Part shown: positions 1-64,000 of the stretch, piece after piece
Layout of the letters: every line of letters begins with the position of its first letter
Numbering within the stretch: the stretch's first letter is position 1
Origin: Octopus sinensis
Taxonomy: Eukaryota
Direction of reading: 5' to 3'
Assembly (NCBI RefSeq): GCF_006345805.1
Contig: NC_043001.1
Coordinates: forward strand, 23,808,001 to 23,872,000
Length of the DNA stretch: 64,000 nt
The notes under the pieces: generated by a model
What the model saw: the letters and a program-made list of their open reading frames with translations, nothing else
What the model was told of the DNA's origin: nothing
Databases searched by the model: none
Program-made: the position numbers and the translations under genes

Positions 1-441
1 TATATAGAGGGGGATAGAGAGATATAGACACCATTGACGCTAGAAAACCGGAAATATTTTTAAAAAACTTTCGAAGACGTGAATCTTATATAAAAAGCAA
101 TATTGAATATTTTTTAAATGACCAATGGATGTAAGGAAGACAATAAATTTCTGGAAGTTACTTCGCAAAGAGTTACCTCCGTTGTCCATGTAACCCAAGA
201 ACGGGTGTTCTCCACCCTTAAGATGTCCGGTACTCATTATGTGAAAAATTTTAAGAGTCTAGAACCATCCCTTGGAACTTAAGTAGTATATGTTCCCAGT
301 GTGGAGAAAATCAGTTAAAAATATGTTATAATCTTTTACACACACACTCACATAGAAGGGGATTTATATTATAGATATATATATATGTGCAAACACACAT
401 GTACATATAAACGCATATCTACATATAAATACCTACATATA

Positions 442-501
<60 letters not shown>

Positions 502-1991
502 TGCATGCGTGTATGTACGAAGTTGGTAATTTTCTATGTCTCCACTCAGATATTTTCTCATGTTACACTGAATTTTAGGTGCCGAAATCACTCCACAATG
601 ATTCATATGTTGTTTTTATTGGTTAAACTAGGTGTGATGGTCGGTTCTCTTAGTGTATTTGAAGTTATTGAGAGATTAACACTTTGTTCTCATTGTTCGC
701 AAGGGTTACTATTACACTAGATAACAACTGTCAGTTTTGAGAGAAGGCAACAACAACAAATTATAAAGCCTGAAGCAGTTTTCTCCCCTTAAAGGGAATA
801 TTCACCTTCTGTCGTAGCTCTCAATAAATTCACTCTCACAGCCTCTCTTACTCCTGAAGCAGTTGTAGACCGCAGCAGCAATAGTCCTTAGTCAAAATAT
901 CCACGTGTAATATCAACCGTTTGCATTTAAAATTTTCCGTGAAGATATTTTTTTCATAAAAGAATATCTCAGCTCTTACATCTAGGATATTATCTATTGC
1001 TGCTAAGAAGTTGTACACCATGCAGTGCCTACGTTGAATCGATTTCCGGTTACGTATGGTTGGTTTCCTCGATAAGATTCCATTTTATTGGAATACTATC
1101 GGTTTTTCTATTTCTGGGTTTCCAGATGTATTGATGCCATGATGTAGAGTTAAATCTGTATGTACGTGCTGCATATATCGTAGTTTTAAAAGCTGCCTCC
1201 CTGTCCATGAGAAGCCGCTGGCTACACGTTGCAGTGAACTTTTGCTCTTCACCAAAGACGACTAATGAAAAACAAACAATTCGACACGTGCCTATTTTCC
1301 ATGAATGACGACAAATTTTCTACCATTCATTGTTTTATAGCTTCAGGGATCACAAGTTGAGAAAAAACCGAGGATCAGCAGAGCAAACTGTAAATTATTT
1401 CACACTCACATACATACATACATACATACATACATACATGCATGCATACATGCATGCATACATACATGCATACATACATGCATGCATACATACATGCATA
1501 CATACATACATACATGCATACATACATACATACATACATACACACGCGCACACATCTATCTATCTAAGAATAAGTACTAGGCTTAAAAAAGAATAAGTCC
1601 TAGGGTCGATTTGTCTGACTAAAGGCGGTGCTCCAGCATGGCCGCAGTCAAATGATTGAAACAAGTAAAAGAGTAACAATTATCATTGTTGTTAGCCAAA
1701 TTCCAGCGATGGAGATTTTGTATTTGTTTCCAGGTCCTTCCTGCAAAGAAGAGCAGTAATAAATATAAAAGTAAAGACATACCAATATATGACGCCCCTC
1801 CCCCGCCGCCACACACTCACGCACATATACTAGTTTTAAATTTTGACACAAGTCTAGCAATTTTAGGGATGGGGTAAGTCAGTTACATCGACCCGTCTTC
1901 ACGGTCCCGAAAGGAATGAAAAGAATTTGAACTCAGAACGTAAAGATGGACGAAATGCCGCTAAGCATTTACCACGATGTACTAACGATTC

Positions 1992-2594
1992 TTATTTCTT
2001 TATTGCCCCCAAGGAGCTAAACATAGAGGGGGACAAACAAGGACAGACAAAGGGATTAAGTCGATTATATCGACCCCAGTGCCCAACTGGTACTTTATTT
2101 ATCGACCCCGAAAGGGTGAAAGGTAAAGTCGACCTCGGCGGAATTTGAACTCAGAACGTAATAGCAGACGAAATACCTATTTCTTTACTACCTACAAGGG
2201 GCTAAAGACAGAGAGGACAAACAAGGACAGACACACGAATTAAGTCGATTACATCGACCCTAGTGGGTACTGGTACTTATTTAATCGACCCCGAAAGGAT
2301 GAAAAGCAAAGTCGATCGCGGCGGAATTTGCACTCAGCATGTAGCGGCAGACGAAATACCTATTTCTTTACTACCCACAAGGGGCTAAACACAGAAGGGG
2401 ACAAACAAGGACAGACAAACGGATTAAGTCGATTACATCGACCCCAGTGTGTAACTGGTACTTATTTAATCGACCCCGAAAGGATGAAAGGCAAAGTCGA
2501 CCTCGGCGGAATTTGAACTCAGAACGTAACGGCAAACGAAATACGGCTACGCGTTTCTCCCGGCGTACTAATGTTTCTGCCAGTTCGCCGCCTT
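1992..2594 (-). mobile_element. tRNA-derived SINE family A (Meta-SINE-like core), head-to-tail trimer
   Basis: Minus-strand head aaggcggcgaactggcagaaac with B-box-like gagttcaaattcc. The core gcctttcatcctttcggggtcgat plus the tagccccttgtggg tail is repeated three times. Confidence 0.85.
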
Positions 2595-2726
2595 ATACGT
2601 ACGCCCACATATTGCCATATTTTCTCTCATTCTCTTTGATTTCTTTCATGTTTCGTTATTTGTGGTGCATACTATTTCCCCTTCCTTTACTTCATCCTTT
2701 GAACTCATTATTTCCATGTTACTATA

Positions 2727-3106
2727 CACTTGCGTCAGAAATTAATTAGCACTTCTCAAATTTCTACATTAAATAGGTTAAATCAATTAACCTATGAGCT
2801 GTTCAAAACGTCTTACGCGATGAGAAAACTTAGTATGGTGTGATTTCGGTCCTTGCGAGGCGCTACCTATATCTATTAAACAAAGGAAGATTTGTCTGCA
2901 TCCGCACTCCAAGTTGTTGTTGCACTGCTATGTCAACATCATAAGGCTGTAGACTCTCAAACTGCTCTGCAAACAAAGTTACGTCATCGTTCTGCGCAAC
3001 AGTGAACTCGCAACAAAGCAATAGTTCGAGATATGGCCACTAGGTGACATCACATACCTTGAGTGAAGAGCAAATCAAGGGTGCTAATTAATTTCTGACG
3101 GTAGTG
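2727..3106. mobile_element. Tc1/mariner-type MITE
   Basis: About 26-bp TIRs cacttgcgtcagaaattaattagcac / gtgctaattaatttctgacggtagtg, with TA on both sides. Confidence 0.75.
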
Positions 3107-3659
3107 TATTTGCATCAGTGTTCATATTGTTTACGCAAATCTCATTCCGCTTAAAACGTTATTACAAATCTTTTGTTACCATTTCTTTGTTGCCTGGCAA
3201 CTCCATGAAAATACGGCAACATTTTTCTAGCTCGCGGGTTTGAACCTTCTAAAATGCTAAACTTTTCAGTTTCCTTTAATTCTCATTCGATCTGAAGTCT
3301 TTTGGCGAAAAATAACAGCTTTATATATATATTTTACTTCTATTTTATATATATTTTATTTCTATTTTATATATATTTTACTTCTATTTATAGCATTTCG
3401 ATTGTTTTTTATAATTTTATTCTAGTTATCATTTTAACATTTTTCACTCATTCTTGCACATTTTCTGCTTGTTTTGCTATAGCACGCCAATACATGCATG
3501 CATTCATACATACATACATACATACATACATACATACTACATACATACATACATACATACATACATGCATACATAAAAATATGTGTGTTTGTAATTATGT
3601 ATGTGTGGAGGTGCGTGGCTTAGTGGTTAGGTTGAGGCTTTCTGACAATTCTTGGGTTG

Positions 3660-4097
3660 TGCAATGTGGGTTAGTCTGCATTAATGACTTGATTTGGTCA
3701 TCATCTGCAGTGGACGGTCTGTCTGATCACTCTTTATCAGTAAGGCTACAATCTCCAGCTCGGAACCTTGCGAATCATTTCCGTACAGTTCTTTCGGATA
3801 AAGAAACATTACCGTAAACTGCGCATATTTGTTTGGTTACTTGTGAGGCACTTTTCCCTTTACGGAAAAAGAAAAGCATCAAGTGCCGAAAATGAACTTT
3901 CTTATCTTCCATTTTAAAGGGTCACAGAATTAACACAGGTTATAGGAACATAAAACCTTCTTCCACAAAAAGATAGCTTAAACTGTGCTCTAAATGGAGG
4001 TGTAGTCAAATCCTGTTTTATGGACTCAACCATGTTCTAAAATAAGTTGAAAGATAAGCTACTATAAATCGGCACGAATTTTCCGGACAACCCAATA
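3660..4097 (-). pseudogene. mariner transposase 5' remnant with TIR
   Basis: Manual translation from the ATG at 3912: MEDKKVHFRHLMLFFFRKGKSASQVTKQICAVYG..SERTVRK*FARFRAGD..SDRPS..DDDQIK (mariner N-terminal HTH, with stops). TIR-like TA-ttgggttgtccggaaa at about 4070-4097. Confidence 0.85.
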
Positions 4098-5679
4098 TTT
4101 CTACATGTCATGCGTTGGAGAATATTTGACTATCGTTTACTATTGGAAATAATAATTATTTGAATTTCTACATTCATTCAGGTTTTAAGCCAAAATTTTC
4201 CATTACAAAGTTACTATTTTTTTTATGTTTGTGTCATCTAAATGATATGTGCAGAGAAGCTTGTGTTTCTGTTTCGGAAGTTTGTATAGTAATATCATAG
4301 TTATGTCATGCAATGCAGATTTCTATCTATCAAAGTATTTATGTTTACCACTTTGATCTGACAAAGCGTAAACTGCAACACACTGTAAAACTGAACCGTT
4401 TTTACTTCCATACTTAGAACGATGTTTTTGTTTCACAAATCACGTTGCAAGAGGTTTTATTATGTTTTGTTTACAGCCAAGTTCTGATGAATGTAAATGT
4501 TAAGCAAAATATTGTAGATCTAACAGTTAAGATTATTTCGATTGTGTTCCAGGATTTACTTGTAAACAAAATGGAATATAAACTGTAAAAAAATACGTGA
4601 TTTGTAAACCGAAACATTATTCTACGCATGGGAGCAAAAACGATTCGATTTTACGACATATCGCGATCTATGCTTCATTTTCAGGTCATGTTATATTAGT
4701 TGCCTTGTATTGATTTATACCACAATGACATGTAATGTTATATGTCGATATTCTTAGTTTTTGCATGAATCCAAACACTTGTGTAATACCAACTCTTCTA
4801 CTAAATGAATAATCTCAATTAAGATCGAAAAAAAAAAAACCCCATTTATATACTGCTATCAAAATCAACAGCTAATATCCTTTCTATATTATAGGCATAA
4901 GACCTGGAATCTATTTGATTACATCGAGCCCAGTGTTTACTGACCCGAAAGGATGCAAGACAAAGTAGACCTCGGCAGAATTTGAACCCAGAACATAAAG
5001 ACGGACGAAATGATGTCAAGCGTGCTAACGATTCTGCCAGCTTGCGGCCTAAGCCAACAACTAGTATCTTTAAAATATTTTTATTCATGAAAACATTGAT
5101 TTTTCGTATTGGTAAAAGTGGAAGACAACGGATATGTCAATCAGTATCATCGATTGACTAAAAGTGTGTAGGGATTTGGAGGGTCGGTTCAGGATCATAA
5201 AATTATGCATTCGATTCCTGGACCGGGTAGCACGGTGTGTCCTTGAGTAAAGCACTTCATTTCACGTTACTCCTATCTAGTCAGAAGTTATGAGTTTTCA
5301 GCCAGATGCTGGTGTAGCCTTCTTCCCCTCTAGCTATTATAACTTGAGTGTTTCACAGCATCAAGTGTTTGGGGGCCGAGGGAGTGTCGATGTTTGCCAG
5401 CGACTACATAAAACACTTTAAAAGCATGCTACAGTTTGCCAAGTCACATTCGCATACAAGTGACAGCTGAACTATCCTTTGTAGAATGGATTGAATCAAC
5501 TCCAGCATATGCTTGTCATCCGGAGAAACTTGAACTCAAAATGCGGTATAAATAAGTTATATAAGTCATGAAATAGGAGATATAGTTGCCAGGTCTAAGT
5601 CAAAGCTTCCAGATTTAAATAAGACGGAATGAAATTATTTTATAGTAGAGCACGCTGGAATTCATCCAACAATAAGACC

Positions 5680-6063
5680 CCAGGTTCAATTCAGATGACT
5701 ATGTGAGACTGTTGGATACGGTGGTCAATCACTTGCTGGAGAGGGTTGTTACGGGCAGGCCTTATGTGTAGCGGAACGATCCAGCTCCTTACCATACCCC
5801 CAGAAAGAATTGGCGGGGAATTTCTAGAACTTCACGGACCCCGATTTCTGGCTTCTTAATTCACCCGATTGCAATCCCATAGATTAATATACGTGAGGCG
5901 CGGAAGAGAAAGACACCAACCGCCCTGTCTACAGCAACAAGGCCGAGCCGTTGACCAAGAAAATCAAGGTGTTTGAAAATCTCAGGGGCACAGTAAGGAA
6001 CGCATGCACCAGGTTCCGGAGCCGTATTGAGGTCGTGGTGGAAGTTGGAGGAAGCTACTTTGA
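5680..6063 (+). pseudogene. Tc1/maT-like transposase C-terminal remnant
   Basis: Manual translation gives RPYV*RNDPAPYHT, FWLLNSPDCNPID*Y and VRNACTRFRSRIEVVVEVGGSYFE. These match the QQDxAPxH and WPPNSPDLNPxD motifs. Confidence 0.75.
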
Positions 6064-6094
6064 GCAAACTGTTATCTCCCAGACATCATCTACT

Positions 6095-6544
6095 CTTTAC
6101 TCTCTTTTACTCTTTTACTTGTTTCAGTCATTTGACTGTGGCCATGCTGGACCACCGCCTGTAGTCGAGCAAGTCAATCCCAGGGCTTATTCTTCGTCAG
6201 CCTAGTACTTATTCTACCGGTCTCTTTTGCCGAACCGATAGATTACGGGGACGTAAACACACCAGCATCGGTTGTCAAGCGATGCTGAGGGGACAAACAC
6301 AGACACATAAACACACAGACACAGACACAGACACAGACACACACACACACACACACACACTCATATATATACATATATACGACGGGCTTCCGTTAGATTC
6401 CGTCTACCAAATCCACTCACAAGGCTTTGGTCGGCCCGAGGCTATAGTAGAAGACACTTGGCCAAGGTGTCACGCAGTGGGACTGAACCCAGAACCACGT
6501 GGTTGGTAAGCAAGCTACTTACCACACAGCCACTCCTACGCCTA
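6095..6544 (-). mobile_element. tRNA-derived SINE family B (CORE-like) with internal microsatellite
   Basis: Head aggcgtaggagtggctgtgtggtaag, gggttcagtccc, accttggccaagtg; central (TA)/(TG)n; tail gactgaaacaag(taaaagag)n. Confidence 0.85.
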
Positions 6545-7211
6545 TATCTTGTAAATTTTGGGGGATTTTTCAAAAATACTTTTACTTTTGATAGGATATT
6601 GTGTTATCTTTTCTTTGCATGCAAACTGTCAAATTTATCCCAAACACTCTGTATCATATTGTTATACGACAAATAAACTATAAAGGATGGAAAGGAACGG
6701 CAACAAATATGATTATCCGTTGTACAAAACACCGCGCTCTTATTGTAATCTTTTAAGTGACAATCTTGAATGAATTCGCGTGGACGAAAATCAAAACTAG
6801 CATTGTACTGTAGCCGAAAGACAAATATATGAAACAATAGATTTCTACCACAATGACCAAAGGCAAGTAAGAAGCTCGTGTACATATTGTAATATATAAA
6901 TACTAATGAACCGGTAGCGATGGAATAAAACCTAATGTCACTCTTAGACCGACATAGGTTTTTTTTAGCAACGTTAACGGATATATGTATATACAAACAT
7001 TCACTTACACATACATACATACATACTACATACATACATACATACATACATACATACACACACATATATGTATACATATACATCTGTTTGTATATACATA
7101 TATTCATCCATCCATCCATCCATCCATCCATTTTTATATATGTGACTGCGTGTGTATCGTTGGCGAATTTCTTTCTCCGTCTTCCTTTCCTTGGACCTTT
7201 CCTTTTCCTAT

Positions 7212-7247
7212 GTTTCTGACGAAGAGCTCCGCTCGAAACGTTAAATC
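7212..7247 (+). ncRNA. minimal type I hammerhead ribozyme motif in a short TA-flanked element (about 7148-7344)
   Basis: gttt-CTGACGA-a-gagc(tcc)gctc-GAAA-cgtt-aaatc: intact core, 4-bp stem II, palindromic AACGTT stem III, weak stem I. Confidence 0.6.
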
Positions 7248-7367
7248 TTCCTTCTTTCTTTCCTTTCCTGAGCGTCCAATAACACTATACTTGTTCCACG
7301 CCTTCGCGTTGTTGTGTTTTCTCTTTATTCATGTTTGGAGTAACTATATATATATATATATATATAT

Positions 7368-8375
7368 TGTTACGAACCACCCGCCGTCGCTCAAACTCTT
7401 CGGAAAAACCCGGGACCCTACCAAGTCGAGCGACGACGAGCGACCGGCTCGATCGAACGGTGAATTCGCCACGGACTCAGAGAGAGAGAATTCGGCGGGG
7501 AGAAGGCGGCAACGAACACGGCAACCGGCGACCGGAGATAACACAACAACAAACAACAGCAAGAAGAGACACAGAGAGAGACGGCGGAAGGCAATTGGCT
7601 ACATTTAACAACAGTAGTTTATAACAATTATTACATCAAATACATCAAAGAAAATACGTGCAAGAAAACAAGGAAACAACAAATCAAAGCATGCAGATAC
7701 ATTTCAGAGACAACAGTTCAAATCACTTAAACGTTCACTTATAGTTCAGAGACAAATCAGTTCTAGTTCATTAACGATACAGTTCAAAGTTCTTTAAAGT
7801 CTTTCTCTTTCTTTGCTTTCCGCAATTCTGTAACACAGTACTTTTCAACAACTCTTTTCACAATGTCTTTACACAATTCAGTACTTCTCCCTCCTTTTTT
7901 CAACACATCAATTCTTTTACATTTCAACAATTCTTTTTCCTTCTTTAACACATATCAAAACATAAATAAACATACCGTTACGAGCTACTACAATGGCCAG
8001 TGCCCTCATACCGTAGTCCCTCTCTCTTAGCTCCGTAATCCTATCTGCCTGTCTTCCTCTTTCACATTCACTGTCATTCTCTCGATTGTCATCCCTCACA
8101 TTTTCTGTCTGTTTTTCTCAACTGACCGCCTTCGTATCTCTCCCGTCTCTGGCCAGAACTGCGGGCCGACTGGCAAACTCACCAACGCGTCGCGTTTTTA
8201 AAGGGGTGGTTTCTCGACCTTTCCTTGACCGGCACAAGGCCAAAGGTCTCCTCAAAACTCATTAATCCTTCCAGGATCTGACGGAACAAAGGACAATAAC
8301 TTTGTATTCCAGACTTTCAGACTACAACGAGCAAAGTAGGTCATAGCATTTGTTTCCCGAATTGACCCCCATAAC
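7368..8375. mobile_element. probable solo LTR
   Basis: About 1-kb CpG-rich block with sharp edges inside (TA)n. Ends are tgtta...taac (short terminal IR; the final A of CA is missing). Confidence 0.45.
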
Positions 8376-8456
<81 letters not shown>

Positions 8457-8696
8457 ATATATCTTATATATATATATATATATATATCTATAAATGTATG
8501 TATGTACACACACACACATACGCATATATGATTTGATTTGATTTGATCTAGTTTCAGCTCATGAACTGTGACCATGCTGGGGCATTGGCATTTGTTGTTG
8601 CTACACAATTTTACTTTCCTAATTCTTTTTAAAAATTGACATTTGGTGCATGAGGGGGTTTGATGCCGCTGCCCTCATGATATATATATATATATG

Positions 8697-8917
8697 TTTT
8701 ATTGTGTCTGGGGAGAGTCATTCTGTTTTAATGCCTTATTAATTAATTAATCAATCGCGATTCGATTTAATTGCGAATAAACGACCATTGAAGAGGTTGC
8801 AAGAAGCAACGAAAATTTTAGAAAAAAATAAACAAGTAAATGAGTAGTAATTGAACCGGTGAGTGTTTTAATTAATAAGGCATTAAAACAGAATGACTCT
8901 CGCCAGACACAATAAAA
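8697..8917. repeat. 50-bp inverted repeat enclosing an HHR-like core
   Basis: Arms 8697-8746 and 8868-8917 with 1 mismatch. The spacer has TTGAAGA-g-gttgc(aagaa)gcaac-GAAA at 8788-8814. Confidence 0.8.
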
Positions 8918-8990
8918 TATGCTTCAACACATGACTTCACATAAAGAATCTTGTAAACCAAATACAAACGAAATATGTATGTATATATGT

Positions 8991-9081
<91 letters not shown>

Positions 9082-9559
9082 ATGTGTGTGTGTGTGTATT
9101 TTCCAGATTAGTGCGATCATCTCTCGGAAAAAAAGACGTTACTTTTTCTTGTTTTTCTTTAATTCATTATCTTAAGAACTATATCTTCCAACTTGCTCAC
9201 GCTTCTCTATCTCTCTCATTCACCATCTATCTATATCTTCCAGCTTGCTGACGTTGTTCACGTAACCGCTACTAACCTCCACCTGATCAACAAAACTGAT
9301 TGTACTGCAAGGATGTCTTTTTAGGCATCCCACCCCATCATCAAACAAAAAGCCAGGTCGCTCTCGAGTATTATTAATTGATCTTGTTCGCTACTGGTAA
9401 CATGTAACCCAGTACAACTTGCTACATGGTCGGGTCGTCGGCGACTAAATTGGCAACCCTACCGAGCTTGCTTGATGAGGAGCGTGATAGGACATCCTGC
9501 AGGACGAAAAATAAAACTGTGCTAGAATGAAAGAGGCATCAAACTTGACACCAAAGTGG

Positions 9560-10170
9560 ATACCCTATAGGCGACACATTAACCAACTAGCTATCGTCCA
9601 CAAAGACTGTCTAAGGACATTCACTGCGGTTATTCACTAAAAGACAAAGTTTCTAATGCCAACTTGTTTAGCAAGTGTAAGATTGGTGGAATTGAGAGCC
9701 TCCTTATATAATCATAATTGCGCTGGGCTGGCTATGTCATCAGAATGAGTGACGAAAGAATACCCAAAGTCTTCATGTACCGCCAGCTTGAGGGTGGGCA
9801 CAGTAATGTTGATCGTCCATAGCTCAGATATAAGGACAAGCTGAAGAGTAACTTCTTAGAAATGAAGATCACTCACAACACCTTTGAGCGAACAACCTTG
9901 GAACGGACAAAATGGAGATCATTATGTCAAAATGGTATTAAAAACTGTTGCAACTAGAATTAACAGGTTTCGGAGTGCAAAGGAAAGGAAAAAAGTGATT
10001 GAAAATATACCACATGCACTGACCTGTAATCCTCATACTTGTAACATCTGTGGCTTTCTTTGCAAATCTTTGGCAGGTCTTAAATGTCACATTCGACATA
10101 AGCATTATGACTGACAAAGAAAGAGTATGTTGTCGGAGCCTCATACGTCGAAACAGACGGGAGAGTCCAT
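9560..10170 (+). pseudogene. RTE-clade LINE 3' fragment
   Basis: LRWAGYVIRMSDERIPKVFMY..RP*LRYKDKLK and terminal CNICGFLCKSLAGLKCHIRHKH zinc finger; stops and frameshifts. Confidence 0.85.
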
Positions 10171-10179
10171 CATATATAT

Positions 10180-10698
10180 ATTTCTTTACTGCCCACAAGG
10201 GGCTAAACATAGAGGGGATAAACAAGGACAGACAAAGGGATTAAGTCGATTATATCGAACCCAGTGCGTAACTGGTACTTCATTTATCGACCCCGAAAGG
10301 ATGAAAGGCAAAGTCGACCTCGGCAGAATTTGAACTCAGAACGTAACGACAGACGAAATACCTATTTCTTTATTACCCACAAGGGGCTAAACACAGAGAG
10401 GACAAACAAGGACAGACATAGGTATTAAGTCGATTATATCGACCCCAGTGCGTAATTGGTACTTAATTTATCGACCCCGAAAGGATGAAAGGCAAAGTCG
10501 ACCTCGGCGGAATTTGAACTCACAATGTAACGCAGACGAATTACCGCTAAGCATTTCGCCCGGCGTGCTAACGTTTCTGCCAGCTCGCCTCCCGGCCTCG
10601 ACAGACCTCGGCGGAATTTGAACTCACAACGTAACGCAGACGAATTACTGCTAAGCATTTCGCCCGGCACGCTAACGTTTCTGCCAGCTCGCCGCCTT
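10180..10698 (-). mobile_element. SINE family A multimer with TSD
   Basis: Duplicated head and body. 16-bp TSD agtccatcatatatat at 10164-10179 and 10699-10714. Confidence 0.9.
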
Positions 10699-10960
10699 AG
10701 TCCATCATATATATGGTAAATGAAAGACGGAAGATGGAATATATGAGAATTTATTATTAATCACGACAATCGTTTCGACACATCTAGTAATATAGTTTGC
10801 ATGAAATATTGTCTGATGTATAAAAATGCTTTTAATTAATTTTTTATAACGACAAAACAATATAAGTTGTAAGAAATAAGACAGGTCGAAGGGTTTTTTT
10901 TCGATGTATTGTGTCTTACAACTTCAAATTTTTGGGGTTTATGAAACAATGATTAAAACA

Positions 10961-11029
<69 letters not shown>

Positions 11030-11848
11030 ACGCACATATATAAATGCTTAATGATTCATGGAATGGACACAGAGCAATGGGAATCTAAAACATAACAAAT
11101 CGATTTACTGTTAATACGTTCTGTCAGGTTCGAACGTGAATACCTGATCGTCGTTGTTTTCATTAACGGAGAAGACATCCTCCCTTCAGCCGACGTTTCG
11201 ACCTCCTTGTCTCCTTGTTTGCCTCCACAGTTGAAGCTACCTCACCGGACCGACTAATTTCAGCGGATCATGAACTCTCGTTTATAGGAATCAGGAAACA
11301 AATTATTTACTGATGTGCGCTGATGATTGCCATACAGAAAACAATTCAAGGGGTGCACACAGTACAACGAAAATCACATTTCGAATCTGCTAAAACGTGT
11401 TGGGAATAAATATACTCGTTACTGTTTGGATTCTCACGCTTCTGAATGTATTTCCATCAATTATTACCTGCTTGGCAAACATCAGCACGCATCAACAAAT
11501 AATTAGTTTCCTATAAACATGAGCTCGAACTGTAAGATCCATCATTCTGGCGGGATAACTTCGAACGAGAAGACGTAACGAAGTCAAAGCACTGTGGTGT
11601 CACGAAGTCTCCATACGCAGGCGTATCGCGTTTGTTATGAACACACATTGCCTAATGGTTGTGTTAACTAATGTGAACATCAAAAGCCAATTCTTCTTCA
11701 TCAATTGAATAAGATTATTAAACCAGTGAATATGTGTTCGCTTTTAATTTTCATACAAGAGAAACAAGAGGAGAGCTTCATTAAAAGTCAGGGATGGTTA
11801 CATAATATTTTACATTTGATACATACAGTTCCTATGAGATGACTTCAT

Positions 11849-12100
11849 ACTTACATACATACATACATACACACATACATACATACATACATACGTACAT
11901 ACATATATACGTACGTACGAACATACATACATACATACATACATACATACATACATGCATGCATGCATCCATCCATCCATCCATACATACATACATACAT
12001 ACATACATACATACAAGCATGCATGCATGCATACATACATGCATGCATGCATGCATACATGCATGCATGCATGCATACATACATACATACATACATACAT
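11849..12100. repeat. (TACA/TGCA/TCCA)n tetranucleotide microsatellite
   Basis: Direct reading. It is the source of several spurious YIHT/MYVC ORFs. Confidence 0.95.
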
Positions 12101-12356
12101 ATTTACTGTACCTACTCTGCATTATGTTTAAATTATAAATTAAAGGCACTGAAGTGACACCGCATGTTTTTCTGTTCCCTGTTTCTAATATACTTATATG
12201 TATGCATATGAGAGTATAATTAAGTAAAAGGCAATCATAGAAAAAGGAATTGTATATTTGGATAACAAATTTGTATATATTTGTATATCAAAGATAAATG
12301 AGAGATGAAAATAAATAAATAAATGTATACTCTAAATGAATTATATAAATCGATAA

Positions 12357-12537
12357 CGTGCGTATTTATTCTTGATACTTTCCGGCAGATTCGAATGCAA
12401 ATACGCTAATCTCTGCCGTGTAAGTCACAGGAGAACAGCTTCTTGTTTATGTTATGATCACATAGTCGGTGTACGCGATGGAGATTAGCATATTTGCGTT
12501 CGAACCTACCGGAACGTATTAAGAACAAATACGCATG
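12357..12537. repeat. degenerate inverted repeat (MITE-like)
   Basis: Arms 12357-12413 and 12481-12537, about 8 mismatches, mostly transitions. Confidence 0.7.
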
Positions 12538-12664
12538 ATGTTGTTTCAGGTCTCGCTGCTCACTGCAATAACGATATAGTAATTATATAGATGTATAATA
12601 TAAATGAAATAAATAAATAAGAAAAAAACCCAACACAGGTCAGTTTGGGTTAAGGTTAGGGTTA

Positions 12665-12829
12665 GGCGTAGGAGTGGCTGTGTGGTAAGTAGCTTGCTTA
12701 CCAACCACATGGTTCCGGGTTCAGTCCCACTGCGTGGCACCTTGGGCAAGTGTCTTCTACTATAGCCTCGGGCCGACCAAGGCCTTGTGAGTGGATTTGG
12801 TAGACGGAAACTGAAAGAAGCCCGTCGTA

Positions 12830-12888
<59 letters not shown>

Positions 12889-13109
12889 GTGTGTGTATGT
12901 GTTTGTGTGTTTGTCTCCCCAACATCGCTTGACAACCGATGGTGGTGTGTTTACGTCCCCGTAACTTAGCGGTTCGGCAAAAGAGACCGATTGAATAAGT
13001 ACTAGGCTTACAAAGAATAAGTCCTGGGGTCGACTTGCTCGACTAAAAAGATGGTGCTCCAGCATGGCCACAGTCAAATGACTGAAACAAGTAAAAGAGT
13101 AAAAAGAGA
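12665..13109 (+). mobile_element. SINE family B, full length
   Basis: Head aggcgtaggagtggc, accttgggcaagtg, internal (TA)n(TG)n, (taaaagag)n tail. Confidence 0.9.
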
Positions 13110-13311
13110 GTAAGGAGTTATTAGTTGAACATAGAAAGAGACTAGTTAGGTATCTAGGCAGCTTGTTGAAAGGACTTTGACAGACTGGGATATAAAAGGC
13201 GTAAAATAGGATTTGTTTGAAAATTATATATATTCGACTAAAACCCTTCAAGGCGGTGACCTAGCATGGCCGCAGTCAAATGACTGAAACCAGTCAAAAG
13301 AATAAAAGTTA

Positions 13312-13346
<35 letters not shown>

Positions 13347-13420
13347 ATAGATTATATTATATATATATATATATAATATATATATATATATATAATATTA
13401 TTATATAATATATATATATA

Positions 13421-13622
13421 AAACGGGAAGCTTTATGAAAATAAACAAAAGACGAAGGCAGGTGGAATACAAACAAACAATTGTATAGTATGGCGCTCAG
13501 GAATATAAATAAAACAGTCTTTTTGTTTCGAGCCTACGCTCTTCAACGAAAGATACACAGAAAAGAAACACAGAGAGAAACAAGGAGAGAAAAAAATGCG
13601 TGCAGAAGCTAGCGAATCAACA
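13421..13622 (-). mobile_element. short TA-embedded element related to 7148-7344, with a degenerate HHR
   Basis: Minus strand has gaagagc(gtag)gctcgaaac (13525-13544), ttcctgagcg and ttccac blocks shared with the 7.2-kb element. Confidence 0.55.
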
Positions 13623-13715
13623 TATATATATATTATAATATAATATATATATATAATATATATATATATATATTCTTTTATACTTTAACTTGTATCAGTT
13701 TTATATATATGTATA

Positions 13716-13895
13716 CAGTATTTAAACGTGTATAAGAAACCCTTTTTGCCAAAAATTAGGTTAAAAAAATATGGGAGTTTCTTATATATGGATAGTATTA
13801 TAATCTCTTACAAAACCTTTTTTTTCAAATTTTAAACCCCCTAAATTAGGGGGTTCCTTATACACAAGGGTTCCTTATACGTGTTAAAAATACGG
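13716..13895. mobile_element. Tc2/pogo-like MITE
   Basis: TIRs cagtatttaaacgtgtataagaaaccc / gggttccttatacgtgttaaaaatacgg, TA flanks, repeated subterminal cttata motifs. Confidence 0.65.
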
Positions 13896-14534
13896 TACAT
13901 ACATATATATCATTCATACATACATATCATTTATACATACATACATACATACATACAAACACATACACACATACATATATCTATATACACACACAATCGC
14001 ACATTTTTCTTTATTCTTTATGACCTTCTTTTAATTTTTTTTTGTTTTTTCTTTCCTTTTTTACCCCCACCCCTAAACATTTGATTTTTCTTTTATCTAC
14101 CTCTCTGCTACCTCGTATTCTTAAATTTATGGTTTGATCTAAATAAACAATTTCTTCGGACTGTACCAGAAACAAAACAATTTCGTTTTAATACATTCTA
14201 CAACACGTGTAATATCCTGCGCGGATACCTTTGTCTTTTAATGAAGCTTTCCTCTCGTTTCTCTTATATAGACACCAGAAGCGAGTCACTTTCACTGGTT
14301 AACTAAGCTGTCTCGGCAAATCTTGAAATCCCTTCTCAACATAAACTTTATAATAAATTTTACTCTAATTTTATCACAGAATCCATTTCCAGCGGTAACG
14401 TTCGGCTGTATTCAACAACTCACTTTAAAATAAGGACCTCAATCTAATATATACACATACACACTCATGCACTCTCTCACACATTCACACGCTCTCTCGC
14501 ACACTCACGTACTCTCTCACACACACACGTTTAA

Positions 14535-14619
<85 letters not shown>

Positions 14620-15194
14620 ATCTGCTTATTTGCATATACATCTACCTATCTACATATACATGTGTATTTCCCCATCTTTCCCCCCATCTCTCTCTCTCTC
14701 TCACACACACTCTCTGCTCCACTCTCTGCCCCTCTCTCTCCATATATGAGTGCGTGAATATATATGTCTGTATATGCACATATACATGTATGTATGTATG
14801 TATTTATGTATGTATGTATGTATGTATGTATGTATACATAAATAAATAGATATATCTATATCGAACCACGCTTGATGTCATCAAAAACTATCTGTTATGT
14901 GGCCAAACGGGTAACTGTTTTTATTTCAATAGCAACTAATGAAGCGACTAGTCAACGAGTCAACGAAACATCCAGATGTCCCGCGAGATAATTTGTGGTA
15001 TATATTCCTATTTTCTTTATGTGGTATATTTGGTATCAATTATTCTCGTTTGTTTAATTCATACGGTCATAAAGTCATAGCACCAACTACATGTTGAGTG
15101 ATTGTGCACTCTCAGTAATAAGAAAAAATATCTCTAAGATGAACTAAAATTGTACTGCTTACTTTCACATATATATGTATATATATATATATAT

Positions 15195-15264
<70 letters not shown>

Positions 15265-15481
15265 CTTCGAAACACGCAATGAGTCGAAACAGGGGCAGCT
15301 GAAGAAGGGGAATGTTCCCTCTGTTGTTTGTTTTGTTTCTATATTTTCGTTTCTCGTTGCGTTCTACTTTTATTTGTGGTGTCCTGTACTCATATATGCA
15401 TGTATATATACATATAGATGTAGGTTTGTACATATATGTATGTATGCATATGTTTTATTTATTAAATTGTTATTATATATA

Positions 15482-15544
<63 letters not shown>

Positions 15545-15848
15545 CATACATACATACATACATACATACATACATACATACATACAAATGCATCTAAGTA
15601 TATATACATATGCATGTAATACATACCACACACACATATATACATATATATGATGGATTCTCTCGTCGTGAACGACAAATGACGGTTCAGTAAAATAAAG
15701 CGGTAATCATATTCTATGGACAGGAAGGTATCTCTTGAGGCCTGCAGGTACCTTACAAACCCCTTGTCAAATGGAACAAGTTGAGAACTCAGTTTTCTCG
15801 AGTTTTCTTGAGTGGATGGCAATGCCTGCTTTGCTTCGTACCACAAAA

Positions 15849-16110
15849 CTACAATGACAGGTAAGGTTTCCATTTAGAGGAAGCAGCGTGTTGCCTGTGT
15901 GCCTTCATGCTTGCACGAATTTGGTTCCGATGTTCGAGTTGACTTTGCTCAAATCTTTGAACTGAAGAGAAGCAGAACTGGCGCCAGGTCCTGCGTTCTG
16001 ATGCCTTATTTTCCCAGGAAGAAAAGGGAATGTTGCATTGCTTCAGATTGTCTTTTAGTTTGCCTTTGAAGCGCATGAGTGGCCTTCCAACTGACCTTCC
16101 AGTTGGGCAA
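15849..16110 (-). pseudogene. RTE-clade LINE C-terminal fragment
   Basis: GRSVGRPLMRFKGKLKDNLKQCNI...WENKASERRTWRQ matches the RTE GRPxxRxKDxLK...WExxAxDRxxWR signature. Confidence 0.8.
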
Positions 16111-16668
16111 GCTGGCAAACTGGCCAGTCCGCAACTGAACACGAGTACCGTGACAGATCGAAGCGAGACGTCCAGTAATCACGGGAATTCACATGCACAA
16201 GCAAACATACACGCACGTACACATACACGCACGTACACATACACGCACGTACACATACACGCACGTACACATACACGCACGTACACATACACGCACACAC
16301 AAATACACCTATACACATATATACAACCTAGTAACCAACCGGAAGATTGAATTTATATATATATTAAAATTAATATAGATATTTCATTTTCTCATACTTA
16401 AGATTTTGTTATACCTTTCTGTGTATGTATACGTATATATATGTATACTCTTTACTCTTTTACTTGTTTCAGTCATTTGACTGGGGCCATGCTGGAGCAT
16501 CGCCTTTAGTCAAGCAAATCGACCCCAGGACTTATTCTTTGTAAGCCTAGTACTTATTCTATCGGTGTCTTTTGCCGAACCGCTAAGTTACGGGGACGTA
16601 AACACACCAGCATTGGTTGTCAAGCGATGTTGGGGGGGGACAAACACAGACACACAAACACACACACA

Positions 16669-16735
<67 letters not shown>

Positions 16736-16744
16736 ATATAATAT

Positions 16745-16778
<34 letters not shown>

Positions 16779-16837
16779 ACATTATTGGTGAATTGAAGAA
16801 ATGGAGCTGAACGCAGATTGAACAGAAATCGTTTTAT

Positions 16838-16923
16838 TTCATTCTACACGTGTTTCGAAAGGCACAAATTACCAAAATCCGATTGAATAATGGACCATAT
16901 TGTGTCTTTCTCTTCAGGAAGAA
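16838..16923 (-). ncRNA. mirror copy of the hammerhead motif in the left palindrome arm
   Basis: Reverse complement of 17103-17189. Confidence 0.72.
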
Positions 16924-17102
16924 AAAAGGAAATCCGTTGGAAAAACAAAAACAGAACAGAGGCAGAGCAAAAAACAAATCGAACTGTGCTCCTAAGAGCC
17001 CATGGCGAAACTCAGTTTCGCCATGGGCTCTTAGGAGCACAGTTCGATTTGTTTTTTGCTCTGCCTCTGTTCTGTTTTTGTTTTTCCAACGGATTTCCTT
17101 TT

Positions 17103-17189
17103 TTCTTCCTGAAGAGAAAGACACAATATGGTCCCATTATTCAATCGGATTTTGGTAATTTGTGCCTTTCGAAACACGTGTAGAATGAA
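17103..17189 (+). ncRNA. type I hammerhead ribozyme motif (extended stem II)
   Basis: ttcttc-CTGAAGA-gaaagacacaa...ttgtgcctttc-GAAAC(acgt)GTA-gaatgaa: intact core, 10/11-bp stem II, palindromic stem III, predicted cleavage after A17182. Confidence 0.75.
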
Positions 17190-18329
17190 ATAAAACGATT
17201 TCTGTTCAATCTGCGTTCAGCTCCATTTCTTCAATTCACCAATAATGTTTTAATTTCAATTATCCGCACCAACGCACGGCTGCAACGCCAGATGGTTGTA
17301 CCTCCAACCGTGCTGTTCACTGCTGTGATTTTTGCTACTAAGGTATCGGTTAAACTTTTGATTAATCTACTACAAGATTATTCATCTTTCTATTTCACAA
17401 AATTATATATATATATATACATATACATATATACGACGGGCTTTTTTCAGTTTCCGTCGACCAAATTCACTCAAAAGGCTTTGCTCGACCCGAGGCTATA
17501 GTAGAAGATAATTGCCCAAGGTGCCACGCAGTGGGACTGAACCCGGAACCATGTGGTTAAACAAGCTACTTATCACACAGCCACTCCTGCGCCTATATAT
17601 ATTTACATATTTATGGGTAATCTAAGGATTTACATATTTATGGATAATCTAAGGAAAGAAAAAGAAAAAAGTAAAAAGTTAAGAAAACAGTTTTATGATT
17701 ATTCAAGAAGGAAGTTTATTTCTTCTCTAATGACATAAGTGAAGTGAAATAATTAAACTGGAGAACTGAAACTGGATAACTGACAGAAAGTCGCCCCTTG
17801 CTCTGAATTACACTCTGTTATAGTTTCGGTGTATTGGTAAACGATAGTTCAGTTTGGTAATTGTATACTGTACTTGCAAGCACCCAGAACAAATAATAAT
17901 GATTTTTCTTTGTATAAGACGATAAAATTACGAGGAAAGGGTACAGTGAATTGAATCGATACCAGTATATTTTTACTAACTATTTCACTGATATTTGAGG
18001 ATGAATGTCAACGTCGGTTTCGACAGGATTTCAAATGAGAAACGTAACGGAAACTTATCTCTGGTGCTTTTAAGTTTCTGCTTCCCACACAAAAATACAT
18101 ATTTAAAAAAAATGAATTATAAGGGTGTCAAATCAACCTGCTAGGAATGACAATGAAATGTCTATTGAATTACAATCAATTGCCTTAAGTAAAGGTCATA
18201 TTGGGCATTATAACCACTGATGTAAAAAAAAAAAAGACAGAAAATCTTTCATCATAGGTTTGCTGGATTAGAGCTAGCCTGGGTTAAACAGGAAAAATCG
18301 GATTATTTAGTTCCTAATGGTAGACAGTG

Positions 18330-18577
18330 GTGGCGCGTAGCTTAATGGTTAGGGTGTCAGAATCATGATCGTAAGATTGTGGTTTCGATTCCTGGACCGA
18401 GCGACGCGTTGTGTTCTTGAGCAAAACACTTCCTTTCACGTTGCTCCAGTCCATTCAGCTGGCAAAAATGAGTAACGCTGCGATGGACTGGCGTCCCGTC
18501 CAGCTAGGGAACACATACGCCATAGAAACCGGGAAACCGGGCCCATGAGCCTGGTTAAGCTTTAAAAAAAGGGCGCA
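18330..18577 (+). mobile_element. tRNA-derived SINE family D (V-SINE-like)
   Basis: A/B-box-like head (tagcttaatggtt; ggtttcgattcc), V-domain-like ctgcgatggactggcgtcccgtccag, approximate TSD taatg(g/a)tagacag. Confidence 0.75.
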
Positions 18578-19002
18578 TTACTTTTATTTAATGATAGACA
18601 GGATTGTCACTACTGGGACGCAATGTTTCTCCTTATAAAACATAACGTTGTATATAAATATGGCTCGAAAAGAACTCAGGGAAGATAAAGCTTGCGAAAA
18701 TTCCGACCTTTCTTCAATATAGGCTTATATTCACTTCAGCTCCAATCTATTGGCAAAAATTAAATTCTCCACTTTCCCCTTACTTTTATATAATTCAATG
18801 TAGAATGGTAACTCTCCACACTTCTCTTTCCGCTTCAAATGATACAAAACATCAGATTTCTTGGAACGAGAAGACCCTGTCCTAAGTTTTTACAACCTAA
18901 TCCACTATTCTGCCTTCCTCGCTCCAGTCAGCTAGACAAGAAGAAAACTGCTTGTGATGTGGCACCGAAGGACGTGAAATGGAGAGATATTAACAATATG
19001 GG

Positions 19003-19568
19003 AGCACTCCGTCGGTTGCGACGACGAGAGTCCCAGCTGATATGATCAACGGAGCAGCTTGTTCGTGAAATAAACGTGTAAGTGGCTGAGCACTCCACAG
19101 ACACGTGTATCCTTAACGTAGTTCTCGGGGAGATTCAGCGTGACACAGAGTGGGACAAGGGCTGTCCCTTGGAAATACAGGTACAACAGAAACAGGAAGA
19201 AAAAGTGAGAAAAAGTTGCAGTGAAAGAGTTCAGCAGGAGCCTCGTGGAACTTTAGGTGTTTTCACTCAATAAACACTCACAACGCCCGGTCTGGGAATC
19301 GAAACCGCGAGCCTATGACTACAAGTGGCTGAGCAATCCACAAACACGTGTACCCTTAACGTAGTTCTCGGGGAGAGTCAGCGTGACACAGAGTGTGACA
19401 AGGCTGGCCCTTCGAAATACAGGTACTACTCATTTTTGCCAGCTGAGTGGACTGGAGCAACGTGAAATAAACTGTCTTGCTCAAGGACACAACGCGCCGC
19501 CGGGAATTGAACTCACGACCTTACGATTATGAACCGAATGCCCCTAACCACTAAGCCACGCGCGTTCA
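19003..19568 (-). mobile_element. two adjoining family C/D-related SINE copies
   Basis: 19003-19320 is the reverse complement of family C. 19321-19568 has a D-like head joined to a C-like body. Confidence 0.7.
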
Positions 19569-21175
19569 CATTAACAGTATATCTAAGACTGAAGCAACTA
19601 AACCATGTTCGAACCGAATCTGTAGCGCAGACATTTCTGTATCAATCAATTGCAGCTTGATTTTGTCTCTAGTAGTTCGCCGGCCCCTTATCTTCTGTAC
19701 ATTAGGTACATTTATAGGGATTTCTCATTCCTTATTTCTTCAACTGAGAAACGTAGCAAATCAGTTTAGGTAACTATTGAGAACATAGTTTCAATCTCAT
19801 CGCTTTAACTGTTCAGCACAATGATGCCGAGAGACTGTACACATTTTGATATGGGAAATCCCGTTTCGTAGACTCGTTATTCCATCAAGCCTCTGCCATC
19901 CAGTTTCGTCAATTGTATATCGTGCATTCACACCTTAACACGAATAATTCAAATAACATCCATGAAGCCAAAGAAATGGCCAAGTGTTATTATATTTCCT
20001 TTTGTACATCACCAGTGATAACTTTCCTATAAACCTCTTCTAGTTTAATCATTAACTCCCTATCGCATCTAATATTTTGTATTGCTACACTAATTGTTTC
20101 CCGTATAGTTTCTGCTTTTAATGCCATCTATTCTTAATCTTTTATTATCCTTCGTCGATTCCTTAATTATCTCATTATTCTAGACAAGGAACTGTTTCCG
20201 TGTTGAAATGACGCGTTCAATTTTCAGTAATCAAATATCTACCTATCAGTTTTAAGTTGATCTTCCGGCATCCGGCTTACAGACATATACGGCCTATGTA
20301 GCGTCAATTTAGGTGCCGTGGCAGCGCGTTGCTGCATTCACCATTTGTCAGTATAGTCTAGAGTCCTGCCGGATGATCTGTCGAGCAGAGTTCGAGTCAC
20401 TCCTCATTTCTGCGAATACCTCCTTATCTGTCGTGTCCATGTGGTCGACCAACACCAGCCGTCAACCCAACCAGTTTCCCAGTGAAGAGAACACGGTAAG
20501 CAGGGTTTAACTCGGAAATTCAAGCAACACGACCAAACAGTTTGAACTGGTGCTCCCGAATCTAAGTGAAAATAGGACTACATCCAAACTATCCACATTC
20601 GCTAGCTTAGAAGGACAAGACAATAAGAGATGCATTGCTGAAACATCTCGTAATTTAATCTCATCCGCCTATATTTGAATAATGCCAGTGCTTTAATATC
20701 CAAGGCTATACTGGATAGTGAAGATGATTGAGATCTCTTAATCGCAATATCTCTACTAGGCGGACTGACTACAGTTAAAGATCAAGTATTTATAACTTAG
20801 GAACGAAGTGGAATCGTATTCAAATACCTTGTCTATGGCAATTTGCTAGTGTCATGAAAGATAATATAACAACAAGAAAAGGAAGCAAGCTGGGAGAATC
20901 GTTAGCACACCGGACAAAATGGTTAGCAGTATTTTTTCCGGCTTTACCCTCTAAGTTCAAGTGCTATGCCTTTCATCCTTCTGGTGTTGATAAAATAAAT
21001 GCCAGTTGACCACTTGGATCGACGTAACCCCAAGCAGGTCTGGCACCTAAAGCAGAGAGTAATATAACAAAAAAAAAAAAAACAAAAACAAAAACAAAAA
21101 AAAATGGATATTGATTTCTTGTATTGGCACAAGAGCTCAATTTCAAGAGAAGGACATAGTTATAACGACATAGTT

Positions 21176-21406
21176 AAGGCGGTGAGCTGGCAGAAACGTT
21201 AGCACGCCGGGCGAAATTCGTAGCCGTATTTCGTCTGCCCTTACGTTCTGAGTTCAAAGTCCGCCGAGGTCGACTTTGCCTTTCATCCTTTCGGGGTGAT
21301 AAATTAAGTACCAGTTACGCACTGGGTCGATACAATCGACTTAATCCGTTTGTCTGTCCTTGTTTGTCTCCTCTGTGTTTAGCCCCTTGTGGGTAGTAAA
21401 AAAAAA
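21176..21406 (+). mobile_element. SINE family A monomer
   Basis: aaggcggtgagctggcagaaacg head through tagccccttgtgggtagtaaa tail. Confidence 0.85.
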
Positions 21407-22369
21407 GTTATAACTACCGCAGCATTTATAATTTTACTGACTTCAGAAGAATGAAAAAAAAAAGGTTTCCCTTAACTGGGTTCGAAATAAAAACGTAGAG
21501 ATGATATAACTAAATACTATCACAGATTCTGTCCGATTGCAGCATAAAGTTTTGTCAATTCACCGACCTTGTAATTCGCTGAATATTATCAATTAACTAG
21601 TATATATCTTGTGACAGAAACACTGTGCATACCTACAAAGCGAATTACAATTGTATGCATGTAAATGATTACCATTACAATAAGTTAGGCAAGGATGATA
21701 TCGTGAAATGAATTACAAACAGTGTGATATCCCTTTGCACAAAAAGGAACTATTTTTACATTTCAAGACTACATTATGTAATATTTTTTTATGGATTAAA
21801 TATATAATTAAGACTGACAATATCAGTTAAATGGGGATCTTGTGAAAGTTGTAGGTAATATCAATTCTGCTTTCCCATAAAGTGACGTTGTGGAATAAGA
21901 TATGCATGTAAGAATAAAAATAAGGAGGTGAGGGTAAGTAAGGTTTGATACAAAATGTATTTTCAACCATAGAAATAATACTGAAACGCAACGTCTGAAC
22001 AAATAGAAAAAAAATGAAGAAGCTGTTTTAACGTTTGAAATAAAGAATATAAATTCGTGTGAATGCATATAATTATATGAGAAGGAGAGAGAGAGAGAGA
22101 GAGAGAGAGGTGTCATCACAACCTGTTCCATCTGAATTGGCGTCATACCATTCTATGGTGAATATAATTTACATAACTAAGATAACATTCATGTGATGTA
22201 GTTTTATTTTGAAAAAAAAAAAACCCCGAAAAGTAGATTAGATCCGGTGTTATGAAATTAATTGAATCTATTACTAATTATTTTAGAGATAATTTTGAAT
22301 AATATACACTAAATTCAAAGTTTAAAGGAAAAAAATTAAAATATGTACAGTATACTCTATGTTTTACTT

Positions 22370-23931
22370 GAATCTTTTTGTTTGGCTCACGCTTCTCAAT
22401 TCTTTTAATTTTGTTCCAATTGATTTCAAATTTGGTGTATTGATGTAGTATGCTAATTATGGAAATGAAATTCATTTTTTGCCATATATTATTGAATATA
22501 AAGTTAATAGCTTTTAAACTTTGCAAATGCTGGGTAATTGGATCTTTTCGGTTTGACCGGCAGTTTTTTCTAGCGATGTCATATGAAATTGTCACCCATA
22601 ATTATGACCCTAGCATCGATCTATTGCATTTCAATCTGTTTTAGGGTTAGGGTTAGGGGTGGGGGGAAGGGTATCTTTTTTCTTCACAAATGTAAACAAA
22701 CCCAATCTGTTTCTTAAACGAGGGAATATTCATACGGCACAGAATGTTTTTTTTACCTCAATAGACGTCGTTGATTGGTTGAAATTGCAGAAATTGAAGG
22801 AAAAAAACAACAAATATCTTACAAACTATAGAATTTTCTCAATAAAGCCAAGAGAAAAAGATGTTTTATAAACACATTCTACCAGTATACGAAATTTAAA
22901 AGTATTTAGTTACGTGGAAATTATTTTTAAAAACTGCCGTTCAAACCGAAAGGATCCGGGTAATTTTAGCCAATCGAAAACCATAGACATATTGGTGCCT
23001 TTTCTCATAGTAACAAGACAAGGTATAACCTTGTTGAGATAAACGAAATAGTCTTCTCAAGACGTAAATACGACCAAAGAAGGATGTTACCTGAGCGATG
23101 GGTTTTTGAAGGAGTGTGTTACAAGTTCAGACATGTTTTTCCTCATACGGTACTATGCCGGAATTGTGACATACTGGACGAATGTATATGTCAGTCGATT
23201 CTTCCGGGAACCACAAAACAGGGACTTGTAGAGGGCCTACTCTCACATTCCTGAAATTGACGATTATAATTTTCAACAAAGAATAGTGAACCACAGCGTT
23301 GAGTTTATTAAGTCGAAAAAAAAATGGTATCTATACGCTAGAAGTGGAAAGCACATAGGCCTCTATAAAGCGAAGTAATAAACGGTGCTGTGGCACACAC
23401 CATTCTAAGGCTGACTCGTATATCTGCGAATTTATGAGGCGCAGAAGAAAAGAAAATTGTAGTTTGTTTGACAAGCTCTCAGAGTGCACCTCAAACTTTC
23501 ATTTTTGAATTTTGAATTTTGTATTGTTACATGGACTGAACTTTTGTTTTCGTAATTTAACGTTGTTTTTTTTTGTAACTTTTCGCACCCCCCCCCAAAA
23601 AAAAAAACAAACAAACAAAATCATTGATGATTTCTTCCCTTTTCTATTGTTTACATGCCTTGCAAACAAATAATAACTCATTAAACTTACGTCGTTGATC
23701 GTTTTGTGGTTGTAATGTCATCGCGCACAAAATGCCAGCTTCCAAATTCCGTTTCCTGATTGGGTAAAAATAATCAAAATTTAAACCTCTGTAAAATCTT
23801 TCTAAAATTTTTCGAGAACAAGTGAGTAACAACATCAAATTCAACGTGAAAAATTACATCAATATACCAAATTTGAAAATGTTTACTTAATTTTAAAATT
23901 TCAAAAAGCGTGAGTCAAACCGAAAAGATTC
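22370..23931 (+). mobile_element. decayed Merlin (IS1595/ISXO2-like) DNA transposon
   Basis: TIRs gaatctttttgtttggctcacgctt / aagcgtgagtcaaaccgaaaagattc, near-TSD ttttactt/ttttagtt. Transposase remnants at about 23030-23455: VEINE..RRKY..WVF, ILPGT, VNHS, ICEFMRRR. Confidence 0.75.
22540..22957. mobile_element. Merlin-type MITE nested in the Merlin remnant
   Basis: TIRs ggatcttttcggtttgaccggcagttttt / aaaaactgccgttcaaaccgaaaggatcc. Exact 8-bp TSD gggtaatt. Internal (TTAGGG)3. Confidence 0.85.
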
Positions 23932-23959
23932 TTTTAGTTTCTCACTTATCACTGTCAAT

Positions 23960-24250
23960 AGTCTCCTATAATACTCAAAATTGTCGAACTGTTTTGAATA
24001 TAGGAAGAAGGGTGATAGGAAGAAGGATGATATCAACCATTGTCTCAATAATTTTCAATGAACCATTTGAAGGACTCCTACCTGTAGGAGAATATCGTTC
24101 AAGTCTATGATGATATTTCGGCTCATGGAAGAGCAAAGACTCATCAATCTCTATAGTGACGCCAACCCCACCAAGTTTGACTAGATTTACTTCAAAGTAT
24201 ACAGTACAAATTTCTGTAGAAAAGTTGCAGCCGTAAATCATCGCTTTTTC
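23960..24250 (-). pseudogene. second Merlin-like transposase fragment
   Basis: KLGGVGVTIEIDESLLFHEPKYHH matches the GGxGxxVEIDES..KY motif. Confidence 0.7.
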
Positions 24251-24502
24251 AGAAAAGTTCACCCAATGACCTTCTAATTCTGTAATATGAGGTGCGTTCA
24301 AAAAATACCCGACTTCATTTTTTCCCATCAAAACTAGTGCGGCGTGGCCAAAATCCTTTGGGTAAAAGGTGACGCCATCCATCCTGTGCATGCATGAACA
24401 TTTTTGTGACATAAGACCTCGTATGTTCACCATAAAGATGCATAACATAACACTTCTGAAGTAAAATATTAGAAGGCAGAGAAATTTCTATTCTTATTTC
24501 AT

Positions 24503-24727
24503 ATTTCTTTATTGCTCACAAGGAGCTAAACACAGAGGGGACAAACAAGGACAGACAAAGGGATTAAGTCGATTACATCGACCCCAGTGCGTAACTGGTA
24601 TTTAATTTATCGACCCCGAAAGGATGAAAGGCAAAGTCGACCTCAGCGGAATTTGAACTCAGAACGTAAAGACAGACGAAATACTGCTAAGCATTTCTCC
24701 CGGCGCACTACCGATTCTGCCAGCTCT
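24503..24727 (-). mobile_element. SINE family A
   Basis: Same consensus as the other family A copies. Confidence 0.85.
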
Positions 24728-26085
24728 TATAGACTTAATGGATTTGTAAGTCAAGTAGCTTTTTTGCTTTGTAATTTTCACAGAAACCCATCATTCGATC
24801 TGGAGTATTTTTTCCATTCATGCAGTTACTCTGTGTCACATTTCACTTCACGCTTTAAAAGTTTGTTTCGTTGAAATCACTAAATAACTTTATAGTAGTG
24901 ATCCCACAATTGTCTGGAAGTTATTGCATGCCATAATCGACTGATGGTTATGGATAAAGTTTTCGAGCTCTTGGGTGTTGCAACCTGAAAATTGATCACC
25001 CAGGATATTCCCACCTGAAAAATCATCTCCCTTTCGAAGAGATGGCGATTCTTCAGGTGAATGCAGCAAGCATTGGGAAAAATCATATATCAAAAAGACT
25101 GATGAAGGAGTCCTACGGGATAATCTGACATTTTGCAAATAACAAAAACAAAACAAAACAAAAACAAAAAACAAGAAAAAAAACAAGCCATACTGTCTAA
25201 AAAAAATACACTATGCCTGCAATAAAGACAGAATGTCACGGCTGGAGCACCTTTGATCAGAAGCCTGATATTTCAGGGTTGACTTGTGTGAAAAAATATC
25301 AACATTTTATGTAAAATTCATATTTATTCGAATCAAACATACTTCATAGAAACTTATAGAAATTCTAAGGATAACTGAAATTCTAGAGTTCAGTGGCAGT
25401 TCGCATGCACTTATGAACTTGAGTTTTAGCGGAAAATAATTTGCAGAGGAAAAAAGTACGTTTGCACTTACAAAATGCTATGCTTGAAATATATACCATG
25501 CACGTTTTTTTTTTATGACCAAGTAAATTATGACAGCACACGCGAGAATATCTTATAGAGTATTTCCTCGAATGTGAATTAAGCAATTGAACTGCTCAGG
25601 GCTTTGAGGAAATTCTAAAGAGAAACGAAATCTTCACACCTCATTTGGTGTTCCTTAGCTCTTGTTTACTTGACTTTTCACTCAAAGACAATCTTAACAG
25701 CAAGACCACGTATATATTAAAGGGACAAAATATGATGTGGTATAATGTTATACATATTGTCTTATTATCTGGAAATATTTTCACACACGCTCTGTACATA
25801 TCATGTCTTGTGTTGAAGAAGCAAAAGTAAAGCGCTACATTCAGAGAGCAGAACACGCAACTCCGTTTCCTTTTCGCAGTTGTATCCTTTTCACAGTCGC
25901 CATTATTTTTCAGGAAAAAGACATGAATATATTCCGTTTCTCCATTATAAATTTGAGGAAGCATATTTGTAAAGTGTCTCTATTTCATCAAATGCTGTAA
26001 TATCTCTGAAATATAGAAATGTCTCCTAACATGCAATGAGTATTACATTACTATTACGCTTTAACACTATCAATATATAAATCCA

Positions 26086-26176
<91 letters not shown>

Positions 26177-26588
26177 TCACACGCACATACACACATTTAC
26201 ACACACAGACGCACATTTGACAACCAGATATAAACAAAAACAAGCAGGTAAAATAATTTTAACAGTAACAACAAAAGTGTTTTAACATTTCTTATTTATG
26301 TTTTTACTAAAGAATTTTTTTTTATAGTAAAGTGATAAAAAATTCGATTACTTTCAGTAATGAACATTTGATAAGCTGAATCTATTGCTAAAGAAAATTA
26401 TTAAGGCTTTCAAAATATCATAAAAATACTGATTTCTTACATAAGCAATTTACTGATTTCTTTCATAGGGAATTTTTAGACGATTATGTCGAGCACAGCA
26501 ATTGATTTTTATCGAATCAGGAGGCTGAAAACTAAAGATGACATCGATGGGATTTGAACAATGGATGTAAACAGACGTAACTAAATAC

Positions 26589-27000
26589 TTATTTCTTTAT
26601 TACCCACAAGGGGCTAAATATAGAGGGGACAAACAAGGACAGACATAGGTATTAAGTCGATTACATCTACCCCAGTGCGTAGCTGGTACTTAATTTATCG
26701 ACCCCGAAAGGATGAAAAGCAAAGTCGACCTCGGCGGAATTTGAACTCACAACGTAACGGTAGACGAAATACCTATTTCTTTACTACCCACAAGGGGCTA
26801 AACACAGTGAGGACAAACAAGGACAGACAAACGGATTAAGTTGATTATATCGACCCCAGTGCGTAACTGGTACTTAATTTATCGACCCCGAAAGGATGAA
26901 AAGCAAAGTCGACCTCGGTGGAATTTGAACTCAGAACGTAACGGCAGGCGAAATACCACTAAGCATTTCGCCCGGCGTGCTAACGTTTCTGCCTGCTCGC
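26589..27000 (-). mobile_element. SINE family A dimer
   Basis: Two tandem bodies behind one head. Confidence 0.85.
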
Positions 27001-28488
27001 AGCCTGAAACGTAACTAAATACCACAATGCATTCGCTTCGATTCTCTTCCTATTCTGCCAATCCTCTACTGGAAATAAATAAATAAATAAATGCTAATCT
27101 TTGACATAAAGACAAGATTCAAGGTTACTAAGTTTAGGAGTGTGAAACGATCGATTAAATTTTATCCCCCATACATTACTGGTACATTTTTAATCGACCC
27201 TTTAGAAACGAATGGCAAAGTCATACTCGGCCGAATTCCAACTCAAAACGTAAGGAGTGCAATTAAATAATTCAAGGGGAGGTTTTTGCTTCATCGCTGA
27301 ACCATTTCTGCCCAATTCACTGCTCTCACTGGTGAAAACTATTTACAGTAATCTCCTTTTATTAAGATCATTGGTTTGAAAAAAAAAGCACCCCACTAAA
27401 AAAAAAACCCACTAAAATAATATAGCAAAACAACCAAAATAAAAGATAAAGCTCTAATGAAATTAGGGCAGTTATGTAACCATAATGCATAATGAATTAC
27501 TGCTTGAAGTGAAATTTAATTGAGTTGTTTCAGACAACTTTCAATACAATTCAAAAATCATTGAGAGAAAAAGACGCAGATTATCAGAGTGATAAAATGT
27601 TGTCAAGAAGGGCGGTAGATAATCAGAATAGGTAGATAGAACTTCAGATAAATTGGTGATGATGATGGATGGTAGACACCGTCGAACTTCCGATAAACTA
27701 ATTGTGGTGGTTTATGGCAAAGTTAGTTGGATGTCGCACATAACGCCTCACAGTAATTAGTCACACCCGTTTACAATCTGAGTTTGCGGCGAATCGGTAG
27801 TGTTTGTAGAGTATTGTACAGAATGCTTCAGCATGTTCGTTCTGGGTTTCTTTTCTCTGAGATCAACCCACACTGAGGTCAAATTTATCTTTAAACCTTT
27901 CGGGGTTGATAAAATACCATTCCGAATATGATGTCGATTCTTCTTTTTGCCTTATTCTCTTTTAGAAATCTTTTTTCTCTCTGAAAGAAATCAGCGGTCG
28001 TCAGATCTTGTAAGAAGTCTCCACCAGGTTTTAAAATATTCAAGACACGTTGTATGTTACTAAGGCGCCCACATCACACAATTAGGAGTAGAGGTAGCAA
28101 GTCTGGGTATACACATCGTAGTAGATTTAACCGACTAAATTGCTCTACTAGATGCGTAGCATTCTGTCTCAGTTAGAAATCATTATTACTTATATTGTGA
28201 AGTGAAGGATGGCAGAATGGGCAAAGGGTTGGACACAATACTTTGTAACATTTAAATAATTCATTTTAGGTTCTGAGATCAAATGCTACTCTGGTAGATT
28301 ACCTTTCATTTTTTCCGTGTGTTAAAATTATTTCTTATCTAGTACAGTGGTTGTTTTAACGTCAATACACCGCCTTTCAAATTTGAAATATTGTGCTTAT
28401 ATTAGAAACATGGAATGGTAGACGGTTGGGTTACCAGACAAAATTTCTTGTGGTATTTACTTGTTCCTGTATGTTCTCAGTTAATATC

Positions 28489-28712
28489 TATTTCTTTACT
28501 GCCCACAAGGGGCTAGACACAGAGGGGACAAACAAGGATAGACAAACGGATTAAATCGATTACATCGACCCCAGTGCGTAACTGATACTTATTTAATCGA
28601 CCCCGAAAGGATGAAAGGCAAAGTCGACCTTGGCAGAATTTGAACTCAGAACGTAGCGGCAGACGGAATATCGCTAAGCATTTCGCCGGGCGTGCTAACG
28701 TTTTTGTCAGTT
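28489..28712 (-). mobile_element. SINE family A
   Basis: Consensus match; flanking duplication tcagttaatatc. Confidence 0.85.
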
Positions 28713-28919
28713 CAGTTAATATCGCGCATGGTCGACATTGGCTTCCGTCCTTTCAGAGTGGATCAAATAAGTAGTCGCTGATTATCGTCTTGCTTAAATC
28801 GATTACATCCTAACCTTTGCCAAGTTTATAACATTGAGGCGATGTATATAATCAATGATAGTTATTGATATTTTTTGCTTTCTATGTCTGGAGGTAGGAA
28901 CAGTGCCAAAGACATTTAC

Positions 28920-29140
28920 AAGCACCTCCAGGATCGATGAGCTTGACGCTGTTAATACCCCGCTGAAATTGTTACAAGCCAACACCTGCAGCGAAAACAT
29001 GAGCATGGAGATGATTCCAGAAGGTCGATATACTGGGGAGAAAGGACTGGATCTCGTGGCTAGTGTGAGATCGGGGAAAATGGACGAAATAAGGCTGCCT
29101 GAGGGGAAGAGGTACAAAACCAGCCAAGTGTTGGAAATAA
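28920..29140 (+). pseudogene. possible very degenerate Dong/R4-type RT fragment
   Basis: CSENMSME...EIRLPEGKRYK loosely resembles FSxDIGMEFG...GIxLPDG..YK. Weak. Confidence 0.3.
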
Positions 29141-31057
29141 TAGAAAATTTACTTTACATTGCTTATGACAGCTCCTCATTTAAGGTGATGACAGCGTATA
29201 CAAGAATTTCCCTTGAAGATACCTGCATAAAGTTTAAGACGGCAAGCAATTGGAAGATCGCAGCTACAAGAAGACAATGAAATGAAATTTCAAGCTAACA
29301 TGTTAAAGTAAAATGGCAAAGAAAAAATAATTTGGTTTCCGTGGTGGGAATTCCTTCGATAGATAATTTTAAAAGTGAATTTTAACGTTAGCTACATAGT
29401 TTGCAGAAAATCAAGTATGGCTGCATCTTGTGTAACTTCTATTCGAGGTAGTTGTTTAGAGAAAGAAAATGATAAGAGCGGTAGTAGGAGGCCACCTAGG
29501 TGGGTTCTCCTCGCACCCATGAGGAAACCGATATTACTGATAATACCGCTAAAAATAGGAACACTCATATCATGAATGACAGCGACGCATCTACAATAGC
29601 AGAAGCGATTGCAGCAGAAACAACAACAGCAGTAATAAGAGCATCAACAACGACTGCGACAGTAACAACAACAAGACCACTAAAGTTACTAATACTGCTT
29701 CTGATAATAGAAGCCGCAATAGTGATAGAGGTTAAGGATGTAGCAGATATTATTGTGATACTGTCAGATGAATTAGCCGTAGTCGCAGCGGTAGTGGAAG
29801 CAAACACGACAATAACAACATCAACAAGATCAGATATAAAACCGCGCATCAAGTAACTAAGCAGAAAATAACAGAAATGGTAAACATTTGTGTGCAATTA
29901 TAAACCACAAGCAGCAAACTGTATTTCTAAATAATTAGCAGCATCAACAAGTCTGACAATGCCCACATCACACCAACCATCTCAGGAATAACTTTCAGTA
30001 ATTGATCCATTTGTTTTTTTCGACAACGTGGAAATCCACTTTTGTAAATCAGTCATCAAATCCCACAAACTGTAATATTTATACCTTTTCTCCTTAAATT
30101 AGAGATTCTCGACTCTATTTTTTGCTTATGACTCCCTTTTGAATCCAAATGACCTCTGAAGTACCCTTTACAGATATAAAGGGTACTTTTATCTCTCACT
30201 TGATTCAGGCATTGAACTGCAGCTTTGCTGAGGCACTGCCTTGAAGGATTTTAGCCGAACAGATCGACCCCTGGATATAATTTTTTTTCTAAAGTCTGGT
30301 ACTATTTTATCATTCTTTTGCCGAATCACTGAGTGACAGAAACGTAAACAAACTAACATTGGTTATCAAGCGGTGGTGGAGGTGACAAAACACAGACAGA
30401 AAGACACGCGCAAACGCACACATGTATGTACATACAACGGGATTCCGCAGTTTCCGTTTGTCAAATTCACTCACAAGGCACGGGTTGACTCGAAGATATA
30501 GTAAAAGACACTTGCCCTAAGTTGTGACGCAGTAGGACTTAATCAGAAGCCACACAGTTACAAAGCGAGCTTCTTAACAACATAGCCTTTCTTGCATCTA
30601 CAGAGCTATGCCTATGTTTGTTAATCTCATCTGTATCATATGAAAGCAAATTTAATGTAGTAGCTTACACAGATGACTATATTTTTGCAGATAAAATTGT
30701 GTATTAGCAAAGTTCAATTACGACAGAAAGCGATAAGCACTATCTCAAATTTATATGTACTTTAGTTACCAAACAAAATTCCCAGATACATAAAATATTT
30801 ACTAACAAAATATGTTTGATACTTTATTCAGTGTGTCTTGAGGCCGTCGCAAACTTTCTCGATTTTCAATATTTGGTTGCAAAGCGAGTCAAAAGTTTTG
30901 CAATGTTGCATACGTGCTAGTTTACGGCGTGTATAACATGTGACCAAGGCAATTCAAGCCGTGGATGGTATCCGCTGAGGTTGTTAGTATAACGGTAGTT
31001 GGTTCGCTGACACGCTTTGCATTGCTTCACATCATATGTGATTGAAAAGCCGCCAAG

Positions 31058-31802
31058 ATGAACGTGCAACTTACGCTTTACGAGTTCGAACTGAGCCATA
31101 ACGCCGCGGAAGCAACTAAAAGCATTTGTTTTGCGAAAGGTGCAATTGGTCACAGCACAGGAACCAAATGTTTCAAGAAATGTCACTCGGTTTGTAAGAA
31201 CTTCTTCTTCTTACAGCATTCACCCGGGGTGGGTTGAGCTGGCTTCATTCATCCTCAATGCTACATCTCTCACAAACGCCGACCAGGCCTGGCGATTTGA
31301 GGCTAACGACCGCGTGATCTCCAACCACTCCTTATTCCAGCGTCGAACGCCGTAGATATGGGGGCCTAGGTTGGGTTCCAGATCAGCCTCTGGACAACGA
31401 AAAACCTGGCTGATGACAGTTAAGGTTTGTAAGAACCTCAACGATCAAACAAGATCAGGTAGGACTAAAACCGTGGATTCCGAGGTCGTGCTCCAAGTTA
31501 TAGAGGCAAATCTGGTGAGTAGTTCGAACGACCCGGAATAAGCGCCAGGAACTTGAAGGAAAGGAACTGATGTCACACCCAGCTATAGTCTAAATTTAGT
31601 TCCCTCGAATTGTTACTTGTTCCGGTCAATGACTCACTTCCTGTGCTCGAAACACTTCATCAGCCAAGAAGAAGTGAAAACTTCAGTGAAGGAGCTCTTC
31701 TCCTCGAAGGACAAGAACTGGTATCAGCATGGGATAACAAAAAAACTGACAGAAAGGTGGCCTCAGATGGTGAAACACAATGGCCTTTGCTTTGAATGCT
31801 AG
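31058..31802 (+). pseudogene. internally deleted mariner transposase
   Basis: LYEFELSHNAAEATKSIC..RSGRTKTVD at the N-terminus. YS.NLVPSNCYLFRSMTHFL..SSKDKNWYQHGI..ERWPQMVKHNG at the C-terminus. Confidence 0.85.
31202..31423 (-). mobile_element. 5'-truncated RTE-type LINE end inserted in the mariner
   Basis: RRWNKEWLEITRSLASNRQAWSAFVRDV, (GAA)n tail, 13-bp TSD ggtttgtaagaac at 31189-31201 and 31424-31436. Confidence 0.8.
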
Positions 31803-31845
31803 GTTGCTTTTTTGTAATTTGACGAATAAAAAAAAATATCACCCT

Positions 31846-32011
31846 CTCTTTTACTCTTTTACTTGTTTCGGTCATTTGACTGGAGCACCGCCTTTAGTCA
31901 AGCAAATCGACCCCAGTAAGCCTAGTACTTATTCTATCGGTGTCTTTTGCCGAACCGAACCGCTAAGTTACGGGGACGTAAACACACCAGCATCAGTTGT
32001 CAAGCGATGTT

Positions 32012-32062
<51 letters not shown>

Positions 32063-32234
32063 CACATATACGGCGGGCTTCTTTCAGTTTCCGCCTACCA
32101 AATCCACTGACAAGGCTTTGGTCGGCCCGAGGCTATAGTAGAAGACACTTGCCCAAGGTGCCACGCAGTGGGACTGAACCCAGAACTATGTGGTTCGTTA
32201 GCAAACTACTTACCACACAGCCACTCATACGCCT
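31846..32234 (-). mobile_element. SINE family B
   Basis: Consensus match. Confidence 0.85.
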
Positions 32235-32380
32235 ATTGCAGAACTTTCATGTCAATCTTGTAGTAGGTACTACAAGATAATACGTGCAAAAAGCAATAAC
32301 ATACAATTTTACTGTCTTCCAGAGAAGTGGAAATTTTTTGCAATTTAACTACTTTTTCGTTAACTATGTTCACCATGTCG

Positions 32381-32611
32381 AAGGCGGCGAGCTGGCAGAA
32401 ACGTTAGCACGCCGGGCGAAATGCGTAGCCGTATTTCGTCTGTCGTTACGTTCTGAGTTCAAATTCCACCGAGGTCGACTTTGCCTTTCATCCTTTCGGT
32501 GTCGATAAATTAAGTGCCAGTTACGCACTGGGGTCGATGTAATCGACTTGATCCATCTGTCTGTCCTTGTTTGTTCCCTCTATGTTTAGCCCCTTGTGGG
32601 TAATAAAGAAA
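32381..32611 (+). mobile_element. SINE family A with TSD
   Basis: TSD tatgttcaccatgtc on both sides. Confidence 0.9.
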
Positions 32612-32722
32612 CATATGTTCACCATGTCTGAATAAAGCTAGAGCGGTTTCAATATTCAGTAACTCTCAATGAAGCTGTCTTGTTATTTAATGTTAAGAAT
32701 TAAATTACTGACATTAATTTAA

Positions 32723-34224
32723 AGAATGCAATGAGCAATATAAACAAGTGCTGTATTTAACAGGAATGAATCTACTTTTCCAAATTTGGAATTCTTATCT
32801 CTAGTAATTCGTTGGACTGAACTCCCATATCACTATACAAATGTTTTAAATACTCAACGCACACAGAAAGATTATCGTTTCGTAGTTCAGTGTCAACGGT
32901 AGCTAAAGGTGGAAACTGTACCAAGTCGTGACGTCCTATATCAACTCTGAATAGTTGAAGCTTTTCAATAAAAGCAACAATAACCTCTTTCCAAGATATA
33001 AAATTACAGTTTTCTCCTTGTAATTGTTTGTTCAGACAAAATTAAGCTTTTCAATTATATCTGAGAGCTAAAATATACCACGACTGGTAGCACCAGCAGT
33101 TTACCAAGCTACTTACTCTTCAAATACGACACTCTGCTGTCGCAAAGAGCCATGAAGCGACTAAGATTGTTAGGTTTTGCTAGCATCAGTAGGCGTTTAA
33201 ATGTTTCAACATTTTTGTTACAAACTTCCCGAGGAAAAGACGAATCTTGAAGTATATTTGATTTGATAAGTTTGACAGCTTTTCATAATAACAAAGACAT
33301 CAGTCAGGTGGCCGTCCTATTGTTTTGAAATTACATGTTGACAGTAAGCTACGCAGTGAATGCAAAAACAAAAGCACCCCCAACAACCTTAGGTACACCT
33401 ATTTTAGTAGGTAATATATTTTATCAATGTACTTTGATTATGATGACTTGCCTGAAATTCAGTAATTTCATGTACACTCTGCTTTAGGACAGTTGAAACC
33501 ACAATAGACACTACAGGTATATACACACATACATCGTCTTATATATCAAAATATCTTTTCTATTATAGGCACAAGGCCTGGAATTTTTGGCGGGGAGGGG
33601 ACTAATCGATTACATCGACCCCAGTGTTTCACTGGTACTTAATTTATCGACCCCGAAAGGATGAAAGGCAAAGCCGACTTCGGCAGAGTTTGAACTCAGA
33701 ACCTAGCGACGGCCGAAATACCGCTAAGCATTTCGCCCAACCTGCTAACGATTCTGCCCGCTCACCGCCATTTATATATCAAAATATAAAGCTTAAAACT
33801 AAATTACAACTATTACTTCTTATATTAATGCGTTCCACAATTTCATCACAAATCTATTTTGTAAAGCCACCTCGCTCGTTTACAGAAAACATAACTATAT
33901 TACAAATGTGTATTTAAAATGTTTGTTGGGCACCATCTTCTCTTTCATGAAAACATACCCGTGAAACACCTGACGCAAATGCTTCTGATGGTAAATCAAT
34001 AATGCACCGTGTAAACATCCACAAGTAACCATACTGATTTTATATGTTATCAATAACCTCAATCAATTTCTACCACACAACTTTCTTCACTCTACATATA
34101 TTAAAAAAAATCAAATATTTTCATATATTCTCGCAGCCTTTTAAATTGATTTATTTTCAAATTGATTTCTTATAGTAATGTATTATGAGTTCTTACCATT
34201 TGTTTATATTGCTCATTGCATTCT
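32723..34224. mobile_element. non-autonomous TTAA-flanked TIR element (Kolobok-like)
   Basis: Perfect 25-bp TIRs agaatgcaatgagcaatataaacaa / ttgtttatattgctcattgcattct, TTAA on both sides. Nested SINE A at about 33555-33769 with TSD ttatatatcaaaatat. Confidence 0.7.
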
Positions 34225-34442
34225 TTAACCGCCCTAAAATTCCTAGTAAAGGTGCCGAACTTTTAAATGTAGTTAGTACATTCGATATGTATATGCAAGG
34301 ATCCTAACATAATTAAATACTTCTGTAATCAACAGGCATTTTTAACCCATTGTAAATTCATAGTGCTGGTGGTTACTGACCATCAATTATAAATTTCAAA
34401 ATCATATAATTCCACTCACAGAACCATATCCTTTAGTATTTA

Positions 34443-35901
34443 TCTATATACTACTAAAACTGTCTGATTGCTTGCTTATCTGTCTTTTAACACAGCCAAA
34501 CAGGCGCATAATGCGGAAATACTGTGTATTAAGGTTCCCCTGAAATGTGAATACAAATGGAATAAAACAAATTTCGCGTAAATCGGACGACTGGTTTTTG
34601 AGATATGGGGAGCTTTTGGGAGTATAAATACCCAAAACGGTGCATAATGGGAAAATACTCCGAAAATAACATAACCCCGAAAGGGAAAAAACTCTAAACC
34701 TTCGATTATAACATTATGATGGACAAAAGTCATAGCGACTTTAACTTGTCAACTAAAAAACACGAGTTGTTTTTACAGTAAATGTTTCTATTTTGGCTTT
34801 CGTTAAACACAATATTTTAATTATTTAGAAATATTTTTAAGTGAATGTGATTTCAAAAATTTAAGGTGTTTGTACAGTAAGTATTTATATTTTAGCTTTC
34901 TTTACACAGGCAATATTTTAGTTTTTTAAAAAATTATTTTTAAGTGAATACCATTTCAAAAATTCTTTCTGGCATATTTAAAAAATATTTTAAGGTGAAA
35001 ATGACTTTAAAAATATGGTAAATATTTTGTAAAGGACCCGTTCGTAACCTCGGGGTAAAATAATATTTTTCCTCGGGTTTTTTCGAGTGCATTCAATGTA
35101 TCTCACCTCCAAAGACTTGGATGTTATTTCTTGCACGCATTGCTACCACCTAACAGCTATTTGCGATAAAAGACCTGAAATAACTTTTAAGTAGTAGCAG
35201 AGTGTGCAAGAAATAGCAGCCAAATCTTTCCTTTTTTGGGGGAAAGAAGCCGTTTACGCATGATTTCGATGTCACATTCGTTGAAAGCATGCGAAATAAC
35301 CTGAAAAGAAGAAAAAAAACCCACGAAAAAAAATTCCATTAGTGGGAAACTCGGAGTTTCCCGGGAAACTTCGAGATCCCCTCCACCCCTCCACCCTTTC
35401 TTTTCCGGGAGAAAGTGGCTTGCGGTGGGTTTAGAGGTGAGATACGTTGAATGCACTCGAAAAAACCTGTGGAAAAAATTATTTCACACTGAATTACGAA
35501 CTGGTTCTTTACGTAATATTTACCCTAGATCAGGATAGATATGTGAATAGAAGGATAGATGAGACTGATAAAGCAAGGGCTGAGCATCTGGCGGAACAGA
35601 GGGACAGAGACAAAAGCAGGAGATATCGCGAATCGGATGCTCATGTGAATACAAACGGATAAAACAAGTTTCGCGTAAATGAGACCACGAGTTACCGAAA
35701 TACGCGTTCTTTTCGGGTACCTTTTTAAATAATCGAATCGGTATATAATGGGGAAATGCTTAGAAAGTAAGGTACCATTGAAATGTGAATACAAACGGAA
35801 TAACAGAAGTTTCGCGTAAATCAGACCACGGATTCCCGAGATATGCGGTTTTTTCGGGTACCTTGAACTATTGGTGACCCAGCGGGTCACGGGTAGTCTA
35901 G
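34443..35901 (+). mobile_element. non-autonomous Helitron
   Basis: A|TC 5' end; 3' hairpin gtgaccc(agc)gggtcac followed by CTAG|T. An internal atgtgaatacaaa..tttcgcgtaaat module occurs three times. Confidence 0.7.
35017..35524. mobile_element. MITE with about 90-bp TIRs inside the Helitron
   Basis: ggtaaatatt...ttcgagtgcattcaatgtatctcacctc versus gaggtgagatacgttgaatgcactcgaa...aatatttacc. Confidence 0.7.
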
Positions 35902-37129
35902 TAAGGTAGGCTCGTAACTACTACTATCCAACTGCATGACTTTAATTCTCATTCTACGTAGATATCAATTTGAATTTATAACACAGTTACGTTTCATCCT
36001 CTTGTATTTTAATAGAAGGAGCTGTCGTCAGTCTATCTTTCAGATGTAAGAGGCTTGTTTAATTCTCTTACATGCTTATCGCGCAATTATTTTGAATTTC
36101 TTCACTATCTATACATGTTTTATTTCTTATATACGCTGTCATCAACTTGAATGAGGAGCTGTCATAAGCAATGTAAAGTAAACTTTTCTATTATTTCCAA
36201 CACTAACATACTAAACTCATACATCTAACAATCTTGAAGCAAAACAATCTTAACACTTGTTTGGAAACTTTTAATATGTTAACGACAAACGAATTCACAT
36301 TTAGTATTTACAACTTTTATAAACATGTTACATCCCTTAAACTTAACATGCGTTTTCGTTGATAAGTTTTTGAAATCTTTTCGGTAGTTTATTTTTGATT
36401 TGATGGCGAGTTTTTTATTTAACCAAAACGAAACCTTTCTATCACAACATGCTTACAGTGTATAAAGAATTTCCTATTCTAAGTAATCTTTCTTACTTTA
36501 CAGATTGTATATTATCTCCTTTATACAATTTTATTTTTCGTATTTATACTTATAAGTAGCCGAAATACTTATCTTTTATCTTTTCATTATCTATAGCTAT
36601 TTTAATTATAACTACAACTTCAGTTTCCTATATTTCTTTTTACCTTACTGCTACATATCTCACTTATAGCTTCTCCAATCTTGCAATATAACATTATAAA
36701 CGCTTTTTTTGCGTGTATTTATGAGATACTGCTCTTAATATTTATGGATATTATTTAAGTATTTGGGAATCGCTTTGAAATCCTTTCGATAGAACATTCA
36801 ATACGATAGCTGTTATATCTATTATATAACTAATGAAGAGAAAAGTTTTTTTTAATGTACATAGAAAGCATAACCACATCTTCTATTTTATGCAATTAAT
36901 TCGCTCCAAAACTTGTTCACTTCACCGCCCCGCATATTTGTATATACCTGTAATTTTACATTTTATAATAAATACTTTGGGAAATTGAAAGAGAGAAACT
37001 TGGACACCCTTAGTTAATTTGCTGATTGCTTGATTTGTTGGCATAGATGTGTGTGGTTGCTCATCTCTTTCTCTTAATGGCTTCTCTAAGCCTTTTGAGT
37101 CTTTTAATCTATCGCCCGCTGTTCACAGT

Positions 37130-37470
37130 ATAATTACATTTCAGAAAATCAAAACGAACGACGCCCTTGTCAGTCACTATGGTTCCTATGCCGATCGCTG
37201 GCTCCTGAACTTCTTAAGCTATAAAGATGAGGTGTGATGTCATTCTGTGGACTGAACCTTCGTCTCCAGATCATAAAAATTACGCCCAGATTTCATTTCC
37301 TGCTACAGATCGAAAAAAAAAAACAGACATGTCTTTATTGGCTGCAAACGCTTCCGGCAGATTAGAGCAGGCTCCCGCTATTCTCTTCTTAAAATCGGGT
37401 TTCAACTTCCAAGGTACCCACTTTGCACACATTTTCAGATATCCAAAGTATTCTGCTATCTTCAAAGTAT
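37130..37470 (-). pseudogene. mariner transposase fragment
   Basis: KMCAKWVPWKLK..GNEIWA*FYDLETKVQS (WVPxxL and GDETW..YDPETKxQS motifs). Confidence 0.8.
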
Positions 37471-37790
37471 TCCGTTATCTTCAAAGTATTCCGCCATAAA
37501 GGAATTGTGGCCACAGTTAAGTTGTACAGTAAGCTCAGAGATTGTGACTCGTCTGCCCGTGCCAATAAATTCGTCTACCCGTTGGTGACTCGTGTCAATG
37601 GTCGTAGCTGAGAGTCTTCTAATGCGTGATATGTATTTTATATTAGATTCTTTTTATTTAAATTTTCAACCAATGTGTATAGTCTTTTTGTTAATGATGT
37701 CATCTTCGTAAAAAACTTGTCTTATGTGGAGTTTGGACATCCTGCACTCCTTCTTCGTCAAGAATTCAATAATAGCGTGTTGCTTCTGAT

Positions 37791-38165
37791 GTTGCTGTTG
37801 AGCGAACGGTCTTCGTCCCAGAGCTCGCAAGATGGGAGAAGTCCGAAACGTGGTCCTTTGCTATTTGTAAGACCCGTAGAAGAGAAAGCAGGTCAACCCC
37901 CGACACCGAGAGTATCGACGGATGGATGAATGCGCATCCAGGCTCAGCGGTTGCGTAGGAAGTCGGGGACAAGAAACAGGAAGAAAGAGTGAGAGAAAGT
38001 TGGAGCGAAAGAGTACAACAGGGGTCGCCACCACCCCTGCCGGAGACTCGTGGAACTTTAGGTGTTTTCGCTCAATAAACACACACAGCGCCCGGTCAGG
38101 GAATCGAAACCGCGATCCTCCGACCGCGAGTCCGCTGCCCTAACCATTGGGCCATTGCGCCTCCA
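37791..38165 (-). mobile_element. SINE family C variant with a different 3' body
   Basis: Family C head (ggaggcgcaatggcccaatggttagggcagcgg) with an unrelated tail; flanking duplication tgctt(c/t)tgatgt. Confidence 0.8.
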
Positions 38166-38867
38166 CTGCTTTTGATGTAGTTCATATTTGCGTGCGATAA
38201 AGGCGAGAAGGAAAAACAAAAGAGTGACTTTATCAGCATAAGCAATTTGAGCGATGTACGTTTATTAATAAACAAGTTATGCTAACTACTTTTGCATTAA
38301 TTTCGGGACAATCCTCGTGTGCATATACACACACGTGCACGCACGCACGTACGTACACACGCACGCACGTACGTACACACGCACGCACACACGCACGCAC
38401 GCACACGCACGCACGCACGCACATGTACATACATTATTAAACTGGAAGCGCAAAAATTAAAAACACGAGGAATATGACAATATGATTTGTACATGTAACT
38501 GTTAAAAGTTTGCGTGTGTTTCTCTCGGAAACTTCAGTTAGCTTTTTCAAGTGATCTCTAAAAATGTTCAGCTTTTTCAAGTGATCTTTAAAAATGTTCT
38601 GTAGTCTCTAATTGATAATTAATAACTTACGCTGTCACCAAGAAACTTTCCCCACCCACAACAAATATAAGAAAAACTATAAAGAAATCCGAAAGTAAAA
38701 CTATGAAGTGCACATTAAACACCTACAGCTAATGGAATGATTGCACTTCACAGCATCTTCAAATACCCATACCAGCGCTGCCAAATTTCTTGAACAATAT
38801 AATTTTTTATTACGGAGATGTACTTGCATAGTAAGTGACCTGATCTGAGATCGTGTGCTGGAACGAA

Positions 38868-39043
38868 AACAATTGCAGCGTTGAAGGTGTTTATAAGCCA
38901 TTTAAGAAACACACAAAATCCATTAGATTCACTTCAACATTTAAATTTAATTTGTCAAAATATTTTCGTCGCTTTGAAGTGAATCTGACGGATTTTCTGT
39001 GTTTCTTAAATGGCTTATAAACACCTTCCGCGCTGCAATTGTT
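38868..39043. repeat. 70-bp fold-back inverted repeat
   Basis: Arms 38868-38937 and 38974-39043 with a few mismatches. Confidence 0.85.
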
Positions 39044-41246
39044 ATAATTTTTTAAGCTTTAACAAAAAACATCTGAAACAAAATCATAGAGACTGCCTTA
39101 ACCTCCTACACCCCGCCTAAAAAATCATAGAAATTTTAATTTCTAACATCATCAACTTTCACATTCCTGCTTCGAATTCGCAACAAACTGCTAGAAATCT
39201 GGCTCGAAACAAATTAATCAAAAAGTAATCATTACCAAAACTGCCATCTCCCTTCTTAGTAACAGCACAAACGAATATTGCCTACCGTCACGCTCAATAA
39301 TACAAGCAAACAAAATACTAAAAAGCTTAAAATGTTAGAAATAGCGTTGCACACAGACATAAAAGACAGAGTGAAGAAAGTAAAGCGTACATTTAAAACT
39401 AGATCATTCATAGGTTTTATTCTAAGAACACTATCCCCCCCCCGCTCTGTCAAGAGAAATAAAGATAAGTAAAACAGTACGTATAAAATAATTCCTTCTA
39501 CTATTAGCACAAGGCCTGGAATTTCGAGGGGAAGAATTTAGTTGATTAAATTGATCCAAGCATTCGACTAGTATTTATTTTATCGACTCCAAAAACGATG
39601 AAAAGTAAAGCCGACCACGGAAGTATTTGAACTCAGAACGTAATGAGCTTTTTGTCAGGATTGCTAACGATTCCGCCAACACGCTGCCTTACGGTTTTTT
39701 AGTACTTAAACAATAATGATAGTAACACAAACAATCTCATTGTCTCCAAACACTACTGAAATGCACCAGGAATTTGTGCGGAGAAGTAATTATCATGCTT
39801 CGATCCGGTTCACTGGCTTTCGTCTCTACCAACCCTGAAACTTCTGCACAATCGATTGATCTTTCAGAAATATTAACCAAACGTTCCCTCATACAAACCT
39901 GTATTGACTTAAAATGGAAGAATACACTGGATAATGTAGTTCTTGATATAACATGCCAAAATCTACAACAGGATGGACATGGCTAGAACTCATAGATATA
40001 TACCGACTACAAAAGACACCAAAAACTTACATTATAAATTCAAGATCGCAACAAAATATAACAAGAAAAGTTGGGTGTAAGTTAATTATCTTCATTTTCC
40101 CATTCATAGCTCTGCAGTATATTCAAGCAGCAAATGTAAGCATACGCACCTCATACGTAACATACACATCATCAACCAAAATAACCGATGTACATCACAT
40201 AACCACAACACAACTATCTACACCCACTGCAATACAAAACTAACGACATAAAATACACGCCTTTATGAGATTAAAAATCACAAAGAACATCCATGCTGCT
40301 ATTATATAAACTCAGATTAGGTTCTCTTAAATCTTAAATTACATCTTTGTTAGGGAGAACAGAACAACCCATGAACGAGGTCTTATAATGTACATAAAAG
40401 CATGCATCTACTGCAGAGATACCACTGACGATAATCGATCATTAAAAGCACACGATGCACTAGAAATGCAAGGATTCAAAATAAAAGCGAATGATAAGCA
40501 ACACATTAGTGTAATAAACATCTGCATGCAGTCCATCAGCCGTCTCACCAGGTTACACAACCTAACTATTATAGATAAACACGTCTTCATTTCGCAGATG
40601 CCCTACAAAAGCACAAGCTGTGTTGTAATAGTAACGCAACTGAATCCCCTTAGCATCTTGAATAACCCCTGCCAACACACGTACCTCATAAAGGTAACAA
40701 CTACACCTCCTGTCCAAACATTACCTTCTGTTTTAGATATCTAGCTAGCTATCATAAATAACTTTATAACAAGCAGTCCTATAAATCTCTAACCACCTAT
40801 CTATCATCATCACAATACGCTCTTATATCTCTGAGCTAAATAAAAAAACCGTTCGCAAGCTTCAAAACACAGACCGGTGGATTCATTACCACCAAAAAAC
40901 AATGAAGATTCGTATAATCGCGGAACCAAACATCTCGATCGTCAACATAAACACTGCGGTTCAACGTAATAATTATAAACGATTCTAAAACCCATATCCT
41001 ATTAGGCAATACAAAAAAATTCTATTGCCCAATTAAGCCACCAAAGCGGTCAACATGATGAAAACTTGAGATAACCTCAAATACAATATACCCAATATAT
41101 CATTCTACAGATATAAATCTCAACATCAAACAACTAAGCAATATATATATATATATAACCCATAGTAGAACAGAAAACTATGACAAGTAACGAGACACGT
41201 CATGAAACACTATGCAGAGTAATAGAAAGTATCAATATCTCTTACA

Positions 41247-41663
41247 AAGGCGGCGAGCTGGCAGAAACGTTAGCGCGCCGGGCGAAATGCTTGGCGGTAT
41301 TTCGTCTGCCGTTACGTTCTGAGTTCAAATTCTGCCGAGGTCCACTTTGCCTTTCATCCTTTCGGGGTCGATAAATTAAGTGCCAGTTACGCACTGGGGT
41401 CGATATAATCGACTTAATCCCTTTGTCTGTCCTTGTTCGACCCCTCTATGTTTAGTCCCTTGTGGGCAATAAAGAAGTAGGTATTTCGTCTGCCGTTTAC
41501 GTTCTGAGTTCAAATTCCGCCGAGGTCGACTTTACCTTTCATCATTTCGGGGTCGATAAATTAAGGACCAGTTACGCACTGGGGTCGATATAATCGACTT
41601 AATCCCTTTGTCTGTCCTTGTTTGTCCCCTCCGTGTTTAGCCCCTTGTGGGCAATAAAAAAAT
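41247..41663 (+). mobile_element. SINE family A dimer with TSD
   Basis: About 20-bp TSD aagtatcaatatctcttaca. Confidence 0.9.
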
Positions 41664-42350
41664 AAGTATCAATATCTCTTACAGTAGCCACACCACATCG
41701 CAGGTGAGAGTAACAATTTCCGATAATGTATCCACACTCAAACAGAAAACAAACATTGTTTTCGAATATCAGCCACCAAAAATAACTTATGGAGAAGAGG
41801 AATAAAAAGCGTAAAATACATATCTTCAAACATAAGCTGTAATCGCAGATTTCTATCTATGCGAGATGCAAGAAAAGCGGATGAAAAATCCACATCTTCA
41901 AAAGCCTTAATCTGAAAAATTTCAAGCGTACAACTAAAATATTTTGAGCTCGAAGGAGTTATTGTACTCACTAATATCTACAACGCTGCCTAAATCCCCA
42001 TTATTAGGAAAGTGGTAACATTTATCGCAATTCTGAAGCATCCTTATAAAAAACAACACAAAAACAGCAAAACAAAAAAAAACAAAAAACAAGAGAAATG
42101 ATATCACACAGATCCACAAACTTCGTATACACATCTTTAAACATTTTGGGGAAAAGTTCTCGATACCTATTCATACCTTATGCATTCCAATCTTCAAATC
42201 ATAACATGGACTCGGGCACTACACTAAACCATTGTACAACTCACAAAACTCGCACAAAATACCATGACGGTTTCAACGGTATAAACTACGATGTGTTAGG
42301 AGAGGCAATTATAACTGCAATTTTAGTATATCGTTACTATAAATCTGTGA

Positions 42351-42722
42351 AGGCGCAATGGCCCAGTGGTTAGGGCAGCGGACTCGCGGTCATAGGATCG
42401 CGGTTTCGATTCCCAGACCGGGCGTTGTGAGTGTTTATTGAGCGAAAACACCTAAAAGTTCCACGAGGCTCCGGGATGGTGGTGATCCCTGCTGTACTCT
42501 TTCACCACAACTTTCTCTCACTCTTACTTCCTGTTTCTGTTGTACCTGTATTTCAAAGGGCCGGCCTTGTCACTCTCTATGTCCCGCTGAATATCCCCGA
42601 GAACTACGTTAAGGGTACACGTGTCTGTGGAGTGCTCAGCCACTTACACGTTAATTTCACGAGCAGGCTGTTCCGTTGATTCGGATCAACCGGAACCCTC
42701 GTCGTCGTAACCGACGGAGTGC
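42351..42722 (+). mobile_element. tRNA-derived SINE family C
   Basis: A-box tggcccagtgg, B-box ggtttcgattccc, TSD actataaatct. Near-identical to the copies at 50533 and 58289. Confidence 0.9.
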
Positions 42723-42869
42723 TCTCTAAACTATAAATCTAATAAACTGAACTGTCCAACAACTTTTGTTGTTCCAGATTGAAGGTGATGGATGTAACAG
42801 CACTTTGAATACACTCTGCTAAACACTGCTTGTCACACCTGACTAGTTTACAGAATGCAGTTGGAACGC

Positions 42870-43490
42870 AAAGACAATTTTAGAAACTCGGTATACAATA
42901 AAGTTTACTGTTAAACTGGGTAAAAACGCTGCAGATACTTATGAAATGTTCCAGAACTGCTTATGGATTAACTCGTATGAGCTGAGCATCTGTTTTACGC
43001 TGGTTCAAAAGACCAGGCACTACAAGTCACGATGATCCCTTTTTCAACTGCAAGGGTATCATCTACATCCACTAAGTTTATCTGGCCCGTTGGTCTACAA
43101 AGACTAATTCTTGGAGATTTTGAGGTAGTTCAGGGAGAGATTTCGTCGCAAAAGGTCTGAGTACATGCACCAGTTCACAATTCCATCCTGGTAACCAACT
43201 ACTTGACAGAGATAAGCATCAAAACTGTCCCTTACTCTCCCTAAAGATAAGACCTTGATCCCTGTTGTTTCTCTAAGTTGCAAGAGAAGACGAAGGCGGC
43301 TGTGACAAGGGTCCTGGATACTTTCATTTTGGAGGATTTCTATGGGGCTTTCGCGAAATGACTGGAGCGCTACAAAAATTGCATTGAAGCCAGAGTAGCC
43401 TATTTTGAAGGAGATTTGAGTTTTATATTTACTTGAAATAATAAATGTCTCTCCTGAAAATGTTTCAGAACTTCTGGAATGCACCTTGTA
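42870..43490 (+). pseudogene. deleted mariner remnant with 3' TIR-like end
   Basis: ETRYTIKFTVKLGKNAADTYEMF..ASVLRWFK and LERYKNCIEARVAYFEG; ends gaacttctggaatgcaccttgta. Confidence 0.8.
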
Positions 43491-43626
43491 AATTAACCTA
43501 CGTGCATCATTGACACCTGGCAAAATTTCGTCTCCATCTTTCATCACTCATACAAAATACTCAGCATAGTTAATTAAAAAAGAAGCAATACAAAATCCTG
43601 ACCAGCAAATTAGATTACCATACTTT

Positions 43627-43726
43627 GGCACTTTGGGCAAGTGTCTTCTACTATAGCCTCGGGCCGACCAAAGCTTTGTGAGTGGATTTGGTAGACGGAA
43701 ACTGAAAGAAGCCCGTTGTATATATG

Positions 43727-43798
<72 letters not shown>

Positions 43799-44015
43799 AG
43801 TGTGTGTGTTTGTGTTTGTGTTTGTCCCCGCCAACATCACTTGACAACCGATGCTGGTGTGTTTACGTCCCCGTAACTTAGAGGTTCGGCAAAAGACCGA
43901 TAGAATAAGTACTAGGCTTACGAAGAATAAGTCCTGGGGTCGATTTGCTCGACTAAAGGCGGTGCTCCAGCATGGCCGCAGTCAAATGACTGAAACATGT
44001 AAAAGAGTAAGGAGA
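43627..44015 (+). mobile_element. SINE family B, 5'-truncated
   Basis: Consensus match from ggcactttgggcaagtg onward. Confidence 0.85.
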
Positions 44016-45214
44016 GTATACGTATGCAGTATTCAGCAATAATACATGTAGAATTTACAAATTCCTAAATGGTGTACTACAAAGATATATCCTGTCGCCT
44101 ACACTTTTTAGCCTGTATCCATACGATCTTTCCACCACATCCTCAAAGCACATGCCCAGCCTTATACGCAGATGTGACAGGGTCCCACATTTGTAATATA
44201 GTGACTTGTGAACTTAGGTCGACTGAATTTATCACAAAAAAATTCATGGATAAAACTTCCTATAACGGGATTCAAAACATGAAAAAAAAAAAAAAAATTC
44301 GCAAAGGATCCAATAAGATCATTCAACTGAATGAGTGAAATTATCTTCCTTGCTTGTTATTTTTAGGCTTTAGGTCGACTTAGAGGGAGTTTCTGTTTTC
44401 CAATGGCGTGGATAAGCTCATCTGATTGAAGTTTTTCTAACTCACTGTATTACATATGGACACCCTGCAGAACACTCACGAGGTAATTACCTTCAACCAT
44501 ATTATAGGTAAATGGCACAACATTTGTATCATCCTACTGCTTCCAGACACAGCTGCATATATTCTCTAAACGTACACCAACCACCAAGAAACCTAGCTCT
44601 AAAACAACAGACATACAGTAGCAAATGCCAAATTTCACTGTCTCTCTTTTCCTCTCAGCCACACCAGAAAACATTAATTACTACCAGCATCCAACATAAA
44701 CTTTCGACACACAGAAACTACAAAAATACTCGAAGTTACAGAAAACACACGTATAACATTCACAGCACATGTAGAAGACATTAGAAAGAAAAGGAAAATG
44801 GTGCACAAACACAGAGTAATTACAGTCGCTGTATATTGCCAAGGCACGCATAAAAAGACAAAACAGTAATATTAATGAACAAAAATGCATTTGATCGATC
44901 TCAAACGTGTCAGTGCTATTTAAGCTCCACTCCTCTATTTCTTCACGAAAACGCGTAACAAACTACAAAGAACACAAAACACTGCACTTCACAACAAATA
45001 AAGCTAAAAATAATAGCACAGATAAAGCAATAAATAATAGCACAGATAAAGCTATAAATAATAGCATGTAAATACTGGGTAAAGAAAAAACCCTTTGGAT
45101 AGAGACGGTAGGAAGCTGACATAGGACACGAACCCACACTTTCTGCGAACGTGAAAGACGTTCTATTTCTGGACCAAAATCATCTTTCGAAATTCTTCTA
45201 CGAAATTCTTCTAT

Positions 45215-45618
45215 AGGCGTAGGAGTGGCTGTGTAGTAAGTAGCTTGCTTATGAACCACATGGTTCCGGGTTCAGTTCCACTGTATGGCACCTTGGGCAT
45301 GTGTGTTCTATCATAGCCTCGGGCCGATCAGAGCCTTGTGAGTGGATTTGGTAGACGGAAACTGAAAGATGTCCGTCGTATACATGTATATATATATATA
45401 TGTGTGTGTGTGTGAGTGTATATGTTTGTGCGTCTGTGTTTGTCCCCCCAACATCGCTTAACAACCGATGCTGGTGTGTTTACGTCCTCGTAACTTAGCG
45501 GTTTGGCAAAAGAGACCGATATAATAAGTACTAGTCGATTTGATCGACTAAAGGTGGTGCCCCAGCATGGCCACAGTCAATTAACTGAAACAAATAAAAG
45601 AGTAAAAGAATAAAAGAG
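45215..45618 (+). mobile_element. SINE family B
   Basis: Consensus match. Confidence 0.85.
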
Positions 45619-45857
45619 TCATTAAAATTCAGAAAATTCAAAGGGCTTGAAATGATTCGTTTTTCGCGGTTGAACACGAATAATAAAATGAAAATATGGT
45701 GAAGCCAGCGAGTGTTTCTATCTAAAGAGGGGTTTTAACTCAATATTTACACGCTATTATGAATTTTAATTTCAACCGTTAAAAACGAATTAGTTCATGC
45801 CTTGAGAATTTTTCTAAATTCTTATGTAAAAAAAATGGGAAATCTGAACATTCCTGT

Positions 45858-46020
45858 AGGTGCAGGCGTGGCTATGTGGTAAGAAGCTTGCTTCCCAACC
45901 ACATGGTTCAGGGTTCAGTCCCACTGCATGGTACCTTGGGCAAGTGTCTTCTACTATAGCCTCGAGCCGACCAAAGCCTTGTGAGTAGATTTGGTGAACG
46001 GAAACTGGAAGAAGCCCGTC

Positions 46021-46073
<53 letters not shown>

Positions 46074-46084
46074 ATATATTATAT

Positions 46085-46162
<78 letters not shown>

Positions 46163-46430
46163 TCAATATAGGGTGGCAAAAAATTTCGTAGAATTTATTT
46201 GCCACCAGCGGCCTAGTGGGAAAAAATTTGAACTTACATATATATATATATATATATATATATGCATATATAGTTACGTGTGTGTGTCTTTGTGTCTATG
46301 TTTGACTCCCGCCATCGCTTGACAACTGATGCTGGTGTGTTATGTCCCCGAAACTTAGCGGTTCGGCAAAGGTGTTCGATAGAATAAATACTAAATTCAC
46401 AAATGGCCACAGTCAAATGACTGAAACTTG
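45858..46430 (+). mobile_element. SINE family B with expanded, interrupted (TA)n
   Basis: Head 45858-46022, TA tract with an insert of about 75 bp, tail to about 46430. Confidence 0.8.
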
Positions 46431-46870
46431 AAATTGCAGAGTATTCCTAGCTAAGAGTTTGTAAATGTAACAACCTTCAGAACATCTTAATCCTTTTTTG
46501 TTATGTATGAAAAACCAGATCTTTTCCGTTATTGTTACAGATTCGAAAAATTTAAAATTAAATGGAAGTTTTAAAATTTGCTGTATACTGAATCCGAATC
46601 TGGGATCCATTTTATTTTATTCAGGAAAGAAAAATTAGAAAAATGATACAGAGGTTCGAAGGTTGATAATTTTTAGCTAATCAGTAAACAAGAACCGAAA
46701 CCGGCTGTCTGTCACAAAATGATCCTCGTCAAAACCTCTGGTGACGGTTGTAGTGGAGAAAGTGTCGCAGGTGCGTCCGCACAGCGTCCTCGTTACAATG
46801 GGAAAAGAGCAGTTATGAAAGCATAACAATGTGAGATTTATGGTCATGTGCATAATAGTGGCTTTCGATT

Positions 46871-47505
46871 GGCCTGAAATTTTGGGGGAGGAGGATAGTC
46901 GATTACATCGACCCCAGTATTTCACTGGTATTTAATTTATCGACCCCGAAAGGATGAAATGCAAAGTGGACCTTGGCGGAATTTGAACTCAGAACGTGCT
47001 AATGATTCTGTCAGTTCACCGCGTTAATAATGATAATAATAATGATAATAATAATCCTTTCTACTATAGGCACAAAGCCTGAAATTTTGGGGGAGGAGGA
47101 GAGTCGATTACTTCGACTCCAGTGCGTAACTGGTACTTATTTAATCGATTCCGAAAGGATGGAAGACAAAGTCGACCTCGGCGGAATTTGAACTCAGAAC
47201 GTAAAGACGGACGAAATGCCACTAAGCATTTCGCCCGGCATGCTAACGATTGTGCCAGCTCACCGCCTTAATGATAATAATAATTCTTTCTACTTGGAAG
47301 CACAAGGCCTCAAATTTGGGGGAAGGGATTAAGTCTATTACATCGACCCCAGTGCATAACTGGTACTTATTTAATCGTTCCCGGAAGAATGAAAAGCAAA
47401 GTTGACCTCTGCAGAATTTGAACTCAGAATTTGAACGTAGCGACGGCCGAAATACGGATAAGCATTTCGCCCGGTGTGCTAACGATTCTGCCAGCTCGCC
47501 ACCTT
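46871..47505 (-). mobile_element. three tandem family A-related SINE copies with (TAA)n spacers
   Basis: The core atcgaccccgaaaggatgaaa..gaatttgaactcagaac occurs three times. Confidence 0.8.
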
Positions 47506-47531
47506 ACTACTACTACTACTACTACTACTAG

Positions 47532-47597
<66 letters not shown>

Positions 47598-47619
47598 TAA
47601 TAATAATAATAATAAAGAT

Positions 47620-47900
47620 TCGACGATGAAAGATAAAAAAGAAAATGAATGGATGGAGAAATGCCAGCAACTAAAAAACTAAATAGGGAGGTTTTGTAGA
47701 TATGAAGAAAGTAAATGTGGTACCAGTAGTAATTGGAGCTTTGGGAACAGTCTGTAAGAGGTTGGAAAAGCACATCGAGAATATTGGAGTTACTATCACG
47801 TTTGAAGAGATTCAGAAAACATTGTTATTAGGTACAACTCATATCCTAAGGAAAGTCTTGTCTCTTTATGAGGCAGGAGAAAGCCTTACTTGAAACTTTA
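47620..47900 (+). pseudogene. Dong/R4-like RLE non-LTR retrotransposon C-terminal fragment
   Basis: MKKVNVVPVVIGALGTVCKRLEKHIENIG..IQKTLLLGTTHILRKVL, directly after a (TAA)n tract. Confidence 0.8.
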
Positions 47901-48346
47901 GGTCATTGGTTATCACCTGTGTTCAAGTAAAGACAAACAGGGAAATAAGATCTACCCGAGTGTCAGAGAAATAATCATAGAAATCGATGACGAAGGTCAC
48001 TCTGTCTTTAAAGTAGAATTATCGACGTCTCATGATGCTGCCCATGTCAACGAGAGAACTCGATCTGCTCGATACAGCACCCAAACGTCTTTCAAATTGT
48101 TTCTTAGGTCTTGAAAACAGACTAAGTACGCAATGCAGAGAGAAGGACGGATGATCATGGCTAGAACGTGTTAGTTGCTATATCAAATGCTTATGGTGGG
48201 TCTTGCACGGGAAATAATTGATGACATATATTCTCATCCAAAAATAGAAACGAGTGCCAAGACTTTCATGTGCCACGCTTGAACATTTATGAAAATCTTT
48301 TCACATGAAACCATTGGTTGCCCTACTCATCCTCACTGTTCGATAC

Positions 48347-48406
<60 letters not shown>

Positions 48407-48413
48407 TATATAT

Positions 48414-48622
48414 ATACATGTGCATATTTAGCGATAACCACAAGGTGGATAACCAATATGCTAGAAGAAGATCAGATACGATCTAACTACAAAGAAAAAG
48501 AAAAGATTGTTCTCTAGAGAAATTCAGTAGAACATTCTTTTCTTTGTAGTTAGATCGTATGTGATCTTCTTCTAGCATATTGGTTATCCACCTAGTGGTT
48601 ATCCCTAAATAAACACATGTAT
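48414..48622. repeat. about 100-bp fold-back inverted repeat in a TA-flanked insertion
   Basis: Arms 48414-48513 and 48529-48622; the insertion runs to about 48728 between (TA)n tracts. Confidence 0.85.
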
Positions 48623-48726
48623 TGAAATGTTTTCTGATTTTTCTGATTTTTTATATAGGCTAGGCTACTGGTTTTAAATTGAGATTAATTAAATTAATAT
48701 GCAATTTATCTCCCTCGCTATTTAAA

Positions 48727-48785
<59 letters not shown>

Positions 48786-50532
48786 ACGATGATGGTGAAT
48801 ATCCGAATTGCTACACCTCCAGACAACATGAAAATAGAATCTTCATAGGAGCCATAGAGACAACATTCTTTTGTAAGTGTGTAACCTGAACCTTCACCAG
48901 GTACATAACCAACACAATCGATGTGCGTTTCATCAGGATGGGCTGAATGGACGTCAACGTCAGTTAGATACACAAAGTAATCAACAAGAAGCTTTATGCT
49001 GACTTATCTCAGTTGATTAGCAAAATAGCAGGAAGACGATCACAGCTTGTCGAGGTTGAGACATCCCAGAGTGGCCGGTCAACCAAATCCTCATTTGTGA
49101 ACCGACTCACTGGACAATGACCCGTGGATATTCTCCAGAATCGTGGTCAAGAGTCTGAAGGAGAACAGTGCAGTGGACTTGAGGTGCTGGTGATGGAATG
49201 GGATGTGTGACGAGTCCATTGGTGTATTCGATACAAGTGCAGTTTGAAATCTCTAGATGTTGACAATGACGTTGTTCCAAACTTCATGTCTGGATTCGTT
49301 TGCATACATTCAAAGACGATAAAAAGACAAACAATAAGAATAAAACCATTATATTATTTCCTTCCGCATTTCTAAAAATTGTAATCAGGATCCATAAATT
49401 GAGTTTTATTATCTATTTCAGTATGATCATTATAATGTGAATTCCAAGTGTCAATGATCTATGCACCAAACTAAGTATATTTCATCTAAAAATAACACCG
49501 AATATTTTTTAGTTGTCATCGTGGCATCTCATTTGATTCTGACAATAGCGGGAGTTAAGGAAATATTTTCTTTTGGCGTAGAAATGTAGATACAGTGTTG
49601 TAAAAGTCCATATTTTTATAGAACATTTGCTATTTTGATGTATTATGATGTGTTTTGACTTGATTCCAACAGTCTGAAGCTGCAATTATTCACTTAAACT
49701 GTATTTAACGCTAGATTATATCAAATAACACACCAGCTTTTCTGTTACTTCAGAACGGTTCCAGATATCACAAGGTTACACTAGGGAGCAATGCAGCAGT
49801 CATTTTACAACACAAATTAATTCCCGGTTTCCCCGCTGAGTGATATGACATTGTTTTCACATAGCTTTTTTCCTTTGTTATTTTCTCTCCCAAAGAGTTT
49901 ATATTTGACAACATTCCAATTTCATTGATGTCAAGAAAACTAAATTGGTAAATTGGTGCAGTAGATATCTTGTAACCAATTGGAAAACAATTAAAGGTTT
50001 TAGCGAACGGTCGTAACGTATGACCAAAGTTTTCATTTACGACCGAAGTTATTTTCCCTTCACAGATACTATTAACATTTCGGGTAAAAGATAGGATATC
50101 ATAAATTCGCATTTACTTTTCTTTATATAAAAGAAAACAATCTGGTGTAACTAATTTTTTCTTCTTTAGTGCCGAACCAGTCTACAGAACATAGTACGAT
50201 AGAGTCGGTTATCAACGTTTTCGTAAACGGAGATATCTATTAACAGGTTATTAGCCATTTTGACTGTGAGAGAACAGAAAACGGGATTTGTAACATTCAC
50301 ACACACTTTTCTTAATGCATTCGCCGGTTAAGTAAAAGGAAATAGATATACATTTCGATAGTGAATTGCAGACTTTAGTTGTTGGGAGATTGCCTTTCAC
50401 TTTATAGCAGTGTTTCTCAAGGTGCAGCTCGCGGGGATTTGGGTTACTTCAGGAAAAAGCGTAAGTAAATAAATGGATAAAACTTGCTATAAAATTTAAG
50501 CTAAAACTATATTTGATATACTACATACGGAG

Positions 50533-50906
50533 AGGCGCAATGGCCCAGTGGTTAGGGCAGCGGACTCGCGGTCGTAGGATCGCGATTTCGATTCCCAGAC
50601 CGGGCGTTGTGAGTGTTTATTGAGCGAAAACACCTAAAGCTCCCCGAGGCTCCGACAGGGATGGTGGTGATCCCTGCTGTACTCTTTCACCACAACTTTC
50701 TCTCACTCTTACTTCCTGTTTCTGTTGTACCTGTATTTCAAAGGGCCGGCCTTGTCACTCTCTGTGTCACGCTGAATATCCCCGAGAACTACGTTAAGGG
50801 TACACGTGTCTGTGGAGTGCTCAGCCACTTACACGTTAATTTCACGAGCAGGCTGTTCCGTTGATCGGATCAACCGGAACCCTCGTCGTCGTAACCGACG
50901 GAGTGC
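50533..50906 (+). mobile_element. SINE family C
   Basis: Full-length consensus match. Confidence 0.9.
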
Positions 50907-50915
50907 TTCCATCCA

Positions 50916-50957
<42 letters not shown>

Positions 50958-51147
50958 TATATCGTTTATATTTTACTTGTTGCAGTCATTTAACTGCAGC
51001 CCTACTGGGGCACCGCTTTGACCGCTTTAGTCGAACATCTTGATCCCAGCACATATTTCATCGGTCAGTTTTCCCGACGAACCGCTAAGCTACAGAGACA
51101 TAAAAAAAAATCAACAATAGCTGTTAAGCAGTGGGGGAGACAACACG

Positions 51148-51180
<33 letters not shown>

Positions 51181-51606
51181 ACTCACGCGCGCACACGCAT
51201 GAACTGCCGCCGCTACCACACAGTTTCCGTCTACCAAATCTGCTAACATTGCTTTGGTTAGCCCGGGAAGGGGGGGGGGGCTGAAGTAGAAGACATTTGT
51301 CCAAGGTATTTGCACTGGGATTGGAAAGCTTCTTAACCACATATTGTATATTCTATATACTTTATTCATAGTCTGACGAATGTGTTTTCCTTTTCTTTTT
51401 TTTTTTTACATTTTATTGTTTTTGAAAACTTGAAGTGGAGCATAGGCCCAAAATATTAAGAAAGACAGTTTCACAACATTCTCATCGACTTGCTATATTT
51501 CTCATAGTTCTACTGCTATGTCATATAAACCACCCACACTTTTGTTATCTCTTTTACGAAGCATATTTGCTATGATAACTTCAACACTAAGGATTCACTT
51601 GATATA

Positions 51607-51715
51607 TCTTCTTCTTCTTCTTCGTCGTCGTCGTCATCATCATCACCATCATCACCATCATCATCATCGTCATCATCGTCGTCGTCGTCGTCAACTTCTT
51701 CATCGTCGTCTTCAT

Positions 51716-51761
<46 letters not shown>

Positions 51762-51801
51762 CAGCACCAGCACCAGCACCACCAGCACCACCAGCACCAC
51801 C

Positions 51802-51846
<45 letters not shown>

Positions 51847-51940
51847 GCTACTGCTGCTGCTGCTGCTTTTTCTTCATATCCACTTCCTCTCTTTTCTTCT
51901 CCTCCTCCTCCTTCTTCCACTCCTCCTTCCCCCCCCCACT
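51607..51940. repeat. compound trinucleotide microsatellite
   Basis: In-phase blocks (TCT)(CGT)(CAT)(CTA)(CCA/GCA)(CTA)(CTG)(CCT). Confidence 0.95.
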
Positions 51941-52082
51941 CCTCTGAACCACAAAGCTCTCCGTTTATCCCTGTGTCTCAACTTCTTCGAGGTTTTTTTT
52001 TTGTGTTTTTTTTTATAGCTAATCTATCGTTTTTTTAATAAGTGAAAAAAAAAAAAAAATAATAATTTCATTATCGATTCAT

Positions 52083-52113
<31 letters not shown>

Positions 52114-52640
52114 TTTTGCCAAATAATAATAAAATAATAATAAAATCTACTCATCCGGGTTTTGAACTTGGGGATGTTAAAAACACGATACATTTACTTC
52201 ACTTGCCACGTGATCTGCACAGATCGCTTAACGCTTTTTCGCGTTTGTCGTACGCTGTATGAGGCGAGGCATGACGAGTTTACTAGTAACGCAACGCAAC
52301 GCAACGCAACAGAAGCTGAAATACTGAATAGCCAGCATCTGTCTGTTGGTGGCTATATTTATCAGCATTTGACGTCAATGATGCCAATGGAGGGGGATTA
52401 ATTGTCTAGCACTCTGCTCAACTTCTAACACACACACACACACGCAGACATAAACGTGCATACACACGCATGCAGGTATGTAACGCAAACAACCACGAAC
52501 ACCTATGTGTGTGTATGTATGTATGTATGCATGTATGTATGAATGAATGTATGTGTGTATGTGTACGTGGATATGCGTGCATGCTTTGTACGTATGCATG
52601 TACTATGTATGCACAAATATATATATATATATATATAGAT

Positions 52641-52686
<46 letters not shown>

Positions 52687-53060
52687 TTATGTATAATATA
52701 TATATATATATATGTATGCTTGTACGTAAGCATACATTCAACATACATATGCACATATATGTATATATATATATATATACACCTACACACAAGTTAGTAA
52801 TATAATTTCTGCTTGTAAGATGTCTTATATCTAAATATGTGTGTGTGTGTATGTGAATGTTTGAGTGTGTGCGAGTGTGTATGTATATATCTATGTATTC
52901 ACACGCAAATGCACACACATAAACACATACATATGTGTATGTATAATAAAGGAAGGAATATGTGCGTGTGTGTGTGTATATATATACAAAATATATATCA
53001 TATATATATATGCTAGTATTTATATATATTTATTATATATATATATATATATATATGTGA

Positions 53061-53101
<41 letters not shown>

Positions 53102-54042
53102 TATATATGTATATGTATATGTATAGATATGTATATGTATAGATATGTATATATATATGTATATAATATATATATGTAATACATATATATATGTATGTAT
53201 ATATATGTAAATACGAGCATACATTCGTACACATGCATATACCCTCAAATTCATATATGGACGCCTACACAGAAGGTGGTAATATATTTTCTATACACCT
53301 TAGTCTATTTATAGATTGCTGTAGGTGGTCTGGATTCACAGACTTCAGTATTTTTATAGCTTTATGAAATCGTAATTGTTAAAACGACACTTTTATTTTA
53401 ACTATTTCCTTAATTGTAGTTTCAGGTGCGACAATTATCAGCTTGTCTAGTGCGTGAGCGCACACACGCACACACACACACGCGCGCGCGCACGCACGGA
53501 CACGCACTCGTACACTCGCACATACACACACATGCATATGTCTTCACAGAAATTTCTTTAACTGTATGTGTATCTTGTTCTTATTTACGATATTTATCTC
53601 TTCCATATTTTATTTTCATGGACGTCACATCTTCCGTCTTCTTTCCACAAAGTATCAGCTGTCGGTATATATGATTCTCGTCTTACCATATACATTGAAT
53701 ATATATACATACGTAGATGTAGACGTGTGTATGTGTGTGTGTGTGTTGTGTGTGTGTGTGAGTGTGTGTGTATTATATGTATATATTTATATATGTATAG
53801 ATATGTATGCTTGTATTTATATATATATGTATATACAAACATGCATACATACACACACACACACACATATATATATATGTATGTATATAAATATATATAT
53901 ATATAAATATATATATATGTATATAAATATATATATATATATATGTATATAAATATATATAATGGCGGTGCCCCAGCATGGCCACAGCTCATGAGCTGAA
54001 ACTAAAAAATCAAAAAAAAAAATATGTATATATATATGTATA

Positions 54043-54227
54043 TTCTTTTATTTGTTTCAGTCATTTGACTGCGGACATGCTGGAGCACGTCTTTAGTCGA
54101 GCAAATCGACTCCAGGACTTATTCTTTGTAAGCCTAGTACTTATTCTATCAGTTTTCTTTTGGTGAACCGCTAAGTTACGGGGACGTAAACACACCAACA
54201 TAGCCTGTCAAGCGATAATGAGGGACA

Positions 54228-54279
<52 letters not shown>

Positions 54280-54458
54280 CACACACTTATGTATACGACG
54301 GGCTTCTTTCAGTTTCCTTCTACCAAATCTACTCACACGGTTTTGGTCGGCCCGAGATTATAGTAGAAGACACTTGCCCATGGTGCCAAGCAGTTGGACT
54401 GAACCCGGGACCATGTGGTTCGTAAACAATCTGCTTACCACACAGCCACTCTTGCGCC
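54043..54458 (-). mobile_element. SINE family B
   Basis: Consensus match. Confidence 0.85.
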
Positions 54459-54576
54459 TTGCCTGTGGGATGTGGATAGTTTTGCGTGTGTGTGTATATA
54501 TAATATACTATATATTATATATATACATACATACATATATATATATACACACAACACACACCACACACACACACAC

Positions 54577-54634
<58 letters not shown>

Positions 54635-54660
54635 ACATATATATATATATATAATATATA

Positions 54661-54705
<45 letters not shown>

Positions 54706-54984
54706 GTATATGTAATAAGCAGTGAAGTGTAGAAATAGAATTTTGTTACCAGTTCAAATATGTATTCGAACCCGTAAGAAAACCATTCACTGTATTTTGT
54801 CATGGAGAAAATTTCTTGCTGTAGATAAATAGGTGTAAACATACCAAGTCAGTTGAAAGGTGTCCCTACCTAGATTTATGGCTGCATGCATTTCGGAGTA
54901 GTTATCTCCTCTTCGGCATAAAACAACACTACACACGTGTGAATATGTATGTCACTGGTTGGAAATTGTCGTACACATTACGTC

Positions 54985-55256
54985 TAATTCAGAAGCAAGC
55001 TCTCGAACAGTTGTGCATGGATTGGCTTCGACTAAGGCTTTTAGTTGATCGTTGTCAACATACGATGGCCGACCACTACGCCTATCATCTTCAAGACTCT
55101 CGTCACCGCTACGAAATTTCTTGAATCACCATTGTGCTGTACGTTCATTAGTGGTTCCTGGGCCAAATGCATCGTTGATATCGTGAGCTGTTTCAGCAGT
55201 TTTCGGCTTAGCTTGAGCTCGAATAAGAAAATTGTGCGAGTCTGCTTTTTGTCCAT
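54985..55256 (-). pseudogene. Hsmar1/cecropia-like mariner N-terminal remnant
   Basis: MDKKQTRTIFLFELKLSRK, then a frameshift, then INDAFGPGTTNERTAQWWFKKFRSGDESLEDD..SGRPS.VDNDQLKALVEANP. Confidence 0.85.
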
Positions 55257-55462
55257 GTTGTATTCAACGTACCGAAAAAAAAAAAAATGGCCGAATTATT
55301 CAAAATGAAAAGAGTAACACAATTAGATAGAGCGAAAAACGGGCTTTAAAATGATATATAAAGTCAAAGTAATTTAACGAAAATTAATTGAAAATACATC
55401 ATTAAAGCCAAAATTAAAACTTCCACAAGAACTTTCTTGACAATCTCATATATATATGTGTG

Positions 55463-55539
<77 letters not shown>

Positions 55540-55541
55540 CG

Positions 55542-55580
<39 letters not shown>

Positions 55581-55583
<3 letters not shown>

Positions 55584-55939
55584 TTTACATTATTTACATT
55601 TGACGTATATTTGTCCTCATCTTTGTTGTTAATACAACGTTTCGGCTGATATACCCTCCAGCCTTCAGCAGGTGTCTTGGAGAAATTTCGAACCTGCGTT
55701 CTCATTCCTAAGGTATTCTCCGATGTTATTATTATTATTATTATTATTATCAAAATTCAGGTCACCGCTTGGAATCGAACTCGGAATCTTGGGGTTAGTA
55801 GCCCGCGCTCTTAACCACTACGCCATATGCCCACGGGCATATGGCGTATCAACAAACAAGGTGAGGACAAATATCCGTCAAATGCAAATGTAAATAACGT
55901 AAATAATGTAAATAATTCCTCATCTCTTAAATGTAGAAC
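55581..55939 (-). mobile_element. tRNA-headed element with HHR-like motif and head-to-head inverted partial copy
   Basis: tRNA-like head 55760-55832 (A-box tggcgtagtgg, B-box gagttcgattcc). HHR-like gacac-CTGCTGA-a-ggctg..cagcc-GAAACGTT-gtatt at 55631-55676. Palindrome 55819-55848. Confidence 0.7.
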
Positions 55940-57592
55940 ACGTTTGTAATTCTTAAACAAAAATATAGATAGTGACTTCAAAGTTTCGGCCAGTCAAACC
56001 ACCGACATTAAGCCATATGTATATATGAACGTATGTGTGTGGGCATATATATATATATATATATATTTATATATGCTTGTGTATATGTGTGAAGATGCGT
56101 GTATATCAGTGAAGATGAGTGGATGTAATACGCATAGCTAACTGCATACGTATGTCTAATACATACATAATACATACATACACACATACATATATGTATA
56201 TATGTATATATGGACATATGTACAGAGAGAGAGAAAGAGAGAAAGAGAGAGAGAGAGCGATCTATGAGAGATGAGAGGGAGAGAGAGAGTGCGGGAGAAA
56301 GAGCGTGATAGCGAGAGAGATCTATGTTCATATAAGTGTTCATTTACGTATGTGTTCTTTGTGTGTATGTGTGTGCGTTTGTGTGTGCGTGCACGCTTAT
56401 GTGTGCTAGTACGAAAGTAAAGTGTATTGAAGAATGTTCTTGCCTGTGGAATGGGGATAGTTTTGTAAGGTCTGTACAAAAGTGCCTGCAAAAGCTGTAA
56501 TTAGGGCAGCGTATTCTATATAGCGCATATTACATTATCTGTTACAAGTACGTAGCTCTGATATCAATCCTTGAGATTTTTCTCAAGTTTCACCTACATG
56601 CTCGATACTCACCATACTTCAGTATGGTACAAGTTATTTTAATTAAGTCAAAGCCACTTGTAAATACTAATTTTATCTCCAGCGCAGAATTTTTTGAATT
56701 TCTCAGGAATAAAATTCGATATTAAAACTAAAAGTTGAACTGTTCCAATAAAAAAAATACAACTTCAATAACTGAGAAGAAAAGTGAAACGCATGTGAGC
56801 AGATTCGCTAGTCTGAAAGACAAGCAGCCCAAAAGCTGAAGATTGGAATCATTCCGTTGGCGTCGTACAATGTCTATGGCAAAGACAATTCTCGGTAATC
56901 CAGAACATTTAACTCTGAATAGCTTCTTTGAAGTAAATATAGTTATCAGTTGTTTTGTTAGCATGAAGTGATGAGGTCGTTATAAAATAAGAAATAAGTC
57001 TATACTCTTGAACATTTTCATTCGAGGAACCTGCACATGGTCAAAAGTGATCTTTGGAATTCTGAAGAAGTCATTTGATTGAAACTTCTTTCCAAACTGT
57101 ACAATTTTTTGTCAGCGAACAGAAAGCAATTTCGAACGAGGAAAATTTCGACACCATATCAATATCAATAAAGCTGAAATGCGAAAAAGTTGTTTGATTT
57201 CTTGGTTATCTCTCACATTTTGGGATGGGAACGGTTTTGGTAGATAGGGTCGGATTGACGCCAAAATTTACAGTGGAGGGTAAAATGGGATGGACAATGG
57301 TGTGAGAAGGGTTGCAAGTCGCTCGGGGCTACCGTTTGGTTGCCATGGTGAGGAATATGGGAAAAATTGAGTTTTATGGAATAGACAGGTTGCGCTGTTT
57401 GAATAATGGTGGTGTTTCGTGTTGCTGCAGGGGCTAGAGGCGGTTATCTTTAATTGTGGCTGTAAAACTTTGGGGGATTTTGGAAAAGGGGGTGGGTAAA
57501 GAAGAGGGCAATAAAAAGAACCATGCAAAGAAGACGAACAAAAGAAGAAAGGGAAAAGGAGACAACACGCACAAAACAACACCACCACCAAA

Positions 57593-57623
57593 ACCCGAGC
57601 GAATCACGGGTCAAAATAGCTAG
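57593..57623 (+). mobile_element. Helitron-like 3' terminus
   Basis: acccg..cgggt hairpin then agCTAG|T; 5' end not defined. Confidence 0.55.
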
Positions 57624-57820
57624 TCTAAACGTGAAATTCTGCCTGTCTGTTCCGGACTCCTGTATCTCAATCTACATTTGCTCTACGTAGACATATTATA
57701 CATTTTTGGAATCAGGATGATCCCGGGATTGAAAATCTGCCCTTCATTTGATTCTTGAACATGCAGCATTAGGATCAGGTCTGGACGAGGACATGTTATA
57801 TGCTAACAGTTGAAAAGTTT

Positions 57821-58054
57821 AAGGCGGCCAGCTGGCAGAAACGTTAGCGCGCCGGGCGAAATGCTTAGCGGTATTTCGTCTGTCGTTACGTTGTGAGTTC
57901 AAATTCCGCTGAGGTCGATTTTGCCTTTCATCCTTTCGGAGTCGATAAATTAAGTACCAGTTACGCACTGGGGTCGATGTAATCGACTTAATCCCTTTGT
58001 CTGTCCTAGTTTGTCCCTTCTATGTTTGGCCCGTTGTGGGTAGTAAAGAAATAA
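57821..58054 (+). mobile_element. SINE family A
   Basis: Consensus match; flanking duplication aacagttgaaaa. Confidence 0.88.
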
Positions 58055-58288
58055 GAAACAGTTGAAAATTCAAATTCTAAAAGAAATTTTAAATTAGTAC
58101 CTTATTGGTAGGATACCAATATGGTATTTATTATTATTTCTCCGTTTAGTTTTGGGCTAGCTTAAAGTACGCACGATGTGCAGCTTTTAAGCTAGTGATA
58201 AATAAATGTGTAAATGAAGATGACGGTCCCTGTGCGTTTCTGAGTGGCTTAGTTATGTCTTCCACTCTGCAGTTACTTCTTTCCAAGT

Positions 58289-58665
58289 GGAGGCGCAATG
58301 GCCCAGTGGTTAGGGCAGCGGACTCGCGGTCGTAGGATCGCGATTTCGATTCCCAGACCGGGCGTTGTGAGTGTTTATTGAGCGAAAACACCTAAAGCTC
58401 CACGAGGCTCCGGCAGGGGATGGTGGTGATCCCTGCTGTACTCTTTCACCACAACTTTCTCTCACTCTTACTTCCTGTTTCTGTTGTACCTGTATTTCAA
58501 AGGGCCGGCCTTGTCACTCTCTGTGTCACGCTGAATATCCCCGAGAACTACGTTAAGGGTACACGTGTCTGTGGAGTGGTCAGCCACTTACACGTTAATT
58601 TCACGAGCAGGCTGTTCCGTTGATCGGATCAACCGGAACCCTCATCGTCGTAACCGACGGAGTGC
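58289..58665 (+). mobile_element. SINE family C
   Basis: Full length; TSD acttctttccaa. Confidence 0.9.
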
Positions 58666-58711
58666 TTCCCACTTCTTTCCAAACGCTACATCTTCATATA
58701 TTCATATATAT

Positions 58712-59084
58712 TCTTTTACTTCTTTCAGTCATTTGATTGCGGACATGCTGGAGCACTGCTTTAGTCGAGTAAATCAACCCCAGGACTTATTCTTTGTAGA
58801 CCTTAATACTTATTCTATTGGTATCTAAGTTACGGGTAAGTAAACACCAGCATCGGTTGTCAAGCGATGTTGGGGTGAGAAATAGACACACAAACATATA
58901 CACACACATACATATGTATACATGACGGGCTTCTTTCAGTTTCCGTCTACCAGATCCACTCACAAGGCCTTGGTCGGCCCGAGGTTATAGTAGAAGACAC
59001 TTGCCCAAGGTGTCACGCAGTGGGACTGAACCTGGGACCATGTGGTTGGTAAGCAAGCTACTTACCACACAGCCACGCCTGCGT
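58712..59084 (-). mobile_element. SINE family B
   Basis: Consensus match. Confidence 0.85.
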
Positions 59085-59085
59085 C

Positions 59086-59117
<32 letters not shown>

Positions 59118-59129
59118 TGTATGTATATA

Positions 59130-60122
59130 CTACCTGAATGACTCGGCGTTGCCAGGATGTTCTCATTCAGATTAGTAAACAATAAATATAAAGATATTTT
59201 CTCATAATTATTTCAAAATATCTATATTCTATTAAAAAATATCCAAATTGTAATGGTTATAGAATTTCGAACATAGAGTTGGCCGTGAGAGAAGCATGTA
59301 TTAGAGAGATCAAGTCCAACTATCTTGAGAGATTAACCCTGAGATATGTTAATTGAAATACCAAAATTTAGTTTGATTGGAAACTGAAGCGTCTTAAATT
59401 CAAATGGAACATCTGTAGATATGAGTGGAATTTTTGGAATAAAGAAATTTTCTCCTTTGTGACTACCTGTTATGATTGTTGCCTGTAGGACATGGGCTTT
59501 CATGGAAGTAACAATTAAGGGAATTCCATTACGCAGGTGAGGTTCCTAAGCAGCATAACGAGAGCACCCAGTTTTAGTGTCAAATTATGCAGTGGCATCC
59601 CAGAGGGTTTGAGTGTGTTCAGAAATTCAACAGGGTATTGAACAACCTGATCTTGATTGACTGTTGTCAGTTAATCGAAAAGTCATTTCTGATGTATCTT
59701 TTAATTTCTGAAGAAGTTCATGATTGAATTTATCAACCATTTTAGTCGTTGGAGCCAGTGTAGCTCTTTCACCTGGCCAGTTTATATGGCCAGGTGAAAG
59801 AGCTACATTAGATAAATTAGGAAATACTTTATCCATTAGATCCTTAAGAGAAAGTATCAATTGATCGCGTGTAATTTCATGTAACTGAAGTCGTGAGTTG
59901 AATTTTTTCTTTTTTTCTTTTTCTTTTACTTGTTTCAGTCATTTAACTGCGGCCATGCTGGAGCACCACCTTTAGTCGAGCAAATCGACCCCGGGACTTA
60001 TTCTTTGTAAGCCAAGTACTTATTCTATCAGTCTCTTTTTGCCGAACCGCTAAGTGATGGGGACGTAAACACACCAGCATCGGTTGTCAAGCAATAATAG
60101 GGGGACAAACACAGACACACAA

Positions 60123-60175
<53 letters not shown>

Positions 60176-60800
60176 CATATATACGACGGGCTTCTTTCAG
60201 TTTACGTCTACCAAATCCACTCACAAGGCATTGGTCGATCCGGGGCTATAGCAGAAGACACTTGCCCAAGGTGCCACGCAGTGGGACTGAACCCGGAACG
60301 ATGTGGTTGGTTAGCAAGCTACTTACCACACAGCCACTCCTGCGCCTATCTTAATATTCAATTACCAATCTTAAGAAGCTCGTATGATCACCTTGTAGAA
60401 ATACTCTCATGCTGCTTGTAAAATGAAGCTTTTTTACAAGTCCCCGAAGGTACAGTTTTTGTAAGTATTCATTGACCTCATCAGCTTTTGATCCTTTGGG
60501 GATAACTGGCAACCTTTGACGAAAATCTCCTGCAAGAAGAACTGTTATTCCTCACATGAGCGTGCTATTGTTTTTTATGTCTTGGAGGGTACGGTCAAGT
60601 GCCGCTAGAGCACCACGATGTGATATAGTGCACTCATCCCAGACAACGAGGCAAGTTTGTTGGAGATCTGTTGCCATTGCAGAATCTTTGGAAATGTTGC
60701 ACATTTGAGATTCTTTCATTGTAAGGTTTAGAAGGAGCTTGAACATGGAATGAACAGTTCTTCCCCCAATGGTGAAAGTAGCTGCAACACCAGAAGATGC
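59130..60800 (-). pseudogene. Helitron Rep/Hel PIF1-helicase remnant with 3' end
   Basis: ASSGVAAT..GGRTVHSMFKL, VWDECTI, LDRTLQDI, LLAGDFRQRLPVIP, ERATLAP, YPVEFLNTL.PSGMP.H.L.LK.G..VMLLRN, QFPIKL, FSHGQLYV. Degenerate hairpin+CTAG end near 59130. Confidence 0.9.
59921..60347 (-). mobile_element. SINE family B inserted in the Helitron helicase
   Basis: Consensus match; interrupts the PIF1 motifs. Confidence 0.88.
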
Positions 60801-61624
60801 AACACACACACATACACACACACACAAACACACACACACATACACACACACACATACACACACACATACACACACAAACACAAACAAACATATATGTATG
60901 CATGTATGTATGCATGTGTGTATTATACACACATACATGTAGGAGGTTTGTACTGTATGTAATGCAAAAATTGGCATAACTTTCTTTACAAACACGGGTC
61001 GTTCAAATTGCATGTATTGGTAGATTAACTCTTTCTCTAGAGTAAATTTTCTTTTTTCTTTTCTATTGCAGGTGAATAATAGGTTCTAAGTAGAAGCAAC
61101 GATGCCATCATTGAATTCTTGACAAAATAAGGTTACAAGACGTTTCGCATCTACTTGAAGGCTCCAGATTGTTTCCAAAAGCAATGTGCAGAGATAGATG
61201 AAGTTTAAAGTAATAGAAACCAACATTGAAGACAAACTACACAATCATCATCATCATTGTTCGACCGTGGTCGAGACAATGGAATTGTAAATTCCATAGT
61301 CTTTTCAAATGGCTAATGTGTGCACGCGCCACTACTACACACATTGGAAAGCATTGTACAACCAAGTACTAAAGAAGATCTTTCCTCCTCCATGAAACAA
61401 AGCTGTTCCCGCCGGACGTCAACCCAGTATTTCTAAGCTACGGACCGAGTGATTTATTGTAAGGTTATCTCCCTAGATAGATTGCCTTCACTACGGCTAA
61501 GGAGCCCTTTCTACCCCACAATGGAAGACCATCAGCTGTGATCTCGCGGGCAGACCAGTCACAATCTGTGGGCTTGCTGCACAACTAGTCTCTGGTCACA
61601 AAACCTTACAGATGGCAGGTGAAG

Positions 61625-62306
61625 ATTTTCGGTATCAAAAAATGTGTGCAAATTGGGTGCCTCAGTGTTTGACACCCGATTTGAAGGAGGAAGTTTTGCT
61701 CACCTATTCAAATCTGTCGGTAGTGATTGAAGGTAACGAAGATATGTTTCTTTCCTACCTTATAGAGGATGAAAGACGGATGTATCTATATAATTCGGGA
61801 ACGAAAGCTCATTTGATGAAATGGTGTCAGACTTGTTCTCCAAGACATACAAGAAGTTCAAGAGACAGCAATCGGCACAGAAGCCATAATAACAAAGGCA
61901 TCATTCGTCTTGATTTTCGGGAAAATGACTATACCGTGATCAACGAGCGATACACTAAGAAACTTAAAAAAGCCATTAAGAAGAAGAGAACGAACAATAA
62001 CCTGTAAATCATTCACATCCATGACCACATTGTGTCGTCTATGGCAACAAATCAAGCAATCAGAAAATGTACTGGTCAGTGATCCGTTATACGCACATGC
62101 CGGATCTGGCGTCCTTCTACTCCCGTCTGTTCGGTTCAATAAAGGACAAATTTTGGGGGACAAATATTTGATGACACAAAAGAATTGAACGTGGTTGTGA
62201 AGAAGTAGGTGCAACAGTGCGCGCCTGAATTTTTCAAAGAGGATTCAAGAAGATGTTTCAATGATAGCAAAAATGCATCGCTTGAGGTGAAGACCATGTT
62301 GAATAG
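61625..62306 (+). pseudogene. mariner transposase remnant
   Basis: YQKMCANWVPQCLT, YLYNSGTK..MKW, a PDLAPS-like segment and a C-terminal EFF..KCI..GDHVE-like end. Confidence 0.8.
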
Positions 62307-63254
62307 TGCCTTTTTTATTGAAGAAGATTTACTCTACCACTATGTGCTATTTGAGCGGCCTTTGTCTCTTAAAAAGAAATATATTCCCACTTTTGCATTA
62401 CTTTCGGTATAACCTTTACGCATATGTGTGTGCTCGCGAGCGCATGTGTATGTGTGAGTGTTACAAGATCGCGTGTCTTATAAAATCGGCTTCGTGAATA
62501 CCTGTTGTAAAAGAAATAAAAAACAAACTAATCAGGTACAAATTTAATCTCTGGAATCTCCCGGTATAAAACTTGTTAGCAGAAGAATCAGAGACATCCA
62601 ATATTATAGAGAATATAAAAACGCAATTCAGTTTCAGAGCTGTTCGTGTTAGTACAATATTGCTATCCGCTTCCTCTTTATGCACTCCGTTTCTTGGAAC
62701 CCTGTCCCATATAACAGAACATTCAATAGATCATTCTGACCGTTCTTCTCAATCTACCTTGCTATAAATTCGTCTTATGAGCAGTCACAGTTTAGATCCA
62801 ATCAATAATAATATTGTGTTTCGTTAGTTTAGGTGCTGAGCTCAATTCTTCCGCTGATGTGACATGATGGTTAAATGGGTAAAGTACTGGACGGTCAGCC
62901 GGTTGTTATTTTGATTCTAATTTCATCGAAGGTATTTTACTGTGTATTTATTTAGTCAGTGCACGTAATTCTATATTTATCAGTTCTCTGGATGCACATC
63001 CATAACCATACGTGCATACATACATAAATACAAATGACATACAAGTGTATACGTGTATCAAACACACACACACAAACATACACGTATATGTATAAATATG
63101 TATGTACGTACGTACCTACGTTCGTACGTATGTATGTATGTATGAATGCATGCATGCATGTATGTATGTATGTATGTATGTATGTATGCATGCATGCGGA
63201 AAATTAATATAGACAGCAGTTTGAAATGTTTTACCAAAAACGTAAACTATATAA

Positions 63255-63963
63255 CGTAAGGGGTATTAGCCAGCTGAATGTGGCTAGCCACTGGGGGGGG
63301 GGTTACTGATGCTTTTAGCCCCAGGCGATCAACGTCACCAGAAGGACTTTAGACACTATCTCAGTGTCCTTGTGTTATTTGCAAAGGGAGGTCATCCTCC
63401 CTCGAAGACCCGAGTACTACATACGGACTATAGTTTCAAGGTAATTGCCTCTCGTCAACGCATGGTAAGCACCGGTCTTCGATGAAGGAGTCCCCTTGCA
63501 AATAATATATAATGTTTTTCACAGTAACCACTGTCACTGATGTAGAAAAACTGTCTGAAAACAATAATAAATCTCTGAACGAGATATAAACAGTAACCGC
63601 TCGACAACGTAAGGGGTATTAGCCATCTGAATGTGGCTAGCCACTGGGGGTGGGAGGTGGGGTGTTACTGATGCTTTTAGCCCCAGGCGATCAACGTCAC
63701 CAGAAGGACTTTAGACAGTATCTCAGTGTCCTTGTGTTATAGTCCGTATGTAGTACTCGGGTCTTCGAGGTAGGATGACCTCCCTTTGCAAATAACACAA
63801 GGACACTGAGATAGTGTCTAAAGTCCTTCTGGTGACGTTGATCGCCTGGGGCTAAAAGCATCAGTAACACCCCCCCCCCCAGTGGCTAGCCACATTCAGA
63901 TGGCTAATACCCCTTACGTTGTCGAGCGGTTACTGTTTATATCTCGTTCAGAGATCTATTATT
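63255..63963 (-). mobile_element. retrozyme/Penelope-like non-autonomous element: about 1.4 tandem 353-nt units plus an inverted segment
   Basis: Unit starts at 63253 and 63606. Inverted segment 63738-63963. Direct flank gtaaactatataa at 63242-63254 and 63964-63976. Confidence 0.85.
63421..63463 (-). ncRNA. type I hammerhead ribozyme motif
   Basis: atgcg-TTGACGA-gagg(caatta)cctt-GAAAC(tata)GTC-cgtat: all three stems pair, GUC triplet, U3 core variant, palindromic stem III. Confidence 0.75.
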
Positions 63964-64000
63964 GTAAACTATATAATTGTAACTAAATGTGACTAAGTTG

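Follow-up and report, generated by a model that had tools for sequence, protein, structure and literature searches.

Eight loci in the window

The window, the whole 64,000-nt (64-kb) stretch of Octopus sinensis DNA that was analyzed, contains eight loci, designated A to H, with whole or broken hammerhead motifs, fold-backs, or both. The features are as follows.

7148..7343, +, locus A: truncated element of ~195 nt that ends in (TA)n
7216-7242, +, minimal type I hammerhead of A: CUGACGA, an extra A, helix II of 4 bp, AACGTT
8694..8970, +, locus F: inverted arms of 53 bp, one end longer than the other, with TA-rich sequence at either side
8788-8818, +, weak hammerhead-like motif of F: UUGAAGA, helix II of 5 bp, helix I of 1 bp
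13421..13621, -, locus B: relative of A that has diverged and lies between TA tracts
16775..17252, no single strand, locus C: 478-bp head-to-head palindrome, arm identity 99%, 1-nt spacer
17109-17182, +, and 16917-16845, -: intact hammerheads of C, one per arm
17253..17403, +, 3' extension of C: on one arm only, ends at (TA)n
38868..39043, -, locus G: fold-back with its junction just before a right-half motif that resembles F
48414..48728, +, locus H: fold-back flanked on each side by TA tracts, one arm extended by 106 nt
55580..55918, -, locus D: Pol III/tRNA-like head, (AAT)n, hammerhead, 57-nt tail, (TA)n
55671-55636, -, minimal hammerhead of D: A6C, AACGTT, helix I of 2 bp
55771..55825, -, Pol III boxes A and B of D: spacing of 33 nt
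55846..55918, +, inverted copy of the D tail: begins one base past the predicted cleavage site
63253..63740, -, locus E: non-coding unit of 353 nt, repeated head-to-tail (1.38 copies)
63458-63426, -, type I hammerhead of E: UUGACGA, helix II of 4 bp, ACTATAGT, triplet GUC
63738..63965, +, inverted copy of E: starts 7 nt before the cleavage site, with a 3-nt microhomology
63242..63254, +, left target-site duplication of E: 13 bp
63964..63976, +, right target-site duplication of E: 13 bp

Hammerhead motifs

Both strands were scanned with a descriptor for the type I layout: a CUGANGA or UUGANAA core with at most one mismatch, helix II of at least 4 bp, GAAAC, a palindromic helix III, UH, and helix I of at least 2 bp. 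The final form of the descriptor, which was tuned with loci already known, yielded five matches at four unrelated loci in the 64-kb window (7216+, 17109+, 16917-, 55671-, and 63458-). In 200 local dinucleotide shuffles, it matched 0.045 times on average and never more than once per shuffle. With zero core mismatches there were three matches versus none in 200 shuffles. A first, looser version gave three matches versus 0.0 and then four versus 0.15 at successive settings (40 shuffles each here and below), four versus 1.1 when the palindrome was dropped, four versus 1.3 with two core mismatches, and seven versus 2.5 when helix I was dropped, the excess over shuffles becoming smaller with each loosening. 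Motif density in this window is thus above that of shuffled sequence, the comparison that the earlier sequence-only reading of this DNA had proposed for the whole genome, and the pattern of four unrelated hammerhead-bearing repeats is real.

That reading had counted at least four dissimilar hammerhead families with palindromic stem III loops. The four loci (7.2, 17, 55.7, and 63.5 kb) and their dissimilarity held up: in 36 pairwise alignments of nine candidate elements, only the pairs at 7.2/13.5 kb (A and B, z 8.2, a score reached in 0 of 200 shuffles) and 8.8/38.9 kb (F and G, z 3.2) stood above the rest. The palindromes were also found, AACGTT at 7.2 and 55.6 kb, ACACGTGT at 17 kb, and ACTATAGT at 63.4 kb. 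The copy at 13.5 kb is broken, with a core one base short, helix III lost, and no palindrome. Intact cores are present only at 7.2 and 17.1 kb, two of the five hammerhead loci that had been named; the motifs at 55.7 kb (A6C) and 63.5 kb (U3·G8) each have one core change. All four are type I hammerheads with a palindromic helix III near the 3' end of the element, and they face outward. The hammerhead of A has a 4-bp helix I and triplet GUU, and those of C have CUGAAGA, a long helix II, and triplet GUA. The distance from the hammerhead to the TA end is 57 to 222 nt in A, C, and D. Predicted folds of these three loci, in which helix I is 2 to 4 bp, were no better than those of shuffled sequence (z -0.4 to -1.1).

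The remaining fold-backs contain less of the motif. The motif of F, which had been described as a weaker hammerhead, fails the final descriptor and passes the looser one only when the 1-bp helix I is ignored. Further fold-backs had been noted at 38.9 and 48.5 kb, and both were found; G has the right half of the motif and no core, and H has no hammerhead motif. A search at the Rfam gathering score found no family in the window. In E-value mode, 150 of the 170 weak matches were listed; none of these was a hammerhead, and the matches were hairpins and microsatellites assigned to miRNA models. A sixth motif at 53348(-), present in the loosest setting only, was dropped as a chance match. At 15.26 to 15.39 kb, GAAAC occurs twice, followed by CUGAAGA and an adjoining TA tract; inspected by eye, this arrangement was neither type I nor clean type II.

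Fold-backs, TA tracts, and coding content

Fold-backs lie at 8.7 to 8.9, 16.8 to 17.3, 38.9, 48.4 to 48.6, 55.6 to 55.9, and 63.3 to 64.0 kb, corresponding to inverted copies in C, D, E, F, G, and H. A one-sided 3' extension makes one arm longer in C, F, and H. Neither feature is present in A or B. Locus C is inserted into an existing microsatellite: it divides a common repeat at an internal CA/TA microsatellite, so that the halves of this host repeat are 775 nt apart, versus 30 to 90 nt in 9 of 10 other copies. The near-perfect arms of C and its 1-nt spacer are what would be expected if the palindromes, C above all, were assembly or amplification artifacts. However, arm identity in the other fold-backs is 81 to 97%, E lies within a target duplication, and C divides its host repeat cleanly, making an artifact the least probable of the explanations considered.

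(TA)n adjoins six of the eight loci in this one window. Among the five named hammerhead loci, four are followed downstream by a TA tract at a distance of up to 250 nt (103 nt in the case of A), compared with 10.5% of positions (P = 5.5e-4, a value to be read with the caveat that the loci may have been chosen partly for TA adjacency). The proportion was three of four for the descriptor loci (P = 0.004). The claim that most loci abut TA therefore stands for most but not all of them: E is not in a TA tract, the next one being 3.2 kb away, and the 6.8 kb downstream of G are free of TA tracts. The stronger claim, that AT microsatellites are targeted, is supported by the insertion of C and tempered by the positions of E and G and by the 6 of 31 TA tracts that lie beside an abundant repeat containing no hammerhead.

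As had been reported, there is no intact reverse transcriptase (RT) gene; no RT or GIY-YIG Pfam match was found in 300 of the 420 stop-free frames of at least 55 amino acids, the other 120 being low-complexity frames that were left out. None of the loci has a remnant of the RT or endonuclease of a Penelope-like element (PLE) attached to it. The absence of an open reading frame (ORF) with a PLE-type RT and GIY-YIG endonuclease is expected for truncated copies, and given this absence the loci are at most PLE remnants. Decayed mariner-like pieces are present in the window.

Inverted arms, TA flanks, the presence of mariner-like pieces, and the lack of a full motif in G and H might alternatively indicate that the fold-backs are MITE-like DNA transposons at TA and that the hammerhead motifs are incidental. 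This is quite improbable for the loci as a whole, because the arms are unequal with a one-sided extension, E is partly tandem and carries a duplication of 13 bp, and the motifs are outward facing and above chance. H or G alone may have a MITE-like origin.

A unit with a tRNA-like head and a hammerhead

Locus D was the sole match in the window to a pattern of Pol III A and B boxes (consensus from PMC8969392, with the first B-box base relaxed to R), which had no matches in 100 shuffles. ARAGORN predicted no tRNA genes, Rfam found no tRNA at D, and Rfam searches of D alone and of E alone returned nothing useful. The fold of D scores worse than shuffles; its putative likeness to a tRNA is supported by the boxes and the distance between them. 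The inverted copy is deleted, is arranged head-to-head, and is linked by a 3-nt microhomology to the initial 14 nt of the head.

The window has one copy of D. An exact-pattern scan of prokaryote-dominated metagenome contigs gave no matches, which says little for an animal repeat, and the same applies to B, for which a scan of prokaryote genome contigs and viral contigs gave no matches. A protein search for further copies with a spurious frame across D passed 0 of 190 candidates.

The SINE-like schistosome repeats Sm-alpha and Sj-alpha, as described in the available portions of PMC6765202 and PMC2770079, are likewise short and non-coding, with a hammerhead that comes after a Pol III promoter. 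D departs from those repeats in that its hammerhead is of the minimal PLE type and its insertion, which ends in (TA)n, is head-to-head rather than a tandem array. Those portions do not name PLEs as the partner of Sm-alpha. If D represents a family, SINE partnerships would reach from LINEs to PLEs.

A retrozyme-like unit

Locus E is a single scar that unites a tandem unit, an inversion, and a target duplication; only 6 of 1,500 random position pairs reached a duplication of at least 12 nt. Non-LTR retrozymes are 150- to 450-bp tandem units (350 to 390 bp in mussel) with long target duplications and self-paired circles (PMC7229834). E shares with them a 353-nt non-coding unit in tandem, helices I and II of canonical size (6 and 4 bp), a long target duplication (13 bp; criterion, >4 bp), a strongly self-paired fold, and a multicopy state. 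Helix I continues into a long extension (63381-63499). The fold z score is -6.1 in the test applied to A, C, and D, and folding the unit as a circle gives -117 kcal/mol; a version of 352 nt has a z score of -5.1. E differs from retrozymes in having 1.38 units, a single hammerhead, and a PLE-type inverted copy; the term "inverted" is absent from PMC7229834. The insertion has one hammerhead, and a 2026 preprint uses two consecutive units, each with a complete hammerhead, as its criterion for activity. In the core, U at position 3 lies opposite G8, in contrast to the C3-G8 and U3-A8 combinations in the available portions of the retrozyme reports. The E copy exceeds one unit length and spans the cleavage site, consistent with a template that was either circular or an uncut multimer.

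E is multicopy in related genomes. At least half of its words were present in eight runs with five organism labels from six studies (one possibly the source), with 1,862, 31, 1,120, and 183 matching contigs in four of the runs, and two contigs pass from unit end into unit start. High copy number had been claimed for the whole system and was found for this family only. No RNA run was among the listed holders, and to regard run X1 as RNA would be a guess.

At the pair G63477-C63407, both bases vary to A-U (a change not phased on one contig), and two further changes keep their pairs. In the helix I extension, two listed changes (63400 and 63486) break pairs, and five of six changes at 63490-63498, mostly in single X16 contigs, do not on their own keep the predicted pair. 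Relatives of E have a palindromic ACCGGT helix III (one contig each in runs X15 and X1) or, in one loose contig end at place 63433, an imperfect helix III palindrome. No C3 variant was among the 40 of 57 variants listed; the others include one A>G place each in X15 and X17. The variant-free interval 63417-63468 was not counted as a sign of selection because gaps of 35 to 48 nt occur elsewhere among those 40 of 57 variants. A 34-nt module of E (63562-63595) is shared with an abundant family, a candidate partner, and provides a handle for tracing the partner.

Relationship to PLEs

PLE hammerheads have an extra base between A9 and G10.1, a G10.1-C11.1 pair, and a palindromic helix III, and they occur as many dissimilar families per genome, with close pairs on opposite strands (PMC4209133). 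PLE insertions can include an inverted 5'-truncated copy, a one-sided tail of 30 to 40 bp, and a (TA)n bias, and Naiads are TA biased without canonical hammerheads (PMC8557442). Target duplications of 8 to 10 bp, head-to-head palindromes, and trans-mobilization by pseudo-LTRs (pLTRs) have also been described (PMC3846280). The loci share the type I layout, the G10.1-C11.1 pair, palindromic helix III, dissimilar families, and opposite-strand pairs with the minimal pLTR hammerheads of endonuclease-positive (EN+) PLEs, as well as the inverted 5'-truncated copy, one-sided extension, TA bias, and long target duplication of EN+ insertions. The extra base after A9 is present in A and D. The loci differ from EN+ PLEs in having no ORF, and their one-arm extensions are 106 to 150 nt rather than 30 to 40 bp.

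With no PLE gene in the window, the link to PLEs comes from this architecture. We consider it probable (about 0.8) that the motifs and fold-backs are PLE integration scars, comprising several unrelated truncated 3' ends and two non-coding passengers. D and E likely owe their copying to PLE enzymes whose genes lie elsewhere in the genome; PLEs have been proposed as retrozyme mobilizers from co-occurrence and pLTR similarity (PMC7229834; preprint 10.64898/2026.07.22.740005). In such an integration, a GIY-YIG endonuclease would nick AT-rich DNA, both target ends would prime reverse transcription at different points near the 3' end of the RNA, and a 3-nt microhomology would connect the two cDNAs into a palindrome whose tails point outward. 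Multimeric precursor RNA would be cut by hammerhead dimers formed through the palindromic helix III.

The sequence-only reading had proposed a diverse, high-copy ribozyme retroelement system mobilized in trans. The traits match published PLE biology and do not call for a new system. Mobilization in trans applies by construction to the non-coding units at 55.6 and 63.4 kb. The other loci resemble 5'-truncated 3' ends, such as cis movement of an autonomous PLE produces, and in this window trans and cis movement are not separable for them. That all the loci instead form one distinct class of trans-moved non-autonomous ribozyme retroelements, none a truncated autonomous PLE, would agree with the lack of a coding remnant at every locus and with the non-coding units of D and E. 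It is unlikely, however, given that single-motif minimal hammerheads are mostly probable truncated PLEs (PMC4209133) and that A, B, C, F, G, and H are 3' ends of 200 to 400 nt whose head is not visible. Ribozyme-bearing retroelements that prefer TA microsatellites are the best reading, and this is largely ordinary PLE biology. The window-level pattern adds little beyond known PLE traits in one more genome, and D and E carry more weight. Self-folding PLE scars are also candidate sources of the abundant octopus double-stranded RNA linked to high A-to-I editing; in that connection, the elements named in passages of PMC5625713 are Penelope in a lizard and Harbinger in a frog rather than PLEs of octopus.

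More tentatively, and with the balance somewhat against it, D could be a PLE-driven SINE whose inverted arm at the ribozyme cut is a fossil of cleavage in vivo, and E could be a circle-copied retrozyme with a fixed U3·G8 and a 34-nt 3' module shared with a ~10-fold commoner partner. If so, the shared module would point directly to the mobilizing element. As a separate, post hoc observation, the target duplication of E has an 8-nt match to its helix III.

Hammerhead motifs exceed chance

A descriptor for type I hammerheads with a palindromic helix III matched five times, at four loci, compared with 0.045 matches per shuffle (a maximum of 1 in 200 shuffles), and an exact-core descriptor matched three times compared with none in the shuffles. 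The descriptor was tightened once the loci were already known; the first, looser version pointed in the same direction, with margins that shrank with loosening, down to 7 versus 2.5 and 4 versus 1.3. Motif density within the window was above that of shuffled sequence and thus did not match chance density.

This excess bears out the claim of the sequence-only reading that multiple hammerhead families are present, but not its full list of loci. Cores are intact in locus A (7216, plus strand) and in both arms of locus C (17109, plus, and 16917, minus). The core of locus D (55671, minus) is CUGCUGA, an A6C change that reduced activity in a natural variant (PMC3088659), and that of locus E (63458, minus) is UUGACGA, with U3 facing G8. 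In contrast, locus B (13.5 kb) has lost its core and helix III, and helix I of locus F (8.8 kb) is 1 bp. Locus G (38.9 kb) retains the right half of the motif alone, and no hammerhead motif was found in locus H (48.5 kb). The families had also been described as dissimilar. Pairwise alignment of nine candidates found most pairs unrelated, the exceptions being B, which is homologous to A (z of 8.2), and G, which is F-like (z of 3.2). Rfam detected none of the hammerhead loci at the gathering score, among 150 of the 170 weaker matches, or when D and E were searched singly.

Behind a TA tract, a short element at 15262-15390 carries GAAAC twice, then CUGAAGA, plus a hairpin; these are scrambled hammerhead parts for which no valid layout was found. 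Further fold-backs, previously unlisted, lie at 12359-12535, 35014-35527, and 59759-59807 and gave no hammerhead match.

Architecture matches published Penelope-like element traits

Six loci (C to H) each consist of two inverted copies placed head to head. Wherever a hammerhead gives orientation, the 3' ends point outward, and the arms of C, F, and H are unequal, one extending beyond the other. Penelope-like elements (PLEs) leave inverted 5'-truncated copies with a tail on one end and a (TA)n bias (PMC8557442), and form head-to-head palindromes with 8-10-bp duplications and trans-mobilization (PMC3846280). PLE hammerheads comprise heterogeneous families with an extra base after A9 and a palindromic helix III, occur as opposite-strand pairs 100-700 bp apart, and show weak dimer cleavage (PMC4209133). 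Because these traits match, the window-level pattern corresponds to the already published PLE picture; a ribozyme retroelement system is therefore supported in part, but not as a new system. PLEs make up 6.83% of the O. vulgaris genome, in 190 families (PMC13282606, supplement); in a host related to O. vulgaris, several scars in 64 kb would then be no surprise. That supplement file contains neither "hammerhead" nor "retrozyme", and a paper on the giant squid gives 235 hammerhead-1 matches as a bare count. A literature search mostly outside subscription journals found no description of hammerhead-bearing PLEs, retrozymes, or SINEs in octopus.

A PLE endonuclease may nick AT-rich DNA, after which each target end would prime reverse transcription near the RNA 3' end, at differing points. 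Annealing of the cDNAs through short microhomology would yield a palindrome with unequal arms. The putative ribozymes would trim multimeric RNA as dimers via helix III; predicted helix III self-duplexes have energies of -5.5 to -12.3 kcal/mol, as any palindrome gives.

TA targeting and its limits

Most loci had been said to abut TA tracts. A tract lies within 250 nt downstream in four of five named hammerhead loci, compared with 10.5% of positions, and in three of four descriptor loci (P of 0.004). Locus C is the clearest case. Its flanks are two halves of a repeat with 10 further copies in the window, and because these halves are 775 nt apart at C but 30-90 nt apart in nine copies (about 280 in one), C inserted into a preexisting CA/TA microsatellite. 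However, neither G nor E lies in a TA tract, and C's host repeat, itself hammerhead-free, borders 6 of the 31 tracts; both points speak against general TA targeting.

Locus D, a Pol III-headed unit

On the minus strand, D consists of A and B boxes, an (AAT)n tract, a minimal hammerhead, a 57-nt tail, and (TA)n. A spacing of 33 nt separates the boxes; this box pair is matched nowhere else in the window and in none of 100 shuffles, and neither ARAGORN nor Rfam called a tRNA in D. Schistosomes also carry hammerheads within Pol III repeats, and D resembles these in combining Pol III promoter elements with a hammerhead (PMC6765202, PMC2770079). The inverted arm fuses the opening 14 nt of the head to the tail, with the tail sequence beginning at the base immediately following the predicted cut. 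This is a single junction with 3-nt microhomology, and those of C, E, and G are not at the predicted cut, so the coincidence is a hint only.

Locus E, a retrozyme-like unit

On the minus strand, a 353-nt unit is present in E 1.38 times (63740 to 63253), with an inverted copy after it (63738-63965). A 13-bp duplication encloses the whole insertion; matches of 12 nt or more arose in 6 of 1500 random pairs. The hammerhead closes a long hairpin (z of -6.1). Unit size, tandem layout, and duplication are like those of non-LTR retrozymes (PMC7229834), which a 2026 preprint derives, in vertebrates, from PLE pseudo-LTRs.

At least half of E's short exact sequence words were found in eight sequencing runs under five organism labels. 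Contigs aligned to E in four runs (1862, 31, 1120, and 183) include many variants; two, in run X15, join end to start. The pair G63477-C63407 shows a two-sided, unphased change, and nearby are two pair-keeping and two pair-breaking changes; further changes in the distal helix extension are mostly pair-breaking. Relatives with other helix III sequences include one palindromic and one not. Two contigs from run X16 cover U3 with no differing letter, and no C3 variant was found among 40 of the 57 variants, with one A>G variant among the rest. We lean modestly toward U3 being family-wide, a caution that reflects this A>G variant and the possibility that X16 is the source organism itself.

Contigs diverge from the unit at two points: at 63562, where they continue into varied AT-rich flanks (52 in X15, 56 in run X17), and at 63595, where they continue into common other sequence (46 and 40, respectively). 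The 34-nt piece between has a summed depth about 10 times that over the core, and the inverted arm ends at the equivalent position. E and a more abundant family thus appear to have a 3' module in common. Deep coverage of the left flank in three runs indicates that E sits within another repeat.

The combined reading, that D is a PLE-driven SINE with an arm starting at the ribozyme cut and that E belongs to a circle-copied retrozyme family with a fixed U3·G8 and a shared 34-nt module, is tentative, with a probability of about 0.35.

Coding and repeat content

The eukaryotic DNA of the window is rich in AT and dense in repeats (GC of 30-42%; 107 tandem-repeat rows), and its most frequent short repeats appear octopus-like. 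In agreement with the sequence-only reading that no intact reverse transcriptase gene is present, 300 of 420 stop-free frames of at least 55 aa (120 low-complexity frames were left out) gave no reverse transcriptase or GIY-YIG match. Notable protein-family matches in these frames were limited to two transposase HTH pieces and part of a PIF1 helicase. The PIF1-like fragment (60354-61085, minus; E of 1.2e-9), interrupted by a microsatellite, is probably a Helitron remnant.

Mariner/Tc1-like transposase remnants
31046-31234, plus strand: remnant, weak Pfam HTH match
54955-55125, minus strand: remnant, weak Pfam HTH match
About 3.7-3.9, 43.1, and 61.5-62.0 kb: remnants, by eye

By eye, 9600-10110 and 47620-47870 (both plus) are decayed C-terminal pieces of LINE-like proteins, presumably RTE-type and R4/Dong-type, respectively, with no Pfam match; the latter stands after TAC/TAA repeats. 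A stop-containing frame at 48782-49321 (plus), also with no Pfam match, resembles a decayed coding piece. An abundant short repeat forms head-to-tail 184-185-bp dimers or trimers (1993-2544, 10179-10545, 26583-26957, and 41296-41669), with no hammerhead match by descriptor. Immediately after locus A, a noncoding stretch of about 1 kb (7368-8375), flanked by two TA tracts, begins TGTTAC and ends ATAAC; it is solo-LTR-like by eye, with no meaningful Pfam match in three minus frames. A 142-aa frame at 28852-29277 (plus), with no Pfam match, has ESM Atlas features like those of restriction-endonuclease-like clusters (score of 0.93), a lead only.

Follow-up and report, generated by a model that had tools for sequence, protein, structure and literature searches.

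A non-coding hammerhead repeat of Octopus sinensis with Penelope-type insertion ends

The window, a 64,000-nt stretch of Octopus sinensis contig NC_043001.1, contains near its right end a copy of a non-coding, hammerhead-bearing repeat with a 353-nt unit, which is likely a non-LTR retrozyme copied in trans by a Penelope-like enzyme from an RNA longer than one unit, with both nicked strands primed. We observed a large family, a covarying hammerhead and rod, two fixed 3′ ends with one arm per end, AT-rich targets, and a target duplication tied to the presence of two arms. Both outer ends of the window copy are fixed Penelope-type start sites, which an earlier sequence-only reading had missed.

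Anatomy of the window copy and its hammerhead

Upon re-check, all coordinates of the sequence-only reading held. The insertion is bounded by the 13-bp direct repeat it had described, at 63242-63254 and 63964-63976 on the plus strand; the last 1-2 nt of the left duplication overlap the element's start site 1, and the first 2 nt of the right one overlap the end of its tail. The host flanks (63195-63254 and 63964-64000) are part of an older repeat with dispersed copies (242 candidates at ∼90% identity over 50 nt), whose paralogs carry the 13-bp site in single copy. Since the left flank joins the right flank directly, with one uninterrupted copy of the site, in 11 of 14 paralogous loci, the window copy is an insertion with a true target duplication. 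A search for the empty allele of the locus in four DNA-type sequencing runs gave no exact match, only paralog-like joints with other letters between.

Positions within the unit are numbered along the RNA strand, starting at the first core base. The direct arm (63255-63740, minus strand) extends from fixed 3′ site 1 (+204 to +206) to +81 and includes one full 353-nt unit at 63255-63607 on the minus strand. Its units start 353 nt apart, and the arm spans 477 unit positions, or 1.35 units, in keeping with the ∼1.4 tandem copies first proposed. The inverted arm, which the earlier reading had recognized as a 226-bp copy, occupies 63738-63963/65 on the plus strand, 63963 being the last position before the right duplication. 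It extends from fixed 3′ site 2 (+251, the tail end) to +27 inside loop III, reading through the cut site by 7 nt before it ends. Thus oriented, the insertion has site 1 on its left and site 2 on its right, and the arms meet head to head at a 3-nt TAT microhomology (63738-63740). The tail, ∼47 nt between the two start sites (63559-63607, minus strand), is the best-conserved part of the unit across subfamilies (88-100%). Conserved minus-strand hairpins lie just 5′ of site 1 (63267-63286; helix 8, 96% paired) and just 5′ of site 2 (63571-63585; helix 9, 93% paired), both free of two-sided changes, and a predicted 7-bp long-range stem around site 1 (63591-63670, minus strand; helix 7, with 63670-64 pairing to 63597-91) is 96% paired and includes one pair with a two-sided change. 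The whole unit of the window copy folds with z = −6.57, and the interrupted rod that extends stem I (63375-63505, minus strand) folds as previously described (z = −7.07, 0/200 shuffles). No open reading frame of at least 120 aa was found over the 353-nt unit, whose length lies within the 150-450 nt expected of non-LTR retrozymes.

The type I hammerhead lies at 63420-63464 on the minus strand, with its predicted cut after C 63426, the C17 of the motif. Stem I is 6 bp long (CAUGCG/CGUAUG, 63464-59 with 63425-20), the core UUGACGA (63458-52) sets U3 opposite G8, stem II (63451-48/63441-38) sets G10.1 opposite U11.1 and is followed by GAAA, and the palindromic stem III is ACUAUAGU at 63434-27. The motif had been called a complete minus-strand type I hammerhead; its fold, coordinates and cut position stand, but the core is non-canonical, and the U3.G8 and G10.1.U11.1 wobbles had gone unnoticed. 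Although the helices have the sizes of Rfam RF00163 (Hammerhead_1), the Rfam search that had been suggested as a check returned no hammerhead match for the window at E up to 10. Sister family C aligns over all 45 positions of that model with 32.2 bits (E 3.9e-6), below the gathering score of 34.

The wobbles are shared within the lineage: among 50 near-window cores, which come from 30 loci and include a few duplicates, U3 was found in all 50 and both G8 and U11.1 in 48. A canonical core (C3-G8 or U3-A8, with G10.1-C11.1) is lacking in the window copy and present in sister subfamilies. Core constraint within the window lineage was not significant in a test of low power (0/18 versus 18/282 columns with a shared variant, P 0.32, using 56 insertions not picked on the core; P 0.10 with all 73 insertions). 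For the stem III segment of the window, we calculated −7.2 kcal/mol for the self-duplex versus +2.9 for the hairpin. A 3-8 wobble slows hammerhead cutting. We lean slightly towards the prediction that the U3.G8/G10.1.U11.1 core of the window cuts slowly and only as a dimer, the alternative being that it is inactive. In the accessible parts of PMC4209133, a self-complementary loop III is the mark of dimer-dependent cutting and U3-A8 is also reported, and the portion of PMC7151607 at hand mentions natural U3/G8 cores and slower natural variants. A literature search combining hammerhead core-pair terms returned no paper.

Only one complete hammerhead was found in the window using a model built from the family. 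With one ribozyme, the locus could not release unit-length RNA and is likely a dead end; it therefore also falls outside the active copies as defined by two ribozymes in the available text of 10.64898/2026.07.22.740005. Unlike the window locus, loci such as L006, L023 and L221 carry two consecutive complete ribozymes.

Further to the left in the window, a PIF1-like helicase fragment (60555-61085, minus strand; Pfam PF05970, E 3e-19) is probably a Helitron remnant interrupted by microsatellites. Two overlapping frames at 61501-62244, of which the one scanned gave no Pfam match, resemble what we take to be a decayed mariner-type transposase.

The family and its covarying structure

As anticipated from the window alone, the unit belongs to a young, non-coding, multi-copy family. 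Searching its own genome (2.72 Gb) yielded 2,531 candidates, 40 of which were scored, and the full units among these 40 were 95-98% identical. Pattern searches, whose totals count motifs and not insertions, gave 402 matches to exact 15-mers over the cut site versus 3 for controls, and 1,018, 793 and 311 matches to the relaxed, canonical CUGA(C/U)GA and window-type core patterns, respectively, with 0 for controls in each case. A hand count of the first 100 of the 1,018 relaxed matches gave 52 cores of type U3-A8/C11.1, 33 of U3.G8/U11.1, 10 of U3.G8/C11.1, 3 of U3-A8/U11.1 and 2 of C3.A8.

The fetched subfamilies show 70-98% identity with units of 353-360 nt, and sisters overall are 69-98% alike with units of 350-370 nt. 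An older sister family gave 3,274 candidates. The young sister C is 69% like the window family; its unit is likewise 353 nt long, and its arms reach 7 units. Its copies (L197-L226, L247-L296) have a canonical core, are 95-100% identical and lie nearly always in (TA)n. A distant family of ∼370 nt (L157, L159, L160, L166, L167, L170-L176) has the U3-A8 core and stem II in common; its insertions likewise have two starts and an inverted arm, and its palindromic loop III is 2 nt long.

Comparison across subfamilies revealed covariation in stems I and II, in the 3-8 pair, in the rod and in the palindromic stem III. This had been posed as a check on the hammerhead, and 10 of its 15 pairs change on both sides in 24 related representatives, hand-picked at one or two per subfamily (0/500 shuffles, a figure that is not a probability because the alignment rows are related). 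In these representatives 96.6% of cells pair, and the 3-8 pair is found in 24/24 as UA (10), CG (9) or UG (5). Loop III varies as UAUA, UCGA, CG, UA, UGCA, CGCG, CCGG or a wobble version and stays self-complementary throughout. In 14 whole units, the rod and three 3′ stems are conserved, with two-sided changes at 21 of 51 pairs of a structure derived from the same alignment. A midpoint-rooted tree, made with 42 of the 46 loci asked, places U3.G8 on two separate branches and shows C3-G8 recurring inside the U3-A8 clade. The tree is ladder-like in the window lineage, which may reflect recombination, and so it was used only for the recurrence of core states. Family contigs are present in four sequencing runs guessed to be RNA, and contigs cannot show circles or levels; among the runs containing the family, none is on record as RNA.

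Insertion ends, template and rival explanations

We examined the insertion footprint in 74 distinct window-family and 35 distinct sister-C insertions drawn from the best BLAST matches and from motif matches, a set that is consequently biased to long, core-bearing copies. These insertions carry Penelope-type ends, that is, two fixed 3′ starts ∼47 nt apart, AT-rich targets and an inverted arm. The start of an arm lies at +204 (+207 in C) or between +247 and +256, and its other end falls anywhere; the fixed ends are common to two families that are only 69% alike. Two head-to-head arms were seen in 41/74 window-family and 19/35 sister-C insertions, and 32 of the 74 window-family insertions are single-armed. 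Once two-armed insertions with an end elsewhere were set aside (6 in the window family and 3 in sister C), one arm per start site was found in 33/35 (P 1.7e-8) and 16/16 (P 1.5e-5), respectively, and none of those with both ends fixed combines site 1 with site 1. By raw counts, (TA)n lies on both flanks in 19/35 and 16/16 of these. Outside (TA)n, a duplication of at least 9 bp accompanies 9/16 two-armed versus 0/34 one-armed insertions (P 5e-6), with lengths of 9-16 bp, mostly 12-13. Dispersed insertions with duplications longer than 4 bp and without an LTR layout, by which retrozymes are recognized, thus occur in the family. Units join units directly, up to 7 in a row, and no insertion has a poly(A) end. 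The connection to retrozymes and Penelope-like elements drawn in the sequence-only reading is supported by the two fixed 3′ ends, the inverted truncated arm, the one-sided tail and the AT-rich targets.

In the explanation that we prefer, a Penelope RT/GIY-YIG protein, probably a dimer, would make a staggered cut of ∼12 bp and bind the conserved 3′ hairpin domain of the retrozyme RNA. Site 1 would serve to extend one nick and site 2 the other, both over random distances, and the two cDNAs would be joined at microhomology. Tandem transcripts may form dimers via the palindromic stem III, be cut in that state and then be ligated into circles, and by analogy with other retrozymes we somewhat favor these circles as the template. 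We regard as rather doubtful a bolder version in which one Penelope dimer on a single circular retrozyme RNA, its active sites at the starts 47 nt apart, extends both nicks at once, the window lineage uses a deliberately slow wobble core, and the site-specific LINE described below is a third-level parasite. If true, the dimer on a circle would account in one step for three traits of Penelope insertions: inverted arm, one-sided tail and target duplication. Several observations count against the preferred explanation: the window's own ribozyme has no Rfam match, core constraint in its lineage is not significant, and no autonomous partner was found among 35 GIY-YIG loci. From the accessible parts of PMC11167929, ribozyme mutants also did not lower Penelope insertion in vitro, and cutting failed in 8 of 9 dimers of frog retrozymes according to the available text of 10.64898/2026.07.22.740005.

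The proposal that the template exceeded one unit is supported. It had also been suggested that the inversion junction marks self-cleavage, as with a cut linear RNA template. While the TAT overlap and its distance of 7 nt from the cut site are confirmed, arm ends are not enriched there: 3 versus 1.2 expected fall at +31 to +37 in 55 window-family arms, picked by the motif next to site 1, and 1 versus 0.8 in 40 sister-C arms. Hence we attribute the +27 end in the window to chance. Window-family arms pass the cut site 48 times and end at +32 to +36 twice. The window template was intact or re-ligated at the cut site.

Two other routes to inverted arms were considered. Fold-back self-priming, proposed for Penelope in PMC3846280 as far as its available text goes, is rejected for the window locus because neither arm lies within the other; the same holds for 15/33 window-family insertions, the window included, and for 7/16 in sister C. 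Literature searching found no relevant published account of twin priming with inverted arms in Penelope-like elements. L1-type twin priming gives non-overlapping arms, and it was rejected since the arms here overlap in sequence.

Divergence within insertions bears on the source of the two arms. In the window family, divergence is 2.10% between opposite arms, 2.10% between tandem units and 5.16% between different insertions; in sister C, the values are 1.09%, 1.02% and 2.05%, respectively. As opposite arms differ no more than tandem units do, both arms usually come from one source. However, of 218 differences within insertions of the window family, 55 involve alleles that both recur in other insertions, 41 of these lying outside CpG and some being linked (in L100, L245 and L006), versus 4/68 such differences in sister C. 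A single monomeric circle does not explain these mixed alleles without recurrent mutation, template switching or conversion. In L006, L026, L100 and L245, subfamily-diagnostic alleles differ between pieces of a single insertion, which suggests a switch of template, mixed multimers or conversion. A circular template is plausible, and DNA alone cannot decide between a circle and a linear multimer.

The closest rival shares the family and the Penelope enzyme and overlaps the preferred explanation in all but the template, which would be an uncut, linear, multimeric read-through transcript, the ribozyme being dispensable or decaying in the window lineage. We hold this to be possible without favoring it. 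It would accommodate the free passage of arms across the cut site, the double wobble in 48/50 cores near the window copy and the mixed haplotypes inside some insertions, and unprocessed RNA was the main in vitro substrate in the accessible parts of PMC11167929. It sits less well with sister C, where arms reach 7 units with only 4/68 differences of the shared type, and with the continued compensation in the palindromic stem III and the 3-8 pair, including U3.G8 on two branches and the return of C3-G8 on one. Circles are moreover made by other retrozymes (PMC7229834, available portion). An unlikely alternative is that the copies are what remains of an autonomous Penelope-like element's terminal repeat after 5′ truncation. 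Their end anatomy equals that of Penelope insertions, and frog retrozymes are related to Penelope terminal repeats in the accessible text of 10.64898/2026.07.22.740005, but the direct joins of unit to unit, up to 7 times, refute this reading for the bulk of copies. In addition, in the loci tested no arm runs on into a Penelope frame, matches there being separate neighboring fragments, and the hammerheads of the Penelope families seen are different, minimal ones that lie ∼75-150 nt from the element ends. Least credible, and in our judgment very improbable, is a SINE-like repeat mobilized by a LINE, through L1-type twin priming or fold-back, or else a DNA transposon with terminal inverted repeats. 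Inverted ends with a target duplication and a LINE found repeatedly inside sister units speak for such an origin; against it, arms overlap and vary freely in length, 32/74 insertions are one-armed, the two ends are different fixed sites without poly(A), fold-back is impossible for the window, and the LINE is a passenger, as it sits inside the unit with its own duplication. Membership in a DNA transposon, named at the outset as grounds for abandoning the retrozyme reading, is largely refuted by the freely varying arms and the two different fixed ends.

Penelope-like elements, a LINE in sister units and known systems

The genome contains 5,029 GIY-YIG candidates, including RT plus GIY-YIG frames of 775-883 aa. 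We searched for a Penelope partner by a GIY-YIG family search, end inspection and a unit profile, and among 35 GIY-YIG loci (150 of the 5,029 candidates scored) none shares the end of the unit; the profile found separate retrozyme insertions only. Likewise, a shared-flank screen beside the arms gave no common body beyond host repeats, and in the loci tested no RT plus GIY-YIG reading frame lies between terminal repeats as in an autonomous Penelope. Same-strand matches ∼5 kb apart were considered as a Penelope body and rejected, since they flank a LINE and not a Penelope frame. Young Penelope-like families (for instance L062:4040-6688, L063:3245-5569 and further frames of 781 aa) encode an RT, a zinc-finger linker and GIY-YIG in frames of 775-883 aa and carry minimal hammerheads near their 3′ ends, with U3-A8 in the L035-L062 family.

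The LINE in sister units is ∼5.3 kb long with endonuclease, RT and zf-RVT domains, and from this domain order we presume that it belongs to the Tx1 clade. At its 3′ end, retrozyme sequence from position −27 was found in 17/30 loci and in 17/19 of the best 3′-end matches, some of which are segmental duplicates. Among 14 LINE loci retrieved with wide flanks, retrozyme sequence adjoins the 3′ junction in 13. In 7 loci it flanks both sides of the LINE, with a ∼17-20 bp duplication; 5 loci are 5′-truncated, lack retrozyme upstream and have their outer end at site 1 or 2, which would fit re-copying of the composites by the Penelope route. The LINE strikes at least four host subfamilies, and its insertion point is constant, immediately 5′ of the hammerhead core (L277-L279 at G000:C1:81.88-82.16 Mb, L163, L327-L339). 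A sister subfamily of the same LINE (L316-L326, G000:C28 ∼4.4-5.5 Mb) forms a cluster on a single contig arm, and the shared sequence that follows it is a different one, perhaps a second specific target. An Atlas search with the LINE RT returned generic RT clusters only. Tx1-clade LINEs target other repeats, and the arrangement resembles Tx1L in Tx1D, Keno and crocodilian Tx1-Mar in the available text of PMC4494074: an APE-RT-zf-RVT LINE of ∼5.3 kb that enters another repeat at one fixed position and is flanked by a ∼17-20 bp duplication. Unlike in those cases, the LINE here targets the rod immediately 5′ of a retrozyme hammerhead.

Our searches found no published account of this family, of a one-arm-per-start count or of a LINE targeting retrozymes in the open literature, supplements and Repbase apart, nor of such repeats in the titles and abstract openings of the octopus hammerhead literature. 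The one-sided tail of Penelope insertions is already known qualitatively. Since the kind of element is also known, the value of the family is mechanistic and not categorical. A protein-free family shows the full Penelope insertion footprint in a sample of more than 100 insertions. The rule of one arm per start, together with the tie between two arms and duplication, leads to a direct in vitro test of how Penelope inverted and tail structures arise, and the superfamily offers C3-G8, U3-A8 and U3.G8 cores as a natural series built on a single scaffold.

Metazoan non-LTR retrozymes of coral, mussel and axolotl (Cervera and de la Peña 2020, PMC7229834; Li, Clavereau and Pollet 2026, 10.64898/2026.07.22.740005; both as far as available) likewise have a ∼350-nt non-coding tandem unit, a type I hammerhead with a short palindromic stem III, a rod-rich fold, duplications longer than 4 bp and co-existing Penelope-like elements. 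They differ from the window lineage in lacking its U3.G8 and G10.1.U11.1 wobbles, and from the octopus family in that the latter consists mostly of dispersed 1-3-unit insertions with an inverted arm. The accessible parts of both sources argue for Penelope mobilization of animal retrozymes from co-occurrence and terminal-repeat similarity, and do not describe fixed start sites, a tail or inverted arms for retrozymes.

These features have counterparts in endonuclease-bearing Penelope-like elements, described here from the available portions of each source. Two internal starts bounding a tail, AT-rich cutting and both-strand extension by a predicted dimer are reported in PMC11167929, the inverted truncated arm and one-sided tail in 10.1101/2021.04.23.441226, and trans mobilization via Penelope terminal repeats in PMC3846280. 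Like Poseidon of the green anole (PMC11167929), rotifer Penelope (PMC3846280) and Naiad/Chlamys with the non-autonomous MRC1 (10.1101/2021.04.23.441226), the octopus family shows partial tandems, an inverted 5′-truncated arm, a tail at one end, two RT starts, AT-rich or microsatellite targets, duplications of ∼8-16 bp, a hammerhead 5′ of the starts and mobilization in trans, this last probable for the octopus family. Unlike them, it has no open reading frame, a tail of ∼47 nt versus their 30-40, starts 170 and 220 nt after the cut site, and a full-size rather than minimal hammerhead. The retrozyme works like a Penelope terminal repeat turned independent element.
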